IMG/VR virus record: IMGVR_UViG_3300011443_000002
Coordinates: 3,316-67,315 of that record
Origin: a virus
Length of the DNA: 64,000 nt
Direction: 5' to 3' (one strand)
Shown: piece by piece, positions 1 to 64,000 of the stretch
How the letters are laid out: each line of letters starts with the position of its first letter
Position numbering within the stretch: position 1 is the stretch's first letter
Made by a program: the position numbers and the translations under genes
Notes under the pieces: model-generated
Seen by the model: only the letters and a program-made list of their open reading frames with translations
Databases searched by the model: none
What the model was told of the DNA's origin: nothing

Positions 1-524
1 TTGGAGCCGTCCAGCACGACGTCTCCAACCTTCTCCACCTTCGCTTCGTCAGGCAGATAGTCTCTTACGATGGACTTGAGAGAGTGCTCCTGCCTGTGGT
101 CGTCGAGTAGTGCAGCGTAATGCCCGACATCGCTGACCGTGCATCCCTGCTCCTCGAAACTGACTCCCCACTCGCGACCCATATGAATCTCGAATCGCGT
201 GTTGAGGTTCGTGATCCGCTTCTTACGCCATCGACGGAAGTAAGTCCTGGCACCTTCTTCGCTGATGTTGTTGCCTCCACCACGGTGTCCCCATGCCAGA
301 TAGTGAGTGCTGCCATCTGGCAACGACACGGCTCCGCCGATGGGACGATCTTTTCCCCACCAGCGAAGTCCTGTCGTTTCCCAATCGAGGCACAGATCCG
401 TCTCGTGGTCCACGTTCGGAGGCTCTTTGTGCTCATCCCACGTGCGGACAGCAGCCTGAGAACTGAACGTGTTATTCGGAGTCTGGACGGGATCGTCGTC
501 TCCGATTAGATCGAAGAGGTTCAT
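1..524 (-). CDS. polA: Family A DNA polymerase, N-terminal 3'-5' exonuclease domain (partial, runs off left end)
   Basis: Not in ORF track. Hand translation from ATG 524 is open to the window edge: MNLFDLIG...CLDWETTGLRWWGKDRPIG...YLAWGHRGGGN...NLNTRFEIH...DVGHYAALLD, with ExoI (DxET) and ExoII-like motifs typical of phage PolA. Confidence 0.8.
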   Translation of the reverse strand, partial: MNLFDLIGDDDPVQTPNNTFSSQAAVRTWDEHKEPPNVDHETDLCLDWETTGLRWWGKDRPIGGAVSLPDGSTHYLAWGHRGGGNNISEEGARTYFRRWRKKRITNLNTRFEIHMGREWGVSFEEQGCTVSDVGHYAALLDDHRQEHSLKSIVRDYLPDEAKVEKVGDVVLDGS

Positions 525-613
525 GACGCTACTATCGCTGCAACAGCGAGCACCAGAATCAGCCAGAACGATACTGCGATCGTGACGTTGACGGAGCGTG
601 GTAGTTCTTTCAT
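521..613 (-). CDS. 30-aa single-TM peptide
   Basis: MKELPRSVNVTIAVSFWLILVLAVAAIVAS; ATGA overlaps with both neighbours. Confidence 0.5.
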   Translation of the reverse strand: MKELPRSVNVTIAVSFWLILVLAVAAIVAS

Positions 614-858
614 GACTCCCTCTGTGGCATGTTCCACATTAGAACGTCGGCGAAGCGTTCGGCCATCTCTTTTTCATACGGCTCGGGATCCACTCCGATG
701 TAGAGAAACATCTCCATGATCGGTTCTCCCTGGTCCGTATACTGACCTGAGCATCCTTCCGCTGCCTCAAGTTTGATGCACTGTGTGTGCTCCAGAAGCA
801 CGACGTCCAAGTTGGGATCGTGCTTCTGAAGTTCCTTGATCATCTCGGAGACCTTCAT
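610..858 (-). CDS. Hypothetical protein
   Basis: MKVSEMIKELQKHDPNLDV...; TGATG coupling to the upstream gene. Confidence 0.7.
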   Translation of the reverse strand: MKVSEMIKELQKHDPNLDVVLLEHTQCIKLEAAEGCSGQYTDQGEPIMEMFLYIGVDPEPYEKEMAERFADVLMWNMPQRES

Positions 859-2531
859 CAGTCCCACCGATCGAGCTTGTAAGTTGCCTTGTCCTTACCG
901 CTCGTGACGCGGATCGTGACCTCGGTCCAATCCTCGTTCTTTTCCACCAGCAATCCCTGTGCCAATGGACCTTCCGTCTCCTGCACCTTCTGACGTCTCG
1001 AGTGTGCCTCGATCACCGAGCGGACTCCGTGAAACTCCGAGCGGAGGATCTCCGGGAACAGGCCAGCACCTTCGTTGCGAGTGTCCTTCGCTCCTTCCAG
1101 CACGAACAACAGACCTTCCTTGAAGTGCTGGAAAGGTCCGTGCCAGTGACACGGTTTGTTGGTGATCGCCAGCACCTTCGTGTAACCAACACTGAGACCG
1201 AACTGATGGAGCGTCGAGCCTCCGACCCACACATACCACGAGACCGGATTCCGACGAAGCTCTCCATCCCACTGAAGGATCGGAGTGGCATCCGGATTGA
1301 CGGCCGTGATCAGCGGAGCCAAGTTGTATCGAGCCATGCCAGCGAGATAAAGCTCGATGCTGTCCGCCGATGGCAGCACGGTTTCCTGGAACTTGATCCA
1401 CGTCATCTTCTTCGTCGGCAGCACCAGCGGAAGCACTGGATTCTCAGCCTTGCGAAGATGGCCGAAGACTTCTCTCGAGATCGTCTCCGCTGCCGAAGGC
1501 GGATCGGCATGACGATAGAACGCGCCTTCGATCTCGTCCAGGCGACAGAACCGACGATCGAGAGCACCAGCGGCTCCGAGCTTGCTGACGATCTCTTCAG
1601 CCTGTCGGATCGTGCCTTCGCTCGGTGCAGCCGTCGGACGCTGGTAGGCCAGCGGATTCATCTTCGCGTTGAAGCGTCTCGCTGCCTGATCAAAACCGTA
1701 GACGGTCAGATCGTCCAGGAGCGTCCCGATCATGCTGCTCCGTGGATGGCAGAAGCCTGCTGGAGCGGTCGCTACAGCCAGCCAGACACGGTTCTGGCGT
1801 CCGTTCTTGACCGTCGGCACACTTCTACCCTTGTCGGCTTCGGTGCCTGCCTTGACGTCCCTGAGCCACGTAGCAGGACCGAGCACCTTCTCACTCCGGA
1901 ACAGAGCATCCGCTTCGAGGATCTTGACAGCAGCGTTGAGCAACGGAAGCGAGTATTCGCTGAGTGCCACGTTGATGTTCTTGAAGTCCTCTCGCTTTGC
2001 AGCCATCGCCTGATCGGCCGTGACGAGAACATTCTTGAAGACATGCTCGGCCGGAGGCTTCACGCACATGTGCATCCACATGCCGGTGACGTCCTGTCCC
2101 CACACATCTTCAGACGAGTAGAAGACGCCAGTCACCTTCGCACGAGAGACAGCCTTGTTCAGAGCCTGCATCGCTGCAGACATCAGCGGCTCGCCTTCGT
2201 AAACGTAGGATGCCCACAGCGGAGACACCGTCTGTCCCTCTGGCGTGATGGTCACGACGTGACCGTATCGCTCGATGAACTTCCGGCACGCTGCACAGTT
2301 GTGATGCTGTCGATCAGCGTCGGAGAAGGACTTCAGATAGACGTCCCACAGATTCGTGGCGTCCGTCGTGAACAGTGCCTTTCCGGTGATGTCGTAAACA
2401 GCCTTCGCGTTGAACGCTGCCTTGAAGTGCATGTAAGCCTGATCGTCTACGTTCCCAATCGTCTGCGTCGGCTTCGACGCTGGTGCAGGCTTCTTCAATC
2501 TCGATCGTCTCGTGTTCGTGGTGCTCTGCAT
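858..2531 (-). CDS. Large hypothetical phage protein (557 aa) with HHNCxxC motif
   Basis: Long ORF with GC3-rich codon use; start moved to ATG 2531 (MQSTTNT); motifs QHHNCAACRKF and GFCHPRSSMIGTLL. Confidence 0.8.
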   Translation of the reverse strand: MQSTTNTRRSRLKKPAPASKPTQTIGNVDDQAYMHFKAAFNAKAVYDITGKALFTTDATNLWDVYLKSFSDADRQHHNCAACRKFIERYGHVVTITPEGQTVSPLWASYVYEGEPLMSAAMQALNKAVSRAKVTGVFYSSEDVWGQDVTGMWMHMCVKPPAEHVFKNVLVTADQAMAAKREDFKNINVALSEYSLPLLNAAVKILEADALFRSEKVLGPATWLRDVKAGTEADKGRSVPTVKNGRQNRVWLAVATAPAGFCHPRSSMIGTLLDDLTVYGFDQAARRFNAKMNPLAYQRPTAAPSEGTIRQAEEIVSKLGAAGALDRRFCRLDEIEGAFYRHADPPSAAETISREVFGHLRKAENPVLPLVLPTKKMTWIKFQETVLPSADSIELYLAGMARYNLAPLITAVNPDATPILQWDGELRRNPVSWYVWVGGSTLHQFGLSVGYTKVLAITNKPCHWHGPFQHFKEGLLFVLEGAKDTRNEGAGLFPEILRSEFHGVRSVIEAHSRRQKVQETEGPLAQGLLVEKNEDWTEVTIRVTSGKDKATYKLDRWD

Positions 2532-2551
2532 GATCGTTCTTTCTTGGTGGT

Positions 2552-2577
2552 CCCTGCTGCCTTCGCAGACAGCAGGG
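2552..2577 (-). promoter_or_regulatory. 11-bp RNA hairpin with GCGA (GNRA) tetraloop in the leader of the 858-2531 gene
   Basis: Minus strand CCCUGCUGUCU-GCGA-AGGCAGCAGGG; the G-U pair forms only on the minus strand. Confidence 0.6.
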
Positions 2578-2885
2578 AAAACACTGGTTTCACTGTGCCA
2601 GATCCCACTCAAGAATTCTGTGAGTCAGTTGTGGCTCACTCTCGGCTTCGTTGACTGGCCTGACGTGGACGGAAGTAAGAGGCTGTGACACTCGACGCAA
2701 GCGGTCGCCTGTAGATGCAAGAAGTTCTAATTCGCTTCTTCGTCCTGTAGGGACTCCACAAATTAGATCGTGTCGATCCACGTAGATCCGGCCGGATCTG
2801 GTGGTTCTATCTCGGATCCCTCACTTGCTTATGGGTCGCTCGAGATTTCACCAAAGAGCGAAGGATAGAAGAAGGTCATCGATCC

Positions 2886-3050
2886 TCACTTGCTCGCGTT
2901 CTTGCGAGCCTTGATCCTGGCCGAACGGCTGACGCCACGAGCGGCACGATCGCGGCAGATCCGTCCCTATCCGGTGAGCCTGTTACGTGCTCCGTTGTCC
3001 TTGTCGAACTTCGCGCACTGCGACAGCGTCATTTCCCTCTTCTCGGCCAT
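2886..3050 (-). CDS. Small basic protein, 27 aa, or 54 aa if the in-frame TAG (2967-2969) is read through
   Basis: AAGGAG SD, then MAEKREMTLSQCAKFDKDNGARNRLTG*GRICRDRAARGVSRSARIKARKNASK*. Confidence 0.4.
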
Positions 3051-3174
3051 TGTGGCGTCTCCTTGTTGGCTGAGGATCATCTGTGAACATCCGAGTGCAG
3101 CCACACTCGGAGCACGCTTTCGGTTTCTTCGGGACGTCGAAGACGTTCGCGCATGACGGACATTCCCATGCCAT
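2983..3174 (-). CDS. Zinc-ribbon protein
   Basis: CPSC...CSECGC; TGATG coupling. Confidence 0.6.
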   Translation of the reverse strand: MAWECPSCANVFDVPKKPKACSECGCTRMFTDDPQPTRRRHNGREEGNDAVAVREVRQGQRST

Positions 3175-3404
3175 CAGCGTGCCTCTCGGAGCAGCCGCTT
3201 CCGACGCTCATCCTCGGGAGCCATGCGGAACCAGAGATCACGCTTCGCTTCCTGGAACGTCTTGCGGAGTGGTCCAGCGTCCATCGGCTGACGCGTCCTG
3301 TGCCATCTCCAGCCGTCGGACGTGTGCCGGATCTCGAAGTATCCTCCGGACGTCACGTAATGGCCTGGAGCCTTGCACAGCAGGCGGAAAGGTCGGAAGT
3401 CCAT
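3174..3404 (-). CDS. Hypothetical protein
   Basis: GGAG SD before MDFRPFRLL; coupled on both sides. Confidence 0.7.
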   Translation of the reverse strand: MDFRPFRLLCKAPGHYVTSGGYFEIRHTSDGWRWHRTRQPMDAGPLRKTFQEAKRDLWFRMAPEDERRKRLLREAR

Positions 3405-3586
3405 CAGCGTGTCTCCAGCAGGTATAGACGTGGTCCGCCGAGTGGAGGCTGATAACCTGCTGCGCCAGCCTGCACGATCTTCTTGTAGCACTCTGGACCT
3501 ACATAGACGGTCTGAGCATCCCGAGTATCGACTAGCTTCCGATGTTTCGGAAGCGATCGATCACAAGCGAAGCATTTCTCGTCCAT
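3404..3586 (-). CDS. Small putative Zn-binding protein
   Basis: MDEKCFAC...VGPEC; TGATG coupling. Confidence 0.7.
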   Translation of the reverse strand: MDEKCFACDRSLPKHRKLVDTRDAQTVYVGPECYKKIVQAGAAGYQPPLGGPRLYLLETR

Positions 3587-3783
3587 CAGATCCTGCCTCC
3601 GTCGTCGATCCACCGAGCAGCGTAGTGGAAAGCGTATCGAGCCTCGACAGCCGCGATCTTCGCCCACATCTCAGCGTCCTGGTTTGAGCAGGATCGGACG
3701 TTCAGCGCGATCCCGATATACTTGAGAGCACGCTGACCACGGTTGGAGGAGCGGAGACGATAGTTGACCGGACCACGCTTCAT
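3586..3783 (-). CDS. Hypothetical protein
   Basis: 65-aa ORF with GGAGG SD; coupled to the next gene. Confidence 0.7.
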   Translation of the reverse strand: MKRGPVNYRLRSSNRGQRALKYIGIALNVRSCSNQDAEMWAKIAAVEARYAFHYAARWIDDGGRI

Positions 3784-3819
3784 GATCGTATCCTCCGAAA
3801 ACGGTTTCCTGTTTCGGTG

Positions 3820-4062
3820 TTAGCGGGAGCCGCTCGGATCCATGTCCTCGTCGTCCGTCTCCTCGACGTCCAGAGCGTCCTCGGTGACTTCGCCATCGGC
3901 GTTGACCACGACACCGAACGTCGGACCAGACGGCTGGCCGACGACCACCAGCCACTCTCCGTCGAACGTGGCGCGGATCACGTTCACGTCCTGGCCGAAC
4001 GTCTCCGTGCAGTAAGCCTTGACCGTCTCGATCGCCTTTGCTTCCGTGATTTGCTTCGTCAT
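3820..4062 (-). CDS. Small acidic hypothetical protein (alternative leaderless GTG start at 4101)
   Basis: AGGAG SD before MTKQITEAK; acidic C-terminus. Confidence 0.75.
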   Translation of the reverse strand: MTKQITEAKAIETVKAYCTETFGQDVNVIRATFDGEWLVVVGQPSGPTFGVVVNADGEVTEDALDVEETDDEDMDPSGSR

Positions 4063-4107
4063 CTTCGTCTCCTGGCTGTCCGGCCGGTCCATTCCGGCCA
4101 CGAGAAG

Positions 4108-4137
4108 ATTATGTGCCGAGACCAAAACCGAAAGCAA
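4108..4137 (-). promoter_or_regulatory. Sigma70-type promoter TTGCTT-18-CATAAT
   Basis: In-frame GTG 6 nt after the -10. Confidence 0.65.
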
Positions 4138-4187
4138 GCACAAAAATATTGAGCTTTTGCACGTCGAAACTGACGCCAGAAACGGCA

Positions 4188-4221
4188 ATCGGCCGGATGC
4201 CTCGATGGACATCCGGCCGAT
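4188..4221 (-). terminator. 12-bp perfect inverted repeat downstream of the 4246 gene
   Basis: ATCGGCCGGATG-N10-CATCCGGCCGAT; weak U tract. Confidence 0.5.
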
Positions 4222-4245
4222 GGCCGACGACGATCGTCAGGAGGC

Positions 4246-5016
4246 TTACTGAGCCGCTTCGGTGCTGGTCTCGAAGGCAGCATCAGCCACGGGCTGATCG
4301 GTCGCAGGAGCGGTCTCAGCGGCCGTCTTGGCAGCCTTCTTCGCTTCGGCAGCCTTGAGCGTCTCGACACGCTTCGCAGCCTTCGCAGCCTTCTCTTCGG
4401 CCTTCGCCAGCCGCTCGGCAGCGTTCGTGGCACGCTTCGCCTGACGCTCGGACCGAGCCGTCGCCTTCGCGATCGCATCCGCGTCCGGCACGAGCAGGGA
4501 GGCACTCGAGACTTCCAGCGTGTCCGGGATCGGGTTCGTGCCGAAGAGAGCCTTTCCGACGTAGATCGAGCCGCGAAGGCCGGTGACGCCGAAAGCGATG
4601 AGACCGTTCTTGTGGGTGGAGACCTTCGTGAATGTCATGATGCCGTTTCCTTCGTTGCTGTTGTTGGTGGTCGGGACGACGACGTCAGCGGGAGCCGACA
4701 TCGGGATCGCGTCAGGCTGCACAGCAGCCTTCTTGCTCGCCTTGCTGGTGGACTTGGTGGACGTGTTCTTGGTGGTCGCCTTCGTGCCTGGAGTCGTCAT
4801 GGTCGTATTCCTCTTGCCGTTGTTGAAAGCCAGATTGACGGTGATGCCCGAACCGAAATCATCGATGGTCACGAAACGCTGCTCACCGAGCAGATCCGTG
4901 TGCAGCCACGTATCGCCCTTCTGAAAGCTCCGCTCCGCTTCCGCTGCCGACTTGAACGTCTTGCCGAGAGCAGGCGAGAGGATCTCGAAGTCCGTGACGA
5001 TCTTGTTGCTGACCAT
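4246..5016 (-). CDS. Lys/Ala-rich, histone H1-like putative DNA-binding protein (256 aa)
   Basis: GGAG SD, ATG 5016; TKATTKNTSTKSTSKASKK and AKAEEKAAKAAKRVETLKAAEAKKAAK tracts. Confidence 0.7.
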   Translation of the reverse strand: MVSNKIVTDFEILSPALGKTFKSAAEAERSFQKGDTWLHTDLLGEQRFVTIDDFGSGITVNLAFNNGKRNTTMTTPGTKATTKNTSTKSTSKASKKAAVQPDAIPMSAPADVVVPTTNNSNEGNGIMTFTKVSTHKNGLIAFGVTGLRGSIYVGKALFGTNPIPDTLEVSSASLLVPDADAIAKATARSERQAKRATNAAERLAKAEEKAAKAAKRVETLKAAEAKKAAKTAAETAPATDQPVADAAFETSTEAAQ

Positions 5017-5029
5017 TGGTCTAGTCTCC

Positions 5030-5185
5030 CTAATGGTTCCGCGTTTTGCCGTGGCATCCGATGAATCGGTTGCCGTTGTCGAAATGCACCTTGATCGGCT
5101 TCCCGCAAGAGAGGCAGCGTCCGATCCGGCCACCAGTCCGGTGAGGCTTCCGACATGCCCGAAGCAGCATCATCAGCGTTCTCAC
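5030..5185 (-). CDS. Small Zn-ribbon-like protein, probably leaderless
   Basis: GTG 7 nt after the -10; CLSCGKPIKVHFDNGNRFIGCH. Confidence 0.55.
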   Translation of the reverse strand: MRTLMMLLRACRKPHRTGGRIGRCLSCGKPIKVHFDNGNRFIGCHGKTRNH

Positions 5186-5192
5186 AACATCC

Positions 5193-5221
5193 ATCCTGTC
5201 CGATGCAAAAACCAAACGCAA
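5193..5221 (-). promoter_or_regulatory. Promoter TTGCGT-17-CAGGAT
   Basis: 17-bp spacer; AT-rich upstream tract. Confidence 0.55.
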
Positions 5222-5252
5222 CACTTTTCTTTCGGACGTTTTTTTCTTGCGT

Positions 5253-5357
5253 TTACCAGAAGAAAGGTGCTAGGAGAGCCATCCACAGGCCGAACATTAG
5301 GAAAAGGAATGCCAGCCAGCCGAGGATCCGGAAAACGGATCGGACGCTCGGAGGCAC
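5253..5357 (-). CDS. Possible 34-aa TM peptide
   Basis: ILGWLAFLFLMFGLWMALLAPFFW; overlaps the 5297 gene. Confidence 0.35.
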   Translation of the reverse strand: MPPSVRSVFRILGWLAFLFLMFGLWMALLAPFFW

Positions 5358-5581
5358 ATGCGGCACTCGGATGCGGAGCACGGCTCGAGACCATACGTCA
5401 TCTCGTGGATCGCTCTCCGCTCGATGTCCATGCGTGAAGGGCTGTGAAACGCGATCGTGTGCACGTGAGCGAATGTCCATTTCATTCCTTTCGGTGCTGG
5501 TATCGTCAGCAAGTATCCGTTTCCGACATCAATCCATCGAGGCTTTGCGCCGAAGGTATCGGCGACGCTCTGGACGGTCAT
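5297..5581 (-). CDS. Hypothetical protein
   Basis: ATGA coupling at 5578-5581. Confidence 0.6.
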   Translation of the reverse strand: MTVQSVADTFGAKPRWIDVGNGYLLTIPAPKGMKWTFAHVHTIAFHSPSRMDIERRAIHEMTYGLEPCSASECRMCLRASDPFSGSSAGWHSFS

Positions 5582-5913
5582 CGCTTCTCCGATGCTCGAT
5601 CTCGTGCCTGTTGGCGCATGATCGACTGGCACGTTTCGCACAGCCATCGATCCTCGATGAAGTTCGCCTTGATCCGAGACGTGTCCGCTTCACAGCGGGA
5701 GCAGGGGACTCCTTTCACTTCTTTCTCTTCATACGTGATCTCGAGCGGCAGATCCTTTCCGATCTCGAGCGTCATGCCGGACCAGTCTGCACCAGAAGGA
5801 ACGGTGATCCAGACCTTCGCTGTTGCAGGCAGTCCGAGAGCCTTCGTGATGTCGAAGCCTGTCAGCGTGATCTCGTGTCTTGTGACCTTCGTTGTCGTGG
5901 ATGTCTTGTTCAT
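5578..5913 (-). CDS. Hypothetical protein with C-terminal Zn finger
   Basis: CSRC...CETC; GGAG SD. Confidence 0.75.
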   Translation of the reverse strand: MNKTSTTTKVTRHEITLTGFDITKALGLPATAKVWITVPSGADWSGMTLEIGKDLPLEITYEEKEVKGVPCSRCEADTSRIKANFIEDRWLCETCQSIMRQQARDRASEKR

Positions 5914-6164
5914 CACTCTTCTCCAAGCGTCGCCAATCCTCTGGCCAGGATGTTTCCGTGATCATCCATCTTGCACAGCCTCATGAGACCGTAGCGTTCT
6001 GGCTGTCCCTCGAATTCCTGCTCGGTGTAAATGGATGCCCATCGAGGACCGAAGAATTCGTGCATCAGCCTTCGAGCCGTTTGTCCGTCAGCTTCAAATT
6101 CGATGTAGTGGTTTGCGAGTGCTCCGCCGTATTGTCCTGCTCCGAACGTGACAAACATTTTCAT
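5913..6164 (-). CDS. Hypothetical protein
   Basis: MKMFVTFGAGQ...; coupled on both sides. Confidence 0.7.
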   Translation of the reverse strand: MKMFVTFGAGQYGGALANHYIEFEADGQTARRLMHEFFGPRWASIYTEQEFEGQPERYGLMRLCKMDDHGNILARGLATLGEE

Positions 6165-6610
6165 CGCACATTCCCTCTCGGACCTTGCACCGATTGATCG
6201 CTGGTGCTGCCATCTGGAAAGATGATCGTAACGTGCCGATTCATCTTCTTTGCGTATCGGACTGTCGTCCACGTGCCTGAGCGGATCTGCTCCAGAAACG
6301 TCTTCGGTGTAGCGATCAGAACATCACAGGCACGTGCGATGTCCATGTTTCGATCCAGATACGGCTTCGCATCCCAGACGATGTCTCCTGGCACGGCTCC
6401 GAGGATCGCGATCGCCTTGTCGTCGTCCGGAGGATGCAAGGTGCAGGGAATTCCGATCTCGTGTGCCACGTCGTGAGCTTGAGCGTCCGCTCCGATACAG
6501 CAACCGTGGTGCAGCCTTGCAGGGTAGTAAGAACGGAGCAGGACAGCGAGTGTCGCTCGCTGCCGCTCCGTCATGCCTTGTGAGGTGCCGGTGAAGCCGA
6601 TGATCTTCAC
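6161..6610 (-). CDS. SLOG-superfamily (YspA/DprA-like) nucleotide-binding protein
   Basis: IGFTGT, HHGCCIGAD, RNxDIA-D-LIA-P and SGTWTTVRYA motifs; GTGA coupling. Confidence 0.7.
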   Translation of the reverse strand: MKIIGFTGTSQGMTERQRATLAVLLRSYYPARLHHGCCIGADAQAHDVAHEIGIPCTLHPPDDDKAIAILGAVPGDIVWDAKPYLDRNMDIARACDVLIATPKTFLEQIRSGTWTTVRYAKKMNRHVTIIFPDGSTSDQSVQGPRGNVR

Positions 6611-6825
6611 AGCACCACTCGCTCGACGCCGATGTCGTTCATCACGTTCCAGCGTTTGCCGTTCTGATCGACATAGATGCAATACTCGATCGTGTCTCCG
6701 TCCTCGCTGTCCCACTGGACGACGGCCAGCGTATAGTGCGATTGGCCGAAGGAGAAGACCTTCGGAAAATCCTTGAGTCCTGCCTTGCTGGCGTCGAACG
6801 TGTTGGTGCTGATTGGCTGGCGCAT
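6607..6825 (-). CDS. Hypothetical protein
   Basis: AAGGGA SD before MRQPIST. Confidence 0.7.
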   Translation of the reverse strand: MRQPISTNTFDASKAGLKDFPKVFSFGQSHYTLAVVQWDSEDGDTIEYCIYVDQNGKRWNVMNDIGVERVVL

Positions 6826-6896
6826 GATGCTGTCCCTTCTTGTCTTGGTGCCTTGCCAGCCGCTACAGGGTAACGGCTGGCGCAAACGCGGCGACA

Positions 6897-7082
6897 CTAT
6901 ACCATGGAGGCTTCCGTCTCCGTGCAGTAGATCTCTTCCGCTTCCGACGACGTCAGATCGCCCATCTCGACGGCCAGCGAGAGGATCTCGGCGAGCCGTG
7001 CAGCGTTCTGGCGCACGATCTCAGCGGTCAGTTCCTGTGCCTCGAAGATCCGAGCAGCGTTCACGTTTGACTTGATCGTCAT
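6897..7082 (-). CDS. Hypothetical protein
   Basis: GAGG SD; 61 aa. Confidence 0.7.
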   Translation of the reverse strand: MTIKSNVNAARIFEAQELTAEIVRQNAARLAEILSLAVEMGDLTSSEAEEIYCTETEASMV

Positions 7083-7091
7083 GATGTCCTC

Positions 7092-7301
7092 TCAGCGAAC
7101 GTAGACAGGTTTATCGGCACGTCCGGCCATCTGGTTCTGCGACGCACCAGCGTGGCCGAAGCCTTCACCGAACACGACTACGTATCCAGCCTGACGGCTC
7201 GGACGCACGTAGGAAACGGACAGCATGGACTTCCCGGTGAAGTCCACGATGATCTGTCCGGGACGGACGTTCTTGAGCGAAACAAGATGAGCGTTCAGCA
7301 T
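7092..7301 (-). CDS. Hypothetical protein
   Basis: GGAG SD before MLNAHLV. Confidence 0.65.
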   Translation of the reverse strand: MLNAHLVSLKNVRPGQIIVDFTGKSMLSVSYVRPSRQAGYVVVFGEGFGHAGASQNQMAGRADKPVYVR

Positions 7302-7312
7302 GGCAGGCTCCG

Positions 7313-7540
7313 TTAGCAAAGCTCGATATCGTCGTGGGTGAAGAACACTCGGCGATTCTCGTGCAGGACGACGAAGCCGAGGTGAGGCATCAGGCGATCG
7401 GCGCAGCAACGCGGGAGATCGGCCACGGTCAGCAGGATGGAGCCAACCGAGGGACGGTGCACCGAAACCGTCCGCTTGGGATCGGTCAGGAGGTAGTCGG
7501 CCACGATCGCGAAGACGTTGTCGAAGTTGCTGTTGGACAT
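7313..7540 (-). CDS. Hypothetical protein
   Basis: AAGGA SD; 75 aa. Confidence 0.7.
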   Translation of the reverse strand: MSNSNFDNVFAIVADYLLTDPKRTVSVHRPSVGSILLTVADLPRCCADRLMPHLGFVVLHENRRVFFTHDDIELC

Positions 7541-7552
7541 GGCAGGTATCCT

Positions 7553-7678
7553 TTACAGAGCCAGAAGGGCGATCAGCGTCGCGATCGACACGATCCAGGT
7601 TACGGTCACAGCGAAGGCCAGCTGATTGATCATCTGGACTTCAGCGGCAGCAGCCTTGCGAGTCGTCTTCGTCTTCAT
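7553..7678 (-). CDS. 41-aa leaderless membrane peptide
   Basis: MKTKTTRKAAAAEVQMINQLAFAVTVTWIVSIATLIALLAL; ATG 6 nt after the -10. Confidence 0.7.
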   Translation of the reverse strand: MKTKTTRKAAAAEVQMINQLAFAVTVTWIVSIATLIALLAL

Positions 7679-7713
7679 ACAGAGATAATGCCTGAGGGAA
7701 AATCGAGAAGCAA
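7670..7713 (-). promoter_or_regulatory. Promoter TTGCTT-17-CATTAT plus ATGAAGACG; copy 1 of a 44-bp perfect direct repeat
   Basis: Identical to 8190-8233. Confidence 0.85.
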
Positions 7714-7730
7714 CAACTATTTTTCGATCG

Positions 7731-7763
7731 GCGATCCGGAGAGGTAAAACCACTCCGGATCGC
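7731..7763. terminator. 11-bp inverted repeat after the 7776 gene
   Basis: GCGATCCGGAG-N11-CTCCGGATCGC. Confidence 0.5.
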
Positions 7764-7775
7764 TGCTGGCGTCGA

Positions 7776-7994
7776 TCAGCCGACGACGCAGATACCCTTG
7801 TGAACCAGACCAACAAGCTCGGCGATCTCGTGCTGGCGAGCGTAGACGACAGGCGAGAAACGGCCATCGGCCTGGACGATGATCATGTGATTCACGGTCT
7901 CACGCGTCCGGCCGATCAGCGGCAGAACCTTGTCCAGAGCCTTGATCGCGTTGTCGGCGGTAGCGTAGGACTTGGCGTCAGCAAACATTCTCAT
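7776..7994 (-). CDS. Hypothetical protein
   Basis: AGGAG SD; 72 aa. Confidence 0.75.
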   Translation of the reverse strand: MRMFADAKSYATADNAIKALDKVLPLIGRTRETVNHMIIVQADGRFSPVVYARQHEIAELVGLVHKGICVVG

Positions 7995-8021
7995 GATTTT
8001 CTCCTGTATCTACTGGTGGAT

Positions 8022-8198
8022 TCAGCGGACGATCACGGCGATGCAGAGACCGTCTGCACGGTAGACATAGCCTTCTTCGTCGATCGTGAAACGCTCCGTC
8101 TTGCTGAACGAAGCCATCGAGAACGTCGGCTCGAAGTTGAGGATCTGGCCGTGAATCCGAACGGCAGCAGCGATTTCAACGATCGTGAACGTCTTCAT
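8022..8198 (-). CDS. 58-aa leaderless hypothetical protein (below ORF-track cutoff)
   Basis: MKTFTIVEIAAAVRIHGQILNFEPTFSMASFSKTERFTIDEEGYVYRADGLCIAVIVR. Confidence 0.75.
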   Translation of the reverse strand: MKTFTIVEIAAAVRIHGQILNFEPTFSMASFSKTERFTIDEEGYVYRADGLCIAVIVR

Positions 8199-8233
8199 AC
8201 AGAGATAATGCCTGAGGGAAAATCGAGAAGCAA
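8190..8233 (-). promoter_or_regulatory. Promoter TTGCTT-17-CATTAT; copy 2 of the 44-bp direct repeat
   Basis: Identical to 7670-7713. Confidence 0.85.
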
Positions 8234-8316
8234 GGGTAAAAACGACGATCGACGAAAATATATTTTGAGCCGCTCTGGTATGCTGGCCGGAGGTGCCAGC
8301 CTGCTACCAGGACGAG

Positions 8317-8813
8317 ATGTCGGAATTACGACTGATGAAGTGTCGGCTGGACGACTGAGCAGATAACGGTTTCGTGAGGTGTCGGTTTTACGACTGAGCA
8401 AGTGTCGGAAAGACGACTGACAACTTTCGCTTTACGTAAGCGGATGGCCGGTGTCGGAAAGACGACTGAGTAAGTGTCGGCCTGACGACTGGCAACTTTC
8501 GCTTTACGTAAGTGAGGTGTCGGCGGGACGACTGATGAAGTGTCGGAAAGACGACTGCAAACTTTCGTAAAGCGTAAGCGATGGGTGGGTGTCGGAAAGA
8601 CGACTGAGTAAGTGTCGGCGGGACGACTGACCTCGATTACGAAATTACTGACTAGGTTTCCCGAGCCGCTGGTGGGTGTCGGCGGGACGACTGAGTAAGT
8701 GTCGGAATCACGACTGAGCAGATAACGAAACCGTGATCCTCGAGGATGGGTGTCGGCTGGACGACTGAGCACGTGTCGGGAATACGACTGATGTAGTGTC
8801 GGAAAGACGACTG
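8317..8813. repeat. Array of 15 copies of GTGTCGG-N4-ACGACTG (six pairs and one triplet, 23-bp period within clusters)
   Basis: Copies start at 8317, 8340, 8379, 8402, 8451, 8474, 8517, 8540, 8589, 8612, 8676, 8699, 8750, 8773, 8796; only the first has A instead of the leading G. Confidence 0.97.
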
Positions 8814-8860
8814 AGAAGGTGCCTAGTGGTCCCTGGCTGGCCTGACCCTATATCTAGTGG

Positions 8861-8889
8861 TTGTATTGCCTGCAAGGATCTACTAGGCT
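8861..8889 (+). promoter_or_regulatory. Rightward promoter TTGTAT-17-TAGGCT
   Basis: Same -35 as the 53426 and 55183 promoters; faces the primase gene. Confidence 0.6.
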
Positions 8890-9012
8890 GCTCGTCCCGG
8901 ACTTGGTAGGGACGGCCATCCCTCGCTAAAGTGTCGTAAAGATTCGACTTCCGGCTCCAGACGGGAGTCAGATGCCGAGCGACAGCCAGGATCGGGACTA
9001 TCTGGAGGCTTC

Positions 9013-9240
9013 GTGAACGGAGCGTTTTACTCGTGGCTGGTCGCAAATCATCCTGTATTTGCCAGCCGTTTTCCTGCCTTGCGTCTTCCGACGGCCAGCA
9101 GCCGACTATATGTCCTGCTCCGAGCCGCTCGGAACGATCTAAAAATCAGATCAGAAATCCGGATCCATCATCGTCTGTGGAGGCACAGATCGATGACGGA
9201 GGACTCATGCCCGAAACAGATGGGAACAGGCTGTGAGTAA
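9013..9240 (+). CDS. Possible small protein upstream of primase
   Basis: GGAGG SD close to the GTG; overlaps the primase start. Confidence 0.4.
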   Translation: MNGAFYSWLVANHPVFASRFPALRLPTASSRLYVLLRAARNDLKIRSEIRIHHRLWRHRSMTEDSCPKQMGTGCE

Positions 9241-11239
9241 GGTGAAGCCTGTGCCGGAGTGGCTGCAAAAGTATGTGGATCGTGGCTTCCGCCTTGTGTT
9301 CTACCCAACAAAGCGGAAAGGTCCAGTGACAAAGGGATGGGAAGCCAAGACGTTCACAGCAGCCGACTATAAAGAAGGCGACAACGTCGGCGTGATGTGC
9401 GGTCACGAGATCCAGCCTGGAAAGTTCTTAGTCGATATCGACTTTGATTGGGCTGAGGGAGTGCCGCTCGCGAAGCGTCTCCTGCCTCCAACCGAATTCG
9501 GTTTCGGCCGTGATAGTCGCAAGCTCTCGCATGCCTTCTATACGGCTGGCTCTCCGCTGGTCACTCGAGTGTTCGACGACGTTGATGGCAAGCGTATCGT
9601 CGAAATGCGAGCCTTGTCCAGCGATGGGACGCTGGGTCATCAGACGATGATCCCGCCTTCGGTGCATCCGAGTGAGGAGATCGTGACGCTCCGCATGGAT
9701 GGAGCCATCGGCCACGACGACAACGTCGAGAGACGCGTCGTCATGTATGCCATCGGATGCTTGCTGTTCCAGCATCTCGGCCAGCGTGGATTGCTACACG
9801 ACGTTCGCTTGGCTCTCGGAGGCTTCTTACTTAAGGTTGGTTTGACCGAGGAAGAGACCATCACGATCGGTGAAGCGATCGCTGAAATTACTGGCAACAA
9901 CATCAACGACGTTGAGACGACAGTAAGGTCCACAGCCTCTCGCCTGAAGCAAGGCGAGCGAGTGGTCGGGAAGCAGGCACTCGAAAAGGCCATAGGGGAC
10001 CAGGGAAAAAACGTCACAGCGAGAATCAAACAGTGGCTCGGGATCAAGGACTTTATCGTCAACGATAAGGGAGCCATCATCGCCAACAAAGAAGAGAACA
10101 TCGTGCGTGGGCTGAATCAGCTTGGTGCCGAAGTTCTATTCGACGATTTCTCACAGCGGGCGAAGGTCAAATACAACGGCTTCAACGGCATGTTGATGGA
10201 CGAGCAGCGAAACAGGATGCTGCTGGACCTTGACAAGCATTTCCACTTCTCGCCTTCGGCGGAGCGATTCGACATGGTCCTGATGGACATGGCGTATCAC
10301 AACCGAAAGCATCCGGTGCGCGAATACCTCGAGAGCGTCGAGTGGGATGGGAAGCCGAGAGTAGATGAGTGGCTGATCAAATTCGGAGGTGCAGCCGACA
10401 CCGAATATGTTCGAGCGGTCAGCGCCATCGTTCTTATTGCTGCTGTGAAACGTGTGAGATCTCCAGGCTGTAAGGTGGACGAGATGCTGGTGCTGGAGAG
10501 TCCACAGGGTCAAGGCAAGAGCAGTGCTCTCCGTGCCTTGTGCCCGAAAGAGGACTGGTTCTCAGACGATTTCCCGATGAACGTGGACTCGAAAGAAGTA
10601 ATTGAGCGGACGGTTGGTAAGTGGATCATCGAGGCAGCGGAATTGTCAGGAGTAAGAAAGGCGATGTCCGAGCATTTGAAGTCTATGGTCTCGAGACAGA
10701 CCGATGGTCCGGTGCGAATGGCCTATGCTCGATTGCCTATGGAGCAGCCACGACAGTTCATCATCATCGGCACAACAAACTCGACGGCATACCTGAAAGA
10801 CGAAACAGGCAACCGACGTTTCTGGCCTGTCCGAGTCAAGGTCTTTGACGTTCCTGGCATCATCTCCGAACGTGATCAGATATGGGCTGAGGCTGCTGCT
10901 AGGGAAGCGAAGGGCGAGCGGAGCAGCCTGCATCCGAGCCTGTGGCCGATGGCTGGTCTCCAGCAGGAGCGGAGACGTATTGAGGATCCATGGGAAGTTC
11001 TGTTGGATTCCGAGTTTCCTCTGGACCAGAAGATCCGAATCACGCCAGAGAAAATCTGGGAGGCACTCGGCATCCAGCCTGAGAAGCGTGATGAACGCGG
11101 TCAGGAGCGGATCATCAAGATCATGCAGCGTCTTCAGTTCCGCCGTGTCACCGTGCGAAGCGATGATGGCAAGGCGACAAAGGGATGGGGACGAGATGTA
11201 ATCGAGGGAAATCTTCAACTGGAGCTTGAGGACAAATGA
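9233..11239 (+). CDS. Bifunctional primase-polymerase fused to VirE (VapE)-type helicase
   Basis: N-terminal prim-pol motifs (GW...NVGVMCG...LVDIDFD, SHAFY, QTMIPPSVHPS); C-terminal Walker A ESPQGQGKSS, WIIEAAEL, IIGTTNS-YLKDETGNRRFWPV. Confidence 0.92.
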   Translation: MSKVKPVPEWLQKYVDRGFRLVFYPTKRKGPVTKGWEAKTFTAADYKEGDNVGVMCGHEIQPGKFLVDIDFDWAEGVPLAKRLLPPTEFGFGRDSRKLSHAFYTAGSPLVTRVFDDVDGKRIVEMRALSSDGTLGHQTMIPPSVHPSEEIVTLRMDGAIGHDDNVERRVVMYAIGCLLFQHLGQRGLLHDVRLALGGFLLKVGLTEEETITIGEAIAEITGNNINDVETTVRSTASRLKQGERVVGKQALEKAIGDQGKNVTARIKQWLGIKDFIVNDKGAIIANKEENIVRGLNQLGAEVLFDDFSQRAKVKYNGFNGMLMDEQRNRMLLDLDKHFHFSPSAERFDMVLMDMAYHNRKHPVREYLESVEWDGKPRVDEWLIKFGGAADTEYVRAVSAIVLIAAVKRVRSPGCKVDEMLVLESPQGQGKSSALRALCPKEDWFSDDFPMNVDSKEVIERTVGKWIIEAAELSGVRKAMSEHLKSMVSRQTDGPVRMAYARLPMEQPRQFIIIGTTNSTAYLKDETGNRRFWPVRVKVFDVPGIISERDQIWAEAAAREAKGERSSLHPSLWPMAGLQQERRRIEDPWEVLLDSEFPLDQKIRITPEKIWEALGIQPEKRDERGQERIIKIMQRLQFRRVTVRSDDGKATKGWGRDVIEGNLQLELEDK

Positions 11240-11538
11240 ACACCACCGATATGCTGGCAGATATCGCCAGGAAGATGAAAGAGCTTGAGCCTCCATGGGC
11301 CAAGTATCGGGGAGCACGTCTTACTGTGAGTCCGATGGTGGAAGAGGATGTGATTCTCATCATGAATCCGTATTCACTATTGGCTGGTGAACACGAGAGA
11401 CCTCGAGTGCTGGTTTCTCAGAGGACTCTCGATAAAATAGACTTTCCACGGTCTCATCCTGAGATTGCCGCCATGCTTGTGTATTACCTGAAAGATGTGA
11501 AGCCAAATGAAGAAGCATCAGATAAAGACAGGCGATAA
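11236..11538 (+). CDS. Hypothetical protein
   Basis: ATGA coupling. Confidence 0.7.
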   Translation: MNTTDMLADIARKMKELEPPWAKYRGARLTVSPMVEEDVILIMNPYSLLAGEHERPRVLVSQRTLDKIDFPRSHPEIAAMLVYYLKDVKPNEEASDKDRR

Positions 11539-11707
11539 GCTGGTGACAACGCTCGAAGGTAAGGTCCGCAAGTGGAGACCTCGAGCGGATAAGAACCGTA
11601 GACCTATTGGATATGCACTTGGTCCAGTGGACGATCGTGGGATCGTGCCTGTGCACATCACGAGATCGCTGATCACGAACATTCAGGCAGACGAAGGACA
11701 GCCATGA
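11507..11707 (+). CDS. Hypothetical protein
   Basis: 66 aa, coupled to the next gene. Confidence 0.6.
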   Translation: MKKHQIKTGDKLVTTLEGKVRKWRPRADKNRRPIGYALGPVDDRGIVPVHITRSLITNIQADEGQP

Positions 11708-11871
11708 ACGGCATACCCTGTCCCCTGTGTGGAAAGCCAACAGACTGGGTCTCGACTTACAACGAATGGGAATACGCTTGTAAGTCTTGCGATGCTCGAT
11801 TCAACGATAAGAAAGAGCAGATGCCTCCGTTTGCCACGATGACCCACATCAAGATGAAGGTGCAGCGATGA
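11704..11871 (+). CDS. 55-aa Zn-ribbon protein (below ORF-track cutoff)
   Basis: MNGIPCPLCGK...YACKSCD; ATGA overlaps on both sides. Confidence 0.7.
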   Translation: MNGIPCPLCGKPTDWVSTYNEWEYACKSCDARFNDKKEQMPPFATMTHIKMKVQR

Positions 11872-12194
11872 AGAAGAAACTCCTTATCACGCTGCTCATA
11901 GAGGACACATTAGATACTGGCGTCCTCACAAAAGATGAAATTGAGGACTCCGCTCGGAGATTCTTCATCCAGGCTCAGGAAGAAAATCCGTGGGGCGGAC
12001 TCAACGGAGCACCGATCTACATCGAGGAGATCCGAGAGATCGAGGTCTGTGATGATGGATGGACTACGATCAAGCCTCTTACTGAGATCAAACTCATTTT
12101 CTGTGAGTGCGACAAGCACAAACACGGAAAGTATATGAACAACGATCCATCTTATACCTGCCTCGATTGTGGCCTGATGGTGCCAACGCTATGA
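11868..12194 (+). CDS. Hypothetical protein with C-terminal Zn motif
   Basis: CECDKH...CLDCG. Confidence 0.7.
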   Translation: MKKKLLITLLIEDTLDTGVLTKDEIEDSARRFFIQAQEENPWGGLNGAPIYIEEIREIEVCDDGWTTIKPLTEIKLIFCECDKHKHGKYMNNDPSYTCLDCGLMVPTL

Positions 12195-12766
12195 GCCATC
12201 AAGGACTCTATATGGACGACGAACGTCTCGAGTGGCTGCTGGAAGGTCTCAATACGAAGACGATACCTTCGGTGCACGAACAGATGGAGATGATCCAGCG
12301 GCTGCATCCCGAGTGGCTGAAACCTGCTCCGATGGACTATGAAGAAGCTAAGGTTCATCGTGAATTGAGACGTGCAGCCACAACAATCCACGAGCAGCAG
12401 GAACTTGCAGCAGGCGAGAAATACGTGACGCGGATGGGTGAGAGCGGACGCTATCGCCAGGCTCTCGAGACGACCACGTTCAACGATCCGGAACCGACCT
12501 ATGTCGCAGAAAAGCACTGGATTTTCAAGGCTTCGTATGGTCGTGATCCAGTGTGGCGAGACGTTACAAAGAAGTGCCGACAGGCCAGCAACGAATACGG
12601 AATCAACATACTGGTGAGCAATTCCATGTTTGGTGATCCGTGTCCAGGCTATGTGAAGAATCTTTGTCTTACTTACATCACGAAGAACAAACAGACGGTT
12701 CAGGTGATGGTCCGAGAAGGACAGAATCTCGTGGTCACGCTGAGGAACATCCATGGCTTACGTTAA
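12191..12766 (+). CDS. Protein with C-terminal SUEL/galactose-rhamnose lectin-like domain
   Basis: IFKASYG-DVT-I-VSNSMFGDPCPGYVKNLCLTY matches the remembered SUEL/DUF3395 pattern. Confidence 0.65.
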   Translation: MSHQGLYMDDERLEWLLEGLNTKTIPSVHEQMEMIQRLHPEWLKPAPMDYEEAKVHRELRRAATTIHEQQELAAGEKYVTRMGESGRYRQALETTTFNDPEPTYVAEKHWIFKASYGRDPVWRDVTKKCRQASNEYGINILVSNSMFGDPCPGYVKNLCLTYITKNKQTVQVMVREGQNLVVTLRNIHGLR

Positions 12767-13148
12767 CTTCGGGCCAGGAGTCGTGCAGTTTCAGATCGGC
12801 GATCAGAAGTCTGATCTGGTGGAGTTTCGTCAAGTCGCACCAGACATGATTAGAACATGGGACGGAGAGTATCCTGATCCTATAGCAAAGCGTCTCGAGG
12901 TCTGGGTGAGCCTTGCTGCACCTTCTGAGCGGATGCTGGATCTGCTACAGGCAGCGTTCTATGAAGGCAAGGCTGTGCCTCTGTTGTTGTGGCTCGGCGA
13001 AGGTCAAGGCTTCGACTTTGATGGATACATCAAGACGTATGCTCCGCTGTGGGACTGCGATCGTGGATTCATACAGTGTGAATTGGAGATCGTAGGGACT
13101 GGCCGAGTGCGGATGATTCAGGAGCAGGAAGGGAAGGTGATCTCGTGA
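12753..13148 (+). CDS. Hypothetical protein, weakly tail-tube-like
   Basis: LLQAAF-G-V...FDFDGYI...ELEIVGTG-V pattern. Confidence 0.6.
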   Translation: MAYVNFGPGVVQFQIGDQKSDLVEFRQVAPDMIRTWDGEYPDPIAKRLEVWVSLAAPSERMLDLLQAAFYEGKAVPLLLWLGEGQGFDFDGYIKTYAPLWDCDRGFIQCELEIVGTGRVRMIQEQEGKVIS

Positions 13149-13357
13149 GACCAGAAGCCGAAGCCGTGATCGCTGCTGGCCTGGAGATGAACGAGGCTCT
13201 TGTTGCCATGCAGGAGACTCTGTGGAAACTCCATGAGATGCATAAGCTGAATCATCTTGTGTGGAGCAACGCAGAGTTGAGACGCGCATTGAAAAATCCA
13301 GATAAGAAGACGCGGATGATGGCCTATGAGGTGCTTCATCTTCGGAGGTCGAGATGA
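13145..13357 (+). CDS. Hypothetical protein
   Basis: GTGA coupling. Confidence 0.65.
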   Translation: MRPEAEAVIAAGLEMNEALVAMQETLWKLHEMHKLNHLVWSNAELRRALKNPDKKTRMMAYEVLHLRRSR

Positions 13358-13608
13358 GTATTCAGGCACGAATTCATGCTCAGTTGCAGGACCACGAGCC
13401 TGGAGACGGATCATACAAGTGTGAGTGCGAGAGGTGCGATTTGTTTCGCACGATACTAGCACAGGAAGACAAGGCCGATCTCAGGCACGAGTTTGACAAC
13501 TGGGACAAGTCTACCGAATTCACAAGAACGTGCAAGAATCCTGTAGATGCTGGAGACCAGATGGCTCTCCGAGATGCATACAAACTACTGTCTAAGGCAC
13601 TCGCATGA
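13354..13608 (+). CDS. Hypothetical protein
   Basis: ATGA coupling; H...CECERC. Confidence 0.7.
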   Translation: MSIQARIHAQLQDHEPGDGSYKCECERCDLFRTILAQEDKADLRHEFDNWDKSTEFTRTCKNPVDAGDQMALRDAYKLLSKALA

Positions 13609-13850
13609 ACATCGAAATCCTGCACGTAAACGTCTACCGAGCCAGATACGGAGCGGACACCGTGCTGCTCGAGACGAACTTTGATGAGTGGATCCCTGCT
13701 GATGCAGGCGAGAAGGTATCGCTGCAACTTCGAGCACCGAGATTCAAGGGTCACGAGTGGGCAAAAGAGGTGCTCGGTGCTCCGGAAGCCATCATCACGG
13801 TTTACGATCACAACGTAAACGTGGTCGATCTAAGTAAGAACGACGTTTGA
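13605..13850 (+). CDS. Hypothetical protein
   Basis: ATGA coupling. Confidence 0.7.
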   Translation: MNIEILHVNVYRARYGADTVLLETNFDEWIPADAGEKVSLQLRAPRFKGHEWAKEVLGAPEAIITVYDHNVNVVDLSKNDV

Positions 13851-13870
13851 TCGTCGATCTCGACTGTGTT

Positions 13871-14143
13871 GTAACCGTTGTAACCGGCCGACGGTTACAA
13901 AAATGTGCGAAAACACCTCTATTTTATTGACGTAACCTTTGTAACCGTTGTAACCGCGTTTCCTATAACTACCAGGCGAGAGTGCTTCACCCACCGAGTA
14001 ATTCTTACGCATACTTAGATCCACTGCTAGCTAGAGAGACTCTGGTTACACAGGTTACAAAGGTTACAGCCTCGGTTTTGCAGGGAAAAAGTGGGTTACA
14101 AGTTAGGTTACGACAATGTTTTACAGGGAGAATTTGAGTAACC
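13871..14143. repeat. 12 GTAACC/GGTTAC hexamers including an inverted pair of 9-bp-period triplets; candidate origin or pac region
   Basis: GTAACC at 13871, 13880, 13932, 13941, 13950, 14138; GGTTAC at 13893, 14044, 14053, 14062, 14094, 14106; AT-rich non-coding DNA. Confidence 0.9.
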
Positions 14144-14211
14144 GTTCCGTGCTCCGACCAACATCGAATTAGAATCCTCGCTGTTGGCAGGCAGGACTTG
14201 TAACTATGCTG

Positions 14212-14240
14212 TTGCCTTGCCTGCTATGCCGTGGTATACA
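14212..14240 (+). promoter_or_regulatory. Candidate late promoter TTGCCT-17-(TGG)TATACA
   Basis: Extended -10-like GTGGTATA, also seen in the 62830-62858 promoter. Confidence 0.4.
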
Positions 14241-14254
14241 GCCTAAGGTCAAGT

Positions 14255-14605
14255 ATGCCATCCGTCTTCGACGACATCGAGCTTCCTAATGGCGACGCTC
14301 GGCTTCTAACAAAGGCCGATATCAAGGCACGTTTGAACAAACTCGTGCCACGTGCCTTCAGGACACTCGAGAAGAATTTGTTCGCGGATGATGAGAAAGT
14401 CCAGGTGCAGGCTGCACTCGGGATCCTCGATCGCACAGGCTATGGTCCGAAATCGACTGTTAGCGTGGAAGACGAACGAGAGGATCTCACCAAGCTCACA
14501 CCGGACGAACTTAGGCAGCGTGCTCTGAACATCGCTGCTCAGATCGCCGAGAACAATCCTCCCTCGGAAGGTCCATTCGAGGAAGAGGACAAGACGATTC
14601 ACTAG
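14255..14605 (+). CDS. Probable terminase small subunit
   Basis: Position before terL; ILDRTGYGPK motif and acidic tail typical of TerS-like proteins. Confidence 0.7.
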   Translation: MPSVFDDIELPNGDARLLTKADIKARLNKLVPRAFRTLEKNLFADDEKVQVQAALGILDRTGYGPKSTVSVEDEREDLTKLTPDELRQRALNIAAQIAENNPPSEGPFEEEDKTIH

Positions 14606-14624
14606 GTTCTTATCAGGTATCGAG

Positions 14625-14680
14625 GTCTAGACTCTGCGTTACTGCGTGGAGGCTGGCTGGTTCGAGTCCAGCACTAGATG
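14625..14680 (+). ncRNA. D-armless tRNA-like structure with canonical T-arm
   Basis: GCTGG-TTCGAGT-CCAGC (14656-72), acceptor-like GTCTAG/CTAGAT, 7-bp hairpin 14632-51, 4-nt variable loop; no CCA. Confidence 0.45.
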
Positions 14681-14793
14681 CTCCGGAACAGTAAGTCCGG
14701 GGATCACATCTAATGACAGCGGCGTCAGCACCTCGGTATCTGGTAAGAACTTAGATTTAACAAAGAAAGTAAGAGGCTCGATTAGATGCATAC

Positions 14794-16323
14794 TTGGGAC
14801 ACAGCGTCACATTCGCAGATCCGGTAGCAGAGATCCGCTCAATTGAAGCGGAACTTCTCCGTCGTCTGCATCGCGAACAGCCTCATCGCTGGGTCGCGGA
14901 TCGTCTGGGTGAGACCATTTGGTCCGGCCAGCGAAAGGTGCTGTCGTCTCTTGCTTTGCATCGTCGCACAGCCGTCAAATCCTGCCACGAGATCGGCAAG
15001 AGTTTCATTGCCGCTCGAGCCATCGGCTGGTGGGTGGATACGCTCCCTCTCGGATCCTCATTCGTTGTCACGTCCGCTCCGACGGCTCCTCAAGTCGAAG
15101 CGATCCTCTGGCGTGAGTTTGGCCGTGTCCATTCCAAAGGCAATCTGGCTGGTCGTCTGAATCAGACAGAATGGTGGTTCTCTCCTGCGACTGGCAAGGA
15201 CGAACTTATCGCCTTCGGCCGGAAGCCTGCTGATACAGATCCCACAGCCTTTCAAGGCATCCATGCACCTTACGTCCTCTTCCTCCTGGACGAAGCGTGT
15301 GGCATCACTGGACCCTTGTGGGAAGCGGCAGACTCTCTCATCGCGAACGACAATTCCAAAGCACTCGTGATCGGCAATCCCGATGATCCGCAGACTCGGT
15401 TCGCCGAAGTGTGCAGACCGGGATCAGGCTGGAACGTCGTGGAGATCGGAGCGTTTGATACTCCGAACTTCACAGGTGAGAAACTTCCTCAGGACGTGCT
15501 CGATCAGTTGATCGGTAAGACATACGTTGAGGAGAAGCGGAAGCAATGGGCACCTCATTGGTTCTGGATCAACAGAGCAGGTGAACGCTGTGATGTAGAG
15601 AACGGTGTCCGTTGCGTATGTCCAGAGGACGAAGATCCGCAGGACACCGATCCTTACTGGCAGAGTAAGATCCTCGGTAAGTTCCCCAAGACGAGCGGCA
15701 TCAACGCTCTAATTCCAGAAAATTGGATCATCGCTGCACAGCATCGGGATCTAATTCCCGATACGCGTGAGAACGAACTTGGCCTGGACGTCGGAGGTGG
15801 AGGAGACTCTACCTGTGGCGCACATCGCCGTGGCGATGTCGTGCGGATCAAATGGGAAGATCACAATCCGGACACGATGGAAACCTGTGGCAACGCGATT
15901 GACCAGCGTCGCAAGCTCGGTGCCTCGCTTGTCAAGGTGGATGCCATCGGCATCGGACGTGGCGTCGCTGATCGCGCAAAGGAATTGAACGAGCCTTTCA
16001 TCGCTGTGGATGTTGGCAAGGCTGTAGAAGGCACGGATATTGAGGGACGTCCACTCTCGGACTTCTTCATCAACAAGCGTGCTTACTTCTATTGGAACCT
16101 TCGCACACGCTTTGAAGAAGGCCGAATTGATCTTGATCCGTATGATCAGGATCTTGCGAAGGAGCTTGCAGGACTTCGTTACAAGCGAACGTCCTCCGGT
16201 AAGATCCAGATCGAGTCCAAGGACGAGATGAAGAAACGCAAGATGCCTTCGCCCAACAGAGCCGAAGCCATCATGCTGTCTTTTGCTAAGGACGAAGAGT
16301 CCGATAACTCGGTGGTCTGGTAA
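14794..16323 (+). CDS. terL: Terminase large subunit
   Basis: Walker A SCHEIGKS, Walker B FLLDEA, nuclease GLDVGGGGD, DRAEA-like NRAEAIMLSF. Confidence 0.95.
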   Translation: MGHSVTFADPVAEIRSIEAELLRRLHREQPHRWVADRLGETIWSGQRKVLSSLALHRRTAVKSCHEIGKSFIAARAIGWWVDTLPLGSSFVVTSAPTAPQVEAILWREFGRVHSKGNLAGRLNQTEWWFSPATGKDELIAFGRKPADTDPTAFQGIHAPYVLFLLDEACGITGPLWEAADSLIANDNSKALVIGNPDDPQTRFAEVCRPGSGWNVVEIGAFDTPNFTGEKLPQDVLDQLIGKTYVEEKRKQWAPHWFWINRAGERCDVENGVRCVCPEDEDPQDTDPYWQSKILGKFPKTSGINALIPENWIIAAQHRDLIPDTRENELGLDVGGGGDSTCGAHRRGDVVRIKWEDHNPDTMETCGNAIDQRRKLGASLVKVDAIGIGRGVADRAKELNEPFIAVDVGKAVEGTDIEGRPLSDFFINKRAYFYWNLRTRFEEGRIDLDPYDQDLAKELAGLRYKRTSSGKIQIESKDEMKKRKMPSPNRAEAIMLSFAKDEESDNSVVW

Positions 16324-17750
16324 TGAACAATCCATTTCTCCGACTATTGGAATCGGCCTTGCTTTCTCGTGCGGAACTTGCCTCGAGAGCAGGCATCACG
16401 TTCGGTGGTAAGCGAGACACGTTCGAGGTGCTCGGCTTCACCAAGAACTTGACGCTAGACGATTATCGGCAGCGTTATGAGCGTAATTCGGTTGCTGGCC
16501 GTATCGTGGATGCCTTTCCTAGTGCCACGTTCCGAGGCACTGGTGGAGAGATCATCGAGAACGAAGACGTCGAAGTTGTGACGGCATTTGAGCAGGCATG
16601 GATGGACCTTGCGACACGGCTCGGTGTCTGGTCCGTGTTCAAACGTGCGGACATCCTTGCTGGTCTCGGTCGTTACGCTGTCATCCTGATCGGTGCTCCT
16701 GGCCTGTTGGATCAGCCACTCGCGAACCTGACCGCTGAGAACATCTTCTTCTTGCAGGCTTACGGAGAAGCTGATGCAGAGATCAAATCGTGGGAGAACG
16801 ATGCAACGTCTCCACGCTTCGGGAAGCCGACGCTTTACTCCCTCAAGCGTTTGACAGCGGACACGTCTCGGATCGCGAAGGACGTGCACTGGACTCGCAT
16901 CATCCACATTGCCGATGGCCTGTTGGATGATCACGTCTATGGACAGCCACGATTGAAGCGTGTCTGGAACGATCTGGACAACTTGGATAAGTTGACCGGA
17001 GGAGGCAGCGAAGCCTTCTGGCTCCGTGCACATCAAGGCTATCAGTTCGACGTGGACAAGGACTTGAAGCCGGATCCCAAAGAGAAAGAAGACATGCGGG
17101 ATCAGGTGGATGAATTCATCCATGGCATGCGTCGTGCTGTCCGGACTCGTGGCGTCACGATCGAGACGCTTGGATCTGATGTCGCGGATTTCAGCACGAA
17201 CGCAGACACGGTTCTGTCGTTGCTCTCGGCTGGCACAGGAATTCCCAAGCGGATCCTGATGGGATCGGAACGTGGCGAGCTTGCATCCACCCAGGATCGG
17301 GAGAATTGGACGGAGCGAGTGCAGGACAGGCGAGACGACTACGCTGGACCAATCGTCGTGCGTCAGTTCGTGGATCGTCTAATCGAGTTTGGTGCTCTGC
17401 CGAAGCCTGTCGAGTATGAAGTCCTCTGGCCCGCTGTGAACGATCTTACTGACGAACAGAAACTGGATGTCGCGGTCAAATACGCAACGGTCAATCAGGC
17501 AGCAGGTGAGACCGTCGTCACGGCAAATGAAATCCGGGACAAGGCTTTGGGCATGGAGCCGCTCGATCCTGAGGATCTCGAGGACGACGTTGAAGACGTT
17601 GAAGTGGACGACGAGGATGAGGACGAGGATCTAGACGAGGACGAAAACGAGCAGGGACTTCAGGCAGCGAGCCGTAACACAAAGATGGCCGTGCTCCGTC
17701 GGCGCAAGGCTCACGCGATCGCCTTCTATGTTCGGAAGAAGGCAGCGTGA
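16323..17750 (+). CDS. Portal protein (DUF1073/HI1409-like)
   Basis: Follows terL; GIPKRILMG-ERG-LAS-QD-NW motif; acidic C-terminal tract. Confidence 0.9.
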   Translation: MNNPFLRLLESALLSRAELASRAGITFGGKRDTFEVLGFTKNLTLDDYRQRYERNSVAGRIVDAFPSATFRGTGGEIIENEDVEVVTAFEQAWMDLATRLGVWSVFKRADILAGLGRYAVILIGAPGLLDQPLANLTAENIFFLQAYGEADAEIKSWENDATSPRFGKPTLYSLKRLTADTSRIAKDVHWTRIIHIADGLLDDHVYGQPRLKRVWNDLDNLDKLTGGGSEAFWLRAHQGYQFDVDKDLKPDPKEKEDMRDQVDEFIHGMRRAVRTRGVTIETLGSDVADFSTNADTVLSLLSAGTGIPKRILMGSERGELASTQDRENWTERVQDRRDDYAGPIVVRQFVDRLIEFGALPKPVEYEVLWPAVNDLTDEQKLDVAVKYATVNQAAGETVVTANEIRDKALGMEPLDPEDLEDDVEDVEVDDEDEDEDLDEDENEQGLQAASRNTKMAVLRRRKAHAIAFYVRKKAA

Positions 17751-18661
17751 ACGCTCTGCTTCGTGCAGCCGATAGATACGAAGGTCGGCTCAAAACAGTT
17801 ATCAATCGCTCGGTGTTAGAAGGTCGCAAGAAGATCTCCGTCTCTCGGTTGGCTCGTGCTTTGAAGCGTCGGGATCGTGCTGGCGCAGAACGTGAAACGC
17901 TGATGGCAGTAAACGCTATGACTAAGTCGCTCGAGACCGGCCTTCCGCCGGTGCTCATGTCGCTTGTCGTGGCTGGTGCAGGCATCGCGACGTCTACGCT
18001 CTCACGTGATGTGAACAATCTGAAGGCTGCACGACGCACGAGCGTCAAACTGAACTTCCGATTTGATCGCACCAATCCTCAGGCTGTTGCTTGGGTGGAG
18101 AAGCACGGCGCGGAACTTGTTACTGAGATCACGGATGAAACTCGGCGTGCTCTGCGTCGCATCATGACCAGAGCCTTTGTCGATGGCATCCCTCCGGTGC
18201 AGGCAGCGAAGCAAATTAGGAAGACTGTCGGTTTGACGTCAGCGGGAGAAGAGGCAGTCAATAACCTGAGGACTAAGATCCTCGAGAATCCCGGTGCACG
18301 AATCTATGCAGGCAAGGTGCCGATCCGTGTTCCGGAAAAGGGAATGAGTAAGAGCCGCTTGAGAGAAGTTCTCGCGTCTTACTCCGATCGTTTGGTGCGG
18401 CAGCGTTCGCTTCTTATCGCTCGCACCGAGACGATCAAGGCCAGCAACGAAGGTCAGAATCAACTGTGGAAACAGGCATCGCAGCAGGGTCTGCTTCCTC
18501 GGAATGCGAAGCGTGTGTGGCTGGCTGCTGGTGATGAACGCACGTGTCCGATTTGCAGCGAGCTTGACGGTAAGACGGCTCCGCTGAATGGGTCATTTGA
18601 AGGCAAGTTTGATGGACCTCCGGCTCATCCCGCTTGCCGATGCACGACAGGACTGGCCTAA
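17747..18661 (+). CDS. Mu gpF-like minor head protein
   Basis: IARTE...W-A-GDERTCPIC-ELDG...PPAHPACRC. Confidence 0.93.
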   Translation: MNALLRAADRYEGRLKTVINRSVLEGRKKISVSRLARALKRRDRAGAERETLMAVNAMTKSLETGLPPVLMSLVVAGAGIATSTLSRDVNNLKAARRTSVKLNFRFDRTNPQAVAWVEKHGAELVTEITDETRRALRRIMTRAFVDGIPPVQAAKQIRKTVGLTSAGEEAVNNLRTKILENPGARIYAGKVPIRVPEKGMSKSRLREVLASYSDRLVRQRSLLIARTETIKASNEGQNQLWKQASQQGLLPRNAKRVWLAAGDERTCPICSELDGKTAPLNGSFEGKFDGPPAHPACRCTTGLA

Positions 18662-18807
18662 TGTTGTATTCACTTTTCGTCGCGGCGATCTTGATCATCG
18701 TTGTGTTGGTGCTAGTGAAGAATCTCCTGCCTGAGCACTTCAGGCTGGCGTCCATCATCTGTTTCCTGCTGCTCCTGATCTGGATCGTGCGGCTGGTGCT
18801 GCTATGA
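18661..18807 (+). CDS. 48-aa two-TM peptide (below ORF-track cutoff)
   Basis: MLYSLFVAAILIIVVLVLVKNLLPEHFRLASIICFLLLLIWIVRLVLL; TAATG and ATGA coupling. Confidence 0.7.
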   Translation: MLYSLFVAAILIIVVLVLVKNLLPEHFRLASIICFLLLLIWIVRLVLL

Positions 18808-20393
18808 AAACGCTGCACACATTCGTGCTCGCTGCCAAGTCAAACGGGCAACTTCGTGTCGCGACCTTCCAGGATCGCGAACATATCGTGGTGCCTGTTG
18901 TCATGATGGTGGAGGGAGTGGTTCACGCTGTGAATTCTCCACATCCTGACTTGGTGCTGCGTGAGGAATTCAGTAAGAACTTCAAAGGCTGGAATGGACG
19001 TCCTGTTGTGGGCGGACATCCTTACCTGCATGGAGAGCCGATCTCGGCCAACGATCCCACGACGCTGGAGGCTAACGCTTTCGGCTCGGTGTTCAACACC
19101 GATGTCAAGGGTGATCGTCTCGTGGCGGAATTGTGGATTGATCCAGTAAGAGCGGCGAAGCCTGGATCAATTGGCGAACGCGCACTCGAGCGGATCAAAT
19201 CGGGAGACGAAATCCTCGAGGTTTCCGTGGGTGTTTTCGCATCCACCGAAAAGAAGCCGGGAGTCTTCAAAGGTAAGAACTATGAAGGCATCTGGCGCGA
19301 CTACGTTCCTGATCACCTTGCTGTCCTGGCCGAAGGTGATATTGGTGCTTGCAGTGTCGAAATGGGATGTGGTGCGATGAGAGCCGCAACCGTGCATCTC
19401 GTAACTGCTGGAGGGATTCAGGCTCTGCATCAGGAGGTCGAAGTGTCCAATACAAGTAAGTCGCAGAGCATCAAGGAACGGTTCAAATCGTTTCTTGCGT
19501 CTCTTACGGCAGAACTCAACACTGCTGCCGATGTCGGCGACAGCGATGTGAGGTCTGCGCTGAATCGCAAGCTCCGTGAAGTGGAGCCTGGATTCCTCGG
19601 TGTCGAAGAGGTCTTTTCGGCCACGAACAAAGTCGTCTATGCCACGATGCCATCGGATAAGTTCACGCTTGTCCGTCGGTCTTTCACCGTGGATGGAGCG
19701 GACGTGTCCATCGGAGACGATCCCGAAGAAGTGCAGTTCGTGCAGTCTTTCGAGCCTATTGCAGCAACGGAGCATGCAACCGTGAAGGCCGCTTGTGGAT
19801 GTAGCGGTCACGTCGATTCAAACAACGCTGTATCCACAGCATCAGGAGAAGCACTCATGACCAAGTCCGATCGCATCAACGCTCTCATCGCTTCCAAGAA
19901 GCTCGGTCCGGCTCTGACGGCAACCGTTCTGGAAGCCTTCACGGATGAACAGCTGACGGCTGTGGAGAAGGCTGCTGCCGACGCTCCGGAGCCTGCTGCT
20001 GTCGTCCCTGCTGCACAGCCTGTCGCCGCTGCTGCCGCTCCTGCGATCGTTGCTGCTGCCTCGGAGCAGACGACGGAGCAGTTCATCAACGCGGCTCCTG
20101 CCGAAGTCCAGGAAGGTCTGCGTGAGGCTGTCCGCGTCACGAAGGAACGTCGCACGATGCTGGTCTCGCGTCTCAAGGCGAGCGGTCGCAGTGACTATAC
20201 GGATGCCGAGCTCAACGCTCTGACGATCCACGGTCTCGAGCGTCTCGCGAAGTTGGCCGGTGTCCAGATGATCGCTGCCTCGGATGTCCCGGTGGACTTC
20301 AGTGCTCTCGGGATGCCGCGTCAGGAGAACAGCAACACGATTGACGCTGCTCCGAGTTTGACCGAGCGTCTCGTGGCGAACGCGAAGAAGTAA
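18804..20393 (+). CDS. Prohead protease-scaffold fusion (DUF2213-like)
   Basis: LEVSVG, DHLAVL-EG-IGACS-EMGCG; Ala-rich scaffold C-terminus. Confidence 0.88.
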   Translation: MKTLHTFVLAAKSNGQLRVATFQDREHIVVPVVMMVEGVVHAVNSPHPDLVLREEFSKNFKGWNGRPVVGGHPYLHGEPISANDPTTLEANAFGSVFNTDVKGDRLVAELWIDPVRAAKPGSIGERALERIKSGDEILEVSVGVFASTEKKPGVFKGKNYEGIWRDYVPDHLAVLAEGDIGACSVEMGCGAMRAATVHLVTAGGIQALHQEVEVSNTSKSQSIKERFKSFLASLTAELNTAADVGDSDVRSALNRKLREVEPGFLGVEEVFSATNKVVYATMPSDKFTLVRRSFTVDGADVSIGDDPEEVQFVQSFEPIAATEHATVKAACGCSGHVDSNNAVSTASGEALMTKSDRINALIASKKLGPALTATVLEAFTDEQLTAVEKAAADAPEPAAVVPAAQPVAAAAAPAIVAAASEQTTEQFINAAPAEVQEGLREAVRVTKERRTMLVSRLKASGRSDYTDAELNALTIHGLERLAKLAGVQMIAASDVPVDFSALGMPRQENSNTIDAAPSLTERLVANAKK

Positions 20394-20433
20394 GACGGCT
20401 GAAACCTAGCAGCCTACTAACAAGGAGAACATC

Positions 20434-20850
20434 ATGAATCAGCGAGTCATCAAGCTGCTCGGCGAGCCGACCCAGAACGAGGATCATGCCGCATCAGAGG
20501 CAATCACTCCCGGTCATCTCATCGAGCGTCTGTCCACCAACGAAGTGCGCAAGCATGCGACTGCCGCCGGAAACACGGCTCGCATGTTCGCACTCGAACG
20601 CGAAGAGATGGGACAGGGAGTCGAGGTCGATTACGCGATCGGCGACAAGGTCAAGGCAGGGACGTTCCCTCCTGGCACTCGCGTTGCTGCCTATCTCGCG
20701 TCCGGTCAGAACGTCAACATCGGTGACAAGCTCGAATCGGCTGGCAACGGCACGCTTCGGATCCTTGCAGCCGGTGTGGCTCTGGCCACGTCGTGCGAAG
20801 ACACTGGTGCTCTGACGGTTGCCACTCGTGTGGCCGTGGAGATTCTGTAA
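20434..20850 (+). CDS. Head decoration protein
   Basis: Position between scaffold and MCP; ITPGHLIE...LESAGNGTLR. Confidence 0.8.
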   Translation: MNQRVIKLLGEPTQNEDHAASEAITPGHLIERLSTNEVRKHATAAGNTARMFALEREEMGQGVEVDYAIGDKVKAGTFPPGTRVAAYLASGQNVNIGDKLESAGNGTLRILAAGVALATSCEDTGALTVATRVAVEIL

Positions 20851-20891
20851 TAGCGATCTGCATTTGATCGCACAACGTCAAGGAGATCACT

Positions 20892-21911
20892 ATGAATCAG
20901 AGTTCCCATGCCACGATCGATTCGCCACGTGGCTTCATGTCAGGCAGCACTGGCCTGTGGGCTGGACAGCAGTTCATCAAGGCAGCGATGGCAGGCAAGG
21001 GTCTGTCGCCATCCGCTCTTCGCGTCGCCGAAGTTTTGACGCGTGATGAGTGGAAGGTGCTGGACACCGAGATCATCGCCGAAGCGGAGATTCGTCTCCG
21101 TGCAGTCGCTGATCTTATCGCTGCTGGTCTGGTCAAGCGAATCCCGAACGGTCTTGCGAAGACCGTGCTGGAATACCAGACGATCGGCGACATGGATCCG
21201 GCCATCGTCTCGCTGGACGGTGTGACGCGGAGCATGAACGATCGCGTCGAGTTTGGTTCGGCTGGCATTCCGCTGCCCATCACGCACAAGGACTTCTATC
21301 TGAACCTTCGTGCGTTGCTGGCGTCGCGATCGTCAGGTGAAGCACTCGACACGACGCACGTTCGTGTTGCGTCGCGCAAGGTCGCCGAGACGACGGAGTC
21401 CATGCTGTTCAACGGTGGACCGACGTTCGGTGGTCTGCCGATCTACGGTCTGACCACGCATCCGAATCGCATGTCCTCCGGCTTCGCTGGTGGCGTGTCG
21501 TGGGATGATCCGGCGAAGACTGGTGCGTCCATCGTCACGGATGTCGGCACGATGCTGTCGGCCTTCGAATCGCAGTCCATGTTCGGTCCATACATGATCT
21601 ATGTCGGATCGGGCGGATCGCTCAAGCTGCAGGAGGACTACAAGACGGAGAGTGATGTCACGATCCGTGAACGTGTCCTTCAGTTCGACAACATCCAGGG
21701 GATCCGCGTTGTCGATCAGTTGGCTGCTGGCGAAGTCGTGATGGTCCAGATGACTCCCGACGTCGTTCAGATGGTCGAAGGCGAGCCGCTTCAGACCGTG
21801 CAGTGGGACGTGCATGGTGGTTTCCAGATCAACTTCAAGGTCATGACGATCCTCGTTCCGCTCGTGCGTGCGGACGCTGGTGGTCTGGTCGGCGTCTATC
21901 ACATGGCGTAA
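20892..21911 (+). CDS. Major capsid protein (HK97 fold, encapsulin/Linocin_M18-like)
   Basis: LTRDEWKVLD, PLPITHKDF-L-LR-L-ASR; strong SD and optimal codons. Confidence 0.92.
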   Translation: MNQSSHATIDSPRGFMSGSTGLWAGQQFIKAAMAGKGLSPSALRVAEVLTRDEWKVLDTEIIAEAEIRLRAVADLIAAGLVKRIPNGLAKTVLEYQTIGDMDPAIVSLDGVTRSMNDRVEFGSAGIPLPITHKDFYLNLRALLASRSSGEALDTTHVRVASRKVAETTESMLFNGGPTFGGLPIYGLTTHPNRMSSGFAGGVSWDDPAKTGASIVTDVGTMLSAFESQSMFGPYMIYVGSGGSLKLQEDYKTESDVTIRERVLQFDNIQGIRVVDQLAAGEVVMVQMTPDVVQMVEGEPLQTVQWDVHGGFQINFKVMTILVPLVRADAGGLVGVYHMA

Positions 21912-21917
21912 TGTGGA

Positions 21918-21952
21918 GGGAGCGATCTAAGTAAGAAGGTAAGATCGCTCCC
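21918..21952 (+). terminator. 11-bp hairpin after MCP
   Basis: GGGAGCGATCT-N13-AGATCGCTCCC; no U tract. Confidence 0.55.
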
Positions 21953-21974
21953 ATCACAGAAAAGGAGATCAAAC

Positions 21975-22208
21975 ATGTCTGGAATCGTCAAGGGACGCGT
22001 CAAGAAGGGAGCCAACTTCCGTGTCGCAGGACAGAAGGTGGCAGAAGGCACGATCGTGGACTTGACTCCGCGACAGGTGAAGGCTTTCAAGAATCAGTTC
22101 GAGCTTGTCGGCTCCGTCGAGGATGCTCACATGCAGCAGACTTCTGGTCAGCCGAGTGCTGCTCAGACGCTCGCTCCCGCGAAGCCTGCCGCGAAGGCAG
22201 AGAAGTAA
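21975..22208 (+). CDS. Small head-associated protein
   Basis: AAGGAG SD; position after MCP. Confidence 0.7.
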   Translation: MSGIVKGRVKKGANFRVAGQKVAEGTIVDLTPRQVKAFKNQFELVGSVEDAHMQQTSGQPSAAQTLAPAKPAAKAEK

Positions 22209-22223
22209 GAAGGAGCAGACGAC

Positions 22224-22742
22224 ATGGCTCTCAACGCAACACCGGGATCACCAACAGCGGACAGTTACGCGACTGTCGCCGAAGGTGACGCTTATCACGA
22301 CACGTCTTTGTTTGCCACAGGCTGGACTGGTGCTGTCCTGGCTGACAAAGAACGTGCCTTGAAGATGGCCACTCGTCTGCTCGATTCATATTACACGTGG
22401 CTCGGTCAGAGAACCTTCTCTGATCAGGCTCTTGGCTTTCCGCGCACTGGCCTGTTTCGTGATACGACGATTGTCGTGGACTCGGCGACGATTCCGCCTG
22501 AGATCCGAAACGCCACAGCGGAATTCGGGAAGTTTCTACTGGCAAATGACCCTAATCAGCAGAATGAAGCGGCTGCACAGGGGATCACCAAGATCAAAGT
22601 CAGCACAATTGAACTGACGTTCAAGGATGTAATCGAGTCTAAGTCCATCCCGGATTTCATCGACCTCATGATTCCTGAAGAGTGGTATGTCGGTGGAGTC
22701 GTTGAAGACGACCTCAAATCCTCCATCTTTGAGATCGTATGA
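22224..22742 (+). CDS. Head-tail adaptor
   Basis: ADSYATVAE-D-YH...Q-L-FPR...IP-EI-NATAE pattern. Confidence 0.85.
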   Translation: MALNATPGSPTADSYATVAEGDAYHDTSLFATGWTGAVLADKERALKMATRLLDSYYTWLGQRTFSDQALGFPRTGLFRDTTIVVDSATIPPEIRNATAEFGKFLLANDPNQQNEAAAQGITKIKVSTIELTFKDVIESKSIPDFIDLMIPEEWYVGGVVEDDLKSSIFEIV

Positions 22743-23200
22743 GCCTCAATTCCATCATCCGTGCCGGTGTGGCTGTTGCTAACAGCGTCACAGCGGACTT
22801 ACAGGGGACAGTGACTCACGCTGCCTGGATTCGCCAGGACGAAATGGGTGCTGCTGTCTACGGCAGACGTGTTGAAGGACTCGACATCTACGGCGAAGCG
22901 GATGCCATCGGTGTCGCGACGCCACGTCAGGCTGTGATCGAATTGAAACAGCGTGCTCGAGAGGTGCAGGGAAGACACATTCTAACTTTCGCCCATTTGA
23001 CCTTCGTTGGTCCGATCCCTGTCAACGGTATGACAGACGCACGTAAGGAAGCGGTCGATCCTCGTGACGTGTTTGTTCTGCCTGATGGTAAGACCGGACC
23101 AGTGGTGGACGTCGAAGGTGTTGTGGATGCTGAGACTGGTTTGATGTATGCCGTGGAAGTGTGGCTCGGTGACATCAGCCGTGTCGGAGGAGCACAGTGA
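22739..23200 (+). CDS. Head closure (stopper)-like protein
   Basis: Position and size. Confidence 0.6.
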   Translation: MSLNSIIRAGVAVANSVTADLQGTVTHAAWIRQDEMGAAVYGRRVEGLDIYGEADAIGVATPRQAVIELKQRAREVQGRHILTFAHLTFVGPIPVNGMTDARKEAVDPRDVFVLPDGKTGPVVDVEGVVDAETGLMYAVEVWLGDISRVGGAQ

Positions 23201-24456
23201 CCTCTGATCTGACAATCCTGTGTGTGAGCAAGGGCGAGCCTTACACGAAGGAATTCTTCCGGCATTTCATGCTTGTCGCCGATGAGATCGGCGCTGAAGT
23301 TGTCCTTGCTCTCGACCATCCATCCGAGAGTGGCTCGGTTAGTGAGATGTGGACAGCTAAGAATGTGCGTTGGATTCGAGTCAAGTCAAGCGGATTCATC
23401 GAGTCAGTTCTGGACGAAGCCATCAGCAAGTGCCGCACGAAGTTCGTGCTTAGGCTGGACGACGATGAGAAGTGCTCACCTGCTCTCGTTCGCTGGCTCA
23501 AAGAAGGCAAGTATCTAGCAGCGTCGCACTGGAAGTTCCCACGTGTCCATCTCTGGAAGGATCAGCACACGTTCATCAACGCTGTGCCGCTCTGGCCTGA
23601 TCACCAGACACGTCTGTCGCTCAAGGAATTGAGCGGAGGACGCACGACAGTGCATGCAGGCAGTCCCTTCGGTGGAGGGACGTTGTGTCCTCATCCAATT
23701 GAGCATCACAAGTTCTTGGTGAAGGATCACGCCGAACGTCTCGCGATTGCCACTCGATATGAAGCCGTCCAGGCCGGTGCAGGCAGTCAGGGAATGTTGG
23801 CGTTCAACGATCCAGAGGCTTACTACAGCATGTCTCTGCCGCTCTCACCTTACGGAGAGACGGACGTTGTCAACAATGCGCTGACGGTTGCAGGCACGAT
23901 CGGCATGCACCAGCATGACGAAGAGATTCGGCCGTTTGCGGAGTGGCTCGCCACGAGACAGCCGCACCACGTCATTGAGATCGGCACGCTGAAAGGTGGA
24001 ACGGCTGCTCTCTGGCATGAGCTCTGCACAGGCACGGTTGTGAGTGTGGACCTTCCGAGCGGACGCTTCGGTGGAGCGGATCACGGATACAACGAAGAGG
24101 CTGTGCTCAAGCGGAATCAGACGCTGCAGAACAAGTTTCACAGGCTGCACTGTCTGTCGGCCAACAGCCACAGCAAGGAAACTCCGGAGCTTGTGCATTA
24201 CCTTCTGAAAGAGGAGCAGGCGGATTTTCTCTTCATTGACGGAGACCATACTTACGAAGGAGTCAAGGCGGACTTCGAGATGTATGCTCCGCTCGTGCGT
24301 CCCGGAGGTATCATCGCATTGCATGACGTGTTGGACACGCCAGTGCATCGCAGTGCAGGCTGTTACGTGAACAAGTTCTGGAATGAGTTGCCTCCGCACA
24401 AGGCTCTCTTTTCGTGCAATGGTCCATGGGGCGGAATCGGAGTGACGTTCCGATGA
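23197..24456 (+). CDS. GT-A glycosyltransferase fused to class I SAM methyltransferase (Methyltransf_24-like)
   Basis: LRLDDDE (DxD) and WPDHQTRL; IEIGTLKGGT, FLFIDGDHTYEGVKADF, PGGIIALHD. Confidence 0.9.
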   Translation: MTSDLTILCVSKGEPYTKEFFRHFMLVADEIGAEVVLALDHPSESGSVSEMWTAKNVRWIRVKSSGFIESVLDEAISKCRTKFVLRLDDDEKCSPALVRWLKEGKYLAASHWKFPRVHLWKDQHTFINAVPLWPDHQTRLSLKELSGGRTTVHAGSPFGGGTLCPHPIEHHKFLVKDHAERLAIATRYEAVQAGAGSQGMLAFNDPEAYYSMSLPLSPYGETDVVNNALTVAGTIGMHQHDEEIRPFAEWLATRQPHHVIEIGTLKGGTAALWHELCTGTVVSVDLPSGRFGGADHGYNEEAVLKRNQTLQNKFHRLHCLSANSHSKETPELVHYLLKEEQADFLFIDGDHTYEGVKADFEMYAPLVRPGGIIALHDVLDTPVHRSAGCYVNKFWNELPPHKALFSCNGPWGGIGVTFR

Positions 24457-25253
24457 TCACTCTGCCGCATCTCGAGACTAACGTGACCGTGGCCTGTCAG
24501 CTTCGGTGCGTGAGTTGCAATCACTTCGTTGCTCTCCAGGCTAACGAAGCTCGGAAACGCTTGGCTGATCCGGTGCAAGTCTATGATGATCTTGCTACGT
24601 TATCCAAGTTCGTTCATACAGATGCTTGGGGTGCTTTGGGTGGCGAGCCTCTGCTTCACCCTAATCTCGTGGATGTTCTAACGGCTGCACAAAAGAGCCG
24701 TATTGCAGACGTCATCGAGGTCTGGACCAATGGCATCGCTGTCCGTAAGATGGGTCCAGCGTTCTGGGATTCATTTGATCGTCTGGTGCTGTCCGTCTAT
24801 CCAGGCACGTTAGACGATGCAGAGATCGATTGGATCAAGGCAGCGTGCGTAGAGGCACAGGTGGAGTGTAGTGTCAAAGATGAACGAGTCGTCCCGAATT
24901 TTGAACGTCTACTGGAGCCATCACGATCTGCGCCTGCTGAGACACTTGCAAAGTATCGAGCGTGCTTCTTTAAGGACTACTCTCGCGTTGCAGATAACGG
25001 CTTTTTCTATCGTTGTTGCACTAGTCCTTTCATTCCTCGGTTACTTCTAGGACTGCCGGAAGGCACCGATGGAATTCGCATTTCGGATCTCACGGAATCG
25101 GCCTTGTTCATGTTCTTAGGTCAGCGTGAGGCACCAGCAAGTTGTCAGGTATGCTCCGGATTAGATCCGGCCATTCGTCGTCGCGTGGATTGGAAAGAAG
25201 AACGCAACCCTGAACGCTGGCTCGAGGCTTCTAAGAGCGAAAGAAAGATATGA
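24453..25253 (+). CDS. Radical SAM enzyme
   Basis: CQLRCVSC (CxxxCxxC), LGGEPLLHP, WTNG; extra C-terminal Cys; ATGA coupling. Confidence 0.9.
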   Translation: MITLPHLETNVTVACQLRCVSCNHFVALQANEARKRLADPVQVYDDLATLSKFVHTDAWGALGGEPLLHPNLVDVLTAAQKSRIADVIEVWTNGIAVRKMGPAFWDSFDRLVLSVYPGTLDDAEIDWIKAACVEAQVECSVKDERVVPNFERLLEPSRSAPAETLAKYRACFFKDYSRVADNGFFYRCCTSPFIPRLLLGLPEGTDGIRISDLTESALFMFLGQREAPASCQVCSGLDPAIRRRVDWKEERNPERWLEASKSERKI

Positions 25254-25402
25254 ACAATAGGTTCACCAGCTTTGTGTCCTTCTGGACAGTAGCTATCTTC
25301 ATCGAGATTGTGATGTTCTTTCTTGACGTCTATGTCTGGTTTAGATGGCAGGGAGCACGTGGTCAGTTCTATTTCAAGCGATTCCTCAAGGTGAGAGCAT
25401 GA
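25250..25402 (+). CDS. 50-aa single-TM peptide (below ORF-track cutoff)
   Basis: MNNRFTSFVSFWTVAIFIEIVMFFLDVYVWFRWQGARGQFYFKRFLKVRA; ATGA overlaps on both sides. Confidence 0.6.
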   Translation: MNNRFTSFVSFWTVAIFIEIVMFFLDVYVWFRWQGARGQFYFKRFLKVRA

Positions 25403-27504
25403 AAGTCTTCGTAAAGCCTCAGGAGGGACTCTCGCGCGCGATGGATCGTGTGGCCAGAGGTCTGACCGAAGATCAGGCTGTGACCGTCGTGGACCACGAA
25501 GAAGATGCAGATTTCGTGCTCATTCACGCGATCGGATTTCCCGAGACCGTTGCAGCCGTCAATCGTTGCCATGCACGTGGACAGCTTGTCGGCATCGCTC
25601 AGTATTGCCTTCGCACCACGCAGAAGCCGAACACGAAGGATTGGCTTCCGGTGTGGCAGAAGGCTGGACTCGTGTGGTCGTATTACGACATTCCTGCACT
25701 CTGCGAAGAGGATGGAGTCAAGGCCGAAGGCTTCGTGTTCTACCACTCGCCGCTCGGTTGTGAGCCAGCGATCTTCTACCCAAGCAACAACGGCAAGACA
25801 TACAAGATCGCAACATCTGGATATGTCGCTGCAACCGAATGTGTGATGGAGGCAAACATTGCCGTCACTAAACTTCGCAAGCGACAGTTTCATCTTGGTC
25901 CAGATAATCTCGGACTCACACGTGCAGCGGATTGTCGGCTCAACATTCCTGATGCTGAACTTGCCTCCCTTCTTGGCCAGTGTGAATTCGTGGCTGGTCT
26001 GAGACGTGTTGAAGGCTTTGAACTTCCTGCTGTGGAAGGTCTCTTCTGTGGAGCACGGCCGATCGTGTTTGATCGACCGCACTATCGGCACTGGTTTGGA
26101 GAGCTTGCGGAATACATTCCGGAACGTGAGCCTCATGCCGTCGTCGCTGATCTGATGGACGTCCTGTCGAAGCCTGCACGTCCGGTGACGGCTGCTGAGA
26201 GGCAGCAGGCGACCAGACTGTTTAGTTGGCCCGCTGTGGCTGCTGGCCTATGGTCGGCAGTGTCGGCCATGCCAAAGGCCGATCGCCTGTCCAGGCCAAT
26301 CAAGGCCAGCCGACGGCCACGGCTGCTGTATGTAGGGGACGCTGCCGTTGCCAGTGGTTTCGCTCGAGCCGCTCATCGAGGCATTCTCGCGGACGTGCAC
26401 AAGACGTTCGACGTCACGTGTCTCGGGATCAACTACATTGGCGATCCGCACACGTTTCCATATCGAATCTATCCGTGTCACGACTACTTCGGTGGCGATG
26501 CCTTCGGCACGTATCGCATGCCGAAGTTGGTGCAGAAGATTAAGCCGGAGCTTGCGATCATCCAGCAGGATCCGTGGAACTTTCCACCTTACTTTCACAG
26601 CATGGAGAAGTCCGAAGTCTCTGTGCCTGTGATTGGTGCTGTGGCTGTTGATGCTCTCAACTGTCGTGGCAAGTGTCTGAACAATCTCGTGACGGCTTCG
26701 TTCTGGACGGAGTTTGGCCGTGCAGAAGCGGAGAAAGGTGGATACGAAGGTCCATCGCAGGTGATTCCGCTCGGTGTGGATCTGGACATCTATCATCCGA
26801 TGGATCGTCATGATGCTCGTGTGATGCTTGGCATCCCGAAGGACTACTGCGAAGTCTTCATTGTTGGTAACGTCAATCGGAACCAGCCACGCAAGCGTCT
26901 GGATTTGACGATCGCGAACTTCGCCGAGTGGGTCAAGGCATACGGCATCAAAGACGCTTACCTGTATCTGCACGTGGCTCCGACAGGTGATCGTGGATAC
27001 GACGTCAAACAATTGATGGCGTATTACGGAGTGCTCGATCGTTTGATTCTTGCGGAGCCTGAATTGGGACAGGGTATGTCGGAGAAGATGCTGTCGGCGA
27101 CGTATGCAGCCTTCGACGTCCAGGTTTCAACGACACAGGGAGAAGGTTGGGGACTCACGACGATGGAAGGCATGGCCTGTGGAGTGCCACAGATCGTGCC
27201 GAAATGGTCTGCTCTCGGTGAGTGGGCTGCACCAGCCGCTCGTCTCGTGCCTTGCATCCGCGAAAACATCGTGACGGACAGCAACATCAACACGATCGGC
27301 GGAGTGGCATCGTCCCTCGCCTTCGTGGAGGCACTGCACGAAACTTACAGCGATGAGAGCCTCCGCAACGACATGCGGACTCGAGGTCTCGAGCTTGTGG
27401 CACGATCGGAATATCGGTGGGAGAGCATCGCCGCTCGGTGGCTGTCCCTCGTGTCTGAGACGTATGAAAGTCTTCAGACGAAGGCTCTCAAGGTGGCTGT
27501 CTAA
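25399..27504 (+). CDS. Tandem GT-B (GT4-like) glycosyltransferase, 701 aa
   Basis: Two catalytic motifs, EGFELPAVEGLFCG and EGWGLTTMEGMACG; VGNVNRNQPRKR. Confidence 0.92.
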   Translation: MKVFVKPQEGLSRAMDRVARGLTEDQAVTVVDHEEDADFVLIHAIGFPETVAAVNRCHARGQLVGIAQYCLRTTQKPNTKDWLPVWQKAGLVWSYYDIPALCEEDGVKAEGFVFYHSPLGCEPAIFYPSNNGKTYKIATSGYVAATECVMEANIAVTKLRKRQFHLGPDNLGLTRAADCRLNIPDAELASLLGQCEFVAGLRRVEGFELPAVEGLFCGARPIVFDRPHYRHWFGELAEYIPEREPHAVVADLMDVLSKPARPVTAAERQQATRLFSWPAVAAGLWSAVSAMPKADRLSRPIKASRRPRLLYVGDAAVASGFARAAHRGILADVHKTFDVTCLGINYIGDPHTFPYRIYPCHDYFGGDAFGTYRMPKLVQKIKPELAIIQQDPWNFPPYFHSMEKSEVSVPVIGAVAVDALNCRGKCLNNLVTASFWTEFGRAEAEKGGYEGPSQVIPLGVDLDIYHPMDRHDARVMLGIPKDYCEVFIVGNVNRNQPRKRLDLTIANFAEWVKAYGIKDAYLYLHVAPTGDRGYDVKQLMAYYGVLDRLILAEPELGQGMSEKMLSATYAAFDVQVSTTQGEGWGLTTMEGMACGVPQIVPKWSALGEWAAPAARLVPCIRENIVTDSNINTIGGVASSLAFVEALHETYSDESLRNDMRTRGLELVARSEYRWESIAARWLSLVSETYESLQTKALKVAV

Positions 27505-27902
27505 TGGCGTTCTCAATTAAGTTTGACGACCGTCAAGGCATCCGGCGCAAGCTCCAGAAGATGATGCAGGACACGCCAAGAGAAGTGAGCAAGGCTGTCC
27601 GCATGGAGGCAGAGATCGAAGCCACGGAATCCAAGCGTCGGACTCCGGTGGATCTCGGCAATCTCAAGGCGAGCATCCACGTGGAAGGTCCAGAGATTTC
27701 AGGCAATCAGATCAGCGCGACGATCGCTGCTGGTGGTCCGGCGGCTCCATATGCTGTCTACGTTCATGAGGATCTCAGCGCATATCACAAAGTCGGACAG
27801 GCCAAGTTCATCGAGTCCACGTTGAAAGAATCCGCTCCGTTTCTGCCTGCACGTATCGCGAAACGGTTGCGTGATAGTTTGCTGTCGAGAGCAGGACGCT
27901 AA
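27504..27902 (+). CDS. HK97 gp10-like neck protein
   Basis: TPVDLGNLKASI, YAVYVHE, GQAKFIES. Confidence 0.88.
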   Translation: MAFSIKFDDRQGIRRKLQKMMQDTPREVSKAVRMEAEIEATESKRRTPVDLGNLKASIHVEGPEISGNQISATIAAGGPAAPYAVYVHEDLSAYHKVGQAKFIESTLKESAPFLPARIAKRLRDSLLSRAGR

Positions 27903-28309
27903 TGTCTAGATGGCTGTCCATCATGCTGCTGCAAGAGCCGTTCGACATGGGATTAGATCCTCTCGGACGCGGTCGTTGCGGCTTCAATTTCATCGTGGAG
28001 AAGACTCCGTCTGATACGTTCATGGCGGAGACGTTCTCTATTCTTGTTGCTGCGAATGTGGGTGTCGTCGGGACCAACATTTTCGGCTCAACGGCTGTAG
28101 CGATCCCGGAAGGTGATGGACCTTACCTTCTAATGATCGAGACAGGAGGTCCGGGCGGAGTGCGGATCCATAACCAAATTCCTCCAGCGTATCAACGTCC
28201 GGGAGCACAGATCGTGGCGCGTGCTAAGAAGTATGCAAACGCACGAACGATGGCCGTCGCTGCCTATAACGCACTATCGACTGTGTGTAACAGGCCAGTG
28301 ACCGTCTAA
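27902..28309 (+). CDS. Tail terminator-like protein
   Basis: Position; ETGG-G...P-AQIVARA-Y-AR pattern. Confidence 0.75.
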   Translation: MSRWLSIMLLQEPFDMGLDPLGRGRCGFNFIVEKTPSDTFMAETFSILVAANVGVVGTNIFGSTAVAIPEGDGPYLLMIETGGPGGVRIHNQIPPAYQRPGAQIVARAKKYANARTMAVAAYNALSTVCNRPVTV

Positions 28310-28331
28310 CACCGACTCAAGGAGATCAACT

Positions 28332-28793
28332 ATGCCAGAAGGTATTTCAGCACAGGGAACAGTCATCGCCGTCTCGCCTGATCCCGCATGGGTCGGAAGT
28401 GGTGTTACGGCTTTCGTGGACATCGCCGAACTTCGGGAGATCACTCCTCCGGCTCTGACGCGCAACGCGATCGAGACCACGACGCAGAACGAAGACGATG
28501 ACGCGTATGTCGTCGGCATTCGGCGTCACGGTGACATGTCGTTCGATATGAACTTCGTGCCGAGCAACGGCACGCAGGATCATTTGACCGGCCTTCAGAA
28601 GAAGTGGTTCGACGGCAGTCGCAACATCTATCGCATCACGTATCCTCCGATCGCACCTCAGACGACTGGTGCTTCGTGGCTGTTCAGCGGATTCGTGTCT
28701 CAGTTCGCTCCCTCGGCTCCTCTGGATGATCGGCTGAGTGCAGCCGTGACCATCCGGCCGACGGGACGCCACGATTGGGTGGCTGGCGCGTAA
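28332..28793 (+). CDS. Major tail (tube) protein
   Basis: I-PP-LTR-IETT...G-R-G-MSF-MNF-P...W-FSGFVSQF. Confidence 0.9.
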   Translation: MPEGISAQGTVIAVSPDPAWVGSGVTAFVDIAELREITPPALTRNAIETTTQNEDDDAYVVGIRRHGDMSFDMNFVPSNGTQDHLTGLQKKWFDGSRNIYRITYPPIAPQTTGASWLFSGFVSQFAPSAPLDDRLSAAVTIRPTGRHDWVAGA

Positions 28794-28804
28794 TGAGTAA
28801 GACC

Positions 28805-28830
28805 GGGACAGGCCAATTCTGGCCTGTCCC
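28805..28830 (+). terminator. Intrinsic terminator-like hairpin
   Basis: GGGACAGGCCA-ATTC-TGGCCTGTCCC followed by ATTTC. Confidence 0.7.
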
Positions 28831-28850
28831 ATTTCATAGCGGAGACGACA

Positions 28851-29249
28851 ATGAAGTCCGATCAGACTCTGAGCGACGTGGCAGTGAGCACCGAAGAAGA
28901 GACCAATTACCTGTCGGCAGACGACATCTTCAATTCCGAAGACATCGACTACGTTGATGTTGTGATCCCGGAGTGGAAGCGTAACGGTAAGCCTGGAGTC
29001 CTTCGCTTGCGCGCGATGACGGCTGGCGAAGCGATCAAGTTCACCGAAGAACTCAAGGACAATAAGAAGGCTGATTCTTATGTCCGTATTGTTGCAGCCA
29101 CAGCGATCGATCCGAAGACTGGCGAGCGGATCTTCAACGGTGATCTCGCTGTCAAGAAGTTGCTGGCCAAGAAGTCCGGGATCTTCATCCGGCTTCAGAC
29201 CGCTGCCATGAAGCTCAATGAGCTCGGTGGCGACGTAAAAAACGTCTAG
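28851..29249 (+). CDS. Tail assembly chaperone (gpG-like)
   Basis: Between tube and TMP; ends GTA AAA AAC GTC TAG. Confidence 0.88.
   Translation: MKSDQTLSDVAVSTEEETNYLSADDIFNSEDIDYVDVVIPEWKRNGKPGVLRLRAMTAGEAIKFTEELKDNKKADSYVRIVAATAIDPKTGERIFNGDLAVKKLLAKKSGIFIRLQTAAMKLNELGGDVKNV
29237..29243 (+). promoter_or_regulatory. -1 frameshift heptamer A AAA AAC giving gpGT (to 29650)
   Basis: The -1 frame continues RLERGTSRRFAYRLAVKLG into ORF 29294-29650. Confidence 0.88.
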
Positions 29250-29650
29250 AGCGAGGCACCTCAAGGCGATTCGCGTATCGGCTGGCTGTTAAGTTGGGCC
29301 AGCCGAGCGTGAATAAGATGCTTCGCGAAATGACGTGGCGAGAGTTTGAAGAGTGGGTCGAGTTTTTCCGGCGCGAACCGTTTGATGAAACCAGACAAGA
29401 CTATCGGATCGCGCAACTTGTTGCCACTCTGATCAATGTCAACAGGAGTAAGAAGCAGTCCCCTGTTACCGTTGACAAAGTAAGAATCCTCTTCGGCGAC
29501 GAGGAGGAAGTGAAACCGAGACAGACCGTCAAAGAGCAGCAGCAGATCGGCCAGATGTATGCGAACTTCTTCAACGCATTAGAAGAAGAGAAGCAGGCAA
29601 AGAAGGAGCAAGCTCGTGACCGGCGTAAATCTCGGAACACTATTCGCTAA
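29243..29650 (+). CDS. Tail assembly chaperone frameshift extension (gpT-like)
   Basis: MT-REF-EW-EFF--EPF--R-DYR-A pattern. Confidence 0.85.
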   Translation, partial: RLERGTSRRFAYRLAVKLGQPSVNKMLREMTWREFEEWVEFFRREPFDETRQDYRIAQLVATLINVNRSKKQSPVTVDKVRILFGDEEEVKPRQTVKEQQQIGQMYANFFNALEEEKQAKKEQARDRRKSRNTIR

Positions 29651-32600
29651 GCTGCTGCTGGAAGATGATTTTTCAGCAACGTTCAACAAGTATATCCAGC
29701 AGCAGGATGCAGCGGAGAAGAAGACACAGGCTGTCGCCAATGGCTTCAAAGTCGCGGGAGCGGCGATGGCAGCTTTTGGCGCAGCCTCGATCAATGCTGC
29801 AACCGATTTGAATAAGAGTATGGCAAACATTGCCACTCTTATTCCCAACAACCGAAAGCGGATTGACGAACTCAAAGAGTCTGTGCAGGGACTCTCTGTG
29901 GAACTTGGTAAGTCCACGGAGGATCTCTCGAGCGGTCTCTATGAATTGATCTCGTCCCTCGGAGATAGTGCCGACAACGTGAAGATCCTCGAGATCAACG
30001 CGAAGGCGGCTGCTGCTGGTCTTGCCACAACGCAAGACGCGATCAAATTCACTTCTGCCGTCACCAAGACGTATGGCGATACGTCTGCTGAAGCCTTCCA
30101 GAAGGTTTCGGATCTTGGTTTCCAGGCAGTAAATCTCGGTCAGACAACGTTCCCTGAATTGGCCGAGTCTATCGGCCGAGTGGCTCCGCTCGCGAAGGAA
30201 ACTGGCGTCTCCATGGAGGAGATGTTCGCTGTTGTCGCGACAGCCACAGGAGTCACCGGGAACACGAACGAGGTCATGACGCAGATGGCTGCTGCCATCA
30301 CGGCTCTGGTCTCGCCAACAAAAGATCTTCAGGAAACATATGACAAGCTCGGAGTGTCTGGTGGCGAAGCTCTAATCAAACAGAAGGGACTTGTCGGAGC
30401 TTTGCAGGCTGTTGCAAAGGGAGCACGTGAAGCCGATAAGCCTCTGATTGACTTGCTTGGTCGCAAAGAAGCCTGGATCATTGCATCCTCACTTGCTGGT
30501 GCACAGGCTGAAAGTTTTTCACAGAAACTCGAGTCCATGGGGAAGGTTGCTGGTGCAACCGATACAGCGTTCAAGGAACAGACTCAGGGAATTGCTGCTG
30601 CCGCACATCAGTGGGAAGTGTGGAAACAGCAGGTGAATGTTGCGTTGCAGGATACTGGCGACGCGATCCTCAACAGTCTTACTCCTGCCTTGCAGGCTGC
30701 TGTGATCGGCTTCAGCGAGATGGGTGGAAAGGCTATTGCTTCCGCTGGAGATCTTGCACAAGTTGCGATCGCCGCTAAGATGCTTGGTGGCACTCAGGTG
30801 CTCTCGTCTGTCGGTAGTCTTGCATCCAGTCTGACCGGAGTCACAACGGCTGCACAGGCAGCACGATTCGGCCTGATCGGAATTGGTATCGCGATCGCCG
30901 CATGGTCCCTGGTGAAAGTGTATGAGGCTCTGAGTCTCATCAACGACATCAATAACCAGACCAGCGAAGCACTCAAGGATGCTCAGCGCGATCAGCAGAT
31001 GGCTGCTCGTGCTATTGCCGAAGCACACCGAGCCACAGGACTCGAAGTTAAGAATCATGCGGAGGCTCTCGAGATCCTCCGTGCCAAATCCGCAGGCATG
31101 CGTGGCGAGCTTATGACTGGCCAGCAGATGACCGCGAAGATGGCCGAAGCATGGGCCATTGGTGCAAAGGAAACAGGCAAGTATCAGCAGGCTCAGGATC
31201 AGGTGATCATCTCCGTCAATCGGGCGAAGGTTGCCACACAGGAACAGACGGCTGTGCAGAGCACGCTTGTGACCGAGCTTGCACGAGTGAACAAAGAAGT
31301 CGCAAGTCTTACTGGTGCACAGAAAGAGCAGATCGACGCTGGCATGGCGTTGAACATGAACGCGAAGGACATCTTCGAGTCCATGAAGAAACTCCCGAAG
31401 GGAGTGCAGGCTTCTGAGGCAGCAATCCAGGCTTACATCAATAAGGTCAAGGTTGCCACTAAGGGAACAAAAGATCTAGACGAAGAGCTCAAGAAACTCA
31501 CGGACAGTTTCAGCGGTAAGACACTCATTGACGCTGCAAAGAAAACAGCCGATGCCATGGAGAACATGGTCACGGTGACGAAGCGTGAGTGGGACCAGCT
31601 TGCGCCGATCTTTGGCGATGCCATCGAGAAGATGGTCAAGCGTGGAGAAACAAAGACACCGGAATTCAAGCGTCTTTCTGCCTTGTGGCTGAAGGCCATT
31701 GGCGAAACGATGCAGTCCGCTCCATCGGGAGTTGACAATGATCAGTTCTTCCGGAATTTCTTTGGACAGGATCACGTCAACGTCTGGAGTAAGTTCTTCC
31801 AGCGTAGCACTGAGTCCGCGTTCTCACATGCTGTGCAGAACATCACTGGTCCAGCAACATCGGATTGGACCAAGATGTTCTCCGGTCTCGGAGAGACTGC
31901 GAAAGTAAGTGCAGAGCAGTGGGCACCAAACTTCTTGGACGGTCTTATGACGCGTCTGAATACGAAGGAGTTTGGTGAGAAGCTCGGCATGACGTTGATC
32001 GGTGCGTTGCAGAACGGTGCAAACGCTCGGCAGATCGGTGCCAGCATCGGAGGCACGATCGGCACCGAAGTCGGCAAACAAATCGGTGCTCAGGTTGCCA
32101 GCAGCATCGGAGGACTTGCAGGCGGGATCGTCGGTAATGCGGTCATCCCTGTCCTCGGTGGGATCCTCGGATCCATGCTTGGTGCTTACATTGGTGGTCT
32201 GTTTGGTGGAGGCAGTGAAGAGGCAACAGCAGCCAAACAGATGAGGGATCAGATTCTCCAGAACATCGGAGGCAAGGATTCTCTGCAGCGTTTTCAGGAG
32301 CAGGGAGAGCTTGTTGCGAATGCCTTCTTCCAGGGTCTTCGTGCGCCGCACCAGCGTCCCGGAGTCAGTGACGAAGACATCAACACGATTCTGACTTCTA
32401 ACGATCCTGAGAAGATCCAGAACGCTTGGGATCGGATGCAGCCTGTTATTGAGGCTGTGCAGAAGACATTTGAAGGACTGGCTCTCGCGATCACCGGCAC
32501 CAATCGAATCGCAAACGGTCTGAGCCAGAGTCTTACGAAGTCCATGGAGGAGCAGGTCAAGGCGCACGAAGCAGCGCAGAAGGCTATGCTCCAGACGATG

Positions 32601-33842
32601 AAAGAGGCTGGCGCATCGCAGGAAGAGCTCGACAAGAAACAGGCTTATTTCACAGAGGAAAATAAGAACCGAGTCTTCGCTGCAAATGAAGTGCAGATTG
32701 GATCGTTCAATCGGTTGGCCACGATCGCTGGTGCGGACCTTGTCAACTTGGCTGGTCGCACAGGTGATCTTGTTGGCGCACTCATGCAGTTGCAGCCGAC
32801 GTTTGATGTTCTTATCGAAGCTCGAGATAAGTTTGGCCTGACGGACCAGATGTCCGCTGCCACAGCGGAAGTCCTGCACTTCTACGAAGTAGTTAAGAAC
32901 AACGCGGATGTCTTTGACACGGTTGCTGGCGTCGGTCAGGTGTTGACCGGCTTCGGTGAAGCCATGTTGGAGAACACCGAATTGTTCAACGCTCTCGGTG
33001 GAGAGCTTGCGGCGCAAGTCGGGATCCTTCAGGAGCGTGGCGTCGCGACGAATGAAATCTTCGCGATGATGGCTCCACAGTTGCAGGCTCTGTGGGAAGC
33101 GGCGGAGAGTGGCAAGGTCGTCGTTGATGAAACCACTCAGGCACTTCTTGATCAGGCCGAAGCACAGGGAGTCGTTGGCGAAGCACATAAGGATGTCAAC
33201 GAACAGATCCTCTCGGTTCTTACTGAGATCCGTGATCTGTGGGGAGTGAGCATCCCGTCCGCTGTTGACGAGACTGGACGTGCCATCGAACGTGTGGGCC
33301 GACAGAACGCGGTCACAACGAACCAGTCACGTAATGCTGCACATCAGACAGGTGAGGCATGGGAAGCGGCACAGCGTAAGATCACGGAAGATCTTCGCAG
33401 GCAGCAGGAGATCCAGCGCAATGAGACAGAGCGGACTGTCCGTCACGTCTCGCTGGAGCTCAAGAAAATTCCTAATGACTTCCCGATCAATTGTCGGTGG
33501 GTGCCTCCAGGCGATCTGGAATTGCCTCCACCTCCGACATATGAAGTGCCAGTCGAATTTGAAATGCCGGAAGGTCGTCAGCCATGGGATGAAGGCTATT
33601 ACAATCCCAACACAGGCGAGACACATTATCCGGGACGCACTTCCGCGACTGAGCCTACTGTGCCTGATTCGAATCCCTATCAGGCTGCTGGTATGACTGT
33701 GCCTGCTGGTGATATGGAAGGTGGACGCGGAACACAGACGATCATTGTGGAGCGTGATGGTCAGCGAGACCTTCAGTTCACTGCTGAAAATCTGCCGAAC
33801 TACGTTCGTGTTCGTGCTGGTGCCTCGGTGTTGGGAGCTTAG
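29616..33842 (+). CDS. Tape measure protein (TP901-like N-terminus), 1408 aa
   Basis: Ala-rich helical repeats; G-TTF-ELAE-IG-VAP motif; position. Confidence 0.95.
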   Translation: MTGVNLGTLFAKLLLEDDFSATFNKYIQQQDAAEKKTQAVANGFKVAGAAMAAFGAASINAATDLNKSMANIATLIPNNRKRIDELKESVQGLSVELGKSTEDLSSGLYELISSLGDSADNVKILEINAKAAAAGLATTQDAIKFTSAVTKTYGDTSAEAFQKVSDLGFQAVNLGQTTFPELAESIGRVAPLAKETGVSMEEMFAVVATATGVTGNTNEVMTQMAAAITALVSPTKDLQETYDKLGVSGGEALIKQKGLVGALQAVAKGAREADKPLIDLLGRKEAWIIASSLAGAQAESFSQKLESMGKVAGATDTAFKEQTQGIAAAAHQWEVWKQQVNVALQDTGDAILNSLTPALQAAVIGFSEMGGKAIASAGDLAQVAIAAKMLGGTQVLSSVGSLASSLTGVTTAAQAARFGLIGIGIAIAAWSLVKVYEALSLINDINNQTSEALKDAQRDQQMAARAIAEAHRATGLEVKNHAEALEILRAKSAGMRGELMTGQQMTAKMAEAWAIGAKETGKYQQAQDQVIISVNRAKVATQEQTAVQSTLVTELARVNKEVASLTGAQKEQIDAGMALNMNAKDIFESMKKLPKGVQASEAAIQAYINKVKVATKGTKDLDEELKKLTDSFSGKTLIDAAKKTADAMENMVTVTKREWDQLAPIFGDAIEKMVKRGETKTPEFKRLSALWLKAIGETMQSAPSGVDNDQFFRNFFGQDHVNVWSKFFQRSTESAFSHAVQNITGPATSDWTKMFSGLGETAKVSAEQWAPNFLDGLMTRLNTKEFGEKLGMTLIGALQNGANARQIGASIGGTIGTEVGKQIGAQVASSIGGLAGGIVGNAVIPVLGGILGSMLGAYIGGLFGGGSEEATAAKQMRDQILQNIGGKDSLQRFQEQGELVANAFFQGLRAPHQRPGVSDEDINTILTSNDPEKIQNAWDRMQPVIEAVQKTFEGLALAITGTNRIANGLSQSLTKSMEEQVKAHEAAQKAMLQTMKEAGASQEELDKKQAYFTEENKNRVFAANEVQIGSFNRLATIAGADLVNLAGRTGDLVGALMQLQPTFDVLIEARDKFGLTDQMSAATAEVLHFYEVVKNNADVFDTVAGVGQVLTGFGEAMLENTELFNALGGELAAQVGILQERGVATNEIFAMMAPQLQALWEAAESGKVVVDETTQALLDQAEAQGVVGEAHKDVNEQILSVLTEIRDLWGVSIPSAVDETGRAIERVGRQNAVTTNQSRNAAHQTGEAWEAAQRKITEDLRRQQEIQRNETERTVRHVSLELKKIPNDFPINCRWVPPGDLELPPPPTYEVPVEFEMPEGRQPWDEGYYNPNTGETHYPGRTSATEPTVPDSNPYQAAGMTVPAGDMEGGRGTQTIIVERDGQRDLQFTAENLPNYVRVRAGASVLGA

Positions 33843-33844
33843 TC

Positions 33845-36772
33845 GTGGCTGAGACATACACCGTCGTTCTTACTGTCGATAGTATTGAACGTAATTGGCA
33901 GCCGACCACACTTAACCTTGAGAAAATCGGACTTGGCCGAACCGTCCTGAGGTTCGTGATCAATTCGGTTGTGGCTGGAGTTTCGTTTCCACGTGCCATC
34001 AAACGTGACCGCGTGATCCTTACGGTCAACGGTATCGAAGTATTTGATGGCATCATTTGGGCTGTTAACGAGACACGCATCTTCGAGAAGGTCGGTATTC
34101 TCCAGACGTGTGAGTGTGTGGACTTCGGTAAGCTGTCGGAGAAGGTTCTAATCAACGAGCCTCATGCCAGCAGTTCTCTGGAAGACGCTCTTACTCATGC
34201 TGTCGCCAATCTCCTGCCTCACACAATTGTTCCAGGCACGATGGCACCTTCCGGTGTCACCTTGCCTGACATGGCATGGGAATGGCTGACGATTCGTCAG
34301 ACGATCGAACTTCTCGCGTCCCTCAGTGGGTGGTTGCCAGAGTGGGACGGAAACGAAGTTATCTTCGTGGAGCCTGGAGCCACGGCTGCACCGTTTGATA
34401 TTGACGACGTTGAACCTAATTGGGTGTCGCTCAGCAAAGGTTCAACGCTCGAGGAGTATTGGAACGAAGTGTGGGGACGCTATGGTCCTCGCGGTCAGCT
34501 TCTTATCACACAGAGAATCACAGGCGATGGCGTAACAACGGAATGGCCGCTTGACGAAGCTCTAATCGTTGTCGGTGGTCAGGTGACTCCATCTGGTCTT
34601 GTGACTGTGACACGAAGCGGACCTTCTGAATCGCAGGAGACGACGGACGCTGTTGGTTATCCCGGATATGGACCGGGACAGTGGCACTATGATCCGAGGA
34701 ATTTGAACGACAACGTCATCATCCAGAACACTGGAGCCAGCACGATTCTCGGTGTTGGCGAGACGATGGACATTCAGTTCACTGCCTCGTTTCCTGGTGC
34801 TGTGTTCGCGCGCGAAGATACCGAATACGCAACCTTCGGTCCATTCACAGCACGTATTGACAATCCTAACATCACCAATAGAACCGAAGCACAGGCATGG
34901 GTCGATGCCAAACTTCAGGAGCTTGTGGGATCGCAGGAGAAGGTCATCGTCAAGACCAGAACGTATGGTCTCGAGCCGTTCCAGTCTCTTACCATCAACG
35001 TCGATGACTTTGAGATTGATGGCGACTATCTAATTCTCAAAACGCAGATGGCCCATGTCAGCAAGACGTCCAGTGGACGACACTTGTTTGATTGGACTAT
35101 TGAGTGCGTGCTCGGGAACCAGTATCGCGCAAATTGGGAACGCTTCTTCCGGCCAAATGCTGGCGTCCAGGGGACAGGTGGAGCCGCGATCTATACGCCG
35201 ATTCCGCTTGGAGGATGTGCAGCATCCACAGGCATCGTGCTATTCTCGGACAATTGGAATTCTGCCTCGACTCCTTACGAGAATTGGCCTGACAACGATG
35301 AAGGCGGAGGAGTGCCAGCAGCCGCTGACGATCTCGAGATCGCTGGTGGAGCCATTCGACTTGTCGGTAACGGCTTCTTGGCTGCTAACCATATCGGTAA
35401 GAGCTTTGAAGTTCAGTTCTTTGAAGGCTGTGTCGAATTCACTTACATGTCTGCCACAGGCTTGAGCACGTCCTCAACGACGGAGCTTGTGGAACTTGGT
35501 AGTCCAGATCCGCCTAACATCTATGTTGGTCCGTTCATCACGATTGGCCACGTCCACAATGGCGTGACTGACGAGCGGATGAGCATCATTTACGAAACAA
35601 ACTTCGGAGTTATTACCGCGTTCAACAGTGCAGCAGGCTTCATTAGCACGTCTGTCGCTGATCTTTACAGGCTGGAATTCAAGCTCAGTTACTCTAATGT
35701 TGGGTATCTGCGGTTGTATAAGAACAACGTCCTTGCTTTTGATTCCGGTGCGACACTCGATTGGCCTGGAAGTCTTGTGGCCAATGGCGGATTCCGTGCA
35801 GTGCGAGTGGCTCCGAAAGGCACGCTGGACAGCTTTGTTCTGCGTGTGCTGGACGCTACAGCCATCCCGAGTGCCAGCGTTTCACCGAGCAGCAGTGCAT
35901 CGCTGAGTGTGTCTCCGTCGTCTAGCATGAGTCCTAGTCCGTCGCCTGGTAACAGTTCAAGCGTCAGCCCTTCGGCATCTAGCAGCGTCAGTCCGTCCAG
36001 CAGCGAGAGCCGGAGTGCAAGTGCCAGCACCAGTCCATCGTCTTCCGTAAGTCCATCGTCGTCTGTTTCTCGCAGTGCAAGTTCCAGTGCGAGCCGTAGT
36101 CCGTCGCCTTCGAGCAGCCAGAGTCCAAGTCCGTCTCCGACACCGTCTCCGTCGGTCAGTCCGAGTGCTGGTGCAGGCTTCCCGGAAGTGCTTGGCATCG
36201 TCACTGGCAATCAGGCAGCAGCCACGTCGCACGCGATCAATCTTCCTGCTCACAACGCTGGTGATCTTCTGGCAGTGTTCTTCTCTTGTGGCACTGCGAC
36301 TGTTTCAATTGACACTGGTGCCTCTACTTCTGGATGGACTGTTAGAGGAGATCAGGCAGGCAGTTCAGGATCGGGTCGTGGTGTCATCTTGGAGAAGGTC
36401 GCTGACGACGGCTCAACGACACTGACGCTCACTACAAGTTCTTCGGTGGCATCGTCACACATTTCCATGCGGTCGAACGGCAGTGGTATCGACTGCACGG
36501 GCATCGGTTCAACTAGCAGAGATTGTCCTAATCATACTCCTGCAGGCGGGACGCAGGACTATCGCTGGCTCGCTGTTGATATGTGTGGTGCAGGTAACTT
36601 CCCGATGACATCAGCACCAACAAACTACGATGATCTTCGCTCGGTGGCTACGGGCACTCGGCCGAGCGTGTCGATTGCCGAGCGAGAGCTCAATGCTTCA
36701 TCTGAAAATCCAGGAACATACGGCGGATCTTTTGTAAATCGCACCACCTTCACAGCAGCCATCGCTCCATGA
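33845..36772 (+). CDS. Tail tip/hub protein with lectin-like middle, Ser/Pro tract and C-terminal beta domain
   Basis: Follows TMP; hub-like N-terminal ~430 aa; SPSSS repeats at residues ~675-775. Confidence 0.8.
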   Translation: MAETYTVVLTVDSIERNWQPTTLNLEKIGLGRTVLRFVINSVVAGVSFPRAIKRDRVILTVNGIEVFDGIIWAVNETRIFEKVGILQTCECVDFGKLSEKVLINEPHASSSLEDALTHAVANLLPHTIVPGTMAPSGVTLPDMAWEWLTIRQTIELLASLSGWLPEWDGNEVIFVEPGATAAPFDIDDVEPNWVSLSKGSTLEEYWNEVWGRYGPRGQLLITQRITGDGVTTEWPLDEALIVVGGQVTPSGLVTVTRSGPSESQETTDAVGYPGYGPGQWHYDPRNLNDNVIIQNTGASTILGVGETMDIQFTASFPGAVFAREDTEYATFGPFTARIDNPNITNRTEAQAWVDAKLQELVGSQEKVIVKTRTYGLEPFQSLTINVDDFEIDGDYLILKTQMAHVSKTSSGRHLFDWTIECVLGNQYRANWERFFRPNAGVQGTGGAAIYTPIPLGGCAASTGIVLFSDNWNSASTPYENWPDNDEGGGVPAAADDLEIAGGAIRLVGNGFLAANHIGKSFEVQFFEGCVEFTYMSATGLSTSSTTELVELGSPDPPNIYVGPFITIGHVHNGVTDERMSIIYETNFGVITAFNSAAGFISTSVADLYRLEFKLSYSNVGYLRLYKNNVLAFDSGATLDWPGSLVANGGFRAVRVAPKGTLDSFVLRVLDATAIPSASVSPSSSASLSVSPSSSMSPSPSPGNSSSVSPSASSSVSPSSSESRSASASTSPSSSVSPSSSVSRSASSSASRSPSPSSSQSPSPSPTPSPSVSPSAGAGFPEVLGIVTGNQAAATSHAINLPAHNAGDLLAVFFSCGTATVSIDTGASTSGWTVRGDQAGSSGSGRGVILEKVADDGSTTLTLTTSSSVASSHISMRSNGSGIDCTGIGSTSRDCPNHTPAGGTQDYRWLAVDMCGAGNFPMTSAPTNYDDLRSVATGTRPSVSIAERELNASSENPGTYGGSFVNRTTFTAAIAP
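35867..36169 (+). repeat. ~100-aa Ser/Pro low-complexity tract
   Basis: [27 protein letters not shown]... Confidence 0.95.
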
Positions 36773-37056
36773 CAATAGATCCTTTCGCTCTATACGATTG
36801 GATTCTGAAGGGCGGACTCGGTGCCGCTGTCGGCGCATTCATCTTCCTGTTGTATACGCGCAAGCTCCGATGGAGTGCTGAGTTAGACGACATTAGAGCC
36901 GCTCACAAAGTCGTGGTAGACATCCTAACGGCAAGAATCGTGGAACTGACCGAGGAGAGGAACGAGTATAAGAAGTTGGTCATCAGCAGCCAGCAAATGG
37001 CATCGAAGTCTGTTGACCTTGCATCTGAGATTAAAGTCACAGCGAGAGAAAGATAA
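36769..37056 (+). CDS. Holin-like or i-spanin-like protein (1 TM plus coiled coil)
   Basis: N-terminal TM WILKGGLGAAVGAFIFLLY; helical C-terminus; lysis region. Confidence 0.55.
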   Translation: MTIDPFALYDWILKGGLGAAVGAFIFLLYTRKLRWSAELDDIRAAHKVVVDILTARIVELTEERNEYKKLVISSQQMASKSVDLASEIKVTARER

Positions 37057-37271
37057 TGTGGAGTGCATTCATGCGCGTGATCGCCAAACTTCTGTGCAGC
37101 CATCTGCCAAAGGAAAAACCGGAAGTTCCTCCACTGCCAAGTCCAACTCATGACTATGTGGAGCTTCAAGTTCTCCAGTCGTTTGATCGGGAACTACAGG
37201 CACGTTTTCGCTCTCTTGAAGTTGATGCGGATGTGATCATCCGTCGGCGCACAAGATCAGCAGGTCGGTAA
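37056..37271 (+). CDS. Hypothetical protein
   Basis: TAATG coupling. Confidence 0.65.
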   Translation: MWSAFMRVIAKLLCSHLPKEKPEVPPLPSPTHDYVELQVLQSFDRELQARFRSLEVDADVIIRRRTRSAGR

Positions 37272-37277
37272 GAAATC

Positions 37278-37775
37278 ATGATGGAATCTGTTGTTCCCTT
37301 CTTGCAACACGCATACTGGATTGAACTTTTCCAGCTTGTTGCGGCTCTAATCGGCACCTTCGCAAATGTGTGGGGAGTGCTTGACTCGTGGAAGGATCTC
37401 AAGTTCGTTGTTCAGAACAGGGTCAACGGTCGCAGACTTTTCGCGGCCAAGCGTAACTTGTTTGAAGAGTCGATTCGCCTGGTGATTCATGGGCTGTTTC
37501 TAATAAACGGCATTGTGAGCATCCTCTACGCTCCGCCTGCACCGGGCATGACAATTCCCGATGACCGTTACGTGCAATTGATGGTCGCTCGAGCCGTCAT
37601 GACCATTGCCTCTGTGCTTCTTACTATCAAGTCTGTTCGTGACATTCAAGATCGGCAGCGTCTCCGGCACATGTTTGATCACGAGCATGTGACGCCAGTC
37701 GTGTTAGATGTGATTAAGAACAAGGCAGAAGACATCGTTCAGGTGATCCAGGAAACCCGCGATTCAAGGAGTTAG
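37278..37775 (+). CDS. Three-TM membrane protein (holin candidate)
   Basis: Three hydrophobic segments. Confidence 0.65.
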   Translation: MMESVVPFLQHAYWIELFQLVAALIGTFANVWGVLDSWKDLKFVVQNRVNGRRLFAAKRNLFEESIRLVIHGLFLINGIVSILYAPPAPGMTIPDDRYVQLMVARAVMTIASVLLTIKSVRDIQDRQRLRHMFDHEHVTPVVLDVIKNKAEDIVQVIQETRDSRS

Positions 37776-37777
37776 AA

Positions 37778-38251
37778 GTGACTAAGAAGATTGTGCTTGC
37801 TTTCGTTGTGTTGGTCCTGTATGGTCGGCCAGCATTCGCGCAGACTGGTGCCTGTCCATCTGCGATGACGCTTACTGTGAATCCAACTTGGGTGTGCTTC
37901 ATGCCTGATCTGGATCCCACATCAGGACACAACGCAACGGATCCGCTGACTGGCCAGCCTGTTGTTACTCGATATGATCTGCTGTTCTTTGCTCCTGGCG
38001 TGGACTCTGCGACTGGTGCACCAATCCAGACGATCAGCATGGGAAAGCCTACGCTCAACGCTCAGAATGCTGTGTGGCTTCAGCGTGGAGAGCTTGCAGC
38101 AATTCCTGTCGGACAGCAGTATCGTGCTCGTGTCGTGGCTGTTGGTCCCGCTGGAACGTCGCCGAGGTCGGCGGAGTCTAACCCTTTTGGGCGGTCGAGC
38201 CTTCCATTGCCTCGTGCACCGGCACGAGTGTCGGTAACTCCGGAACCATAA
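37778..38251 (+). CDS. Secreted FN3/Ig-like protein (short form)
   Basis: Sec signal MTKKIVLAFVVLVLYGRPAFA-Q; YRARVVAVGPAGTS FN3-like strand. Confidence 0.75.
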   Translation: MTKKIVLAFVVLVLYGRPAFAQTGACPSAMTLTVNPTWVCFMPDLDPTSGHNATDPLTGQPVVTRYDLLFFAPGVDSATGAPIQTISMGKPTLNAQNAVWLQRGELAAIPVGQQYRARVVAVGPAGTSPRSAESNPFGRSSLPLPRAPARVSVTPEP

Positions 38252-38583
38252 TCGGGATTGGCGAAGGAAACATCGGCAGTCCATTTGGCGGCTCGAGACA
38301 GTGGTTCGCGTTTCTTACTTTGACGAACATGCAGGACGCACCTCAGACAGCAACGGTGATCATCAATGTTGATGGCGTGAGCACTCCGGTGCAGTTCACG
38401 CGAACGCTTGGTGCTTGCCAGTCTCTTGCTGTTGGCGTCCATGCGATTCCGGGCATGCCTCCGAATGCAAACTTCCGGACACAAGTCGGATGGCCTGGAC
38501 TCGGGAGTGCTGGTCTGATCATGCGTCCGCATGATGATTTCGGCAGTGTTGTCGTAATGCCTCCGACGTCGGTGTTGCGATGA
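38182..38583 (+). CDS. -1 frameshift extension of the 37778 protein (heptamer C CCT TTT, 38182-88)
   Basis: Frame opens right after TAA 38179-81; no start codon until TTG 38320; ATGA-coupled to the endolysin. Confidence 0.65.
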   Translation, partial: PFWAVEPSIASCTGTSVGNSGTIIGIGEGNIGSPFGGSRQWFAFLTLTNMQDAPQTATVIINVDGVSTPVQFTRTLGACQSLAVGVHAIPGMPPNANFRTQVGWPGLGSAGLIMRPHDDFGSVVVMPPTSVLR

Positions 38584-39122
38584 ACAAGGACGAGAAGGCT
38601 TTCGTTGAAGAGACGCTCCGCCGTGAAGGATGGCCGAAGGTCACTAATCGGCCATCCGATCGCGGAGGTCTTACTAAGGGCGGAATTACTCGAGCCGCAC
38701 TCGAGGAGTTTCGCAAGCGTAAGGTAACGGACGACGAGATCCGGAACCTTACATTAGAAGAGGCTGCTGCCATCTTCTCGTTCCAATATCTGAAACCATA
38801 CATGTGGATTCCAGATACGTCTATCCGAACCTTCTGTGCTGACTTTGCCGTGATGGCCTGGCACGATGATGTGGCGAAGATGCTCCAGACTGCCGCCGGT
38901 GTCACGGTAGACGGTGTCGTCGGAAGCATCACAAAAGAGAAGGTTCTGCTGCTGATCCGCCTTGATCGTGGCGTGTTCTTCAACAAGTTGTTTGACTACC
39001 GCTTGAAGGATCACGTGAAGAACGCTTACGATCCGGATGTTAGACAGTTCCTTGAGACGCATCCATCAACACAACTGAAGAATCTCGCTGGCTGGCTCAA
39101 TCGCATGGCGGAGTGGGTGTAA
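38580..39122 (+). CDS. Endolysin, glycosyl hydrolase 108 family
   Basis: EGWPKVTNRPSDRGGLTKGGIT, then VTVDGVVGSIT peptidoglycan-binding-like motif. Confidence 0.9.
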   Translation: MNKDEKAFVEETLRREGWPKVTNRPSDRGGLTKGGITRAALEEFRKRKVTDDEIRNLTLEEAAAIFSFQYLKPYMWIPDTSIRTFCADFAVMAWHDDVAKMLQTAAGVTVDGVVGSITKEKVLLLIRLDRGVFFNKLFDYRLKDHVKNAYDPDVRQFLETHPSTQLKNLAGWLNRMAEWV

Positions 39123-41032
39123 TGGATAAGATCAAACTCGGTGCTGGTGTTTTTCCGTCCATCACTTTCAACTCCGCGATCAATCGCGTGCAAGTTGCTT
39201 GGCAGGATGGATCGTCTATCGTTCTTACGACGATCCATCCTGACACGCTGGCCAGAGAAGGTGATGACATCGAGTTTATCGGTGGTGGAGCCGGAGCATA
39301 TCCGGAAGTGTATGCTCACGTCTCCGCTCTCTATCTGGCCTACAGAGATGGCGCAGATCCCTTCTTCGGAAGGTTCGGCGTTCACAATAGGACGCCAGAG
39401 GCTCTCGGCCAGATCCACGGCTCGAGACCTTCGGTGCTCGGAGAAGGCAAGTTGGCATACATCTCTGGACCAGCAGCCGAAGGTTATCCAGTCCGCATGA
39501 AAGACGTGACGGCTCTCGGAGCAGGCACGATCGTGCGTCATGCGGCTGGCACCGGACTGTCTCGGATCACTGGTGGACACGTCGTCACGATTGACGAAGA
39601 CCGCTCCTCCGTGGCCGGAATTTCAGATCCCTCGTTTGCTGGCGACGCTGTTGTCGGCACCACGGATCACCAGGGAAAGCCTACACTGAAGGCTCTGCGT
39701 GGAGACCAGCAGTGTTTCATCGGACACGGTGAGGACAGTCAGAATCCTCGCATGTGCACCGATGGAAAGCGTTTCTTCATCGTTGCGTGGGGAGCCACAG
39801 GTGAGGGAGTCCGCTTGTGGCGAGTGCTGCCTGAAGATTTCTCCAATGTTACGAACAGTCCATTCGGTGTTCCGGTAGACACCGGAAAGGCTCTCGGATA
39901 TTTCTTCGGACGTCGGAGCAAATACGGACAGTTTGATCTCGCTGATAACTGTGCGATCCTGCCTCTGGACGCATGGCAGGACAGCGATGGATCGCTGCCT
40001 CCTGATGTTGGCGATCAGATCCGACAGAGCATCCTAGACTCTGGCAGAGCCATCGTCTCCAACACAGCGATCCATCATGCGGCTCCCGAGTGGGCCAGAG
40101 TGATCGGCGTGTTCGCTGGTCGTCAAGAAGGAAACGTCTGGGTCCATGAACCAACAACACGTGCCGAAGCGGATCAACTGGTCAAGGAGACAAGGCAGCA
40201 GATCAAAGACGCTGGTCTGCCTGCACGTCCGGTGATCGTGATCTTGCGTGAGGAGCGTTCCACGGATCCTCAGTTCATTGGCGTGTCGGAAGCTCTCGCT
40301 CCTGAGATCTATTTCACAGAGCCTGAGTCTTCTTATGACCAGCAATTGAACGTCGCTCGAGCACGTATCGCGGACGTGTGCCGAGCCTTCTCGCCGCTGC
40401 CGCTCTACTTGTGTGTGCAGGCATTTGATCGTGCGAAGACTTCGTGGAAGAACAATCCTGCCGCATTAGAAGCAATCCAGCAGGCTGCAAACGAGTCTAT
40501 CACGCAGGGACAGATCAAAGGTTTGATGTGGTTTGCCTTTGCGCGTCCCGGTGGAGTGCTGTCTTATCCTCAGTTGGAACCGTGGCATGTGGCACAGATC
40601 GCTGTGACCCCAAGTCCATCAACGATCGTTGACCCTACGGAGCCTGTAGATCCAGATCCGCCATCGCCATCACATCCGGAGGAAGACGTGAACGAAGCAG
40701 AAGTCCGTTCAGAAGTTTCGGGAGAGATCCATTCGTCCCGAGTGCCACGAGACATCGCACAAGGCGCGATGATCCGATTCAATCACGAAGTCGTGTGGGA
40801 TCGTGATCGTGTCGGCGAAGACAACATCAGCGGAGGTGCGCAGTATATCTATTTCTGGCCAGCATACTACGCTGAGATCGGTGCTCGTCTTGCGAAGGCT
40901 GGTCCGCCACAGGGATCCCCTGAGCAGGTTTACGCCACATGGGGCGATTGGTCTTACCAGGGATTCAAGGCTGCTGCGAACTTCTATTGGAGTGAGCAGG
41001 GAGTCCCGCCGGGAAAAACCCAGACCCTGTAG
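39122..41032 (+). CDS. Multidomain protein: beta-propeller-like, TIM-barrel/GH-like, Pro linker (short form, 636 aa)
   Basis: TAATG coupling; propeller-like repeats; TPSPSTIVDPTEPVDPDPPSPS linker. Confidence 0.75.
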   Translation: MDKIKLGAGVFPSITFNSAINRVQVAWQDGSSIVLTTIHPDTLAREGDDIEFIGGGAGAYPEVYAHVSALYLAYRDGADPFFGRFGVHNRTPEALGQIHGSRPSVLGEGKLAYISGPAAEGYPVRMKDVTALGAGTIVRHAAGTGLSRITGGHVVTIDEDRSSVAGISDPSFAGDAVVGTTDHQGKPTLKALRGDQQCFIGHGEDSQNPRMCTDGKRFFIVAWGATGEGVRLWRVLPEDFSNVTNSPFGVPVDTGKALGYFFGRRSKYGQFDLADNCAILPLDAWQDSDGSLPPDVGDQIRQSILDSGRAIVSNTAIHHAAPEWARVIGVFAGRQEGNVWVHEPTTRAEADQLVKETRQQIKDAGLPARPVIVILREERSTDPQFIGVSEALAPEIYFTEPESSYDQQLNVARARIADVCRAFSPLPLYLCVQAFDRAKTSWKNNPAALEAIQQAANESITQGQIKGLMWFAFARPGGVLSYPQLEPWHVAQIAVTPSPSTIVDPTEPVDPDPPSPSHPEEDVNEAEVRSEVSGEIHSSRVPRDIAQGAMIRFNHEVVWDRDRVGEDNISGGAQYIYFWPAYYAEIGARLAKAGPPQGSPEQVYATWGDWSYQGFKAAANFYWSEQGVPPGKTQTL

Positions 41033-41057
41033 AGCCGGGAGTCCCATCTACTGGGTC
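41011..41057 (+). promoter_or_regulatory. -1 frameshift signal G GGA AAA plus downstream stem-loop
   Basis: Heptamer 41011-17, 5-nt spacer, GACCC-T-GTAGA...TCTAC-T-GGGTC hairpin 41023-57. Confidence 0.8.
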
Positions 41058-42192
41058 ACGGATTGTTGGCTCTGCTCATCCGCAAGATGAAGCATGGGCT
41101 GACGATCGGGACTACATCTCTCCGCTGTCCATCTCGATGCTCTATGCATCCATGGATGGAATTGATCCACGGCATTTGATGGACCAGTGGATGAAACTCG
41201 GTGGAGAGGCTGGACGCTGGATGTCTGGTCGTCTTACGCAGAGTGCCAGCCGCTCAGGCCAAACTCCTGAAGCGGCTGTGGAGCGATATCCAGTCGTGGC
41301 TGGATACTTGCGTGAGCGTTCGCTTCGTGGCCACTCCGTTATCTTCACGGATACGGCAGTGGAATTCGATTTCATGAATCACCTGAGAGCCATCGTGCAG
41401 GCTGCACTTGCAGCCGGTATTGTGGACATCCTCGAGTGCATCAACGAGATTGGCCACAGTTCGCAGAAGCAATTCAGTTGGAGCGAGATTGGTCAGTTTC
41501 TCCAGCAGATTCGGAGCCTCGGTTGGACTCGTGCGCTGACGGCTGGTGCATGGCTCCAGGCAGACGAATTGGTCAACGGAAAATATCCACCAGCCGACTA
41601 CAGAGAAGCAAACGTCTGCGACACACATGGCGCAAGAGGGAATGAGCCTGCATGGGACAACGCGAATCATCTCTTCGCAGAACTTCGCGTGATTCGCAAC
41701 ACGTATCCATGGACTTCCAGACTGTCAGGTGAGCCACAGCGGACGGATGATAACATCATGCCTGCCTCTGTGTTTCCTTACCTGCTCGGTGTGGACGGCC
41801 AGGGATTCAATACGTGGAGCACGCTGCACTGCTCACAGGCTCGAGACTGCCAGATGTTGACAGGCAGTCAGTTGGAAGACGCCAAGCTCTTTCTTCGTGG
41901 CGGTAAGATCCTCCCTCGTGGTCGTTACCACTATGAGAATGCAGACAACACAGGATCGTGGCCTGACAGTCCTGTGGGAAATGCAGCGTTCGTTGAAGGG
42001 CCAGCGTCAAACGGAGACAAGACCGTTTGGCGTGCGCACTCGTTCCGACATCACGGTGGACAGTGGTTCCTCGTGATGAGTGGTCCGGACATCACGCGTC
42101 CGGGATTGGTGCTCCAGAATGGTTTCGTGCTGGATCAGAAGATTGATCAGGTGAGCCAGCACGTTTCTGTTCATACGTTGAAACAGGGATAA
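41017..42192 (+). CDS. Glycoside-hydrolase-like TIM barrel, -1 frameshift extension of the 39122 protein
   Basis: Frame open from the slip site (NPDPVEPGVPSTGSRIVG...AWADDRDYISPLSISM) into ORF 41137; ECINE and SGEP clan-A-like Glu motifs. Confidence 0.75.
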   Translation, partial: NPDPVEPGVPSTGSRIVGSAHPQDEAWADDRDYISPLSISMLYASMDGIDPRHLMDQWMKLGGEAGRWMSGRLTQSASRSGQTPEAAVERYPVVAGYLRERSLRGHSVIFTDTAVEFDFMNHLRAIVQAALAAGIVDILECINEIGHSSQKQFSWSEIGQFLQQIRSLGWTRALTAGAWLQADELVNGKYPPADYREANVCDTHGARGNEPAWDNANHLFAELRVIRNTYPWTSRLSGEPQRTDDNIMPASVFPYLLGVDGQGFNTWSTLHCSQARDCQMLTGSQLEDAKLFLRGGKILPRGRYHYENADNTGSWPDSPVGNAAFVEGPASNGDKTVWRAHSFRHHGGQWFLVMSGPDITRPGLVLQNGFVLDQKIDQVSQHVSVHTLKQG

Positions 42193-42204
42193 GGAGAAGT
42201 TCAC

Positions 42205-43047
42205 ATGTTCCAGTTGACCGCAGAAGAATTGGCAGGCATCGTTGCTGTCGTCGTTGGCTTCACAGAGTTTGTCAAACTCTCGAAGTTCGTTGACGAAAAG
42301 TATGGGATGCTCATCGCTGCACTCGTGAGTGCTATCGGCATCGCTGCTTACGCTACGTCCAAGCCAGAACTGGCGTTCAATCGCTTCATGATCTGGCCAT
42401 TCGTTTCCGCTTTCCTCGTTGTCTTGACTGCTGCTGGTGGCGTCTACGGGATCATCCGCTCGACTCGTGGTGCGGATGCCATGGACGCATCTGGCCCACG
42501 AAACGAGCCTCGTGTGCCAATGTGGCTGATCGCTGTTCTTGGCAGCAGCCTGCTGCTCTCAGGCTGTGCAGGCAAGAAACCTGCTGTCCTCGTGGGTCAG
42601 GCCGGTGTTGTGGCTGTGGATTCGATCTATCAGATTCACACAGCCGTTGTTGCGCTGAACCTTCCACGTGAGAAAGAGCTTGCTGTTCAGAAGGCTCTGT
42701 TCAAGGCCAACGAAGCTCTGGCTCCGCTGCCAGGACTGGTGATCGCGATCGACAACGCAACGAAGGCCGGTGAGCAGGCAACAAACGAAGTGGACAAGGC
42801 TCTGGCGTATCTTGCCGAAGGTGCCAAGTTCGTGGAGTCCGTCAGAGGTGATCTCAACGCTGTGCCAACAGCAGCGGCTGTGATCAAGCTGGTGATTCAG
42901 GTGCAGCAGGCGATCACAGCCGCTCAGACTGCGATCGAGCGTGTGAGAGCACCAGTGCCACAGGCACAGCAGATCCGAAATTCTCTGGATGCTGTCGCAC
43001 GTGTGCATTACCTGACGCGTGGATCGAATCTCGTGTTGGCGAACTAA
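42205..43047 (+). CDS. Holin-like three-TM domain fused to an internal lipoprotein signal and helical domain
   Basis: AAGGAG SD; three TMs, then MWLIAVLGSSLLLSG-C lipobox (Cys codon 42565). Confidence 0.75.
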   Translation: MFQLTAEELAGIVAVVVGFTEFVKLSKFVDEKYGMLIAALVSAIGIAAYATSKPELAFNRFMIWPFVSAFLVVLTAAGGVYGIIRSTRGADAMDASGPRNEPRVPMWLIAVLGSSLLLSGCAGKKPAVLVGQAGVVAVDSIYQIHTAVVALNLPREKELAVQKALFKANEALAPLPGLVIAIDNATKAGEQATNEVDKALAYLAEGAKFVESVRGDLNAVPTAAAVIKLVIQVQQAITAAQTAIERVRAPVPQAQQIRNSLDAVARVHYLTRGSNLVLAN

Positions 43048-43058
43048 CGGAGGCAAAC

Positions 43059-43286
43059 GTGGATCAGGCAAAAGTTCTCGAAGTCCTCGAAGGCACCACG
43101 GCTCTTGTGGCTGGCCTGACAGGTAACATTGTCACGGTTGGTCTTGCCGTGGCTGCAATCAAAGGGATCATTGGCATGGTCGTCGGCCAGTCCCTCGAAG
43201 GTCCAGAGTATGCGGCTGCAATCCAGCGTGGCCTGGATCGCAACCGTAAGTCGATCGGCGATCGGATCGATACGCTGGAAGGCTAG
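43059..43286 (+). CDS. Small amphipathic protein
   Basis: GGAGG SD, GTG start. Confidence 0.7.
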   Translation: MDQAKVLEVLEGTTALVAGLTGNIVTVGLAVAAIKGIIGMVVGQSLEGPEYAAAIQRGLDRNRKSIGDRIDTLEG

Positions 43287-43295
43287 TAAGACAAT

Positions 43296-43326
43296 CGCGG
43301 GATGGGACACAACGTCTCATCCCGCG
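43296..43326 (+). terminator. 13-bp hairpin between lysis and glycosylation genes
   Basis: CGCGGGATGGGAC-ACAAC-GTCTCATCCCGCG; no U tract. Confidence 0.55.
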
Positions 43327-43339
43327 AAGGCATATTCCC

Positions 43340-44245
43340 ATGTCTAAACTGTCGATCATACTGCCGTCCCGGAACGAACCTTTCCTGCCTCAGACAATTG
43401 AGGCTGTGCTCAGCAAGGCTCGCGGAGAAGTTGAAGTGATCGCCGTGCTTGATGGATACTGGCCGATTCCATCGCTTCGTGACGATCCTCGTCTCGTGAT
43501 CCTGCATCGTGGCTCTGCTCGTGGGATGCGTCCAGCCATCAACGCTGCTGTCTCCGTGGCATCAGGTGAGTGGCTGATGAAGTTAGATGCACACTGCGAT
43601 GTCTCGGAAGGCTTTGACGAAATTCTCAAGGCCGAATGCGAGAGGAATTGGATCGTGGTTCCTCGTCGCATGTCGCTGGATCCGTTCAATTGGTGCAAGG
43701 AAGAAAATGGTAAGTCACCTGTTGATGCCCACTATCTCTCTTATCCGTTCGAGCGTCCCGGCGATGCATCGTGTGGCCTTCATGGGACAGTGTGGAACGC
43801 TCGTGCTCGTGCACGCCAGCACGTTCTCCTTGATGAAGAGATGTCGTCTCAAGGATCTTGCTGGTTCATGCACCGCGAACACTGGACGCGTCTCGGACCT
43901 ATGGAGGTATCTAAGTATGGAAATTTCATACAGGAATTCCAGGAGATCGGCCTAAAGACGTGGCTCGGTGGTGGACAGGTGATGGTCAATAAGAAGTGCC
44001 ATTATCTCCACTGGCACAAAGGCAAACACGGCCGACAGTATTTCATCTCGAGTAAGGAGATGGCTGCTGGTGCAGCCTTCGCGACACAGTATTGGATGAC
44101 GGACTCGTGGTCCGATCGTGTGCACGATCTCAAGTGGTTTATCGAAAGATTCTGGCCGGTGCCAGGATGGCCGAAGGATCTTGATGCAGCCTTCGCTGAT
44201 GCACGAAACAAACTTGGAGCCAACAGAAAGCTGATCACCGTATGA
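43340..44245 (+). CDS. GT2-family glycosyltransferase
   Basis: LSIILPSRNE, EVIAVLDG, G-R-AIN, LMKLDAH. Confidence 0.92.
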   Translation: MSKLSIILPSRNEPFLPQTIEAVLSKARGEVEVIAVLDGYWPIPSLRDDPRLVILHRGSARGMRPAINAAVSVASGEWLMKLDAHCDVSEGFDEILKAECERNWIVVPRRMSLDPFNWCKEENGKSPVDAHYLSYPFERPGDASCGLHGTVWNARARARQHVLLDEEMSSQGSCWFMHREHWTRLGPMEVSKYGNFIQEFQEIGLKTWLGGGQVMVNKKCHYLHWHKGKHGRQYFISSKEMAAGAAFATQYWMTDSWSDRVHDLKWFIERFWPVPGWPKDLDAAFADARNKLGANRKLITV

Positions 44246-44904
44246 GCCGCGAAACTGACACGCTTGACACTCTCTATACGCTCTATCCAGGCACACCGAA
44301 GATCGTGCCGGACAAGTATGCTCCTCTCGAGATTCCCAACCGTGTTCGTGACGATATCCCAACTATGTTGGATATCTTGTTCAAGGATCAGACTCGAATC
44401 GTTGGTGCAGAGATTGGCGTTGAGCGAGCCGTGTTCAGTGAGGTGCTGCTTCGGTCTCCACGTCTCGAGCTTCATTTGATCGATCCGTGGCAGGCTTATC
44501 CGGGATATCGTGATCACGTGACTCAGGAGAAGTTGAACGGCTTCTATGAACACGTCCAAGAAATTCGCCAGAAGTATCCACAGCGAACAGCCTTGTGGCG
44601 CATGACCAGCGTAGAAGCGGCACGTAACTTTGCCGATTTCAGCCTGGACTTCGTTTACATCGACGGCAATCATACGCTGCCATATGTGATCATGGACCTT
44701 GCAGCCTGGACGCGGAAGGTGCGTCCCGGAGGTCTAATCATGGGCCACGACTATCGGAAGCCGAAGAACAACATCGGCCATCATGTTGTGGAAGCCGTCA
44801 ACGCTTGGACCTATGGCTATCGCATATGTCCGTGGTTCCTGCTCGGTGCCAAAGGTGACGAGCACCGAGATCAGAATCGCACTTTCTTCTGGGTGGCACA
44901 GTGA
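44242..44904 (+). CDS. Class I SAM methyltransferase (Methyltransf_24-like)
   Basis: GAEIGVERA, DFVYIDGNH, KVRPGGLIMGHDY. Confidence 0.92.
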   Translation: MSRETDTLDTLYTLYPGTPKIVPDKYAPLEIPNRVRDDIPTMLDILFKDQTRIVGAEIGVERAVFSEVLLRSPRLELHLIDPWQAYPGYRDHVTQEKLNGFYEHVQEIRQKYPQRTALWRMTSVEAARNFADFSLDFVYIDGNHTLPYVIMDLAAWTRKVRPGGLIMGHDYRKPKNNIGHHVVEAVNAWTYGYRICPWFLLGAKGDEHRDQNRTFFWVAQ

Positions 44905-46670
44905 GCAAGTTGGTTTCCATCTTGATCCCTGCTCGGAATGAAGAGTGGCTCGCTCGCACGGTGGAGGACGTTGTCACCAAGATGAAAGGTGACAGCGAGG
45001 TCATCGTGGTTCTTGACGGTGCATGGGCTGAGCCTCCATTAGACAAGAATGATCGCGTCACGGTGATCAAACTTCCGCATAGCATCGGCCAGAGAGCAGC
45101 CACGAACATGGCTGCTCGAGTGGCTCAGGGAAAGTATGTCATGAAGCTTGATGCTCACTGCCAGGTGGGTGAAGGCTTCGACAAAATCCTTGCAGAGCAC
45201 GGAGACGCTCTCGGCCCGAACGTGTGCCAGATCCCTGCTCAATACAATCTCCATGCGTTCAATTGGGTGTGCACCGGAGGACACAAAGTCTATCAGGGTC
45301 CGACTCCGGTCAACGGTTGCACGTGGAAGCCTAAGAACGCGAAGGTCGAGGATCCGATCTGTGGACTGCCTGCCACTCGAGAGATCGTATGGAAGCGTCG
45401 CACCTCTCGTCTGACAACGTCGTGGCGTTTCGATAAGAGCTTGCATTTCCAGTATTGGGGACAGCATCAGGAGATTCATAAGAAGGAACAGATTCACGAC
45501 GTGATGTCTTGCCTCGGTGCGTGCTGGTTTGTGAACAGAGGTCACTTCTTACTCCTCGGAGGATTAGACGAAGCACACGGATCGTGGGGACAGATGGGCA
45601 CTGAGCTTGCGTGCAAGTTCTGGCTCAGCGGAGGACGTATGGTCGTGAATAAGCATACGTGGTTCGCTCACCTGTTCCGGACACAAGGCGGAGACTTCAG
45701 CTTTCCGTATCCACTCAGCGGCACACAGCAGGCACAGGCTCGAGAGAGAAGTGCATGGCTCTGGAAGCAAGGCAATTGGCCGATGGCAATACGAACGCTC
45801 AAGTCTCTTATCCAGCAGTTTGATCCTCCTGATTGGAAGGAAAAGACCAATGGCCTATCTGGACGCACGACACATCCGACAGTGGTCGAACGAGAGGCTG
45901 GCAGCAGCATTAGTATCAGCGTCAGCCATGCCTTCGACGACTCCGGGCAAGCTCTCAGTGATGTTAGAAGTGATGCGCCGACTAAAGGATGCATCTGGTA
46001 TACTGACCATCGAGCCTCAGAAGCAATCTTGTTCAGTTCACTTGACCATATCCAGCGGGCTGCACCACATTTCCCTCTAGTGCGTGTTGGTATTGAGCAC
46101 GTTCCTTACATCGATGTGCTTGTTCCAAATAGTCAGCGTGGTTATCTGACTATGTTCAAGCAGATCGTTGCTGGTCTGCGAGCACTCAAGACAGATATTG
46201 TGTTCTTTTGTGAGCACGACGTGCTGTATCATCCGTCTCACTTCGAGTTTGATCCACCGAAGCGAGATGTGTATTACTACAACATGAATGTCTGGAAGGT
46301 GGATGTCTCGAGCGGTCGTGCTGTGACCTACAGGACGAAGCAGACGTCCGGCCTTGTTGGTTACAGAGAGCTTCTGTTGGAACACTACACGAAGCGAGTG
46401 GAGCTTGTGAAGCGGAACGGCTTCTCTCGCAAGATGGGATTTGAGCCTGGATCCCATGGACGTTCGGAGCGTGTGGACGATATCAAGTCTGAGGAATTCA
46501 GATCAGAGTTTCCCAACATTGATCTGAGACACAGCAAGAACCTGACGCCAACACGGTGGATGCAGGCTCAGTTTCGTGATCAGCGTAACTGTCGGGACTG
46601 GAAGTTGAGCAACGCAGAAAACATCCCTGGCTGGCCTGGATTGGCGAGCTTCTTGGAGAGCATCAAATGA
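44901..46670 (+). CDS. GT2 glycosyltransferase fused to a second GT-A domain
   Basis: VSILIPARNE...MKLDAH; second domain IWYTD...FFCEHDVLYHPSHF. Confidence 0.9.
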   Translation: MSKLVSILIPARNEEWLARTVEDVVTKMKGDSEVIVVLDGAWAEPPLDKNDRVTVIKLPHSIGQRAATNMAARVAQGKYVMKLDAHCQVGEGFDKILAEHGDALGPNVCQIPAQYNLHAFNWVCTGGHKVYQGPTPVNGCTWKPKNAKVEDPICGLPATREIVWKRRTSRLTTSWRFDKSLHFQYWGQHQEIHKKEQIHDVMSCLGACWFVNRGHFLLLGGLDEAHGSWGQMGTELACKFWLSGGRMVVNKHTWFAHLFRTQGGDFSFPYPLSGTQQAQARERSAWLWKQGNWPMAIRTLKSLIQQFDPPDWKEKTNGLSGRTTHPTVVEREAGSSISISVSHAFDDSGQALSDVRSDAPTKGCIWYTDHRASEAILFSSLDHIQRAAPHFPLVRVGIEHVPYIDVLVPNSQRGYLTMFKQIVAGLRALKTDIVFFCEHDVLYHPSHFEFDPPKRDVYYYNMNVWKVDVSSGRAVTYRTKQTSGLVGYRELLLEHYTKRVELVKRNGFSRKMGFEPGSHGRSERVDDIKSEEFRSEFPNIDLRHSKNLTPTRWMQAQFRDQRNCRDWKLSNAENIPGWPGLASFLESIK

Positions 46671-47767
46671 CACTTGGCACGCATGCAAACAAGCTGGATC
46701 GTTGGCTCGGTCCGGAAGAAACGGCACGAATCTCTCATGCGATGAAGGATTGGTATGGTCCGCCGATCGCTGTGGGTGGAGTGCCAGGACGCGTGTTCGC
46801 GCACAAAGGTGGAGACTTCCGTGGTCCGATTCGCAGCGGTCAGTTTCTCCGCGATATCGAATTCGCTGAGATGAGACTCCGCAAGCGTTTCCGTCCTGCA
46901 CTTACGAGGATGAATGCAGGCTTCGCCAGCCTCTCCGATTTGATCGCGGAAGGGACCACTGGCAAAGCTCGCTGGTTCATGTTCAACAAGGTCGGCACCA
47001 CTGGCGTCGTCAACGTGACGAATAGTCTGTGGCTCGTGGGTGCGATGCCTGCTGCTGGTGCAGCCGGATCTGCTGCTCCCGGAGGACGTGCACCAGATGA
47101 CAGCACGACTGGTGCATTTCCGTTCACCAATCCGACAGGTGGAGATACACAGCATTTCACGACAGGGTATCCGCTGTCCGGTGTGGCTGGTAACACGCTG
47201 CTGTTGTATGACCGGATCTTCGACGTCGCGAAGACGATGAACAGCAGTGCCACGGAATCTGTGACTGGCGTGCCAACACGGTATCAGTCGAGCACCACGA
47301 CGGATCCGGACTATGCCGGAGGGAACTTTCTGTTCGTAGAAGTTGGAACGGTGCTCGCCGCTACAGCCCACAACTGGACGGTCTGTCAGTATCGTGATGA
47401 AGCCGGTAACGATGCTCAGACGCTTCCATCTCTGACTGGCAACAGCGGAGCAATTGCCAATCGGTTGGATCATCCTGTGGGTCAGTGGTTCGCTCCGCTC
47501 GCCACAGGTGATACGGGCATCAAGGATCTGCATCAGATGCAGTGTTCTGCCGCTGTTGCCACAGGCACGATCAACTTCGTCATCGGCCATCCGATCGCAT
47601 GGATGCCGTGTCCTGTTGCCAACATGATTTGTATCGCAGACGGCATCAATACCGCGTTCAATCTTACGCGGATCTTTGATGACGCGTGCCTCGCGTTCTT
47701 GGAAGTATGTAAGCCTGCCACAACGGCGACGACTTACAACGGTCAGTTCATGACTGTCGCAGGATAA
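46667..47767 (+). CDS. Putative virion structural protein (Gly/Thr/Ala-rich, beta-rich)
   Basis: Composition and late-operon position. Confidence 0.6.
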   Translation: MTLGTHANKLDRWLGPEETARISHAMKDWYGPPIAVGGVPGRVFAHKGGDFRGPIRSGQFLRDIEFAEMRLRKRFRPALTRMNAGFASLSDLIAEGTTGKARWFMFNKVGTTGVVNVTNSLWLVGAMPAAGAAGSAAPGGRAPDDSTTGAFPFTNPTGGDTQHFTTGYPLSGVAGNTLLLYDRIFDVAKTMNSSATESVTGVPTRYQSSTTTDPDYAGGNFLFVEVGTVLAATAHNWTVCQYRDEAGNDAQTLPSLTGNSGAIANRLDHPVGQWFAPLATGDTGIKDLHQMQCSAAVATGTINFVIGHPIAWMPCPVANMICIADGINTAFNLTRIFDDACLAFLEVCKPATTATTYNGQFMTVAG

Positions 47768-47773
47768 GAACCA

Positions 47774-50203
47774 ATGCGCTTCTACTCATCGGCGGGTCGA
47801 GTCTTTCTCGCTGCTCAATTGCAGTGGGCACCGACGCTCATATCGCACAATCCGAATCCTCCGATTGTTATTGAGCAGACGGAACATCCGTCGGCGAGTG
47901 CGAGCCAGTCGCCGAGTAGCAGCGTCTCGAGCAGTGCTTCGCCGAGTGGATCGTCGTCTGTTAGTCCCTCGGCTTCGGTATCGCCTTCTCCAGCACCAAC
48001 GATTCCGCCGACAGTTACAGCATCGGCTGGTCCTCACACTCTTACAGGTGGTGGGGATGTTATCTCGGTTGTTGGTCTGTCGTTGCAGGTTGGTGACGTT
48101 GTCGGTGTTCTGGGTCAAGTTGGAGGTCCAGATCCGCAGGCACTGTTTCCAAGTGATAACGCGACTCCTCCGAACACATATGAGTATGTCGAATTCCCAA
48201 GTGGATTCGGCATCATGTTCTGTGCCGTGGCACGTATCGTCAACGTGCCTACACAGGTCAGTCTCAATCCCAGTGGAAGCATCGACTTTGGTAAGTGCTA
48301 CACAATAAAGATTGAAGACGCGGCTGTCTCAGGAACGCTCATTCAGGATGATGCAGGTATCGACACTGATTTCAGTGGAGACGATACTGAGACGCTGCCT
48401 GCTATTGTTTCACTCGCGCAAGCATCCGGTCTGTTGCTTGCGACTGGTGGTGCAGCAGGTTTCGGCGACATCATTGTTGGTTACACAGAAATTCAAGGTT
48501 CGTTTTCTGCTGAAGTGTCAGCAGGATGGGAATCTGTAACGAGCACTGGTCCACACTCTGCGATCCAGGTAATCGACGAGCCTGGTGGCGGAGACGGTGT
48601 TATTTATCACATCGCCATCGCAGGTGACGTTCCTGCTGGTAGCAGTCCAAGCGTCTCTCCGAGTGCCTCTGTTAGTCCGTCGTCGTCTGCATCGCCGAGC
48701 GTCTCTCCATCGGCGAGCGTCTCTCCATCGTCCTCCGTCTCTCCGTCGGTCTCTCCGTCTGCGTCTGTTAGTCCATCGTCGTCTGTCTCGCCGAGCGTCT
48801 CGCCTTCGGCTTCGGTGTCGCCGAGCAGCAGCACCAGTCCATCGGTGTCGCCTTCGGCCAGCCTGTCGCCATCGTCGTCCGTCTCTCCGTCCGTCTCTCC
48901 GTCGGCGAGCCAGAGTCCCTCATCCTCGGTCTCGCCGAGTGTCTCTCCGTCTGCGTCCGTCTCTCCGTCTTCGTCTGCCTCTGCGTCCGTCTCACCTTCG
49001 GCCAGCATCAGCCCTTCGGCGAGCGTATCGCCTAGCAGCAGCGAGAGTCCATCCGTATCGCCATCGGCGAGTGTCAGCCCTTCGTCTAGTGTCTCGCCGA
49101 GCGTCTCGCCTTCTGCCTCTGTCTCTCCGTCGTCCTCCGTCTCTCCGTCTGTTAGTCCTTCTGCCTCTGTCTCGCCGAGCAGCAGCGTATCGCCGAGCGT
49201 ATCGCCATCGGCCAGTGTTTCACCGAGCAGCAGCGTATCGCCGAGCGTCAGCCCTTCGGCGAGCGTATCGCCATCGGCCAGCGTCAGCCCGTCCTCAAGC
49301 GTCTCTCCGTCGGTCTCTCCGTCTGCCTCTGTCTCTCCGTCTTCGTCGATCTCTCCGTCTGTCTCTCCGTCGTCGTCCGTCTCTCCGTCTGAGTCTCCGA
49401 GCGTCTCTCCGTCGGCCAGCGTCAGCCCATCCAGCAGCGTCAGCCCAAGCGTCAGCCCTTCGGCCAGCGTCAGCCCAAGTTCGTCCGAATCGCCTAGTGT
49501 CTCGCCTAGTGCCAGCGTTTCGCCTAGCAGCAGCGTTTCTCCGTCGGTCAGCCCAAGTGCCAGCATCAGCCCTTCGGCGTCCCTGAGTCCATCTGCGTCC
49601 GTTTCTGCTAGTGTTTCGCCGAGCAGCAGTCCGAGTCCATCTCCAGGGGACAGCCCAAGCGTCAGCCCTTCGGCATCCGTGTCGCCGAGCGTCTCGCCTT
49701 CGTCGTCGATCTCTCCGTCTGCCTCCGTCTCTGCGTCTGTCTCTCCGTCTTCGAGCCAGAGTCTTTCGGTCTCTCCGTCTGCCTCTGTGTCGCCGAGCAG
49801 CAGCGAGAGTGCCTCCGTATCACCTTCGGCCAGCGTTTCACCGAGCAGCAGCACCAGTCCATCCGTCAGCCCTTCGGCCAGCATCAGTCCCTCGGCGAGC
49901 GTCTCGGCTTCCGTCTCTCCGTCTGCCTCTGTCTCTCCGTCGTCGAGCCAGAGTCTTTCTGCCTCTCCATCGGCCAGCAGTAGTGAGTCACCAAGCGTCA
50001 GCCCGTCCTCGAGTGTCTCGGCTTCGCCTAGTCCCTCGATACCTCCGGCCTTCGTCACGTCCGTCAAGTTCCTGAACGTGCGGCTCAGGCCAGTGATGGC
50101 ACTTGGGAACATCCGTCTTGGTGCTCCGACGCTTGTTCTTGTTGATCAGACCGTGGAAGAAGAAGGTCCACAGTTTTCTAACGTGAGGATCAGAATCGTA
50201 TGA
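47774..50203 (+). CDS. Mucin-like Ser/Pro-repeat protein, 809 aa (putative virion fibre)
   Basis: Short S/P patch, beta-rich domain, 466-aa SPS repeat, short C-terminal domain. Confidence 0.85.
48641..50038 (+). repeat. 466-aa tandem repeat, ~16-aa unit [16 protein letters not shown], synonymously diversified
   Basis: Read directly from the translation; Ser encoded by alternating TCN and AGY blocks. Confidence 0.97.
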
Positions 50204-50553
50204 GCACACACATCGAAGAACCAGTGCAGGAAGGCAGCGATTTTGAGCTCACTGCGATCCTGTATGGACCGGATGGAGTCACGCCAGTAGGGAACGACGT
50301 TGTCACGGAAGTGCTCATGACCATCCGGGACGTGGCTGGTGGCGTTCTAATCGACACCGATCGCGACGTCACGTCCGGCCTGGATATTGATGGGAACTTC
50401 GCAACGCTGCTAACGGCTGATGACAACGCGGTCATCGAAGGCAGCGGAGAACATCAGTTGAGGCTACTGACGTTCAAGATCACGCACTCCGGAGGACGGA
50501 AGCGGAATCAGGAGATCACGTATTACCTCGATAACCTGCAGGATGCTCCATGA
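50200..50553 (+). CDS. Small acidic beta-sandwich protein (BppU-N-like?)
   Basis: ATGA coupling; fold inferred only. Confidence 0.6.
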
Positions 50554-50861
50554 TCAAACTTACTTTGATCGTTGCACTCTTGGTGCAGCCAGAACGTCCG
50601 GCCTTCACAACTGTGTTGGCCGATCAATTCGTGGCTGCAAATCGCTGCACGGCTCGATGGTCTTGGGGCGAAACTTTCCTCGGTCTCGGTGTGCCGAATC
50701 CGACAGGTGAGACGCACGTCTTACGTTGTCGTGTGCCTCCGATTCCAGATCCTATCGAGATGGTCGGCAAATGGTATTTGCAGGATCATCTCGATAAGAA
50801 GGTCTGGTGGATTCAGGGAAGCACTCCCGGATCCTGGGTCCGCTTCGCTGGCGAGCCTTGA
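50550..50861 (+). CDS. Small possibly exported protein; last gene of the late operon
   Basis: Hydrophobic N-terminus; ATGA coupling. Confidence 0.65.
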   Translation: MIKLTLIVALLVQPERPAFTTVLADQFVAANRCTARWSWGETFLGLGVPNPTGETHVLRCRVPPIPDPIEMVGKWYLQDHLDKKVWWIQGSTPGSWVRFAGEP

Positions 50862-51019
50862 CGCTTGCGTTGCTGCCGTCGTGCTCCGCACGTGTCGCAC
50901 TTCCAATTCGCGAAGATAGGATCCGTGTCGTAATACATGTATCGACGATGCAAGCTGCTATACTCTCCGACGATATCACATCGTCGGAGAGTGCCTCCGC
51001 ATGGACAGTTTCTCGACAT
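50813..51019 (-). CDS. Zn-ribbon protein
   Basis: CPCGG...CDTCG. Confidence 0.65.
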   Translation of the reverse strand: MSRNCPCGGTLRRCDIVGEYSSLHRRYMYYDTDPIFANWKCDTCGARRQQRKRQGSPAKRTQDPGVLP

Positions 51020-51240
51020 TACAACTCCTCGAGCCAGTGCAGCGGAACAGATTCGTGATCGCTTCTCTCGACGACACGAATATCGAATTCTCCGCTCCGC
51101 ATATCCGGTGTCTTATCGGGATCCTGGCCTACGTGCTCACAGACCATCTTACGAACGTCTTCGGCTTCCCACTTTGTCAAGCGGACAGCGAGCACGCACG
51201 AGTGCGTCCACTTGTTAGCCTCGACAAGATAGATGGTCAT
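51019..51240 (-). CDS. Hypothetical protein
   Basis: Coupled on both sides. Confidence 0.7.
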   Translation of the reverse strand: MTIYLVEANKWTHSCVLAVRLTKWEAEDVRKMVCEHVGQDPDKTPDMRSGEFDIRVVERSDHESVPLHWLEEL

Positions 51241-51416
51241 TTGTTCTCTACCTTGAGCCTGTCCTCGGATTCCAGATCCTTGTAGATCACATAGTCCAGG
51301 TGATCTCCAGTGTGCGCGACGCTCTCAGAAATGTAGTGCGTCCCATGCACTCGGAGTGCAGGCGGGAGAGGCTTCAATGGATGGAGCTTCAGCGCCGACT
51401 TCGTTGTCGTCTTCAT
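51237..51416 (-). CDS. 59-aa hypothetical protein (below ORF-track cutoff)
   Basis: MKTTTKSALKLHPLK...; ATGA overlaps on both sides. Confidence 0.7.
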   Translation of the reverse strand: MKTTTKSALKLHPLKPLPPALRVHGTHYISESVAHTGDHLDYVIYKDLESEDRLKVENK

Positions 51417-51709
51417 GATAATCTCGCTGGTTTGAAGTCACATCGAGGACACTGACCTTCCAAGTCCAGGAAATAACTCCAGCATCGGTTGCACAGATTT
51501 GACTGCACCTGATCTCGAATGTCCTTCTGGACGTTCTGCCGCTCGACGTGCTTCGCGTATCGACGCGTCCGCTTGATCCGATTGACTCCGCTGTGCACCT
51601 TGCAGTATTCGGATCTCTCGATTCGGCCGAAGGAATTGCCACAGCAGCAGAAGTCACAGCATCGAGGACGACGTGTCTTCGGCGAGACGCGGAAGTCTGT
51701 TAGAGCCAC
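51413..51709 (-). CDS. Cys-rich Zn-binding protein
   Basis: CCDFCCC, CKVH, CNRC, CPRC. Confidence 0.65.
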   Translation of the reverse strand: MALTDFRVSPKTRRPRCCDFCCCGNSFGRIERSEYCKVHSGVNRIKRTRRYAKHVERQNVQKDIRDQVQSNLCNRCWSYFLDLEGQCPRCDFKPARLS

Positions 51710-51908
51710 GGATCACCCAGCCTTTCGTTCGATGGCCGCATGGACACTCAAGCCACGTTCTGTCTTTCGAGAATCTCTGCACCAGACTGTGACCGTGGAT
51801 TGCACAGCCGATGCAGGCGAGCCAAGAGCCGACGACGTTCGAGCCGTCTCTGGACAGTCTTGAAAGCAACGATGACGATGGCAACGAGAAGAAGGATTTC
51901 CATGGCAC
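51654..51908 (-). CDS. Small Zn-binding protein
   Basis: CAIHGH...LECPCGH. Confidence 0.6.
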   Translation of the reverse strand: MPWKSFFSLPSSSLLSRLSRDGSNVVGSWLACIGCAIHGHSLVQRFSKDRTWLECPCGHRTKGWVIRGSNRLPRLAEDTSSSML

Positions 51909-51910
51909 TG

Positions 51911-52249
51911 TTACACCTCAAGTGATCTTACGTTCTTGTCGATACGATCGAGCAGGATCTCCCTGCACCAATCGCACTCAGGATCCTCGAGTGCTTCTCG
52001 ATCGAGCCTGATCTGTTGCTCCGTCCTGCCTCGACGATCGAGCGTCTTGAACCACGTCCAGAACCGTGGATCCCATCCAGGGAGCCTGGCAGGATCCGTT
52101 ATAGGCTCGGTGCCAGCCTTGCCAGCCTTTGCCGTGGCCGGAGTCACCTTAGCCTGTCCTGCACAATCAGGCAAGTCCGGAGCGGCATCCTGGTGCCGCT
52201 CCGTCTCTCCAAAGTCAAAACCGAGTTGACCCTGTGCCTTTCGAGCCAC
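51911..52249 (-). CDS. Hypothetical protein
   Basis: AGGA SD, GTG start at 52249. Confidence 0.65.
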   Translation of the reverse strand: MARKAQGQLGFDFGETERHQDAAPDLPDCAGQAKVTPATAKAGKAGTEPITDPARLPGWDPRFWTWFKTLDRRGRTEQQIRLDREALEDPECDWCREILLDRIDKNVRSLEV

Positions 52250-52250
52250 G

Positions 52251-53396
52251 TTAGGATCCTGACGTGAGACGCTTCGTCGTGCCAGCGATCCCACGACGGC
52301 CGATCGGCATCGCATCAGCAGCAGCCTTGCCAGCCTGACGGCCAGCCGCGTTGAACCGAGCGGATCCGGACAGCGAGGAAATGTGGCTGCTGGTGCGGGC
52401 GAATTTGTTGTCGATGTAGTCCTGCACCTTGACGACAGCCTGATTCAGACGGACCAGAGCCGTGGCCGTCGTCATCCCGGCTTCGACGGAGACACTCGCT
52501 TCCATCGCTGCCTTGCGAGCCTCTTCCATCCGCTCACGGATCCTCGAGACGAAAGCGTCGAGCCAGGACTCCTTGAAACCAGCAGCCTTCTTGGTCGATC
52601 CCTCGGTCCGCTTGAGCATCCACCAGTAGTCGCAATATGCCTTGTGGGACATCGTTGCAGCCATCGGCACCAGCATCCCGAAGACATACTCTGCAACCGA
52701 AGCGTGGGACTTCGTGCCGACGAACCAGATCTGATTGGATCCGGGAGCGACAAGGAACTTGCAGAGATTCGCGTGTGAGACGATCCGTGCAAGCTGCTCC
52801 TGCCAAGCGATCCGGGACTTCTTCTTATCGACTCCATACTTGGCAAGGTCACAGCGGATCTCGATGACGGGATCGCGATCGGCTGCACGAGCATAGTCGA
52901 TGTCCGACGGATTCAGTTCGTGCTCGATCAACATCTTGTTGATCATGCCAGCGAAGGCTTCGGACGCTTCGAGGTTCCCGATCTCGGCTTCTCCGTCTCG
53001 CTGTGCCTGGAGCTTGATCAGGCGATCCATGATCTTGTTCTTGGGATCGGCCTTCTCTTCACGACGGTTGGTCAACGCGGTCAGCATCTCGGCTTCAAAC
53101 TCCCGAAACTGATCGCCGTGGTTCATGTGGCGAAGGTGAGCCATCTCGTGAGCGGCGACTTCCCACACACGATCCACGCTCATCATCTCGGCCATCCAGT
53201 TGCCTTTGCTGTCCTTCGTGCGGAGCGTCAGGTGGATGTGGCCTGATGCGTCGCACGTGCCGAGAGCGGACGTCTTGAGGCTCGGCTTGACCGTGTGGGA
53301 AACCTTGCGGAGGTGCAGACCATACTGGTGCGCAACCGTGCGCATCTGGGTGGCGATCTCCACGAACAGCGGAACGTCGTCGGGATAAATGTCCAT
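52251..53396 (-). CDS. Zn-metalloprotease-like domain (HExxH) fused to DUF2786-like domain
   Basis: AHEMAHLRHMNHG-F; then K-L-KL-A...EA-AF---KML-EH-L; leaderless start. Confidence 0.75.
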   Translation of the reverse strand: MDIYPDDVPLFVEIATQMRTVAHQYGLHLRKVSHTVKPSLKTSALGTCDASGHIHLTLRTKDSKGNWMAEMMSVDRVWEVAAHEMAHLRHMNHGDQFREFEAEMLTALTNRREEKADPKNKIMDRLIKLQAQRDGEAEIGNLEASEAFAGMINKMLIEHELNPSDIDYARAADRDPVIEIRCDLAKYGVDKKKSRIAWQEQLARIVSHANLCKFLVAPGSNQIWFVGTKSHASVAEYVFGMLVPMAATMSHKAYCDYWWMLKRTEGSTKKAAGFKESWLDAFVSRIRERMEEARKAAMEASVSVEAGMTTATALVRLNQAVVKVQDYIDNKFARTSSHISSLSGSARFNAAGRQAGKAAADAMPIGRRGIAGTTKRLTSGS

Positions 53397-53402
53397 GACC
53401 AG

Positions 53403-53431
53403 ATTATTCCTGAAGTCAAAAACCGATACAA
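53403..53431 (-). promoter_or_regulatory. Promoter TTGTAT-17-AATAAT, ATG 6 nt downstream
   Basis: Read directly. Confidence 0.8.
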
Positions 53432-53440
53432 GGGAAAAGT

Positions 53441-53462
53441 GAGGGAGCCTCTCGGCTCCCTC
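53441..53462 (-). terminator. Intrinsic terminator
   Basis: GAGGGAGCC-GAGA-GGCTCCCTC followed by ACTTTT. Confidence 0.85.
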
Positions 53463-53473
53463 CCTGGTGCAGC

Positions 53474-54943
53474 CTACTCGCCGATCTCCGCCTTGTGGAC
53501 CAGCGTCAGGATCTGCTTGGCACGTGTGATCGCCACGTATTCGATGTTCTGCTCCTCGGCGTTCACGCCACGAGGATACAGAGTGAAGCCGAGCACGAAC
53601 ACGTGATCCGCTTCCAGACCCTTCGCACGATGAACGCTGGAGCAGGTGATCACGCCAGCCTGTCCGAGACCGTCGTCAGTAAAGAGACCGTCGATCCGGA
53701 CTTCCATGTCGGCGACGCTGGAGGCTTCGTGCGCGATCACGAGCAGCGTCTCCGCCTTGTCGTTCACCTGATCGATCTGGTTCTCACGCTTGGCGATCGT
53801 GAAGCGGCGGACTTCGCGATCACGCCATGCTTCGATCCGGCCGATCATCGTCTCGATCCCGATGTTTCCCTTTCCGAGCTTGCGGACGATCGTCTTGAGT
53901 CCAGCGCCGATGTCGCGACCAGCGATCCGAGCACGCTTGCCAGCACGAAGCAGAGCGAAGGCAGTGGAGACCAGCGGAGCGTTCGTGCGCGACAGCAGGA
54001 AGTCTCCGTTGCTGATCGCCTGCACCAGAGCGTCCGATCCGATCGCGTTGATCGTGCCTTCGTGAGCCGCTCCACACTGGAAGTCCGGCACCAGTCGCTG
54101 AGCCTCTGTGACGATCGAGGATCCGCAACGATACGTGACGGTCAGCTTCATCTCGGTGGCGTTCAGTTCGTTCTTCAGACGGCCAAGCGATCCGCTGTCG
54201 GCACCACGGAAGCCGTAGATCGCCTGACGGTCATCGCCCACAACAGCGATCCGGCCACGGCAGATTCCCTGAGCGATCTCAAGCTGTGCAACCGTCATGT
54301 CCTGAGCCTCATCGACGACGACAAGGTCATACTGCTTCGCCAGCCAGCCGTTGCGAACAGGCAGGAAAATCATGTCCGCGAAGTCGATGCCCGTCTTGAT
54401 CGGCTTGACCGTGGCAGCAAGCTCCATCGCTGCCAGAGCCTTCTTCTCGACGAACAGAGCATCGAAGCCTGCATCCTGCCACGTCTCGTCCGGCTCGCAC
54501 TCGAAGGCATAGAGGATATCGGTGATGTCGCCGACGTTGCGCGCATGCGGATTGATCTCGCGTGCCTTCGTGTGCAGCTTGCTGACGAGACGCTTCACGA
54601 CGTCCGGAGTCTTGACGCCGCAAACGGCTTCGGCCAGCGAGTCAGCGCGATCGCTGCCGTTGCCAACACGAACACCAGACCAGTAACGGCGGACAGCAGC
54701 GAAACCGATGCTGTGCAGGGTCTGAGCCTTCGCGCAAGGATTGGCGATCCGATTGGTCAGTTCCTCGGCGATCCGCTTGTTGAACGCGGTCAGCACGATG
54801 TTCTGCTCGGGAGCACGATTGATGCCTTCGATGATCGTCGTCGTCTTGCCAGTGCCTGCACGAGCAACGACCACGAGATGACCTTCGCCGCTCTCGAACC
54901 AACCGAAGATCGCGTCCTGCTGTTCTGACCAAGTCCGTTCCAT
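53474..54943 (-). CDS. UvrD/Rep-family SF1 helicase
   Basis: ARAGTGKTT, VVDEAQD, VGDDRQAIYGFRGA, YRC, SSVHRAKGLE, YVAITRA. Confidence 0.95.
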   Translation of the reverse strand: MERTWSEQQDAIFGWFESGEGHLVVVARAGTGKTTTIIEGINRAPEQNIVLTAFNKRIAEELTNRIANPCAKAQTLHSIGFAAVRRYWSGVRVGNGSDRADSLAEAVCGVKTPDVVKRLVSKLHTKAREINPHARNVGDITDILYAFECEPDETWQDAGFDALFVEKKALAAMELAATVKPIKTGIDFADMIFLPVRNGWLAKQYDLVVVDEAQDMTVAQLEIAQGICRGRIAVVGDDRQAIYGFRGADSGSLGRLKNELNATEMKLTVTYRCGSSIVTEAQRLVPDFQCGAAHEGTINAIGSDALVQAISNGDFLLSRTNAPLVSTAFALLRAGKRARIAGRDIGAGLKTIVRKLGKGNIGIETMIGRIEAWRDREVRRFTIAKRENQIDQVNDKAETLLVIAHEASSVADMEVRIDGLFTDDGLGQAGVITCSSVHRAKGLEADHVFVLGFTLYPRGVNAEEQNIEYVAITRAKQILTLVHKAEIGE

Positions 54944-54972
54944 GATGTTGTCTCCTCTTTCTCTCTTCGACG

Positions 54973-55152
54973 TTAGCGGATCGATCCGCCGTTTGACGGA
55001 ACGGCAACGGACCACTGCTCATACGAGAGCGTCTTGATCCGTCCACCTACCCAGAACATGATGCGGACAGCCTGACACGTGGCGGACTGCACCTGAACCA
55101 GCTTTCCCTCGAACGTGAACCACTCACCAGCGGCAGGAATCGTCGTCTTCAT
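54973..55152 (-). CDS. 59-aa leaderless hypothetical protein
   Basis: ATG AAG ACG 7 nt after the -10. Confidence 0.75.
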   Translation of the reverse strand: MKTTIPAAGEWFTFEGKLVQVQSATCQAVRIMFWVGGRIKTLSYEQWSVAVPSNGGSIR

Positions 55153-55159
55153 GAAGAAG

Positions 55160-55188
55160 ATTATGGGAGACGTCGAAAACGAATACAA
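55160..55188 (-). promoter_or_regulatory. Promoter TTGTAT-17-CATAAT
   Basis: Read directly. Confidence 0.8.
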
Positions 55189-55376
55189 GCACAAAATGAG
55201 GATCCCGTAAGTCCCACAGGATCAACAACTTACGGCCAGGGTCCGCTTGATTGCCTATAAACGCTGGCGTTTTCCGGCCATGCAAGGCTCTGGCAAGGCT
55301 CCCGATCGCCTTGCTGGTCCAATCAAGGCAGTCCGAAAATAGCCTGCAAAATGGAGCGGAATCGAGACCGGACCAT

Positions 55377-55414
55377 AAAAAACAGGCTGGCAACCGTTGA
55401 AGATCGCCAGCCTG
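55377..55414 (-). terminator. Intrinsic terminator after the SSB-like gene
   Basis: CAGGCTGGC...GCCAGCCTG stem followed by TTTTTT. Confidence 0.88.
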
Positions 55415-55433
55415 ATTTTACCGTCGATCCGGA

Positions 55434-56312
55434 CTACATCTGAGCCGTGTTGAAGCTCTCGTCTTCGGCCACGTCTGCACCAGCAGTGTCCACGTCGATG
55501 ATGATCCGCTTCGCCTTGAATTCGTCAAAATACTTCTTGACATCTCCGAGGACATCAGGGTGGATCCATCCGGGCATCAGCGATCCATCCGGCTTCGTCG
55601 CCGAGTATTCGGAAGGGATGTCCGAATTCTTAACGACGTAAACCTTGAAGGTTCCCTTCTTGTTGGTGAAGCTCTCGCTGTGGATCCGATACTTGCCAGC
55701 GTAGATCGGTCCGGGACGCTGTTTGATGAACGTGTTCATCTGCCGTGCAACCTTGATGCCGGTGGACTTGAACGACAGTCCGATGATCTCGAAGGACGGC
55801 AGCAGCATCACGACGTAGTCATAGAACTTCGTCGCGATCGGAGGGATCGAGGCACCAGACACGGCATCACGCGTGAACTGAGTGCGAGGATCGTTCTGAG
55901 GGATGTCCATGTCCTTGACTCCACCACCAGATTCACGTGGATAGAATTCCACGTGACGTGGAGCGTCCGCACGAAGGACGATGAATTCGAGAGGACCAGC
56001 GCCGTAGATCTCCTGAGTGACGCTGTTGAACAACTGTCCAAGCTCGAGACCGTTGATGAACTTGGCGTGCTCGGGATCAATCTCGAAGGACATCTTCTGC
56101 GCCAGAGCAAGGCGCGGAAGAAGCATGTCGTCCTTCGTGATGTTTTCCTTGCCTTCGTTTCCAGCGTTCTGCAGATACTCCGGCACGTCCTGTTTCGCCA
56201 GAGCCGTCGCCTTCGGATTGATCGGTGCCGGAAGGTTCGCCGCTCCCTGCACTACTTCGGGAATCTTGGCGTCCGTCTTGGCGATCGCCGTTGTCGTGTT
56301 CTTTGTTGCCAT
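55434..56312 (-). CDS. Putative ssDNA-binding/annealing protein
   Basis: Replication context; PRL-L-Q-S motif; acidic C-tail with aromatic residue (DVAEDESF). Confidence 0.65.
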   Translation of the reverse strand: MATKNTTTAIAKTDAKIPEVVQGAANLPAPINPKATALAKQDVPEYLQNAGNEGKENITKDDMLLPRLALAQKMSFEIDPEHAKFINGLELGQLFNSVTQEIYGAGPLEFIVLRADAPRHVEFYPRESGGGVKDMDIPQNDPRTQFTRDAVSGASIPPIATKFYDYVVMLLPSFEIIGLSFKSTGIKVARQMNTFIKQRPGPIYAGKYRIHSESFTNKKGTFKVYVVKNSDIPSEYSATKPDGSLMPGWIHPDVLGDVKKYFDEFKAKRIIIDVDTAGADVAEDESFNTAQM

Positions 56313-56323
56313 GTCTTATTCTC

Positions 56324-56494
56324 TCAATACGCTGTCGTGATGTGGAATCGAAGGCCGGTGATCCTCTCCAGAAGATGCTCGACCTCTATGACCTTCTTCA
56401 GATCTCCGATCGTGACCGTTGTGTCCGATACCTCTCTTCCAGTGGCTTCTGCCACAACCTTCGGTCCATCCTTGATCGTCACCGTGACTCTCAT
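56324..56494 (-). CDS. 56-aa hypothetical protein (below ORF-track cutoff)
   Basis: MRVTVTIKDG...; ATGA coupling. Confidence 0.65.
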   Translation of the reverse strand: MRVTVTIKDGPKVVAEATGREVSDTTVTIGDLKKVIEVEHLLERITGLRFHITTAY

Positions 56495-57105
56495 GACCGT
56501 GCCTTCGTCAAGACGGTCTTCGTCTTGGACCAGATCTTCACGCCATCAGGTTCCGGCTCGCCTTCTACCAGCCGTGCCTTACACAGACTGTTCGCTGTCT
56601 GCCAGGGAAGTGCAAGCTGATTTTCCAGACCGTTGTTCATGCACCACTCGCGGAAGCGATCGCGATCTTCCACCTGAGCGTAAGGTTCATACTGCACTCG
56701 GACACTCGAGCCGTCCTCGTCCAGCGTCAAACTCGTGAGACCTTCGTTCTCGAATTGATCGACCAGAAGCTGATTGTAGGCTTCGCCGATCAAATTGATG
56801 TTGGACTCGTGTGCTTCCAATTCGTCCTTCACCTTGCGAATGTAGCGGTAGACGACGGCAAACTGAGAAGCGTATGTCTTGCGGTCGCCGACAGCGTTCA
56901 TGAAGACTTCGTTGATCTGCTTGAAAGCGTGCTTGATTCGATCAAGCTCCAGACTCGTCATCCTGTCGATCTGTTCTGCTGTGAGATTGTCCTCCTGTCC
57001 GCTCTGGACGATCTGCTGTCTGACCGCGTTGACTCGGTCCTGATAGGCAGGCTCCGTGCCGAGGTGCCGAGGGAGCTTGTCGATGTAAGCCGAATACTTT
57101 CCCAT
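56491..57105 (-). CDS. Helical phage protein (Gam/Gp157-like region)
   Basis: Coiled-coil N-terminus; sits beside the SSB-like gene. Confidence 0.65.
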   Translation of the reverse strand: MGKYSAYIDKLPRHLGTEPAYQDRVNAVRQQIVQSGQEDNLTAEQIDRMTSLELDRIKHAFKQINEVFMNAVGDRKTYASQFAVVYRYIRKVKDELEAHESNINLIGEAYNQLLVDQFENEGLTSLTLDEDGSSVRVQYEPYAQVEDRDRFREWCMNNGLENQLALPWQTANSLCKARLVEGEPEPDGVKIWSKTKTVLTKARS

Positions 57106-57312
57106 CTAATCTTCCTTTCTTACGATCCACCACTCGATGATTTCGTGGTTCAAACGCAGATTCTCCACGATGGTGCTGACCTCGTGAGCAGCATCATCCA
57201 TGGTCGGAGCCTTGACGACTCCGGTCGTATACAGACCGATGTTGTGGATGTTAGGGAGCAGCGCGAAATAACGCCACTCCTGCACGGCAGGAATCTTCTC
57301 GATATCGGGCAT
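57106..57312 (-). CDS. Hypothetical protein
   Basis: AAGGGA SD. Confidence 0.65.
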   Translation of the reverse strand: MPDIEKIPAVQEWRYFALLPNIHNIGLYTTGVVKAPTMDDAAHEVSTIVENLRLNHEIIEWWIVRKED

Positions 57313-57364
57313 TGTCGTCCCTTGTGTGGCTGGCCTGTATTAGTCTCAGGCAACAGCGGAGCCT

Positions 57365-57393
57365 AGCATATACCAGCCGCAAGCGGCTGTCAA
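57365..57393 (-). promoter_or_regulatory. Promoter TTGACA-17-TATGCT with palindrome CAGCCGC-AA-GCGGCTG in the spacer
   Basis: Perfect -35; inverted repeat 57374-57389. Confidence 0.8.
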
Positions 57394-57401
57394 ACTTAGA
57401 T

Positions 57402-58949
57402 CTATTCTTCTGTAAGAGCCTTGACCCACGCTCCAGCGGTCATCTTAGCAAGGTCTTCTTTCTTCTCAAGCTGCTTGAACAGAATATGATCGATGGTCTT
57501 CTGTCCCTTTGGTCCTGTCGCCAGAGCATAGAAGTAAGAGACAGCATTCACCTGAGTGGGACGGTGTGTCCTATCTCGAGACTGATCGAGGTCCAACAAA
57601 CTCTGATTGAGACTGATGTAGTAATTCGTATCGGCTGCTGTCAACGTCAGGCCGATACTCCCTGTGCCGAGCGTCGCAATTGCACACGCGGGACCGGGAA
57701 CCGTCTTCGCTGGATCCAGAAGATCAAGGACATAGTCTCGCTCCGCCTTGCTCTGAGACCCATACAGGCCAGCCGCTGTGATCTGTGGGAACTTCTCCTT
57801 GAGCGTCGCCATGATCCGGAAGGCTTCAGGTTTGAATCGGCACCAGACAATGAACTTGAGATTCGGCTTCTCATACAGAGCGTCCTCGAGCCATCCAAGA
57901 AACTGTGCAAGTTTCTCATCACCGATGATCATCATCGGCTCGGTCTTCTTCCGTGGTGCAGGAGCCACAACGGTCTCAATGTAGTTCGGAAGATCGCCGA
58001 AATCCTCCTGCTGTTCTGCCTCGACTCCGCCGATGAATCCCGAGGTGATCTGCGCCAGCCGCATGATCTTGACAATCGAGTGGGACGCCACGGACACTTC
58101 GTCCCTGGACAGCCACGTGACCATTTCGTCTCGCATGTCGCAATAGGTCCGCCACAGTGCAGGCGACAGCGGAGTCTCGAGCAGCACCGGAGGCATTTTC
58201 TCCGGAAGGTCCAGACAGTCCTTCTTCAAACGTCTCAGGACATACGGAGAGAAACGCTGCTGCAGATCGTCCAGCATCCTCCATCCGACAATCTGCTTCG
58301 CCTGCCAGCCTCCCATGATCGCGTATCGTGCACGAAACTCGAAGTAATTCCGGCACTCCAGAATTCCCATGTGCATGATTCGGCCTTGCGAATACATGTC
58401 ACCAGGAGAGTTTGCGATCGGTGTGCCATTGAGCAGCAGCACTCTGCCACACTTGGCACGAATCTTCATACAGGCTTTGGTCTGTTTCGCCTGTGCATTT
58501 TTGATCTTGCTCGATTCATCCAGGATCAACAGCGTCTTCGGGCCGACCCACTCGAGGATTTCCTCGAGATAATCGCCGGATCGAACATACTCGTAATTCG
58601 TCACCGTCCAATCAAGGAACGGCATACTTGATGCTGCCTTGCAGTGGACCCACCGATCCATCTGCCGATGAAACTCGGTAACAGTAACAGGCAGGTCTGT
58701 CCACAGATGCTTGTGAAGCTCTCCACGTTCTGGATGAAACCAAACTCCTCTCACAGCAGCCGGAGCGATCGTCAACACTTTGTTGATCTTGCCTTGCAGA
58801 AACAAAACCTGTGCAGCGTCGATAGCTTGCTTGGTCTTGCCTGCTCCCATTTCATCGGCGAGCAAGAAGAACGTGTTATTGACAATTGCCTGCACACCGA
58901 TGATTTGATGTGCAAACGGACTCCAGCGGCTGCGAGATAGATCGATCAT
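57402..58949 (-). CDS. SNF2-family SF2 helicase
   Basis: LADEMGAGKT, ILDESS-IKN, LNGTPI-N, G-IGLTLT, Q-DR-HR. Confidence 0.95.
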   Translation of the reverse strand: MIDLSRSRWSPFAHQIIGVQAIVNNTFFLLADEMGAGKTKQAIDAAQVLFLQGKINKVLTIAPAAVRGVWFHPERGELHKHLWTDLPVTVTEFHRQMDRWVHCKAASSMPFLDWTVTNYEYVRSGDYLEEILEWVGPKTLLILDESSKIKNAQAKQTKACMKIRAKCGRVLLLNGTPIANSPGDMYSQGRIMHMGILECRNYFEFRARYAIMGGWQAKQIVGWRMLDDLQQRFSPYVLRRLKKDCLDLPEKMPPVLLETPLSPALWRTYCDMRDEMVTWLSRDEVSVASHSIVKIMRLAQITSGFIGGVEAEQQEDFGDLPNYIETVVAPAPRKKTEPMMIIGDEKLAQFLGWLEDALYEKPNLKFIVWCRFKPEAFRIMATLKEKFPQITAAGLYGSQSKAERDYVLDLLDPAKTVPGPACAIATLGTGSIGLTLTAADTNYYISLNQSLLDLDQSRDRTHRPTQVNAVSYFYALATGPKGQKTIDHILFKQLEKKEDLAKMTAGAWVKALTEE

Positions 58950-59179
58950 GGTAACGAATACTTCCAGACTTGGCGATTGTAGATGTCGAGTTCTTTTCCC
59001 ATCTCCCGAGCAAGCTCGCCACGTTTGTGCATGCGGAGCAGCAACGAAGCGATGGTCTCGTTATCTACGCTGAGATGCCAACTGATTTGTCTGCACGTCC
59101 GTCCGGGCATGATCCTGAGCATGTCCTTCACACGTTCAGGCTTTGGTCTCGGCTTCAGTGTCATCGGAGGCTGCTCCAA
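58946..59179 (-). CDS. Winged-HTH DNA-binding protein
   Basis: PGRT-RQIS-HL...L-RM-KRGEL-R...WKY. Confidence 0.7.
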   Translation of the reverse strand: MEQPPMTLKPRPKPERVKDMLRIMPGRTCRQISWHLSVDNETIASLLLRMHKRGELAREMGKELDIYNRQVWKYSLP

Positions 59180-59369
59180 GCTCGTTCAACGCGGCTGTCG
59201 CCATGTCGTCCATCGCCACAAGAAAGAAGTTCGGTGGGAGACTCTCTTTCAATTCTCCGATGAACTTCCTGATTCTGAATTGCACGTCTTCTCGTGGAGT
59301 CCAGTTACGAACACGTTCCATCGTGGCTTCGCACGTGCAGGGATCCTTGTGACAGATCTTGCACTTCAT
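59136..59369 (-). CDS. Hypothetical protein
   Basis: CKICHKDPCTC N-terminus. Confidence 0.6.
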   Translation of the reverse strand: MKCKICHKDPCTCEATMERVRNWTPREDVQFRIRKFIGELKESLPPNFFLVAMDDMATAALNELGAASDDTEAETKA

Positions 59370-60196
59370 ACGGTCTCCTTCTTCGGAAACACTCCGTTGA
59401 GAGCAGCCGAGACAACACGCAGAGTATCAGGCGAGAATTCGCCCTTCATCATCCAAGCGTAATAATCTCGAGCCACGTTCGTCATCGGCGTCCCGGACCA
59501 TTTGCCGAAGTTGATGATCGGCACATCGCCCTTGAACACGAACTTCCGCTGACTGTCGATGGCTTCCGGATCCTTGCACAATCCGTGGCACTCCTGCACG
59601 GTTCGCGGGAGCTTGTGACGCTGGAAGAATCCCATTGCTCCATCGACCGTGTCCTGAATGTCGTTCAACGCTCGGTGTGCGCCTGATGGCTCTCTGCCTG
59701 CATACTCCCGCACGAAGTCTGAATTGGTCCGTGGCTGGAGCTTGCGCCACAAGTTCATCGGATCGAGAAGATGGGCACCTTCGTAAGACCACTCGACTCC
59801 CGCACGTTTCATGCCAGCCATGATCGCCCGCAAGTCGAAGTCCACGTTGTATCCGCAGAAGTCGCAGTCTCTCATTCCGCCTGCAAGGTTGCGAGCGGAC
59901 TGAGAAAACAGCGGCCATTTCGGAATGTCCTTGCCTTCGTGCTCCCGAGTTTCTTCCAGCATCTCCATCGTGATCTTGTGCACTTCCGTGGCAGCAGGAT
60001 GGATAAGAACGCTCGGAGGCAGGCGAAAGAAAGACTGCCACTTCTTAGTCGGTCTGCCATCGTGATAGAACACGATCAGTCCCATCTCAATGATGTAGGA
60101 CTTCTCAGGCGGACACTTGTCGTGCGTCTCCACGTCCACACAAATGAGTGGACGCTCGAGGTCGAGCACGTCTCGGAGGTCAGCATCAGTTATCAC
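59366..60196 (-). CDS. DEDDh 3'-5' exonuclease (DnaQ-like)
   Basis: DVETH, GYNVDFD, AHRALND; C-terminal FGKW-G motif. Confidence 0.92.
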   Translation of the reverse strand: MITDADLRDVLDLERPLICVDVETHDKCPPEKSYIIEMGLIVFYHDGRPTKKWQSFFRLPPSVLIHPAATEVHKITMEMLEETREHEGKDIPKWPLFSQSARNLAGGMRDCDFCGYNVDFDLRAIMAGMKRAGVEWSYEGAHLLDPMNLWRKLQPRTNSDFVREYAGREPSGAHRALNDIQDTVDGAMGFFQRHKLPRTVQECHGLCKDPEAIDSQRKFVFKGDVPIINFGKWSGTPMTNVARDYYAWMMKGEFSPDTLRVVSAALNGVFPKKETV

Positions 60197-60410
60197 GTTT
60201 GACCTTTCTCACCTGCTTCGCCTGTTTGCCGTTTCCCTGCACTCCCTTGTCATCGGGAACAAACTCGACCGCTTGTCCTTCCCTGACCGTGTCGAAGTCT
60301 AATTCAGGGATGAACCACGTGGCATGAGCGTAACGAGACACTCCGTCCTCGTCTCCTCTGACAAAAGCGTAACCTTTCGAGTGTATGACCCTGATGACAA
60401 TCCCCGTCAT
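60186..60410 (-). CDS. Cold-shock domain (OB-fold) protein
   Basis: MTGIV...KGYAFV...F--VREGQ-VEF...G-QA--V. Confidence 0.85.
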   Translation of the reverse strand: MTGIVIRVIHSKGYAFVRGDEDGVSRYAHATWFIPELDFDTVREGQAVEFVPDDKGVQGNGKQAKQVRKVKRDN

Positions 60411-61426
60411 GCTTTCTCCAATCGCTTGATCTCATCATCCAAATACCACCGAGCCTTGCGAAGATCCTCGAGTGGATCAGGATTCTTCTTACCTGCTCTG
60501 GCGATATACTTCGTGCAGTTTCCAAGTCGATAGTTCAGTTCCCATGCGTCGGCGACTTTGATGTGTTCGTATGGATTGTCCGCTCCGCCGTAATGCGAGG
60601 GATGATCTACGGCTTCTTTGTCCTTGTCCCAGACCATGTAGTGATCTGGATTGTAGTGGTTATTCGGCAGCTTGCATCGCTTTATCTTACCACTCACAAG
60701 ATCACGTTCCGTATAAGGACAGAATTCGCCCTTATAGTTTTTCCACTCGGCAGGTGCTCGACCAGTGAGCACTGCACACTCTGTGTGCATGTAAGTGATG
60801 CCTGCATCATTCTTAGTCTCCACGAAGGTGCCTTCCACGATGAGATTAGAACAGTGAGTGCAATACATCACGGTTGCTGTAGACATGGCCTTTCTGTAAA
60901 GCGGATCATCCACGAGTGCTCCGACAATGTCCTTGCCGTCTGTCATGATCGTGTCCATGCCGACAAAGAAGTGCAGGCGAGCGTCGTGATCCTGTATCGT
61001 GAAACAGTGGTCGCCTTCGTGTCCGAACGGAGACAAGCACTGAAGATACGACGTGCCACAAAGTGTCTGACAACGCGAAGGCGAAGCCTTGCCACGAGCA
61101 TCCAATTCGTCAGCCACGGACTTCACGTAAGCGATCAACGCTGGATTGATCGGCTCCTGAGCCTCGTTGACCATCTCTTTCGTGTTCTCCGGATTGGCAA
61201 GCTCATTCATGTCCTGACACGCTTTCAGGCACGAATAACAGAGGATCTTCATCCCGAATTCGGGATTGGTGTAATACGGTCTGCCTGCTCCGATGTTACG
61301 CTGGCAGCGTCCACACTTCAACGGATCAATGATCCTCTCGGCATCCGGGCACACGATCCGGTGTCGGCCGTCATGACCTTCGACAAAGGCACACTGTCCG
61401 CCGTGCTCTGTATGACTGCAACGCAT
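60407..61426 (-). CDS. Multi-Zn-finger protein with C-terminal DUF3310 domain
   Basis: Three C...C...GHxGxH-like modules, CGRC/CYSC and CTHC; VDHPSHY...LGN-KYI-RAGKK...EDL-KA-WYL; TGATG coupling. Confidence 0.75.
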   Translation of the reverse strand: MRCSHTEHGGQCAFVEGHDGRHRIVCPDAERIIDPLKCGRCQRNIGAGRPYYTNPEFGMKILCYSCLKACQDMNELANPENTKEMVNEAQEPINPALIAYVKSVADELDARGKASPSRCQTLCGTSYLQCLSPFGHEGDHCFTIQDHDARLHFFVGMDTIMTDGKDIVGALVDDPLYRKAMSTATVMYCTHCSNLIVEGTFVETKNDAGITYMHTECAVLTGRAPAEWKNYKGEFCPYTERDLVSGKIKRCKLPNNHYNPDHYMVWDKDKEAVDHPSHYGGADNPYEHIKVADAWELNYRLGNCTKYIARAGKKNPDPLEDLRKARWYLDDEIKRLEKA

Positions 61427-62481
61427 CACTTGTCCTTCCGACGAAACAGCCACTCTCGAGCGGCCACAGTCCAATCCGCTTCCTGGACAGCCACAGTGTC
61501 CATGTAAGCGAGAGCAGCAGCCTTGCCTTCGGCCTTGAAGATGAAATGAGCCTGGAGGACTTCCAGACAGTTGTTGAAGAAGGGATCGTTCTTGACGCTG
61601 CCAGGGATGGGCTGAGGTGCTCCGTCTCCGACCATCTGATCAATGTAGTTGACCACGAAGGCAACACACGCGTCAAGCTCCTGAAGACTACGTGTCGGAA
61701 TCGGGAGACTCCTGCACTTGTAGTCATACGGATTGGCGTCGATCATCGGAGGCAGACCGTATTCATCCTCCGAGGCAGAGCCGAAGGCATCCTTCTCGAT
61801 TCGATACATTGGCTCGAGAGTCTTCAGATATCCGTGCCAATTGACAGAGATCTGAGTGTATTTCCCGGCCGACACTCCGATGGCTGCTGCCACGTATTCG
61901 TGCAGCAAACTGAAGTGAACAGCGTTTGCACCGTAGCATCCCCACACGATGTCGTTTGATCGGCAGAAGACCACGAGCTCAAGTTCCTGCCTTGTAGAGA
62001 TCTGGAACGTGGCGATGAGATTGCACGGATGATCCTTGCCTCCACGGCCAAGATCCACTTCGGTGTCCCACATCTGGAGGACACAGCGGCGATCGTTGTG
62101 ATCCTTCTTCAAGGACTCCACGATGATGGACAACTGATCGCCCACGCAAAAGTGCTGACGCCAGCGATGTCCATAGGCTCCATGCAACGTCTTGCCGTCG
62201 TCGCTGAAGTCCTGCATCCGCTTGGCGTATCGCACGAGAGCATCAACGTCGTTGCGACCATTGAGCATCCACAGTGCTTCGTAGAGGTGCAGGAAAGGAT
62301 TGGCGTCTCGCTCAGGCCAGAAGATCACTCGCTCATATGGCCGAATGTAGACGGTGGAGACAGGCTCCGACAGTTGCAGCACTGGTCCGTTGCGACTGTC
62401 TCGAGGAGTCCCCTGCATCCGCAGAAGGCGGACAGCAATCGGGAAGGCTTCGTGGACGTTCCGAGCGGTCAGGACTCTCAT
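61426..62481 (-). CDS. Thymidylate-synthase-family enzyme, probably dUMP hydroxymethylase
   Basis: SRNG, GAYG-RW, PCN catalytic Cys, RSND, YGAN (Asn = dUMP specificity); next to a 5-hmdU-kinase-type gene. Confidence 0.85.
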   Translation of the reverse strand: MRVLTARNVHEAFPIAVRLLRMQGTPRDSRNGPVLQLSEPVSTVYIRPYERVIFWPERDANPFLHLYEALWMLNGRNDVDALVRYAKRMQDFSDDGKTLHGAYGHRWRQHFCVGDQLSIIVESLKKDHNDRRCVLQMWDTEVDLGRGGKDHPCNLIATFQISTRQELELVVFCRSNDIVWGCYGANAVHFSLLHEYVAAAIGVSAGKYTQISVNWHGYLKTLEPMYRIEKDAFGSASEDEYGLPPMIDANPYDYKCRSLPIPTRSLQELDACVAFVVNYIDQMVGDGAPQPIPGSVKNDPFFNNCLEVLQAHFIFKAEGKAAALAYMDTVAVQEADWTVAAREWLFRRKDK

Positions 62482-62798
62482 ATCGTCTTACTTTCTTTCA
62501 GAAGGTTCCGGAGGTGGATGGCAGCAACGATGATCTTCAGCTTGTGATACTCCTCACGTGATGGTGTCGTGGAAAATACGACTCCATTGTCCAGGACTTG
62601 TCCAACAACTTCTGTCATTGGATCGCCCTTGTGATAATGGTAGTCGTAGATATGAACGATGTTGAATTGTTTGCCGTCCTCGTGCGGCTCGAGATAGTGC
62701 TTGTCCACAAGCTCTGTCAGGCGAGTGTTGAAGACCGTGTCAATTCCTTCTTTGTCCAGTGTGACGTGCTGCACAATTCTTACAGACAGGCTGTTCAC
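62478..62798 (-). CDS. Hypothetical protein
   Basis: GTG start; coupled to the TS-family gene. Confidence 0.65.
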   Translation of the reverse strand: MNSLSVRIVQHVTLDKEGIDTVFNTRLTELVDKHYLEPHEDGKQFNIVHIYDYHYHKGDPMTEVVGQVLDNGVVFSTTPSREEYHKLKIIVAAIHLRNLLKESKTI

Positions 62799-62829
62799 GT
62801 CTTACTCTCTTTCTCCAGTAAGATCCTAA

Positions 62830-62858
62830 CCTATACCACAAATCCCCTGTATTTACAA
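62830..62858 (-). promoter_or_regulatory. Candidate promoter TTGTAA-17-(TGG)TATAGG
   Basis: In an AT-rich intergenic gap; 17-bp spacer. Confidence 0.5.
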
Positions 62859-62864
62859 GGGAAT

Positions 62865-63596
62865 TCAGCGGAGTCCCTTGCAGAAGATCAGGCGATCGAA
62901 GAAGGTCTTCGTGTCTTCGCCAGCCGCGATCAGCCGATCATACTCGGGAGGATAACTGACGACTTTGTAACGTGCCTTCAAGAAGTTCAAGCGACGTTCG
63001 AGGTTCTTCATAGAGGCATCACGCGACGTGTGATACTCGATGCAGAGTTTCTCAGCGAGTGGCAGGAGGTCATCGTCCAACAATCCTGCCTCTGCTCCCT
63101 CGATGTCCATCTTGATCCCATCAAATCCCTTGATCGGTTTGATGTAGCTTCCGTGCATGTTCGGCAGCGTGCCACATGGGTGTGCAGGCAATCCCGAGGT
63201 CGGATAGGCTGTCTGCCGATAATGGTCCGTCTCGAGCCGTCCCTTCCAGAAGGGAAGATTGTCCTCGTGCCGATTGGTGACGGCTGTGCGGAAGATGGAG
63301 AAGTGAGGCACGTTCCGCCCAAGCAACTCAAAGCAATCCGGATCAGGTTCGTAACACACAGCCTTCGCCCCACGAAGCATGCAATAGATCGCGAAGGCTC
63401 CGATGTTGGCTCCGAGGTCCAGCCACGTCTCATCGGGCATCACATCGAATCCCATGCGGACGCGTCTGTATCCACGGTTGCAGACGACTTCGTCAAACAC
63501 TCGCTCATCGCTGGTGCCTTTGCGATAGAGCACGACGGCTCCACCAATTCGAGCCTCTCCGTTGATGCTGACGATCTTAGATGCTACGTTGTCCAT
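62865..63596 (-). CDS. FkbM-family SAM methyltransferase
   Basis: LDLGANIGAF, YEP, IKMDIEGAE, EYH. Confidence 0.9.
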   Translation of the reverse strand: MDNVASKIVSINGEARIGGAVVLYRKGTSDERVFDEVVCNRGYRRVRMGFDVMPDETWLDLGANIGAFAIYCMLRGAKAVCYEPDPDCFELLGRNVPHFSIFRTAVTNRHEDNLPFWKGRLETDHYRQTAYPTSGLPAHPCGTLPNMHGSYIKPIKGFDGIKMDIEGAEAGLLDDDLLPLAEKLCIEYHTSRDASMKNLERRLNFLKARYKVVSYPPEYDRLIAAGEDTKTFFDRLIFCKGLR

Positions 63597-64000
63597 CACA
63601 GTCCTCCGTCGTATTTCTGTTTGATCCGCTCGCCTTCTTTCACGCGGCAGTATTTGTCATACTCACATGCCCAATGTTCCACCTCTCGCATTTCCCACGA
63701 TCGCCACGTCTCAGGCCAATACTCCTGATCGTTCGTCATCTCGAGGATCTCTCGCATCACGCTGAACATCAGCTTGCGATCGAGGACATACATCCTGTTG
63801 AGGACTCCCGGATGACCGTGCAGCACTCGGCTGATGCCTTTGGTGCAGCCAGGACCAGGATTCGCCCACGTCATGATGTCCGACGCTTCCGACAGCACTG
63901 GCGTCCATCGAAGATCCGAGACGACTTCATAGGACATGAACGGACCCAGGAAAGGGATCGCTGTAAGGGCTGTCCATGCCTGCTCCAGACTATACCACTC
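63596..64000 (-). CDS. aGPT-Pplase1-type / 5-hmdU DNA kinase-associated helical protein (partial, N-terminus outside window)
   Basis: Frame open to the edge: LGPFMSYEVVSDLRWT...WANPGPG...EH-ACEYDKY-RV, recalled as the HhH-fold hypermodification family. Confidence 0.75.
   Translation of the reverse strand, partial: EWYSLEQAWTALTAIPFLGPFMSYEVVSDLRWTPVLSEASDIMTWANPGPGCTKGISRVLHGHPGVLNRMYVLDRKLMFSVMREILEMTNDQEYWPETWRSWEMREVEHWACEYDKYCRVKEGERIKQKYDGGL

Follow-up and report, generated by a model that had tools for sequence, protein, structure and literature searches.

Between two predicted divergent early promoters, the genome of a freshwater phage carries an array of 15 sites of 18 bp each, GTGTCGG-N4-ACGACTG, which appears from its pattern of variation to be under strong selection. 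The explanation we prefer, tentatively, is that the array, itself untranscribed, offers a dimeric protein a platform of cooperative site pairs, and that it acts on the early promoter region and is not the origin of the phage helicase. Positions are those of the window, i.e. the whole stretch of 64,000 nucleotides that was analysed, and the features discussed are collected in Table 1.

Table 1. Features in and around the site array, with positions in the 64-kb window
Feature	Position	Strand	Remarks
Pair clusters	8317-8357, 8379-8419, 8451-8491, 8517-8557, 8589-8629, 8676-8716	+	23-bp period
Triplet cluster	8750-8813	+	23-bp period
Possible degenerate 16th site, GTGTCG-N8-CGACT	8931-8949	+	In P_R leader; wrong spacing, 11/14
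Type-X linker, AGCAGATAACG-GTTT-CGTGA	8358-8378	+	Second occurrence 8717-8749, with 4-nt centre inverted
Type-Y linkers (three), CAACTTTCG-CTTTA-CGTAAG	8420-8450, 8492-8516, 8558-8588	+	Third with 5-nt centre inverted
P_L, leftward early promoter-like element TTGCTT-17-CATTAT	8205-8233	-	Runs into ATG at 8198, leaderless-like
P_R, rightward promoter TTGTAT-17-TAGGCT	8861-8889	+	Followed by conserved structured leader 8890-9012
Small basic protein, 75 aa	9013-9240	+	First gene of primase operon; homologues in L011, L013, L016, L017
Prim-Pol + VapE-like (SF3-type) primase-helicase	9233-11239	+	PF05272 (4.6e-68), PF09250; conserved C-terminal winged-helix-like domain
gp58, ORFan	8022-8198	-	First leftward gene beside array; self match only
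gp72, ORFan	7776-7994	-	Second leftward gene; self match only
SLOG/DprA-like protein, 184 aa	6161-6715	-	GFTGTS...HHGCCIGAD motif, Rossmann-type; PHROGs label 'GTP-binding domain'
~12 GGTTACA/TGTAACC heptamers in opposed sets	13869-14145		Just upstream of terS; some at 9-bp period

The original prediction of 15 copies at 8317-8813 was borne out, all of them on the + strand and 14 perfect, the first copy having A in place of G1. Matches to GTGTCGGNNNNACGACTG number exactly 15 in the window, all on the + strand, against a chance expectation of 0.8 and a maximum of 4 in 100 shuffles. A motif scan of the complete genome of 67,368 bp, which had been proposed as a check, returned no further copy, and no sites above chance occur outside the array. 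The degenerate sequence in the P_R leader, a possible 16th site, falls below the look-alike threshold of 12/14 and is not statistically compelling. Start-to-start spacings run 23, 39, 23, 49, 23, 43, 23, 49, 23, 64, 23, 51, 23 and 23 bp, and the grouping into six pairs and a final triplet holds as first described, with a fixed 23 bp inside clusters and with the distances of 39, 49, 43, 49, 64 and 51 bp between them measured from start to start. The description of the array as 'phased' is accurate for the interior of the clusters, but between clusters the helical phase shows only a loose scatter around one face.

Variation is distributed very unevenly along this DNA. Over the 15 copies, departures from consensus affect 1 of 210 cells in the core, 28 of 60 in the N4 and 64 of 150 in the 5-bp flanks (Fisher p ~1e-20 for core against N4/flank variation). 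The array has grown by tandem duplication in units of ~72 and ~138 bp (periods 72 and 138), and these units have diverged everywhere except at the 14 core positions. Because the core positions are near-invariant while N4 and spacers vary freely, selection is judged to be strong, and the constraint carries the apparent signature of a sequence read by a specific factor. ORFs within the array, as well as one that crosses its right end (8708-9046), receive a non-coding score from a codon model trained on the structural genes.

Each site had been described as having an inverted-repeat core, TGTCG-N6-CGAC. A dyad does exist, but its arms are only 4 bp long, the inverted repeat proper being GTCG-N6-CGAC with half-site centres 10 bp apart. 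Site positions 1-2 and 17-18 are invariant (bar the A at G1 in the first copy) and yet asymmetric, position 2 and position 17 both being T in 15/15 copies, and A is semi-conserved at +1 and at +4 after the site (13/15 each). The likeness to CRP/FNR sites of the CooA type, TGTCR-N6-YGACA, survives as a resemblance in geometry but not in sequence, the half-sites not forming the stated palindrome: only the GTCG/CGAC arms agree, and the right arm reads CGACT, not CGACA, in every copy. Three further identities were considered and rejected from the sequence: a T7-type promoter array, to which there is a partial resemblance (ACGACT...) without a single-subunit RNA polymerase gene; a sigma-54/NifA upstream activating sequence (TGT-N10-ACT), no -24/-12 promoter being present; and a CRISPR-like array.

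The linkers have a structure of their own. Five of them belong to the two repeated types in Table 1 and the linker at 8630-8675 is unique among them. The type-X pair forms an inverted pair of 14 nt with 93% complementarity, and at 8362-8375/8725-8738 and 8424-8440/8562-8578 the linker motifs repeat with their 4-5-nt centres inverted between short CG-bounded arms. With their centres inverted in this way, the linkers make up a nested set of inverted repeats whose midpoint is approximately the fourth site pair, the 18-bp sites remaining direct. No significant hairpins were found in individual array linkers. The longest linker contains a single E. coli-type Chi octamer, GCTGGTGG, at 8668-8675; one copy is the chance level, and an identity as a Chi array was rejected.

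It is very improbable that the array consists of transcribed RNA units or of single-stranded DNA hairpins. Its minus strand does fold better than shuffles (z -4.3), and all sites share one orientation, but the fold signal arises from the inverted linker cores and not from the sites, each of which offers only a 4-bp stem of ~-2.6 kcal/mol. Furthermore, both predicted promoters point away from the array, and Rfam gave no match; a tRNA scan was likewise negative.

A second assembly of the same phage is identical across 5,177 bp around the array, and three other freshwater runs, of 2018 and 2025, yielded 151-nt contigs that match inside it with 0 differences; the array is therefore no assembly artefact and is real in nature. 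The IMG/VR record is classed as a virus with direct terminal repeats, the repeat being 123 bp long (genome positions 1-123 and 67246-67368). This length equals a common largest k-mer of the MEGAHIT assembler, and the 'direct terminal repeat' may therefore be a circular-assembly overlap rather than a physical terminal repeat.

Relatives of the primase-helicase are numerous, hundreds of them having 46-66% identity. The gap upstream of the operon was inspected in ten close loci and ~80 further loci were scanned, and neither the motif nor a comparable upstream array was present in any of these ~90 loci, which span 39-66% helicase identity. Exact site-pair patterns gave no other match in a viral contig collection, blastn of the array gave none among phage records and plasmids, and a literature search for the site motif returned only primers and unrelated sequences. 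Among the viral, phage and plasmid sequences searched, the array thus appears to be unique to one phage lineage. In relatives the -35 boxes of the back-to-back early promoters lie 85-115 bp apart, against ~630 bp here, which points to the array being a ~0.5-kb lineage-specific insertion into an ancestral back-to-back promoter region. A lack of conservation in relatives had been named in advance as a finding that would count against a functional array, and the array is formally not conserved; because selection on the core is so strong, we read its absence elsewhere as the mark of a lineage-specific accessory element, not of a lack of function. The same comparison led to the rejection of a terS-binding pac site, terS being conserved in relatives that have no array.

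The two flanking promoters are predictions, based on duplication and on homology, and both proved plausible; a strict sigma-70 consensus scan detected neither. The 38-nt P_L element (TTGCTT-17-CATTAT, 6 nt, ATG) occurs twice, at 8199-8236 and 7679-7716, with 3 mismatches, both copies reading leftward and each abutting a start codon. Its position 6 nt before the ATG in both copies suggests leaderless early mRNAs, and the copy at 7679-7716 lies upstream of a 41-aa hydrophobic peptide that it would drive. The leftward promoter of one relative, L011, is likewise duplicated (59 nt, 3902-3960 and 4418-4476). At the P_L position relatives have strong near-consensus leftward promoters, TTGACA-17-TAnnnT, and P_L is a weaker match to consensus than these. 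On the other side, the P_R -10 box, TAGGCT (8884-8889), is invariant in an alignment with five relatives that extends through the leader and the SD to the start of the gene; the counterpart of P_R in L017 and L018 is TTGCCA-18-TAGGCT. In the leader of the primase operon, a GTCCC...GGGAC hairpin occupies 8894-8913, right where the transcript is predicted to begin, and one AAG is invariant. The -35 and -10 boxes are all free of sites, the edge of the nearest site being 47 bp away from the -35 of P_R and 83 bp away from that of P_L. The centre of the last site is ~91.5 bp upstream of the predicted P_R start, a distance that would suit a class I activator.

A partner protein was sought among the neighbouring genes. 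The early arms and the replication arm, together with the 3.3 kb that lie outside the window, were scanned against Pfam and PHROG, with matches to PolA, the primase-helicase, two further helicases, an exonuclease, a thymidylate-synthase-like enzyme, an FkbM methyltransferase, a cold-shock domain protein and terS. These scans gave no ParA, ParM or TubZ-type NTPase, no ParB and no integrase, repressor, Cro-like or Rep_3 protein, and detected no HTH, RHH or other DNA-binding family among the early genes. The 75-aa protein that leads the primase operon, whose gene overlaps the start of the primase-helicase gene, has no Pfam, PHROG or PDB match, its profile giving only chance-level ribosomal-protein matches against PDB, and it is conserved in relatives without the array. 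Protein atlas searches with the 75-aa and the 58-aa proteins gave no usable match. On the leftward side, neither gp58 nor gp72 has a match beyond this phage among 5.8 billion proteins, and the unique array therefore adjoins unique genes. The AlphaFold model of gp72 has a pLDDT of 53; for gp58 one model reaches 82 and the five models disagree, and a Foldseek search of PDB and AFDB with gp58 returned nothing significant. The binder could be one of the two adjacent ORFans, gp58 or gp72, a different early ORFan or a protein of the host. Elsewhere in the window (55434-57105, minus strand), two genes between two helicase genes match the Pam3 phage gp34-like and gp33-like families (PF23977, PF23984).

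The juxtaposition of array and ORFans leaves room for a more speculative scenario, which we consider rather unlikely. The array and its neighbouring ORFans could be a newly acquired, self-contained module in which an ORFan with a new DNA-binding fold coats the 0.5-kb platform of a lytic phage, serving neither transcription nor origin firing but, e.g., genome anchoring or positioning, or the absorption of a host or rival DNA-binding defence protein.

The same gene list bears on the earlier suggestion of a partition centromere. Such a centromere would be of the sopC/parC kind and would serve a carrier or plasmid-like state, with a small centromere-binding protein as its ligand. The 15-copy repeat array is of a copy number and span that are typical of centromeres, and it occupies an untranscribed location beside divergent promoters with small ORFan genes adjacent. 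However, the Pfam/PHROG scans of the early and replication arms revealed neither a partition NTPase nor a centromere-binding protein encoded alongside, and no ParB, integrase or repressor; the genes present (PolA, primase-helicase, two further helicases, exonuclease) resemble those of a lytic phage; and the sites lie off the promoter, unlike those of type Ib/II systems. The ORF at 6161-6715 was considered as a ParA or partition NTPase and rejected as SLOG/DprA-like. We regard a centromere as improbable.

More doubtful again is a role as DNA decoy or sponge, with which the phage would titrate, early in infection, a host regulator, the repressor of a resident prophage or a defence protein that binds DNA. 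Such a role would agree with a lineage-specific array of many putative high-affinity sites, placed in otherwise 'safe harbour' DNA between promoters of a phage in which no cognate regulator is recognised. Yet all 15 sites retain the same asymmetric flanks, with no evolution towards a perfect palindrome, and the motif is at chance level in 401 Acidobacteriota genomes, which is weak evidence given that the host phylum is a guess. We know of no precedent for such a DNA decoy.

Judged from sequence and by analogy with characterised systems, the array is probably not a replication origin either. In SaPI Rep/PriRep origins, 6-12 short iterons lie directly downstream of rep, in opposed sets around an A+T-rich centre, and are recognised by the C-terminal winged helix (PMC9371898); the pRN1 origin lies 3' of orf904 (PMC4234260). 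The heptamer cluster at 13.9 kb has this arrangement of opposed short iterons with an easily melted centre, for when the 15 least stable stretches of 40 bp in the window are considered, two fall within it and none within the array. Its GGTTACA motif and arrangement recur in L012, L014, L015, L016, L017 and L048, with variants in L013 and L018, and in L012 the cluster starts 28 bp past the helicase stop codon. In a survey of ~87 VapE-type primase-helicase loci (L029-L107), a cluster of at least 6 heptamer copies starts at most 700 bp past the helicase stop in 34/87, and another 13/87 have a heptamer cluster 0.7-4.5 kb downstream of the helicase; clusters upstream of it were seen in only ~6/77 loci and were weak or GC-rich. 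The heptamer motif itself varies by lineage (e.g. GTCCCAC, GTAGTCA, GTTTCCA, GGTTGAC, GTCACCA). Such 3' clusters appear to be a family-wide, SaPI-like origin signature in uncultured phages, and a practical rule for this primase-helicase family would be to seek the origin in short opposed repeats 3' of the gene.

Being conserved in relatives, laid out in the SaPI manner and placed in the least stable DNA, the 13.9-kb cluster is the better origin candidate and is probably the replication origin of the primase-helicase, and the view that its presence frees the array from being the origin is now strongly supported and extended. An element of SaPI type would also be expected to co-occur with its cognate helicase, and the array does not, as shown by its absence from the relatives examined. 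Moreover, the C-terminal winged-helix-like region of the primase-helicase is close to the consensus of relatives without the array, so that the conserved cluster would be its natural origin and the array needs another explanation.

These results weaken the earlier suggestion of a second origin, which we now consider unlikely. Under it, the array would be a second origin or an iteron-type copy-control array, bound by another surface of the primase-helicase or by an unrecognised initiator, and would either start replication or titrate or handcuff the initiator. It would account for 18-bp direct repeats that have a period of 23 bp and lie immediately 5' of the replication operon, and for the possible degenerate site in the operon leader; the inter-promoter zone should in addition be negatively supercoiled, and has a moderately A+T-rich stretch at 8237-8265, upstream of P_L. 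Against this, relatives without the array share the conserved replication module and C-terminal domain of the helicase, iterons across the family sit 3' of the gene (PMC9371898; PMC4234260), and the array has no exceptional low-stability DNA, only ~8225-8265 being moderately unstable, while the scans found no Rep_3-type initiator. Nor would the array and the 13.9-kb cluster form a pair of the ori/crr type, since the site motif is unrelated to GGTTACA.

The reading that we prefer, a docking platform in the early control region, sets out from the sites, from how constrained and unique they are, from where they lie with respect to the promoters, and from the presence elsewhere of a better origin candidate; from these we infer binding by a dimeric, cooperative protein with an effect on early transcription. 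A sequence-specific protein would occupy each 18-bp site as one dimer, and cooperativity between neighbours, whose centres are always 23 bp apart within a cluster, would give seven separate complexes across 0.5 kb, of tetramer type except for one of hexamer type. The platform would have been inserted between the back-to-back early promoters of one phage lineage and then expanded through tandem duplication. As all sites are at a single locus, its action would be local, and an effect on the early control region is favoured because the target is both strictly local and between early promoters. The bound protein may activate, silence or insulate the divergent early promoters, or the array may store a regulator. 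Activation from upstream is possible given the distance of the last site from the predicted P_R start and the weakness of P_L relative to the promoters of relatives; silencing or insulation through a large nucleoprotein complex is the alternative.

The original prediction of a high-occupancy platform for a probably dimeric protein gains support from the constraint on the core within units that have otherwise diverged, from the partial dyad and from a pairing like that of adjacent lambda operators, which lie 23-24 bp apart centre to centre. The location fits too: downstream of the array come P_R and its leader, both with homologues in relatives, and P_L directs transcription away from the array. 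Several points weigh on the other side. The early genes include no detected DNA-binding family and the gp58 and gp72 folds are uninformative; because the sites leave the -35 and -10 boxes free, simple occlusion is an unlikely mode of repression; the promoters are predicted from sequence; and 15 sites exceed any classical phage operator cluster, such a number being more typical of centromeres and copy-control arrays. The same-strand orientation and the pairing could also be by-products of tandem duplication and not functional requirements. Finally, a compact phage genome may have no room for 0.5 kb of untranscribed DNA other than between these promoters, and a merely tolerated position would favour the non-transcriptional rivals.

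Multi-site arrays are known as operators, iterons and centromeres, and the present array fits none of these cleanly. With the lambdoid operators OR1-OR2-OR3 and OL, which are bound by cooperative CI dimers, it shares pseudo-palindromic sites of 17-18 bp, 23-24 bp apart, between divergent early promoters. It differs in having 15 sites and not 3+3, all in one orientation and with invariant asymmetric flanks, none of which overlaps a promoter box, and in the absence of adjacent repressor or Cro HTH genes (CI/Cro-type). Among centromeres, F sopC has 12 repeats of 43 bp with an internal inverted repeat in each, and R1 parC has 10 iterons. The array resembles both in having at least 10 direct repeats that are untranscribed and next to the start of an operon, and shares the internal inverted repeat, which in sopC binds one dimer each; but its unit is a pair plus a variable linker, in contrast to a uniform unit of 43 or 11 bp, and it is found in an apparently lytic phage with no partition NTPase or recognisable centromere-binding protein.

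Theta iteron and control arrays (P1 oriR/incA, F, pPS10, lambda ori, P4 ori/crr) similarly consist of ~18-bp direct repeats about two helical turns apart, upstream of a replication gene, and an extra array could titrate the initiator, as P1 incA and P4 crr titrate or handcuff theirs. Iteron arrays typically have direct repeats of 17-22 bp with a period of ~22 bp; here the 23-bp period is confined to the pairs and the triplet, and the clusters are 39-64 bp apart. The phage also lacks a Rep_3-type or O-type initiator and a strong DUE, and its cognate helicase family has iterons 3' of the gene, as does this phage in the 13.9-kb cluster. In SaPI/PICI Rep and PriRep (PMC9371898) and pRN1 orf56/orf904 (PMC4234260), the likeness is to the replication proteins, namely an AEP primase, an SF3-type helicase and a C-terminal winged helix, with a small gene heading the operon. 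The counterpart of their origin is the cluster at 13869-14145 and not the array, which lies upstream, 5' of the operon, and has long 18-bp sites in a single orientation on one strand, without an A+T-rich centre or low-stability window, where the SaPI type has opposed iterons of 5-7 nt. The array thus belongs to the broad known class of multi-site protein-binding arrays, while departing from each specific family considered in that family's defining features. It is a large and strongly constrained element in one lineage of an uncultured freshwater phage group, with no recognisable partner gene, and the identity of its binder could reveal both a new DNA-binding protein and a new way to control or exploit a phage early region.

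Follow-up and report, generated by a model that had tools for sequence, protein, structure and literature searches.

Exact reverse-complement boxes in the linkers of a 15-copy phage iteron array as probable traces of replication template switching

The quasi-palindrome model of template switching is reportedly that of Ripley, and a palindrome-creating insertion is a classic product of template switching. Quasipalindrome mutagenesis has been described in E. coli (PMC7202029), where trapped covalent DNA-protein crosslinks also stimulate template switching (PMC6357072). The four-point template-switch model of Loytynoja and Goldman covers spacer inversions as well as fragment-only inversion (PMC5453318). 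In a yeast survey, 2-5-bp spacer inversions arose via intermolecular template switching and were reversible over short times; the survey used arms of at least 7 bp, and spacer inversions were seen only above 9 bp (PMC8604942). Minute inversions of hairpin loops are known from non-coding chloroplast DNA (PMC12371153), and arrays of direct repeats with an internal dyad are known as iteron arrays (PMC4980987), among them the Rep/ori system of SaPI (PMC9371898). Here we compare with these systems an iteron array of an uncultured phage, whose linkers contain short boxes in two exactly inverted orientations.

The window analysed comprises 64,000 of the 67,368 bases of an IMG/VR record of this phage; the 67,368-bp record carries direct terminal repeats and is rated complete. 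The array is located between divergent early operons, upstream of the Prim-Pol/VapE primase-helicase gene (Table 1), which is the first large gene of the rightward operon and is preceded there by a small conserved ORF (9013-9240). The neighbouring small proteins belonged to no Pfam or PHROG family, an Rfam search of 7900-9400 revealed no known RNA family, and a simple scan called no sigma-70-type promoters around the array. A 14-mer, AAATCGAGAAGCAA, was found at 7700-7713 and again at 8220-8233, each time preceding a leftward gene, and its complement includes TTGCTT, a -35-like hexamer. This suggests that the two copies are repeated leftward early promoters, though the simple sigma-70 scan called none. 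The GC skew changes sign near 6-8 kb; this change goes together with the switch of gene strand, and it does not discriminate between an origin and a regulatory role.

Table 1. Features of the array locus and their counterparts in related contigs (positions are those of the window unless a contig handle is given; L1 to L6 are the long linkers of the array, and L130 to L137 are related contigs).
Feature	Position	Strand	Basis or remark
First gene of leftward early operon, 58 aa	8022-8198	-	No family; lineage-specific like the array
Array of 15 direct 18-bp iterons, GTGTCGG-N4-ACGACTG	8317-8813	+	Pattern scan and parsing
20-nt A-type linker core	8358-8377	+	Paralog at 8717-8736
Box A, linker 1: ACGGTTTCGT (ACG / GTTT / CGT)	8366-8375	+	String comparison; loop of predicted mini-hairpin
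20-nt B-type linker core	8421-8440	+	Paralogs at 8493-8512 and 8559-8578
Box B, linker 2: CGCTTTACG	8428-8436	+	Ancestral orientation by parsimony
Box B, linker 3: CGCTTTACG	8500-8508	+	Orientation as in linker 2
Box B, linker 4, inverted: CGTAAAGCG	8566-8574	+	Exact reverse complement of the L2/L3 box; derived and young by parsimony
Divergent box, linker 5, after copy 10: TCGATTACGA	8633-8642	+	Orientation relative to other boxes ambiguous
Box A, linker 6, inverted: ACGAAACCGT	8725-8734	+	Exact reverse complement of 8366-8375
Perfect 12-bp palindrome, linker 6: ATCCTCGAGGAT	8736-8747		Includes CTCGAG; absent from paralog L1
Conserved non-coding element, window	8846-8950 (hairpin 8908-8923)		Downstream of the array, before the small ORF that precedes the primase gene
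Conserved non-coding element, relatives	L130 3556-3650; L133 3296-3385; L135 2590-2690; L136 1680-1775; L137 2060-2155		
Prim-Pol + VapE-like (D5-type) primase-helicase	9233-11239	+	PF05272 4.6e-68, PF09250 9e-5
GGTTACA/TGTAACC cluster, window	about 13.9-14.1 kb		Upstream of terS
GGTTACA/TGTAACC clusters, relatives	L134 4100-4500; L135 5700-6100; L136 6300-6700; L137 6600-7100		

The pattern scan found 15 iterons against 0.8 expected, and none of 100 shuffles reached such a count. All 15 lie on the + strand, and the array is unique within the complete genome. Each iteron contains an inner dyad, GTCG-N6-CGAC, whose geometry is that of a protein-dimer site. The iterons are grouped into six pairs and one triple, with a spacing of 23 bp within a group and thus 5-nt mini-linkers, and the groups are separated by long linkers L1 to L6 of 21, 31, 25, 31, 46 and 33 nt. 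We infer that the array is a landing pad with many sites for a putative, probably phage-encoded dimeric DNA-binding protein, and that it would act either as an origin/copy-control array or as a regulatory array.

The 7-mer AGGTGCC abuts the array on both sides (8291-8297 and 8817-8823), and the stretches around its two copies are alike (AGGTGCCAGCC... and AGGTGCCTAGTGG...); the 7-mer may be left over from a sequence whose expansion gave the array, or its two copies may be chance. There is also a 148-aa ORF on the - strand (8326-8772) that runs across the array and whose product would be a repetitive SR.ADT.SVV.PTP peptide. It stays open across the array because the module lengths of 72, 66, 72 and 87 are multiples of 3, and such a run of in-frame module lengths has a chance of about 4%. 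We rejected this ORF as a gene: the variation sits in contiguous N4 blocks and not at third codon positions, and the two sites of a pair, 23 nt apart, are both conserved even though they are not in the same frame.

Relatives of the primase-helicase number in the hundreds, and the closest is 66% identical. Six related contexts, with primases 57-66% identical, have the same divergent layout, a structured non-coding element and the small ORF that precedes the primase gene; the array was absent from the homologous intergenic region in all six. The C-terminal region of the primase is conserved in these array-less relatives, which does not mark the enzyme out as a specific binder. The exact two-iteron pattern had no match in viral, metagenome or genome contigs. 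A relaxed core pattern had 0 viral and 25 metagenome matches, and all 25 were unrelated short tandem repeats on contigs sharing no protein with the phage. In viral contigs, patterns of the linker cores gave nothing beyond single chance matches with unrelated loops. A terminase-based search for relatives found nothing, no DNA match to cultured phages was obtained, and the closest cultured phage is 33% identical, in the helicase part only. One unrelated metagenome contig, L157 (Ga0187779_10023298), has three 23-bp-spaced sites on its - strand at about 2100-2170, one of which agrees with iteron 2 of the window in 17 of 18 letters (GTGTCGGCTGGACGACA), and it has no proteins in common with the phage. 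These sites may be a coincidence of the common GTCG-N6-CGAC dyad or may reflect a related DNA-binding specificity.

Clusters of at least five GGTTACA/TGTAACC heptamers recur in the relatives, 1.5-3.5 kb downstream of the primase gene. Because these clusters are conserved in the relatives, it is they that make up the family-wide repeat system, whereas the 15-copy array is specific to this lineage. The clusters are candidates for an origin or a pac site. The non-coding element downstream of the array is common to relatives with just 57-66% primase identity, and its hairpin, AGGGA-CGGCCA-TCCCT, keeps five pairs through two-sided changes among six sequences. It had no Rfam match, and it is probably a structured leader or a small RNA of the rightward early operon.

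Within the array, a CG-(A/T-rich 4-5 nt)-CG box was found in each of the six long linkers, against about 0.7 expected per 187 nt at the genome-wide rate. The sequence-only reading had assigned such a second CG-N4/5-CG element to every linker; this applies to the long linkers, whereas the 5-nt mini-linkers inside the iteron pairs have no CG box. The long linkers belong to family A (L1 and L6) or family B (L2, L3 and L4), with L5 divergent. Because they are paralogous, the six boxes are not independent occurrences and are mostly due to common descent.

Box A occurs once in each orientation. The 8-mers at 8367-8374 (CGGTTTCG) and 8726-8733 (CGAAACCG) are exact reverse complements, and their surroundings agree over 18 nt to the left and 5 nt to the right. 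Both linkers share the string ACGACTGAGCAGATAACG....CGTGA, in which the sole difference is the central GTTT of L1 against AAAC of L6. Box B is the same 9-mer in L2 and L3 and its exact reverse complement in L4, with 8 nt of identical sequence to its left and 6-8 nt to its right; the letters truly changed are the central five, CTTTA in L2/L3 and TAAAG in L4. The reverse-complement span, including the self-complementary flanks, is therefore a 10-mer in box A and a 9-mer in box B, while the inverted block proper is 4 nt and 5 nt, respectively. As the bounding CG is self-complementary, it does not locate the breakpoints. The two pairs of inverted strings had already been read from the sequence, together with a TCG-ATTA-CGA box after copy 10, and all of them were reproduced letter for letter, the last as the divergent box of L5.

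Under random replacement of a block, the chance of obtaining an exact reverse complement would be 1/256 in box A and 1/1024 in box B, jointly about 4e-6; if each position merely had to differ, the chances would be 1/81 and 1/243. By the random-replacement odds, the flip pattern is not chance.

Tandem Repeats Finder reported periods of 72 and 138 bp in the array, and modules 2+3 (8379-8516) have a duplicate in modules 4+5 (8517-8675). Around L2 and L4, 16 of the 18 variable positions (N4 spacers and mini-linkers) are identical, which indicates a recent duplication, and the box B flip is one of the few changes between L2 and L4 after the 138-bp duplication. Since the older paralog L3 is oriented like L2, the box in L4 would be the derived one. 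L1 and L6, in contrast, are old paralogs (8/18 variable positions identical), with one copy for each state of box A. No relative carries the array and there is thus no outgroup, so the polarity of box A and the "fixed" status of the flips rest on one assembly. In L1-L3 the boxes have their T-rich strand on top, whereas in L4 and L6 the bottom strand is the T-rich one, a mirror arrangement about the centre of the array (8358-8749); with five oriented boxes from two events, such a sorted left/right polarity is expected in about 1 of 4 cases and is not significant.

Conservation of the linkers was compared with that of the adjacent N4 and mini-linker positions. The flanks of the core are identical at 16/16 positions between L1 and L6, where only 8/18 adjacent variable positions agree (Fisher p = 3e-4); the corresponding values are 15/15 and 9/18 for L2/L3 (p = 1e-3), and 14/15 and 8/18 for L3/L4 (p = 4e-3). 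The letters of the loops are all kept, whether as they stand (L2 = L3) or in reverse-complemented form, and the flips are nearly the sole differences among paralogous cores. Because the core flanks are better conserved than their variable neighbours, the linker cores look constrained, and the 20-nt cores appear to behave as functional elements rather than filler. The exact preservation of the loops amid randomised neighbours points to constraint on the loop itself, which leaves room for an orientation that is functional. We also considered the boxes as decayed third iterons and rejected this, because alignment to the iteron consensus scored the linkers no higher than their shuffled versions (semi-global alignment, p = 0.34-0.75 for all six linkers, 2000 shuffles).

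The centre of the core would be readable from either strand, which suits a shape-dependent or bending element, or a site indifferent to polarity. A third, orientation-independent binding box per module had been proposed from the sequence. The significant conservation of the linker cores relative to the N4 spacers and mini-linkers supports this proposal only indirectly; the binding role is putative, and a conserved accessory box in the linkers is plausible. The 20-nt cores are as conserved as the iterons and point to a second component of a nucleoprotein complex on the array.

Both micro-inversions are probably fixed scars of short-range replication template switching, of the type known as inverted-repeat spacer inversion. 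Traces of a template-switch inversion were one of two processes suggested from the sequence, and this is the reading that the comparison supports best: the changes are exact in-place reverse complements in the loops of small quasi-palindromes, bounded by self-complementary micro-homology. Exact in-place reverse-complement changes of this kind are described in PMC5453318 and PMC8604942. On this explanation, the array would have grown via tandem duplication of a module composed of a site, 5 nt, a second site and a long linker, each long linker containing a small quasi-palindrome whose centre is A/T-rich (ATAACG-GTTT-CGTGA in type A, CTTTCG-CTTTA-CGTAAG in type B). Twice, and separately, a nascent strand would have switched at the CG (or ACG) micro-homology to the complementary strand, used it as template for the 4-5 bases of the centre and rejoined its own template at the matching CG (or CGT); the centre would thereby be swapped for its own reverse complement and the remainder left unchanged. 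In type B, the flip of linker 4 would be young and postdate the 138-bp duplication. Both flips were probably tolerated, the role of the core being indifferent to the polarity of its centre; an inversion leaves the base composition and the AAA/TTT tract intact, and a structural or bending element, or a site for an accessory protein, would suit such tolerance. By extrapolation from the crosslinks that stimulate template switching in E. coli (PMC6357072), a densely but non-covalently bound array of sites could also be prone to it.

In 5/6 linkers (1, 3, 4, 5 and 6), the inverted block coincides with the loop of the mini-hairpin of lowest energy. At -1.6 to -4.3 kcal/mol these predicted hairpins are weak, and they do not surpass those of shuffled sequence; with z-scores of -1.4 to +0.4 against shuffles, stable linker hairpins were rejected. 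The perfect arms are ACG/CGT (3 bp) in box A and CG/CG (2 bp) in box B, so arms bounding the inverted segments are present but minimal in comparison with the at least 7 bp of the surveys. The outer arms are complementary at 5 of 6 positions, and as their one mismatch is in place in both forms, the breakpoints lie within the CG steps. Apart from four short palindromes, the array has no inverted repeats of 6 nt or more. One palindrome, TTACGTAA at 8432-8439, overlaps box B of linker 2 and was found only in L2/L3. The 12-bp palindrome of linker 6 may be a candidate third template-switch footprint, as an insertion that would have copied the adjacent GAGGAT from the other strand.

The other process suggested from the sequence was a site-specific inversion, that is, an inverton or phase-variation switch run by a recombinase, and beyond the existence of two orientations nothing speaks for it. 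The sequence-only reading had seen no recombinase in the window, and this extends to the complete 67,368-bp genome, where PF00239 (serine) and PF00589 (tyrosine) recombinases had no match at E <= 1, while the same searches gave matches in 13-14 of 14 control genomes; ParB was also absent from the complete genome, its positive controls being matched. The arms of 2-3 bp and the segment of 4-10 bp are a further objection: inverton crossover sites are inverted repeats of a dozen or more bp around a segment long enough for synapsis, and the invertible segments and crossover sites of Hin, Gin and Fim are orders of magnitude longer than those of the boxes. We know of no recombinase synapse that can invert a segment of 4-10 bp, or anything near it, and the chance that such a switch is at work here is practically nil. 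An artefact of assembly or sequencing, or a set of coincidental point substitutions, seems extremely unlikely as well. The region is repeat-rich and was assembled from a metagenome, with a single source and no second assembly found; however, k-mer assembly cannot flip 4-5 nt bounded by 2-3 bp, the same clean pattern appears at two different boxes, and coincidental substitutions would have a chance of at most 1/81 x 1/243. For box B there is an explanation with no inversion at all, in which an ancestral near-palindrome, CTTT(A)CGTAA(A)G, had its left arm duplicated in L2/L3 and its right arm in L4, which within a palindrome would look like a flipped middle. L2/L3 indeed read as CTTTCG+CTTTACG, a near-tandem left arm, L4 reads as CGTAAAG+CGTAAG, a near-tandem right arm, and the palindrome TTACGTAA is confined to L2/L3. 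It would, however, require two independent insertions of equal length, 7 nt, that are exact complements down to the extra A; L2 and L4 are recent duplicates, both 31 nt long and with cores otherwise identical. It also leaves box A unexplained, and we regard it as very improbable.

Two further explanations accept the inversions and differ on their fate. The boxes could be engaged in an ongoing, reversible flip-flop of hairpin loops, as in chloroplast mini-inversions, so that the phage population would be heterogeneous. The inverted blocks are the loops of small stem-loops, and spacer inversions are reversible over short evolutionary time (PMC8604942); but the stems that drive recurrent flips in that survey exceed 9 bp, against 2-3 perfect bp here, L2 and L3 have the same orientation despite a long divergence, and the single consensus assembly has one state per box, which makes such a flip-flop quite unlikely. 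Alternatively, the orientation itself may be functional, the boxes being asymmetric sites (a directional bend, a signal for priming or the target of an accessory protein) with a polarity set relative to the centre of the array. The polarity of the loops is mirrored (GTTT, CTTTA, CTTTA on the left; TAAAG, the ambiguous ATTA and AAAC on the right), the loops are exactly kept as reverse complements with significantly conserved core flanks, the array lies at the divergence of the early operons and at the sign change of GC skew, beside the primase-helicase gene, and a mirror-symmetric layout would be expected for a bidirectional origin. Against this, there are just five oriented boxes from two events, so that the sorted pattern is a 1-in-4 matter, the GC-skew change coincides with that of the gene strand, the relatives lack the array and conserve another repeat system, the GGTTACA clusters, and no binding protein was found among the small neighbours, which have no Pfam or PHROG family. 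We consider a functional orientation rather unlikely. Its mechanistic extension, in which micro-inversion would re-orient asymmetric functional sub-sites (such as priming or loading signals) oppositely in the two halves of the array, leaving the iterons undisturbed and making a mirror-symmetric bidirectional origin out of a unidirectional tandem array, is likewise speculative and, in our judgement, unlikely. Fixed scars of template switching stay the preferred reading.

In comparison with known systems, the boxes resemble invertons (Hin, Gin, FimB/E and shufflons) in outcome only, a segment being present in two orientations; the phage has neither recombinase nor crossover sites, and its segment of 4-10 bp stands against hundreds of bp. 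The array itself resembles iteron arrays (PMC4980987; SaPI Rep/ori, PMC9371898) in its many direct repeats of about 18 bp with an internal dyad, grouped with linkers and located beside a primase-helicase gene and between divergent promoters. Iteron origins have multiple direct repeats, oriented alike and about 17-22 bp long, and the 15 + strand copies agree with this, although 15 is many for such an array. The cognate initiator that binds such repeats is usually encoded beside them, and the phage array has the Prim-Pol/VapE gene as its neighbour. Conserved position or presence in related replicons is another characteristic, and here none of the relatives whose primase is 57-66% identical carries the array (0/6 related contexts); no Rep-type initiator or binder was identified in the phage.

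The flips are like the minute inversions in hairpin loops of non-coding chloroplast DNA (PMC12371153) in that a loop is found in both orientations with its stems unchanged and its surroundings otherwise identical. The chloroplast inversions have long stable stems and recurrent, homoplasious flips, whereas the phage stems are minimal and L2 and L3 keep one orientation.

The closest likeness is to the spacer inversions. These are recognised by a cluster of adjacent differences that is the exact reverse complement of the segment it replaces, and both boxes present such a cluster with unchanged flanks; the inverted blocks are also within 2-6 bp, have flanks of inverted micro-homology and are located in hairpin loops, and a palindrome-creating insertion lies nearby, in linker 6. 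They are unlike the surveyed spacer inversions in three respects: the arms of the phage boxes are 2-3 perfect bp (5/6 with one mismatch) against at least 7 and usually more than 9 bp, the events are found between paralogous copies in one genome and not between orthologs, and the host sequence is a putative protein-binding repeat array of a phage. The flips would then be a further example of a known mutational class and reveal neither a new mechanism nor a switch. If this reading is true, the locus is a clean within-genome case of spacer inversion in a regulatory or origin array of a phage; spacer inversion would work with arms far below the norm of the surveys, and a threshold of 7-9 bp may under-count such events.

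Follow-up and report, generated by a model that had tools for sequence, protein, structure and literature searches.

A phage-borne cassette of GT27-like glycosyltransferases accompanies Ser-X repeat proteins and probably O-glycosylates them

A three-gene enzyme cassette in the late operon of an uncultured siphovirus is nearly always accompanied, in other phages, by virion-type proteins carrying Ser-X repeats, and the phage therefore most likely coats its own fibers with mucin-like sugars. The window analyzed, 64,000 nucleotides in length, covers positions 3316-67315 of a 67,368 bp IMG/VR record that has direct terminal repeats and a completeness rating of 100%; its source is a complete ~67.4 kb siphovirus genome. 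The late operon lies on the + strand in the order portal, protease, decoration protein, MCP (20892), Ad1 (22224), cassette 1, Neck1 (27504), MTP (28332), TAC, TMP (29616-33842), and 33845 onward, genes being named by their start positions. Both enzyme cassettes of the original prediction are present, cassette 1 at 23197-27504 and cassette 2 at 43340-46670. The translational coupling proposed for them is visible in the coordinates as start/stop overlaps at 23197/23200, 44242/44245, 44901/44904, 46667/46670, and 50200/50203, and overlapping start and stop codons join the genes from 43340 to 50553. Cassette 2 and the proteins discussed with it are as follows.

43340..44245, + strand: 301-aa DxH GT-A enzyme (Pfam GT2), paralog of the 44901 N-domain, without its Cys insertion
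44242..44904, + strand: Methyltransf_24 SAM-dependent methyltransferase (Pfam, 1.7e-14)
44901..46670, + strand: 589-aa enzyme with an N-domain (aa 1-314, Pfam GT2), a disordered linker (315-357), and a C-domain (aa ~355-589), from Pfam and an AF2 model
46667..47767, + strand: 366-aa beta-sandwich protein, highly conserved (at least 2811 relatives, the best 120 at 64-81% identity)
47774..50203, + strand: 809-aa fiber-like protein with an adaptor, two Ser-X tracts, and a globular domain
33845..36772, + strand: 975-aa protein encoded immediately behind the tape measure, at the tail-tip position; a 99-aa (Ser-X)n tract separates its two globular parts

The Ser/Pro tracts were confirmed by searching all six frames for alternating Ser; within real genes, three such stretches and no others were found, at 35870-36166 (99 aa), at 47891-47989 (33 aa), and at 48644-50038 (465 aa). 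In the longest tract, Ser occupies 232 of 235 alternate positions over ~465-471 aa. Its 16-aa superperiod is stronger in the protein (autocorrelation 0.81) than in the DNA (0.54), and repeats found by TRF in the DNA match only 65-87%, indicating a selected peptide pattern rather than a recent slippage array. The 47774 product begins with an adaptor at aa 1-35 ([21 protein letters not shown]), followed by the short Ser-X linker (47891-47989), a globular domain (aa ~90-290), the 465-aa (Ser-X)n tract (48644-50038), and a C-terminal piece of ~50 aa. The sole homolog of the 33845 product, P0126 (45% identity), is encoded in a 68.9 kb relative of the phage (L270) and also carries a Ser-X tract in the corresponding position. 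The globular parts of both repeat proteins had no homolog in 86 cassette-2 loci; the tract alone was common.

Association between the enzymes and the repeats was examined in both directions. Relatives of the 44901 product are encoded in 498 IMG/VR contigs and 167 MAG contigs, and none was found among 50,697 GenBank phage records, so no cultured phage carries the enzyme. The predicted co-occurrence of glycosyltransferase (GT) cassettes with repeat genes proved strong for cassette 2: a same-strand ORF with a Ser/Pro tract of at least 60 aa lay within 10 kb in 65 of the 80 viral loci fetched (46 of the 50 that were at least 15 kb long). Such an ORF was found at 0/54 control phage structural loci (Fisher p 7e-24, a value that overstates the evidence since the loci are phylogenetically non-independent). 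The result was replicated in GTDB MAG contigs, where a repeat ORF accompanied 33 of 42 loci of at least 15 kb. Loci where no repeat ORF was detected (15/80 viral and 37/80 MAG) were mostly, not always, short or cut. Starting instead from the six best Ser-X repeat proteins on contigs >20 kb, GT2 genes lay directly upstream on the same strand in all six, with Methyltransf_24 also present in five and a long GT2 (525-584 aa) in three. The backbones of these phages are mutually unrelated, and the three cassette-2 proteins of the window are 31-49% identical to their counterparts there. Within the lineage, enzyme and repeats are found both or neither: they occur together in the window and in L270, whereas 20 related records have no enzyme and no repeats (one has a weak repeat match, with stops). 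A repeat protein that served the enzymes as scaffold or partner, and not as acceptor, would be expected to be encoded beside them in the same way.

The cassette itself is conserved in order, with 43340 relatives in 75 of the 86 loci that hold a 44901 relative and 44242 relatives in 61 of them, encoded between the two GTs. The 44901 N-domain is a GT27-like DxH GT-A domain with a four-Cys insertion. PDB sequence matches, both for the product and for the family profile, were nearly all ppGalNAc-Ts, and the top 32 Foldseek PDB matches of its AF2 model (pLDDT 88.9; E 4e-14 to 1.5e-12, ~310-365 aligned columns) were all ppGalNAc-Ts. Its LDAHC (D84, H86) and AHLFR (H257) motifs align with FLDAHCE and GHVFR, and none of D84, H86, and H257 varies among 52 family members. 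W229-G230-x2-G233-x-E235, likewise invariant in the 52, is aligned to WGGENxE; the motif is not identical and is degenerate in the 43340 product, which keeps the D-A-H and distal His when aligned with the 44901 N-domain. In sequence and predicted structure, the evidence thus supports placing the GT-A enzymes of cassette 2 closest to the eukaryotic mucin-initiating ppGalNAc-transferases (GT27), although DxH enzymes of this fold could have other acceptors.

Solved GT27 enzymes (human GalNAc-T2, PDB 2ffu/4d0t; mouse T1, 1xhb; Toxoplasma T3, 6s22) share with the 44901 N-domain the GT-A fold, the D-x-H plus distal His metal site, and, in a non-identical form, the W-G...E motif, and they act on Ser/Thr/Pro-rich tandem repeats, as the candidate acceptors here are. 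Identity to them is remote (15-20%). The viral enzyme differs in lacking a ricin-type lectin domain, a membrane anchor, and a secretory location, and in having the four-Cys insertion, an unrelated C-terminal domain, and a prokaryotic viral context. That C-domain had no Pfam match and no PDB match by profile, and its relatives form virus-only clusters; its model is Rossmann-like in its beta-alpha-beta pattern, an invariant E-H-D follows one strand, and the domain occurs as a separate gene in two contigs (L104 and L105). Five of the six GT domains originally counted across the two cassettes were verified, the sixth, this C-domain, being without GT-A support; the two methyltransferase (MTase) domains and the single radical SAM enzyme were all verified. 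The 44242 product is a probable sugar O-methyltransferase.

Taken with the co-occurrence data, these features make it probable that cassette 2 forms a portable unit with which a phage O-glycosylates, in the cytoplasm, the (Ser-X)n tracts of its own fiber-type proteins. The tail-tip protein (33845) and the fiber (47774) would be synthesized late in infection alongside the cassette enzymes. One of the two soluble DxH GT-A enzymes, most likely the 44901 N-domain, would take a host nucleotide sugar as donor and glycosylate the hydroxyls of Ser residues along the extended Ser-X tract. Its Mn2+ site would have the architecture known from the mucin-initiating ppGalNAc-transferases. Elongation or variation of the glycan may then fall to the 43340 paralog and the 44901 C-domain, and its O-methylation to the Methyltransf_24 enzyme. 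The result would be a bottle-brush spacer on the virion that is stiff, hydrated, and resistant to proteases and reaches a length of up to ~465 residues.

Cassette 1, in the neck module, encodes three further proteins.

23197..24456, + strand: GT2-fold (GT-A) domain fused to a Methyltransf_24/CmcI-like (rhamnosyl O-MTase-like) domain, from Pfam and an Atlas structure match
24414/24453..25253, + strand: small radical SAM enzyme, MoaA/twitch-like (PDB 7wzv, 1.3e-25)
25345..27504, + strand: tandem GT4 with an N half (aa ~16-305) and a C half (aa ~320-715), from Pfam, PDB, and profile matches

Pfam by itself gave a weak match (E 0.059) for the GT2 (GT-A) fold at aa 1-225 of the 23197 product; its Atlas structure matched GT2 clusters at TM 0.70-0.83, and the MTase part matched Methyltransf_24/CmcI in Pfam at 5e-15. 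The radical SAM product was below threshold in Pfam, with weak NCBIfam rSAM matches alongside the PDB match. Its gene likely starts at the ATG at 24453, overlapping the upstream stop; the corresponding Atlas record, from residue 14 on, falls in clusters that are mostly viral. One relative (G003) shares the N-domain of the 23197 product (43%) and has a radical SAM homolog (48%). The compact N half of the tandem GT4 is GT4-like, keeps the EX7E motif, and matches the GT4 enzyme 7qsg by profile (1.4e-9). For the C half, Pfam gives GT1 (7e-11), and its best solved relative is the chlorovirus glycosyltransferase B736L (PDB 3oy2, 7.5e-9). Cyanosiphovirus S-CBS4 encodes in its head module, as gp14-16, a GT4 (32.5% identity), a galactosyltransferase, and a SAM-MTase between portal and protease. 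Both of these known systems are without Ser-X repeat proteins and cassette 2.

Under the original prediction, the cassettes cooperate in one pathway: a common methylated glycan is assembled on the Ser/Pro repeats, and the tandem GT4 plays the part of GtfA/GtfB. Consistent with this, both lie in the same late operon, L270, the closest relative, keeps the two-module 724-aa GT4, cassette 2, and the Ser-X tract together, and among the 86 cassette-2 loci the N half of the 25345 product occurs as a separate gene in five and a C-half-like GT4 in two. However, the C half is syntenic in 54 IMG/VR loci, adjoining Neck1/MTP genes, with a repeat ORF in 0/54, and 7-8 near-complete relatives keep it without repeats and cassette 2. 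Retention of a transferase in relatives that have no repeats had been named beforehand as speaking against the prediction, and for cassette 1 this is what was found. The neck-module slot is a hypervariable glycan-gene slot whose accessory genes are wholly different from relative to relative and which, throughout the lineage, is invariably closed by one and the same GT4; neither half of the tandem GT4 matched GtfA/GtfB in the PDB. A single pathway is therefore unlikely. A virion O-glycosylation system dedicated to the repeat proteins is supported by co-occurrence for cassette 2 and not for cassette 1, which does not track the repeats. Cassette 1 is best read as a system apart from cassette 2; its probable role is to glycosylate a different virion component or, in this phage alone, to contribute to the same glycan.

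A broader proposal can be made tentatively, at somewhat less than even chances. A large, uncultured, host-diverse set of tailed phages, on contigs binned with CPR bacteria, Chloroflexota, Planctomycetota, Gammaproteobacteria, and even DPANN and other archaea, may build mucin-like methylated O-glycan brushes on dedicated (Ser-X)n fiber segments, using virus-borne structural cousins of the eukaryotic mucin-initiating enzymes, with the present phage adding a second, independently evolving glycan system in its neck module. If so, this phage has two virion glycosylation systems. To our knowledge, a mucin-like sugar coat on a phage's own fibers has yet to be demonstrated experimentally for any phage of this kind, and no comparable phage system was found in the literature surveyed.

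Both repeat proteins are likely located in the virion. The 33845 product takes the obligatory tail-tip position directly after the tape measure. The N-terminal adaptor of the 47774 product is common to genes following 46667 relatives in two other phage contigs (L102 and L271) and is weaker in a third (L272); in one such contig (G021), the adaptor-bearing gene is the last of the tail module before the endolysin. Relatives of 46667 always precede a gene with the adaptor motif, and the 46667 product, whose model (pLDDT 84) has no clear PDB structural relative, is a probable, still putative, virion docking partner of the fiber. Many repeat proteins of other contigs carry LamG_3, tail-collar, or Sipho_Gp37 domains. 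The term tail fiber does not hold in general, since some other phages have the repeat gene next to head or neck genes. Glycosylated Ser-X proteins that are released or cell-associated, serving as fibers or adhesins in lysis debris, in biofilm, or on the host surface, would fit the position of 47774 after the lysis genes, the missing structural match for 46667, and the many 44901 relatives on MAG contigs >100 kb. The tail-tip position, the shared adaptor, the tail-type domains, and the fact that neither repeat protein has a signal peptide or N-terminal hydrophobic signal make this non-virion role quite improbable.

Least probable is that the tracts are plain, unmodified flexible linkers while the transferases act on phage DNA or host envelope glycans. 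Action of phage GTs on DNA and on O-antigen is well known (PMC12619734), and TS-family (thymidylate-synthase-like) and FkbM MTase genes at 61426-63599 are compatible with this reading. Against it, enzyme and repeats are very tightly associated while all other surroundings vary; the GTs belong to the late structural operon, with replication and modification genes encoded on the other strand; TM segments, a flippase, and a Gtr-type acyltransferase are absent; and the nearest matches to the predicted fold are GT27 enzymes, which act on peptides. None of the six enzymes of the two cassettes has a hydrophobic segment (maximum 19-residue hydropathy ≤1.27), which, together with repeat proteins that have no signal peptides, fits cytoplasmic protein glycosylation and not lipid-linked envelope modification. 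Seroconversion of the Gtr type (GtrA/GtrB/GtrC), which uses a membrane-bound bactoprenol GT2, a flippase, and a serotype-specific membrane GT, fits neither these hydropathy values nor the location of the genes among late structural genes, and no integrase was found among the genome proteins scanned.

The proposed cytoplasmic modification of the Ser-X tracts by cassette 2 resembles, at the level of genes, the serine-rich repeat proteins (SRRPs; Fap1, GspB, and PsrP, with GtfA/GtfB) and staphylococcal Ser-Asp proteins (SdgA/SdgB), which have long (Ser-X)n tracts modified in the cytoplasm by soluble GTs encoded nearby, several of which add sugars stepwise, as proposed here. Ser-Asp dipeptide repeats are GlcNAc-modified by SdgB and SdgA, and the glycan guards against proteolysis (PMC3794999). 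The streptococcal GtfA/GtfB analogy drawn originally is nevertheless not the best one: initiating enzymes of those systems are GT-B (GT4 type), whereas the enzymes that track the repeats here are DxH GT-A, closest to GT27. Here, moreover, X is Pro, Val, or Ala, the carrier is a phage protein, and there is no accessory Sec system (SecA2/SecY2/Asp export genes had no Pfam match among the operon proteins scanned), KxYKxGKxW signal, or LPXTG anchor.

Virion glycosylation was reportedly described by Freeman et al. in 2023 for mycobacteriophages Che8, Corndog, and Myrna. That work is cited in PMC12619734 and PMC12582341, and the former places the glycans on the C-termini of capsid and tail-tube subunits. 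Phage-encoded GTs are reported to modify the phage's own structural proteins there, as gene position and co-occurrence suggest here. Unlike the mycobacteriophage acceptors, the MCP and MTP of this phage have no Ser/Thr-rich C-terminal tail. The candidate acceptors are instead dedicated repeat tracts in fiber-type proteins, and the enzyme families differ.

The virus record (67,368 bp, of which the window covers 3316-67315) has direct terminal repeats and is rated complete in IMG/VR. Its siphovirus late operon lies on the + strand of the window, from ~14.8 to 51 kb, and encodes a portal, a protease, a head decoration protein, and a chaperone in addition to the proteins given below, where single coordinates are gene starts.

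Replication, structural, and lysis genes on the + strand
9233-11239, + strand, VapE-type primase
20892, + strand, major capsid protein (MCP), late operon
22224, + strand, Ad1 adaptor, late operon
27504, + strand, Neck1, late operon
28332, + strand, major tail protein (MTP), late operon
29616-33842, + strand, tape measure protein (1408 aa), late operon
38580, + strand, GH108 endolysin, amid distal genes and with small membrane proteins

The closest cultured phages are Brevundimonas phages, which are remote (38% MCP identity). Replication genes in the minus-strand regions encode UvrD and SNF2 helicases, an exonuclease, a thymidylate-synthase-family enzyme, and an FkbM methyltransferase. The thymidylate-synthase-family gene and the FkbM-type methyltransferase gene of this module (61426-63599, - strand), which are Pfam matches only, agree with a separate suggestion of possible thymine hypermodification.

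Two enzyme cassettes interrupt the structural genes.

Enzymes of the two cassettes
23197-24456, + strand, cassette 1, GT2-fold domain fused to a Methyltransf_24/CmcI-like methyltransferase
24453-25253, + strand, cassette 1, small radical SAM enzyme (sub-threshold in Pfam; match to PDB 7wzv at 1.3e-25)
25345-27504, + strand, cassette 1, genuine tandem of two GT4-type modules
43340-44245, + strand, cassette 2, GT2
44242-44904, + strand, cassette 2, Methyltransf_24
44901-46670, + strand, cassette 2, enzyme with an N-terminal GT2 domain

The original prediction held that both cassettes O-glycosylate virion Ser/Pro repeats, using six glycosyltransferase domains. Every enzyme element that it listed was found at the coordinates given, and five of the six domains were confirmed. 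The sixth, placed in the last ~230 residues of the 44901 product, had no relative in Pfam or in a PDB profile search. This C-terminal domain is conserved and virus-only, falls in Atlas clusters without families, and is a separate gene in the loci of some relatives. Its predicted topology is beta-alpha-beta, and an E-H-D that follows a strand is invariant. Both features would be in keeping with a GT-A domain, a status that is unproven because the two-GT-A alignment of the 44901 product to the chondroitin polymerase K4CP was poor (TM 0.30, rmsd ~17). The radical SAM enzyme belongs to mostly viral clusters, and the deposited name of its best solved relative, 7wzv, is uninformative. Coupling of cassette 2 to neighboring genes, also predicted, is apparent from the coordinates, with start/stop overlaps joining cassette 2, 46667, 47774, and 50200. 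No sugar-nucleotide pathway is encoded in the window; a UDP-glucose dehydrogenase, DegT aminotransferases, or a formyltransferase are added in some other loci.

Within real genes, a six-frame scan for serine at alternate positions returned exactly the three Ser/Pro tracts that had been listed, in the genes encoding the 33845 product and the fiber-like 47774 product. The pattern is more regular than "Ser/Pro-rich" implies: in these (Ser-X)n repeats X is Pro, Val, Ala, or Ser, and serine occupies 232 of 235 alternate positions of the long tract. Conservation of its 16-residue superperiod is far higher at the protein level than at the DNA level. A frame artifact was ruled out for the repeat ORF, since the frame runs on from 290 non-repeat residues upstream and into 50 downstream, and since the tract is kept in P0126, the 33845 homolog encoded by the related contig L270. 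Searching a protein collection with the 47774 product identified hundreds of proteins with SPSxSPSxS tracts on 40-45 kb contigs, many of them with LamG_3, tail-collar, or Sipho_Gp37 domains. No close relatives of the N-terminal 300 aa of the 47774 product were found in IMG/VR.

Cassette 2 and the Ser-X repeats belong together. Genomic context was retrieved for six repeat proteins on long contigs whose phage backbones are otherwise unrelated. GT2 genes lay directly upstream on the same strand in six of six, accompanied by Methyltransf_24 in five and by a 525-584 aa GT2 in three, and the three cassette-2 proteins of the window were 31-49% identical to the homologs beside those repeat proteins. 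Relatives of the 44901 product in IMG/VR were recovered with an alignment-based profile (498 contigs), a single-sequence scan having returned none. The profile also matched 167 contigs among GTDB species genomes; the 80 of these that were listed were all uncultured assemblies, nearly all labeled MAG, and were mostly Patescibacteria, with some Gammaproteobacteria, Anaerolineae, and Planctomycetota and a few archaea.

We defined a repeat ORF as one of ≥200 aa with a Ser/Pro tract of ≥60 aa, on the same strand as the enzyme and within 10 kb of it. The co-occurrence of enzyme cassettes and repeat genes expected from the original prediction was observed for cassette 2: repeat ORFs were present in 65 of the best 80 viral loci (of 498), in 46/50 of those loci that were ≥15 kb, and in 33/42 MAG loci ≥15 kb, versus 0/54 control loci, which were phage structural regions fetched via the cassette 1 GT4 (Fisher p 7e-24 for viral loci against controls, a value that ignores relatedness of loci). 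The order 43340-like, 44242-like, 44901-like was kept in 56 of 86 loci. Since the globular parts of both window repeat proteins had no homolog in any of the 86 enzyme loci, only the tract travels with the enzymes. Within the lineage of the window, the enzyme and the repeats are present or missing together. Both are missing from twenty related records, and the closer relative L270 (68.9 kb) has cassette 2 along with a Ser-X tract in P0126, at the corresponding position of the tail-tip protein. Two phages with cassette and repeats can thus be set against twenty relatives with neither, as a natural experiment.

Some relatives of the 44901 product are on archaea-binned contigs (Pacearchaeota, Nanoarchaeota, Methanotrichaceae, and Thermoplasmatota; loci L210, L226, L234, L253, and L266), and on some of these Ser-X repeat ORFs adjoin them. 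Misbinning may account for these contigs; alternatively, the module may extend to viruses of archaea.

The only significant PDB sequence relatives of the 44901 N-terminal domain were ppGalNAc-transferases (family GT27), the enzymes that start mucin-type O-glycosylation. When the family profile was compared with the PDB, the top 14 matches were all ppGalNAc-transferases (best 1.2e-8), and the alignment extends over the N- and C-terminal halves of the catalytic domain. In it, LDAHC aligns with the D-x-H of GT27, W-G-x2-G-x-E with the Gal/GalNAc-T motif, and AHLFR with the histidine of GHVFR; these residues do not vary among 52 family members. The AlphaFold2 model derived from this alignment, with a mean pLDDT of 88.9, likewise had ppGalNAc-transferases as its top 32 Foldseek PDB matches. 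The 43340 product is a paralog with the same D-A-H and distal histidine but without the four-cysteine insertion of the 44901 family. This insertion (residues 124-154) has invariant cysteines at 124, 140, and 154 and a nearby conserved cysteine, and may be a zinc-ribbon-like element. Unlike GT27 enzymes, the two proteins have no lectin domain and no membrane anchor, and identity to GT27 is only 15-20%; they are GT27-like enzymes, not members of GT27. No hydrophobic segments were detected in the six enzymes and no signal peptide on either repeat protein. Any modification would therefore be cytoplasmic and use nucleotide sugars, resembling that of SRRP and Ser-Asp repeat proteins (PMC3794999). 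Gtr-type seroconversion was rejected, as there are no membrane proteins for it.

We infer that both repeat proteins are likely virion parts. The 33845 gene starts two bases past the tape measure stop codon. The 47774 product opens with an adaptor motif of ~35 residues ([21 protein letters not shown]; 47774-47880). In all contexts inspected, the same adaptor (MRFYS..QLQWAPxLxSHxPNPP) begins the gene after the 46667 relative: in L102 (from related genome G021; 291-2690) and L271 (9151-9954) and, in weaker form, in L272 (9118-12246), and sequences beyond it are unrelated. In G021, the tail genes end with the adaptor-bearing gene, ahead of the endolysin. A shared adaptor with an unrelated remainder is the usual signature of an exchangeable fiber with a conserved docking piece. 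The adjacent 46667 product (46667-47767, 366 aa) has >2800 relatives, the top 120 at 64-81% identity, and its conservation far exceeds that of all other structural genes here. Its model is a predicted beta-sandwich that had no PDB match below E 1e-3 by Foldseek, only generic jelly-roll/CBM/TNF-like sandwiches by VIA-align (Z ≤5.7), and only uncharacterized uncultured-phage proteins in BFVD. Complex prediction that paired residues 1-90 of the 47774 protein with the 46667 product (score 0.00, partner pLDDT 33) was neutral on docking.

Cassette 1 behaves differently. The C-terminal GT4 module encoded by 25345 is conserved at 43-56% identity. In 54 viral loci it sits between Neck1/MTP and the connector genes, and it is also found in 8 of 10 near-complete relatives; Ser-X repeats and cassette 2 are absent from these 54 loci and eight relatives. 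The predicted glycosylation system is thus partly supported: for cassette 2, which co-occurrence ties to the repeats, but not for cassette 1, the GT4 of which is conserved without them. The slot just upstream of the neck GT4 is hypervariable across relatives.

Contents of the slot upstream of the neck GT4
Window: GT2-MTase and radical SAM enzyme, both common to related genome G003
G001 (L061:1828-10589): DegT aminotransferase, hexapeptide acyltransferase, CAP59-like mannosyltransferase
G007 (L075:7936-12962): GT2/GT7C enzyme, methyltransferase, B12-radical SAM enzyme, another GT2
G005 (L086:7754-9453): radical SAM-SPASM enzyme, GT2
L270 (1-4223): DegT and CAP59-like genes

With a fixed transferase behind a fast-exchanged sugar-tailoring set, this part of the head-neck module resembles a surface-glycan locus that is under diversifying selection. 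Such a pattern fits virion glycosylation of a target other than the repeats. No Ser/Thr-rich tails were found on the MCP or MTP of the window, in contrast to mycobacteriophages, for which PMC12619734 reports such tails. Some cross-talk between the cassettes is possible in this phage because five cassette-2 loci have a stand-alone gene for the N-terminal GT4 module found in the 25345 product.

We consider it fairly probable that the window encodes a putative portable phage O-glycosylation/methylation module for (Ser-X)n fiber segments, together with an independent neck-slot glycan locus. Functionally, the module is closest to the Ser-X repeat glycoproteins of Gram-positive cocci; its enzymes are closest to GT27, and among viruses the nearest precedent is the glycosylation of mycobacteriophage virions. 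Each of these is set apart from the window system by a defining feature. The literature searched contained no description of phage Ser-repeat fibers with dedicated GT27-like enzymes, and 44901 and 43340 had no match in 50,697 GenBank phage records. The window offers a complete siphovirus, not of the CPR type, with the module and two separate candidate acceptor proteins, and a clean presence/absence contrast within its lineage that separates the repeat-linked cassette from the second, neck-module glycan system. If this reading is correct, virion glycosylation would not be confined to a few mycobacteriophages. As a modular trait it would be widespread among environmental phages and have an enzyme family of its own, one that no cultured phage genome searched contains, and it would parallel, in viruses of prokaryotes, mucin-type O-glycosylation. 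There would be implications for the protease resistance, hydration, and adhesion to glycan matrices of phage fibers, for the origin of GT27-like enzymes, and for the annotation of metagenomic "auxiliary metabolic" glycosyltransferase genes, many of which are now read as host O-antigen modifiers. Because the module is small (three genes and a repeat tract) and directly testable by heterologous co-expression, it might serve as a tool to produce polypeptide brushes with defined O-glycosylation.

Glycan-related genes were also observed near head or tail genes in other phages. In the more distant relative G013 (L003:11394-15285; 43% MCP identity), a protein with a weak MptE/Maf-like match, a 785-aa MTase-GT9-like-GT8-like fusion, and a sulfotransferase are encoded right after the capsid gene. 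G021 (L048) has two paralogous GT4 genes (848-2032 and 7087-8226), one in the neck slot and the other directly after the tape measure gene. The cultured cyanosiphovirus Synechococcus phage S-CBS4 (L189, NC_016766.1 9916-12282) encodes a GT4, a galactosyltransferase, and a SAM-MTase between portal and protease; its GT4 is 32.5% identical to the C-terminal half of the window GT4, and S-CBS4 is a possible tractable model for head-module glycosylation.
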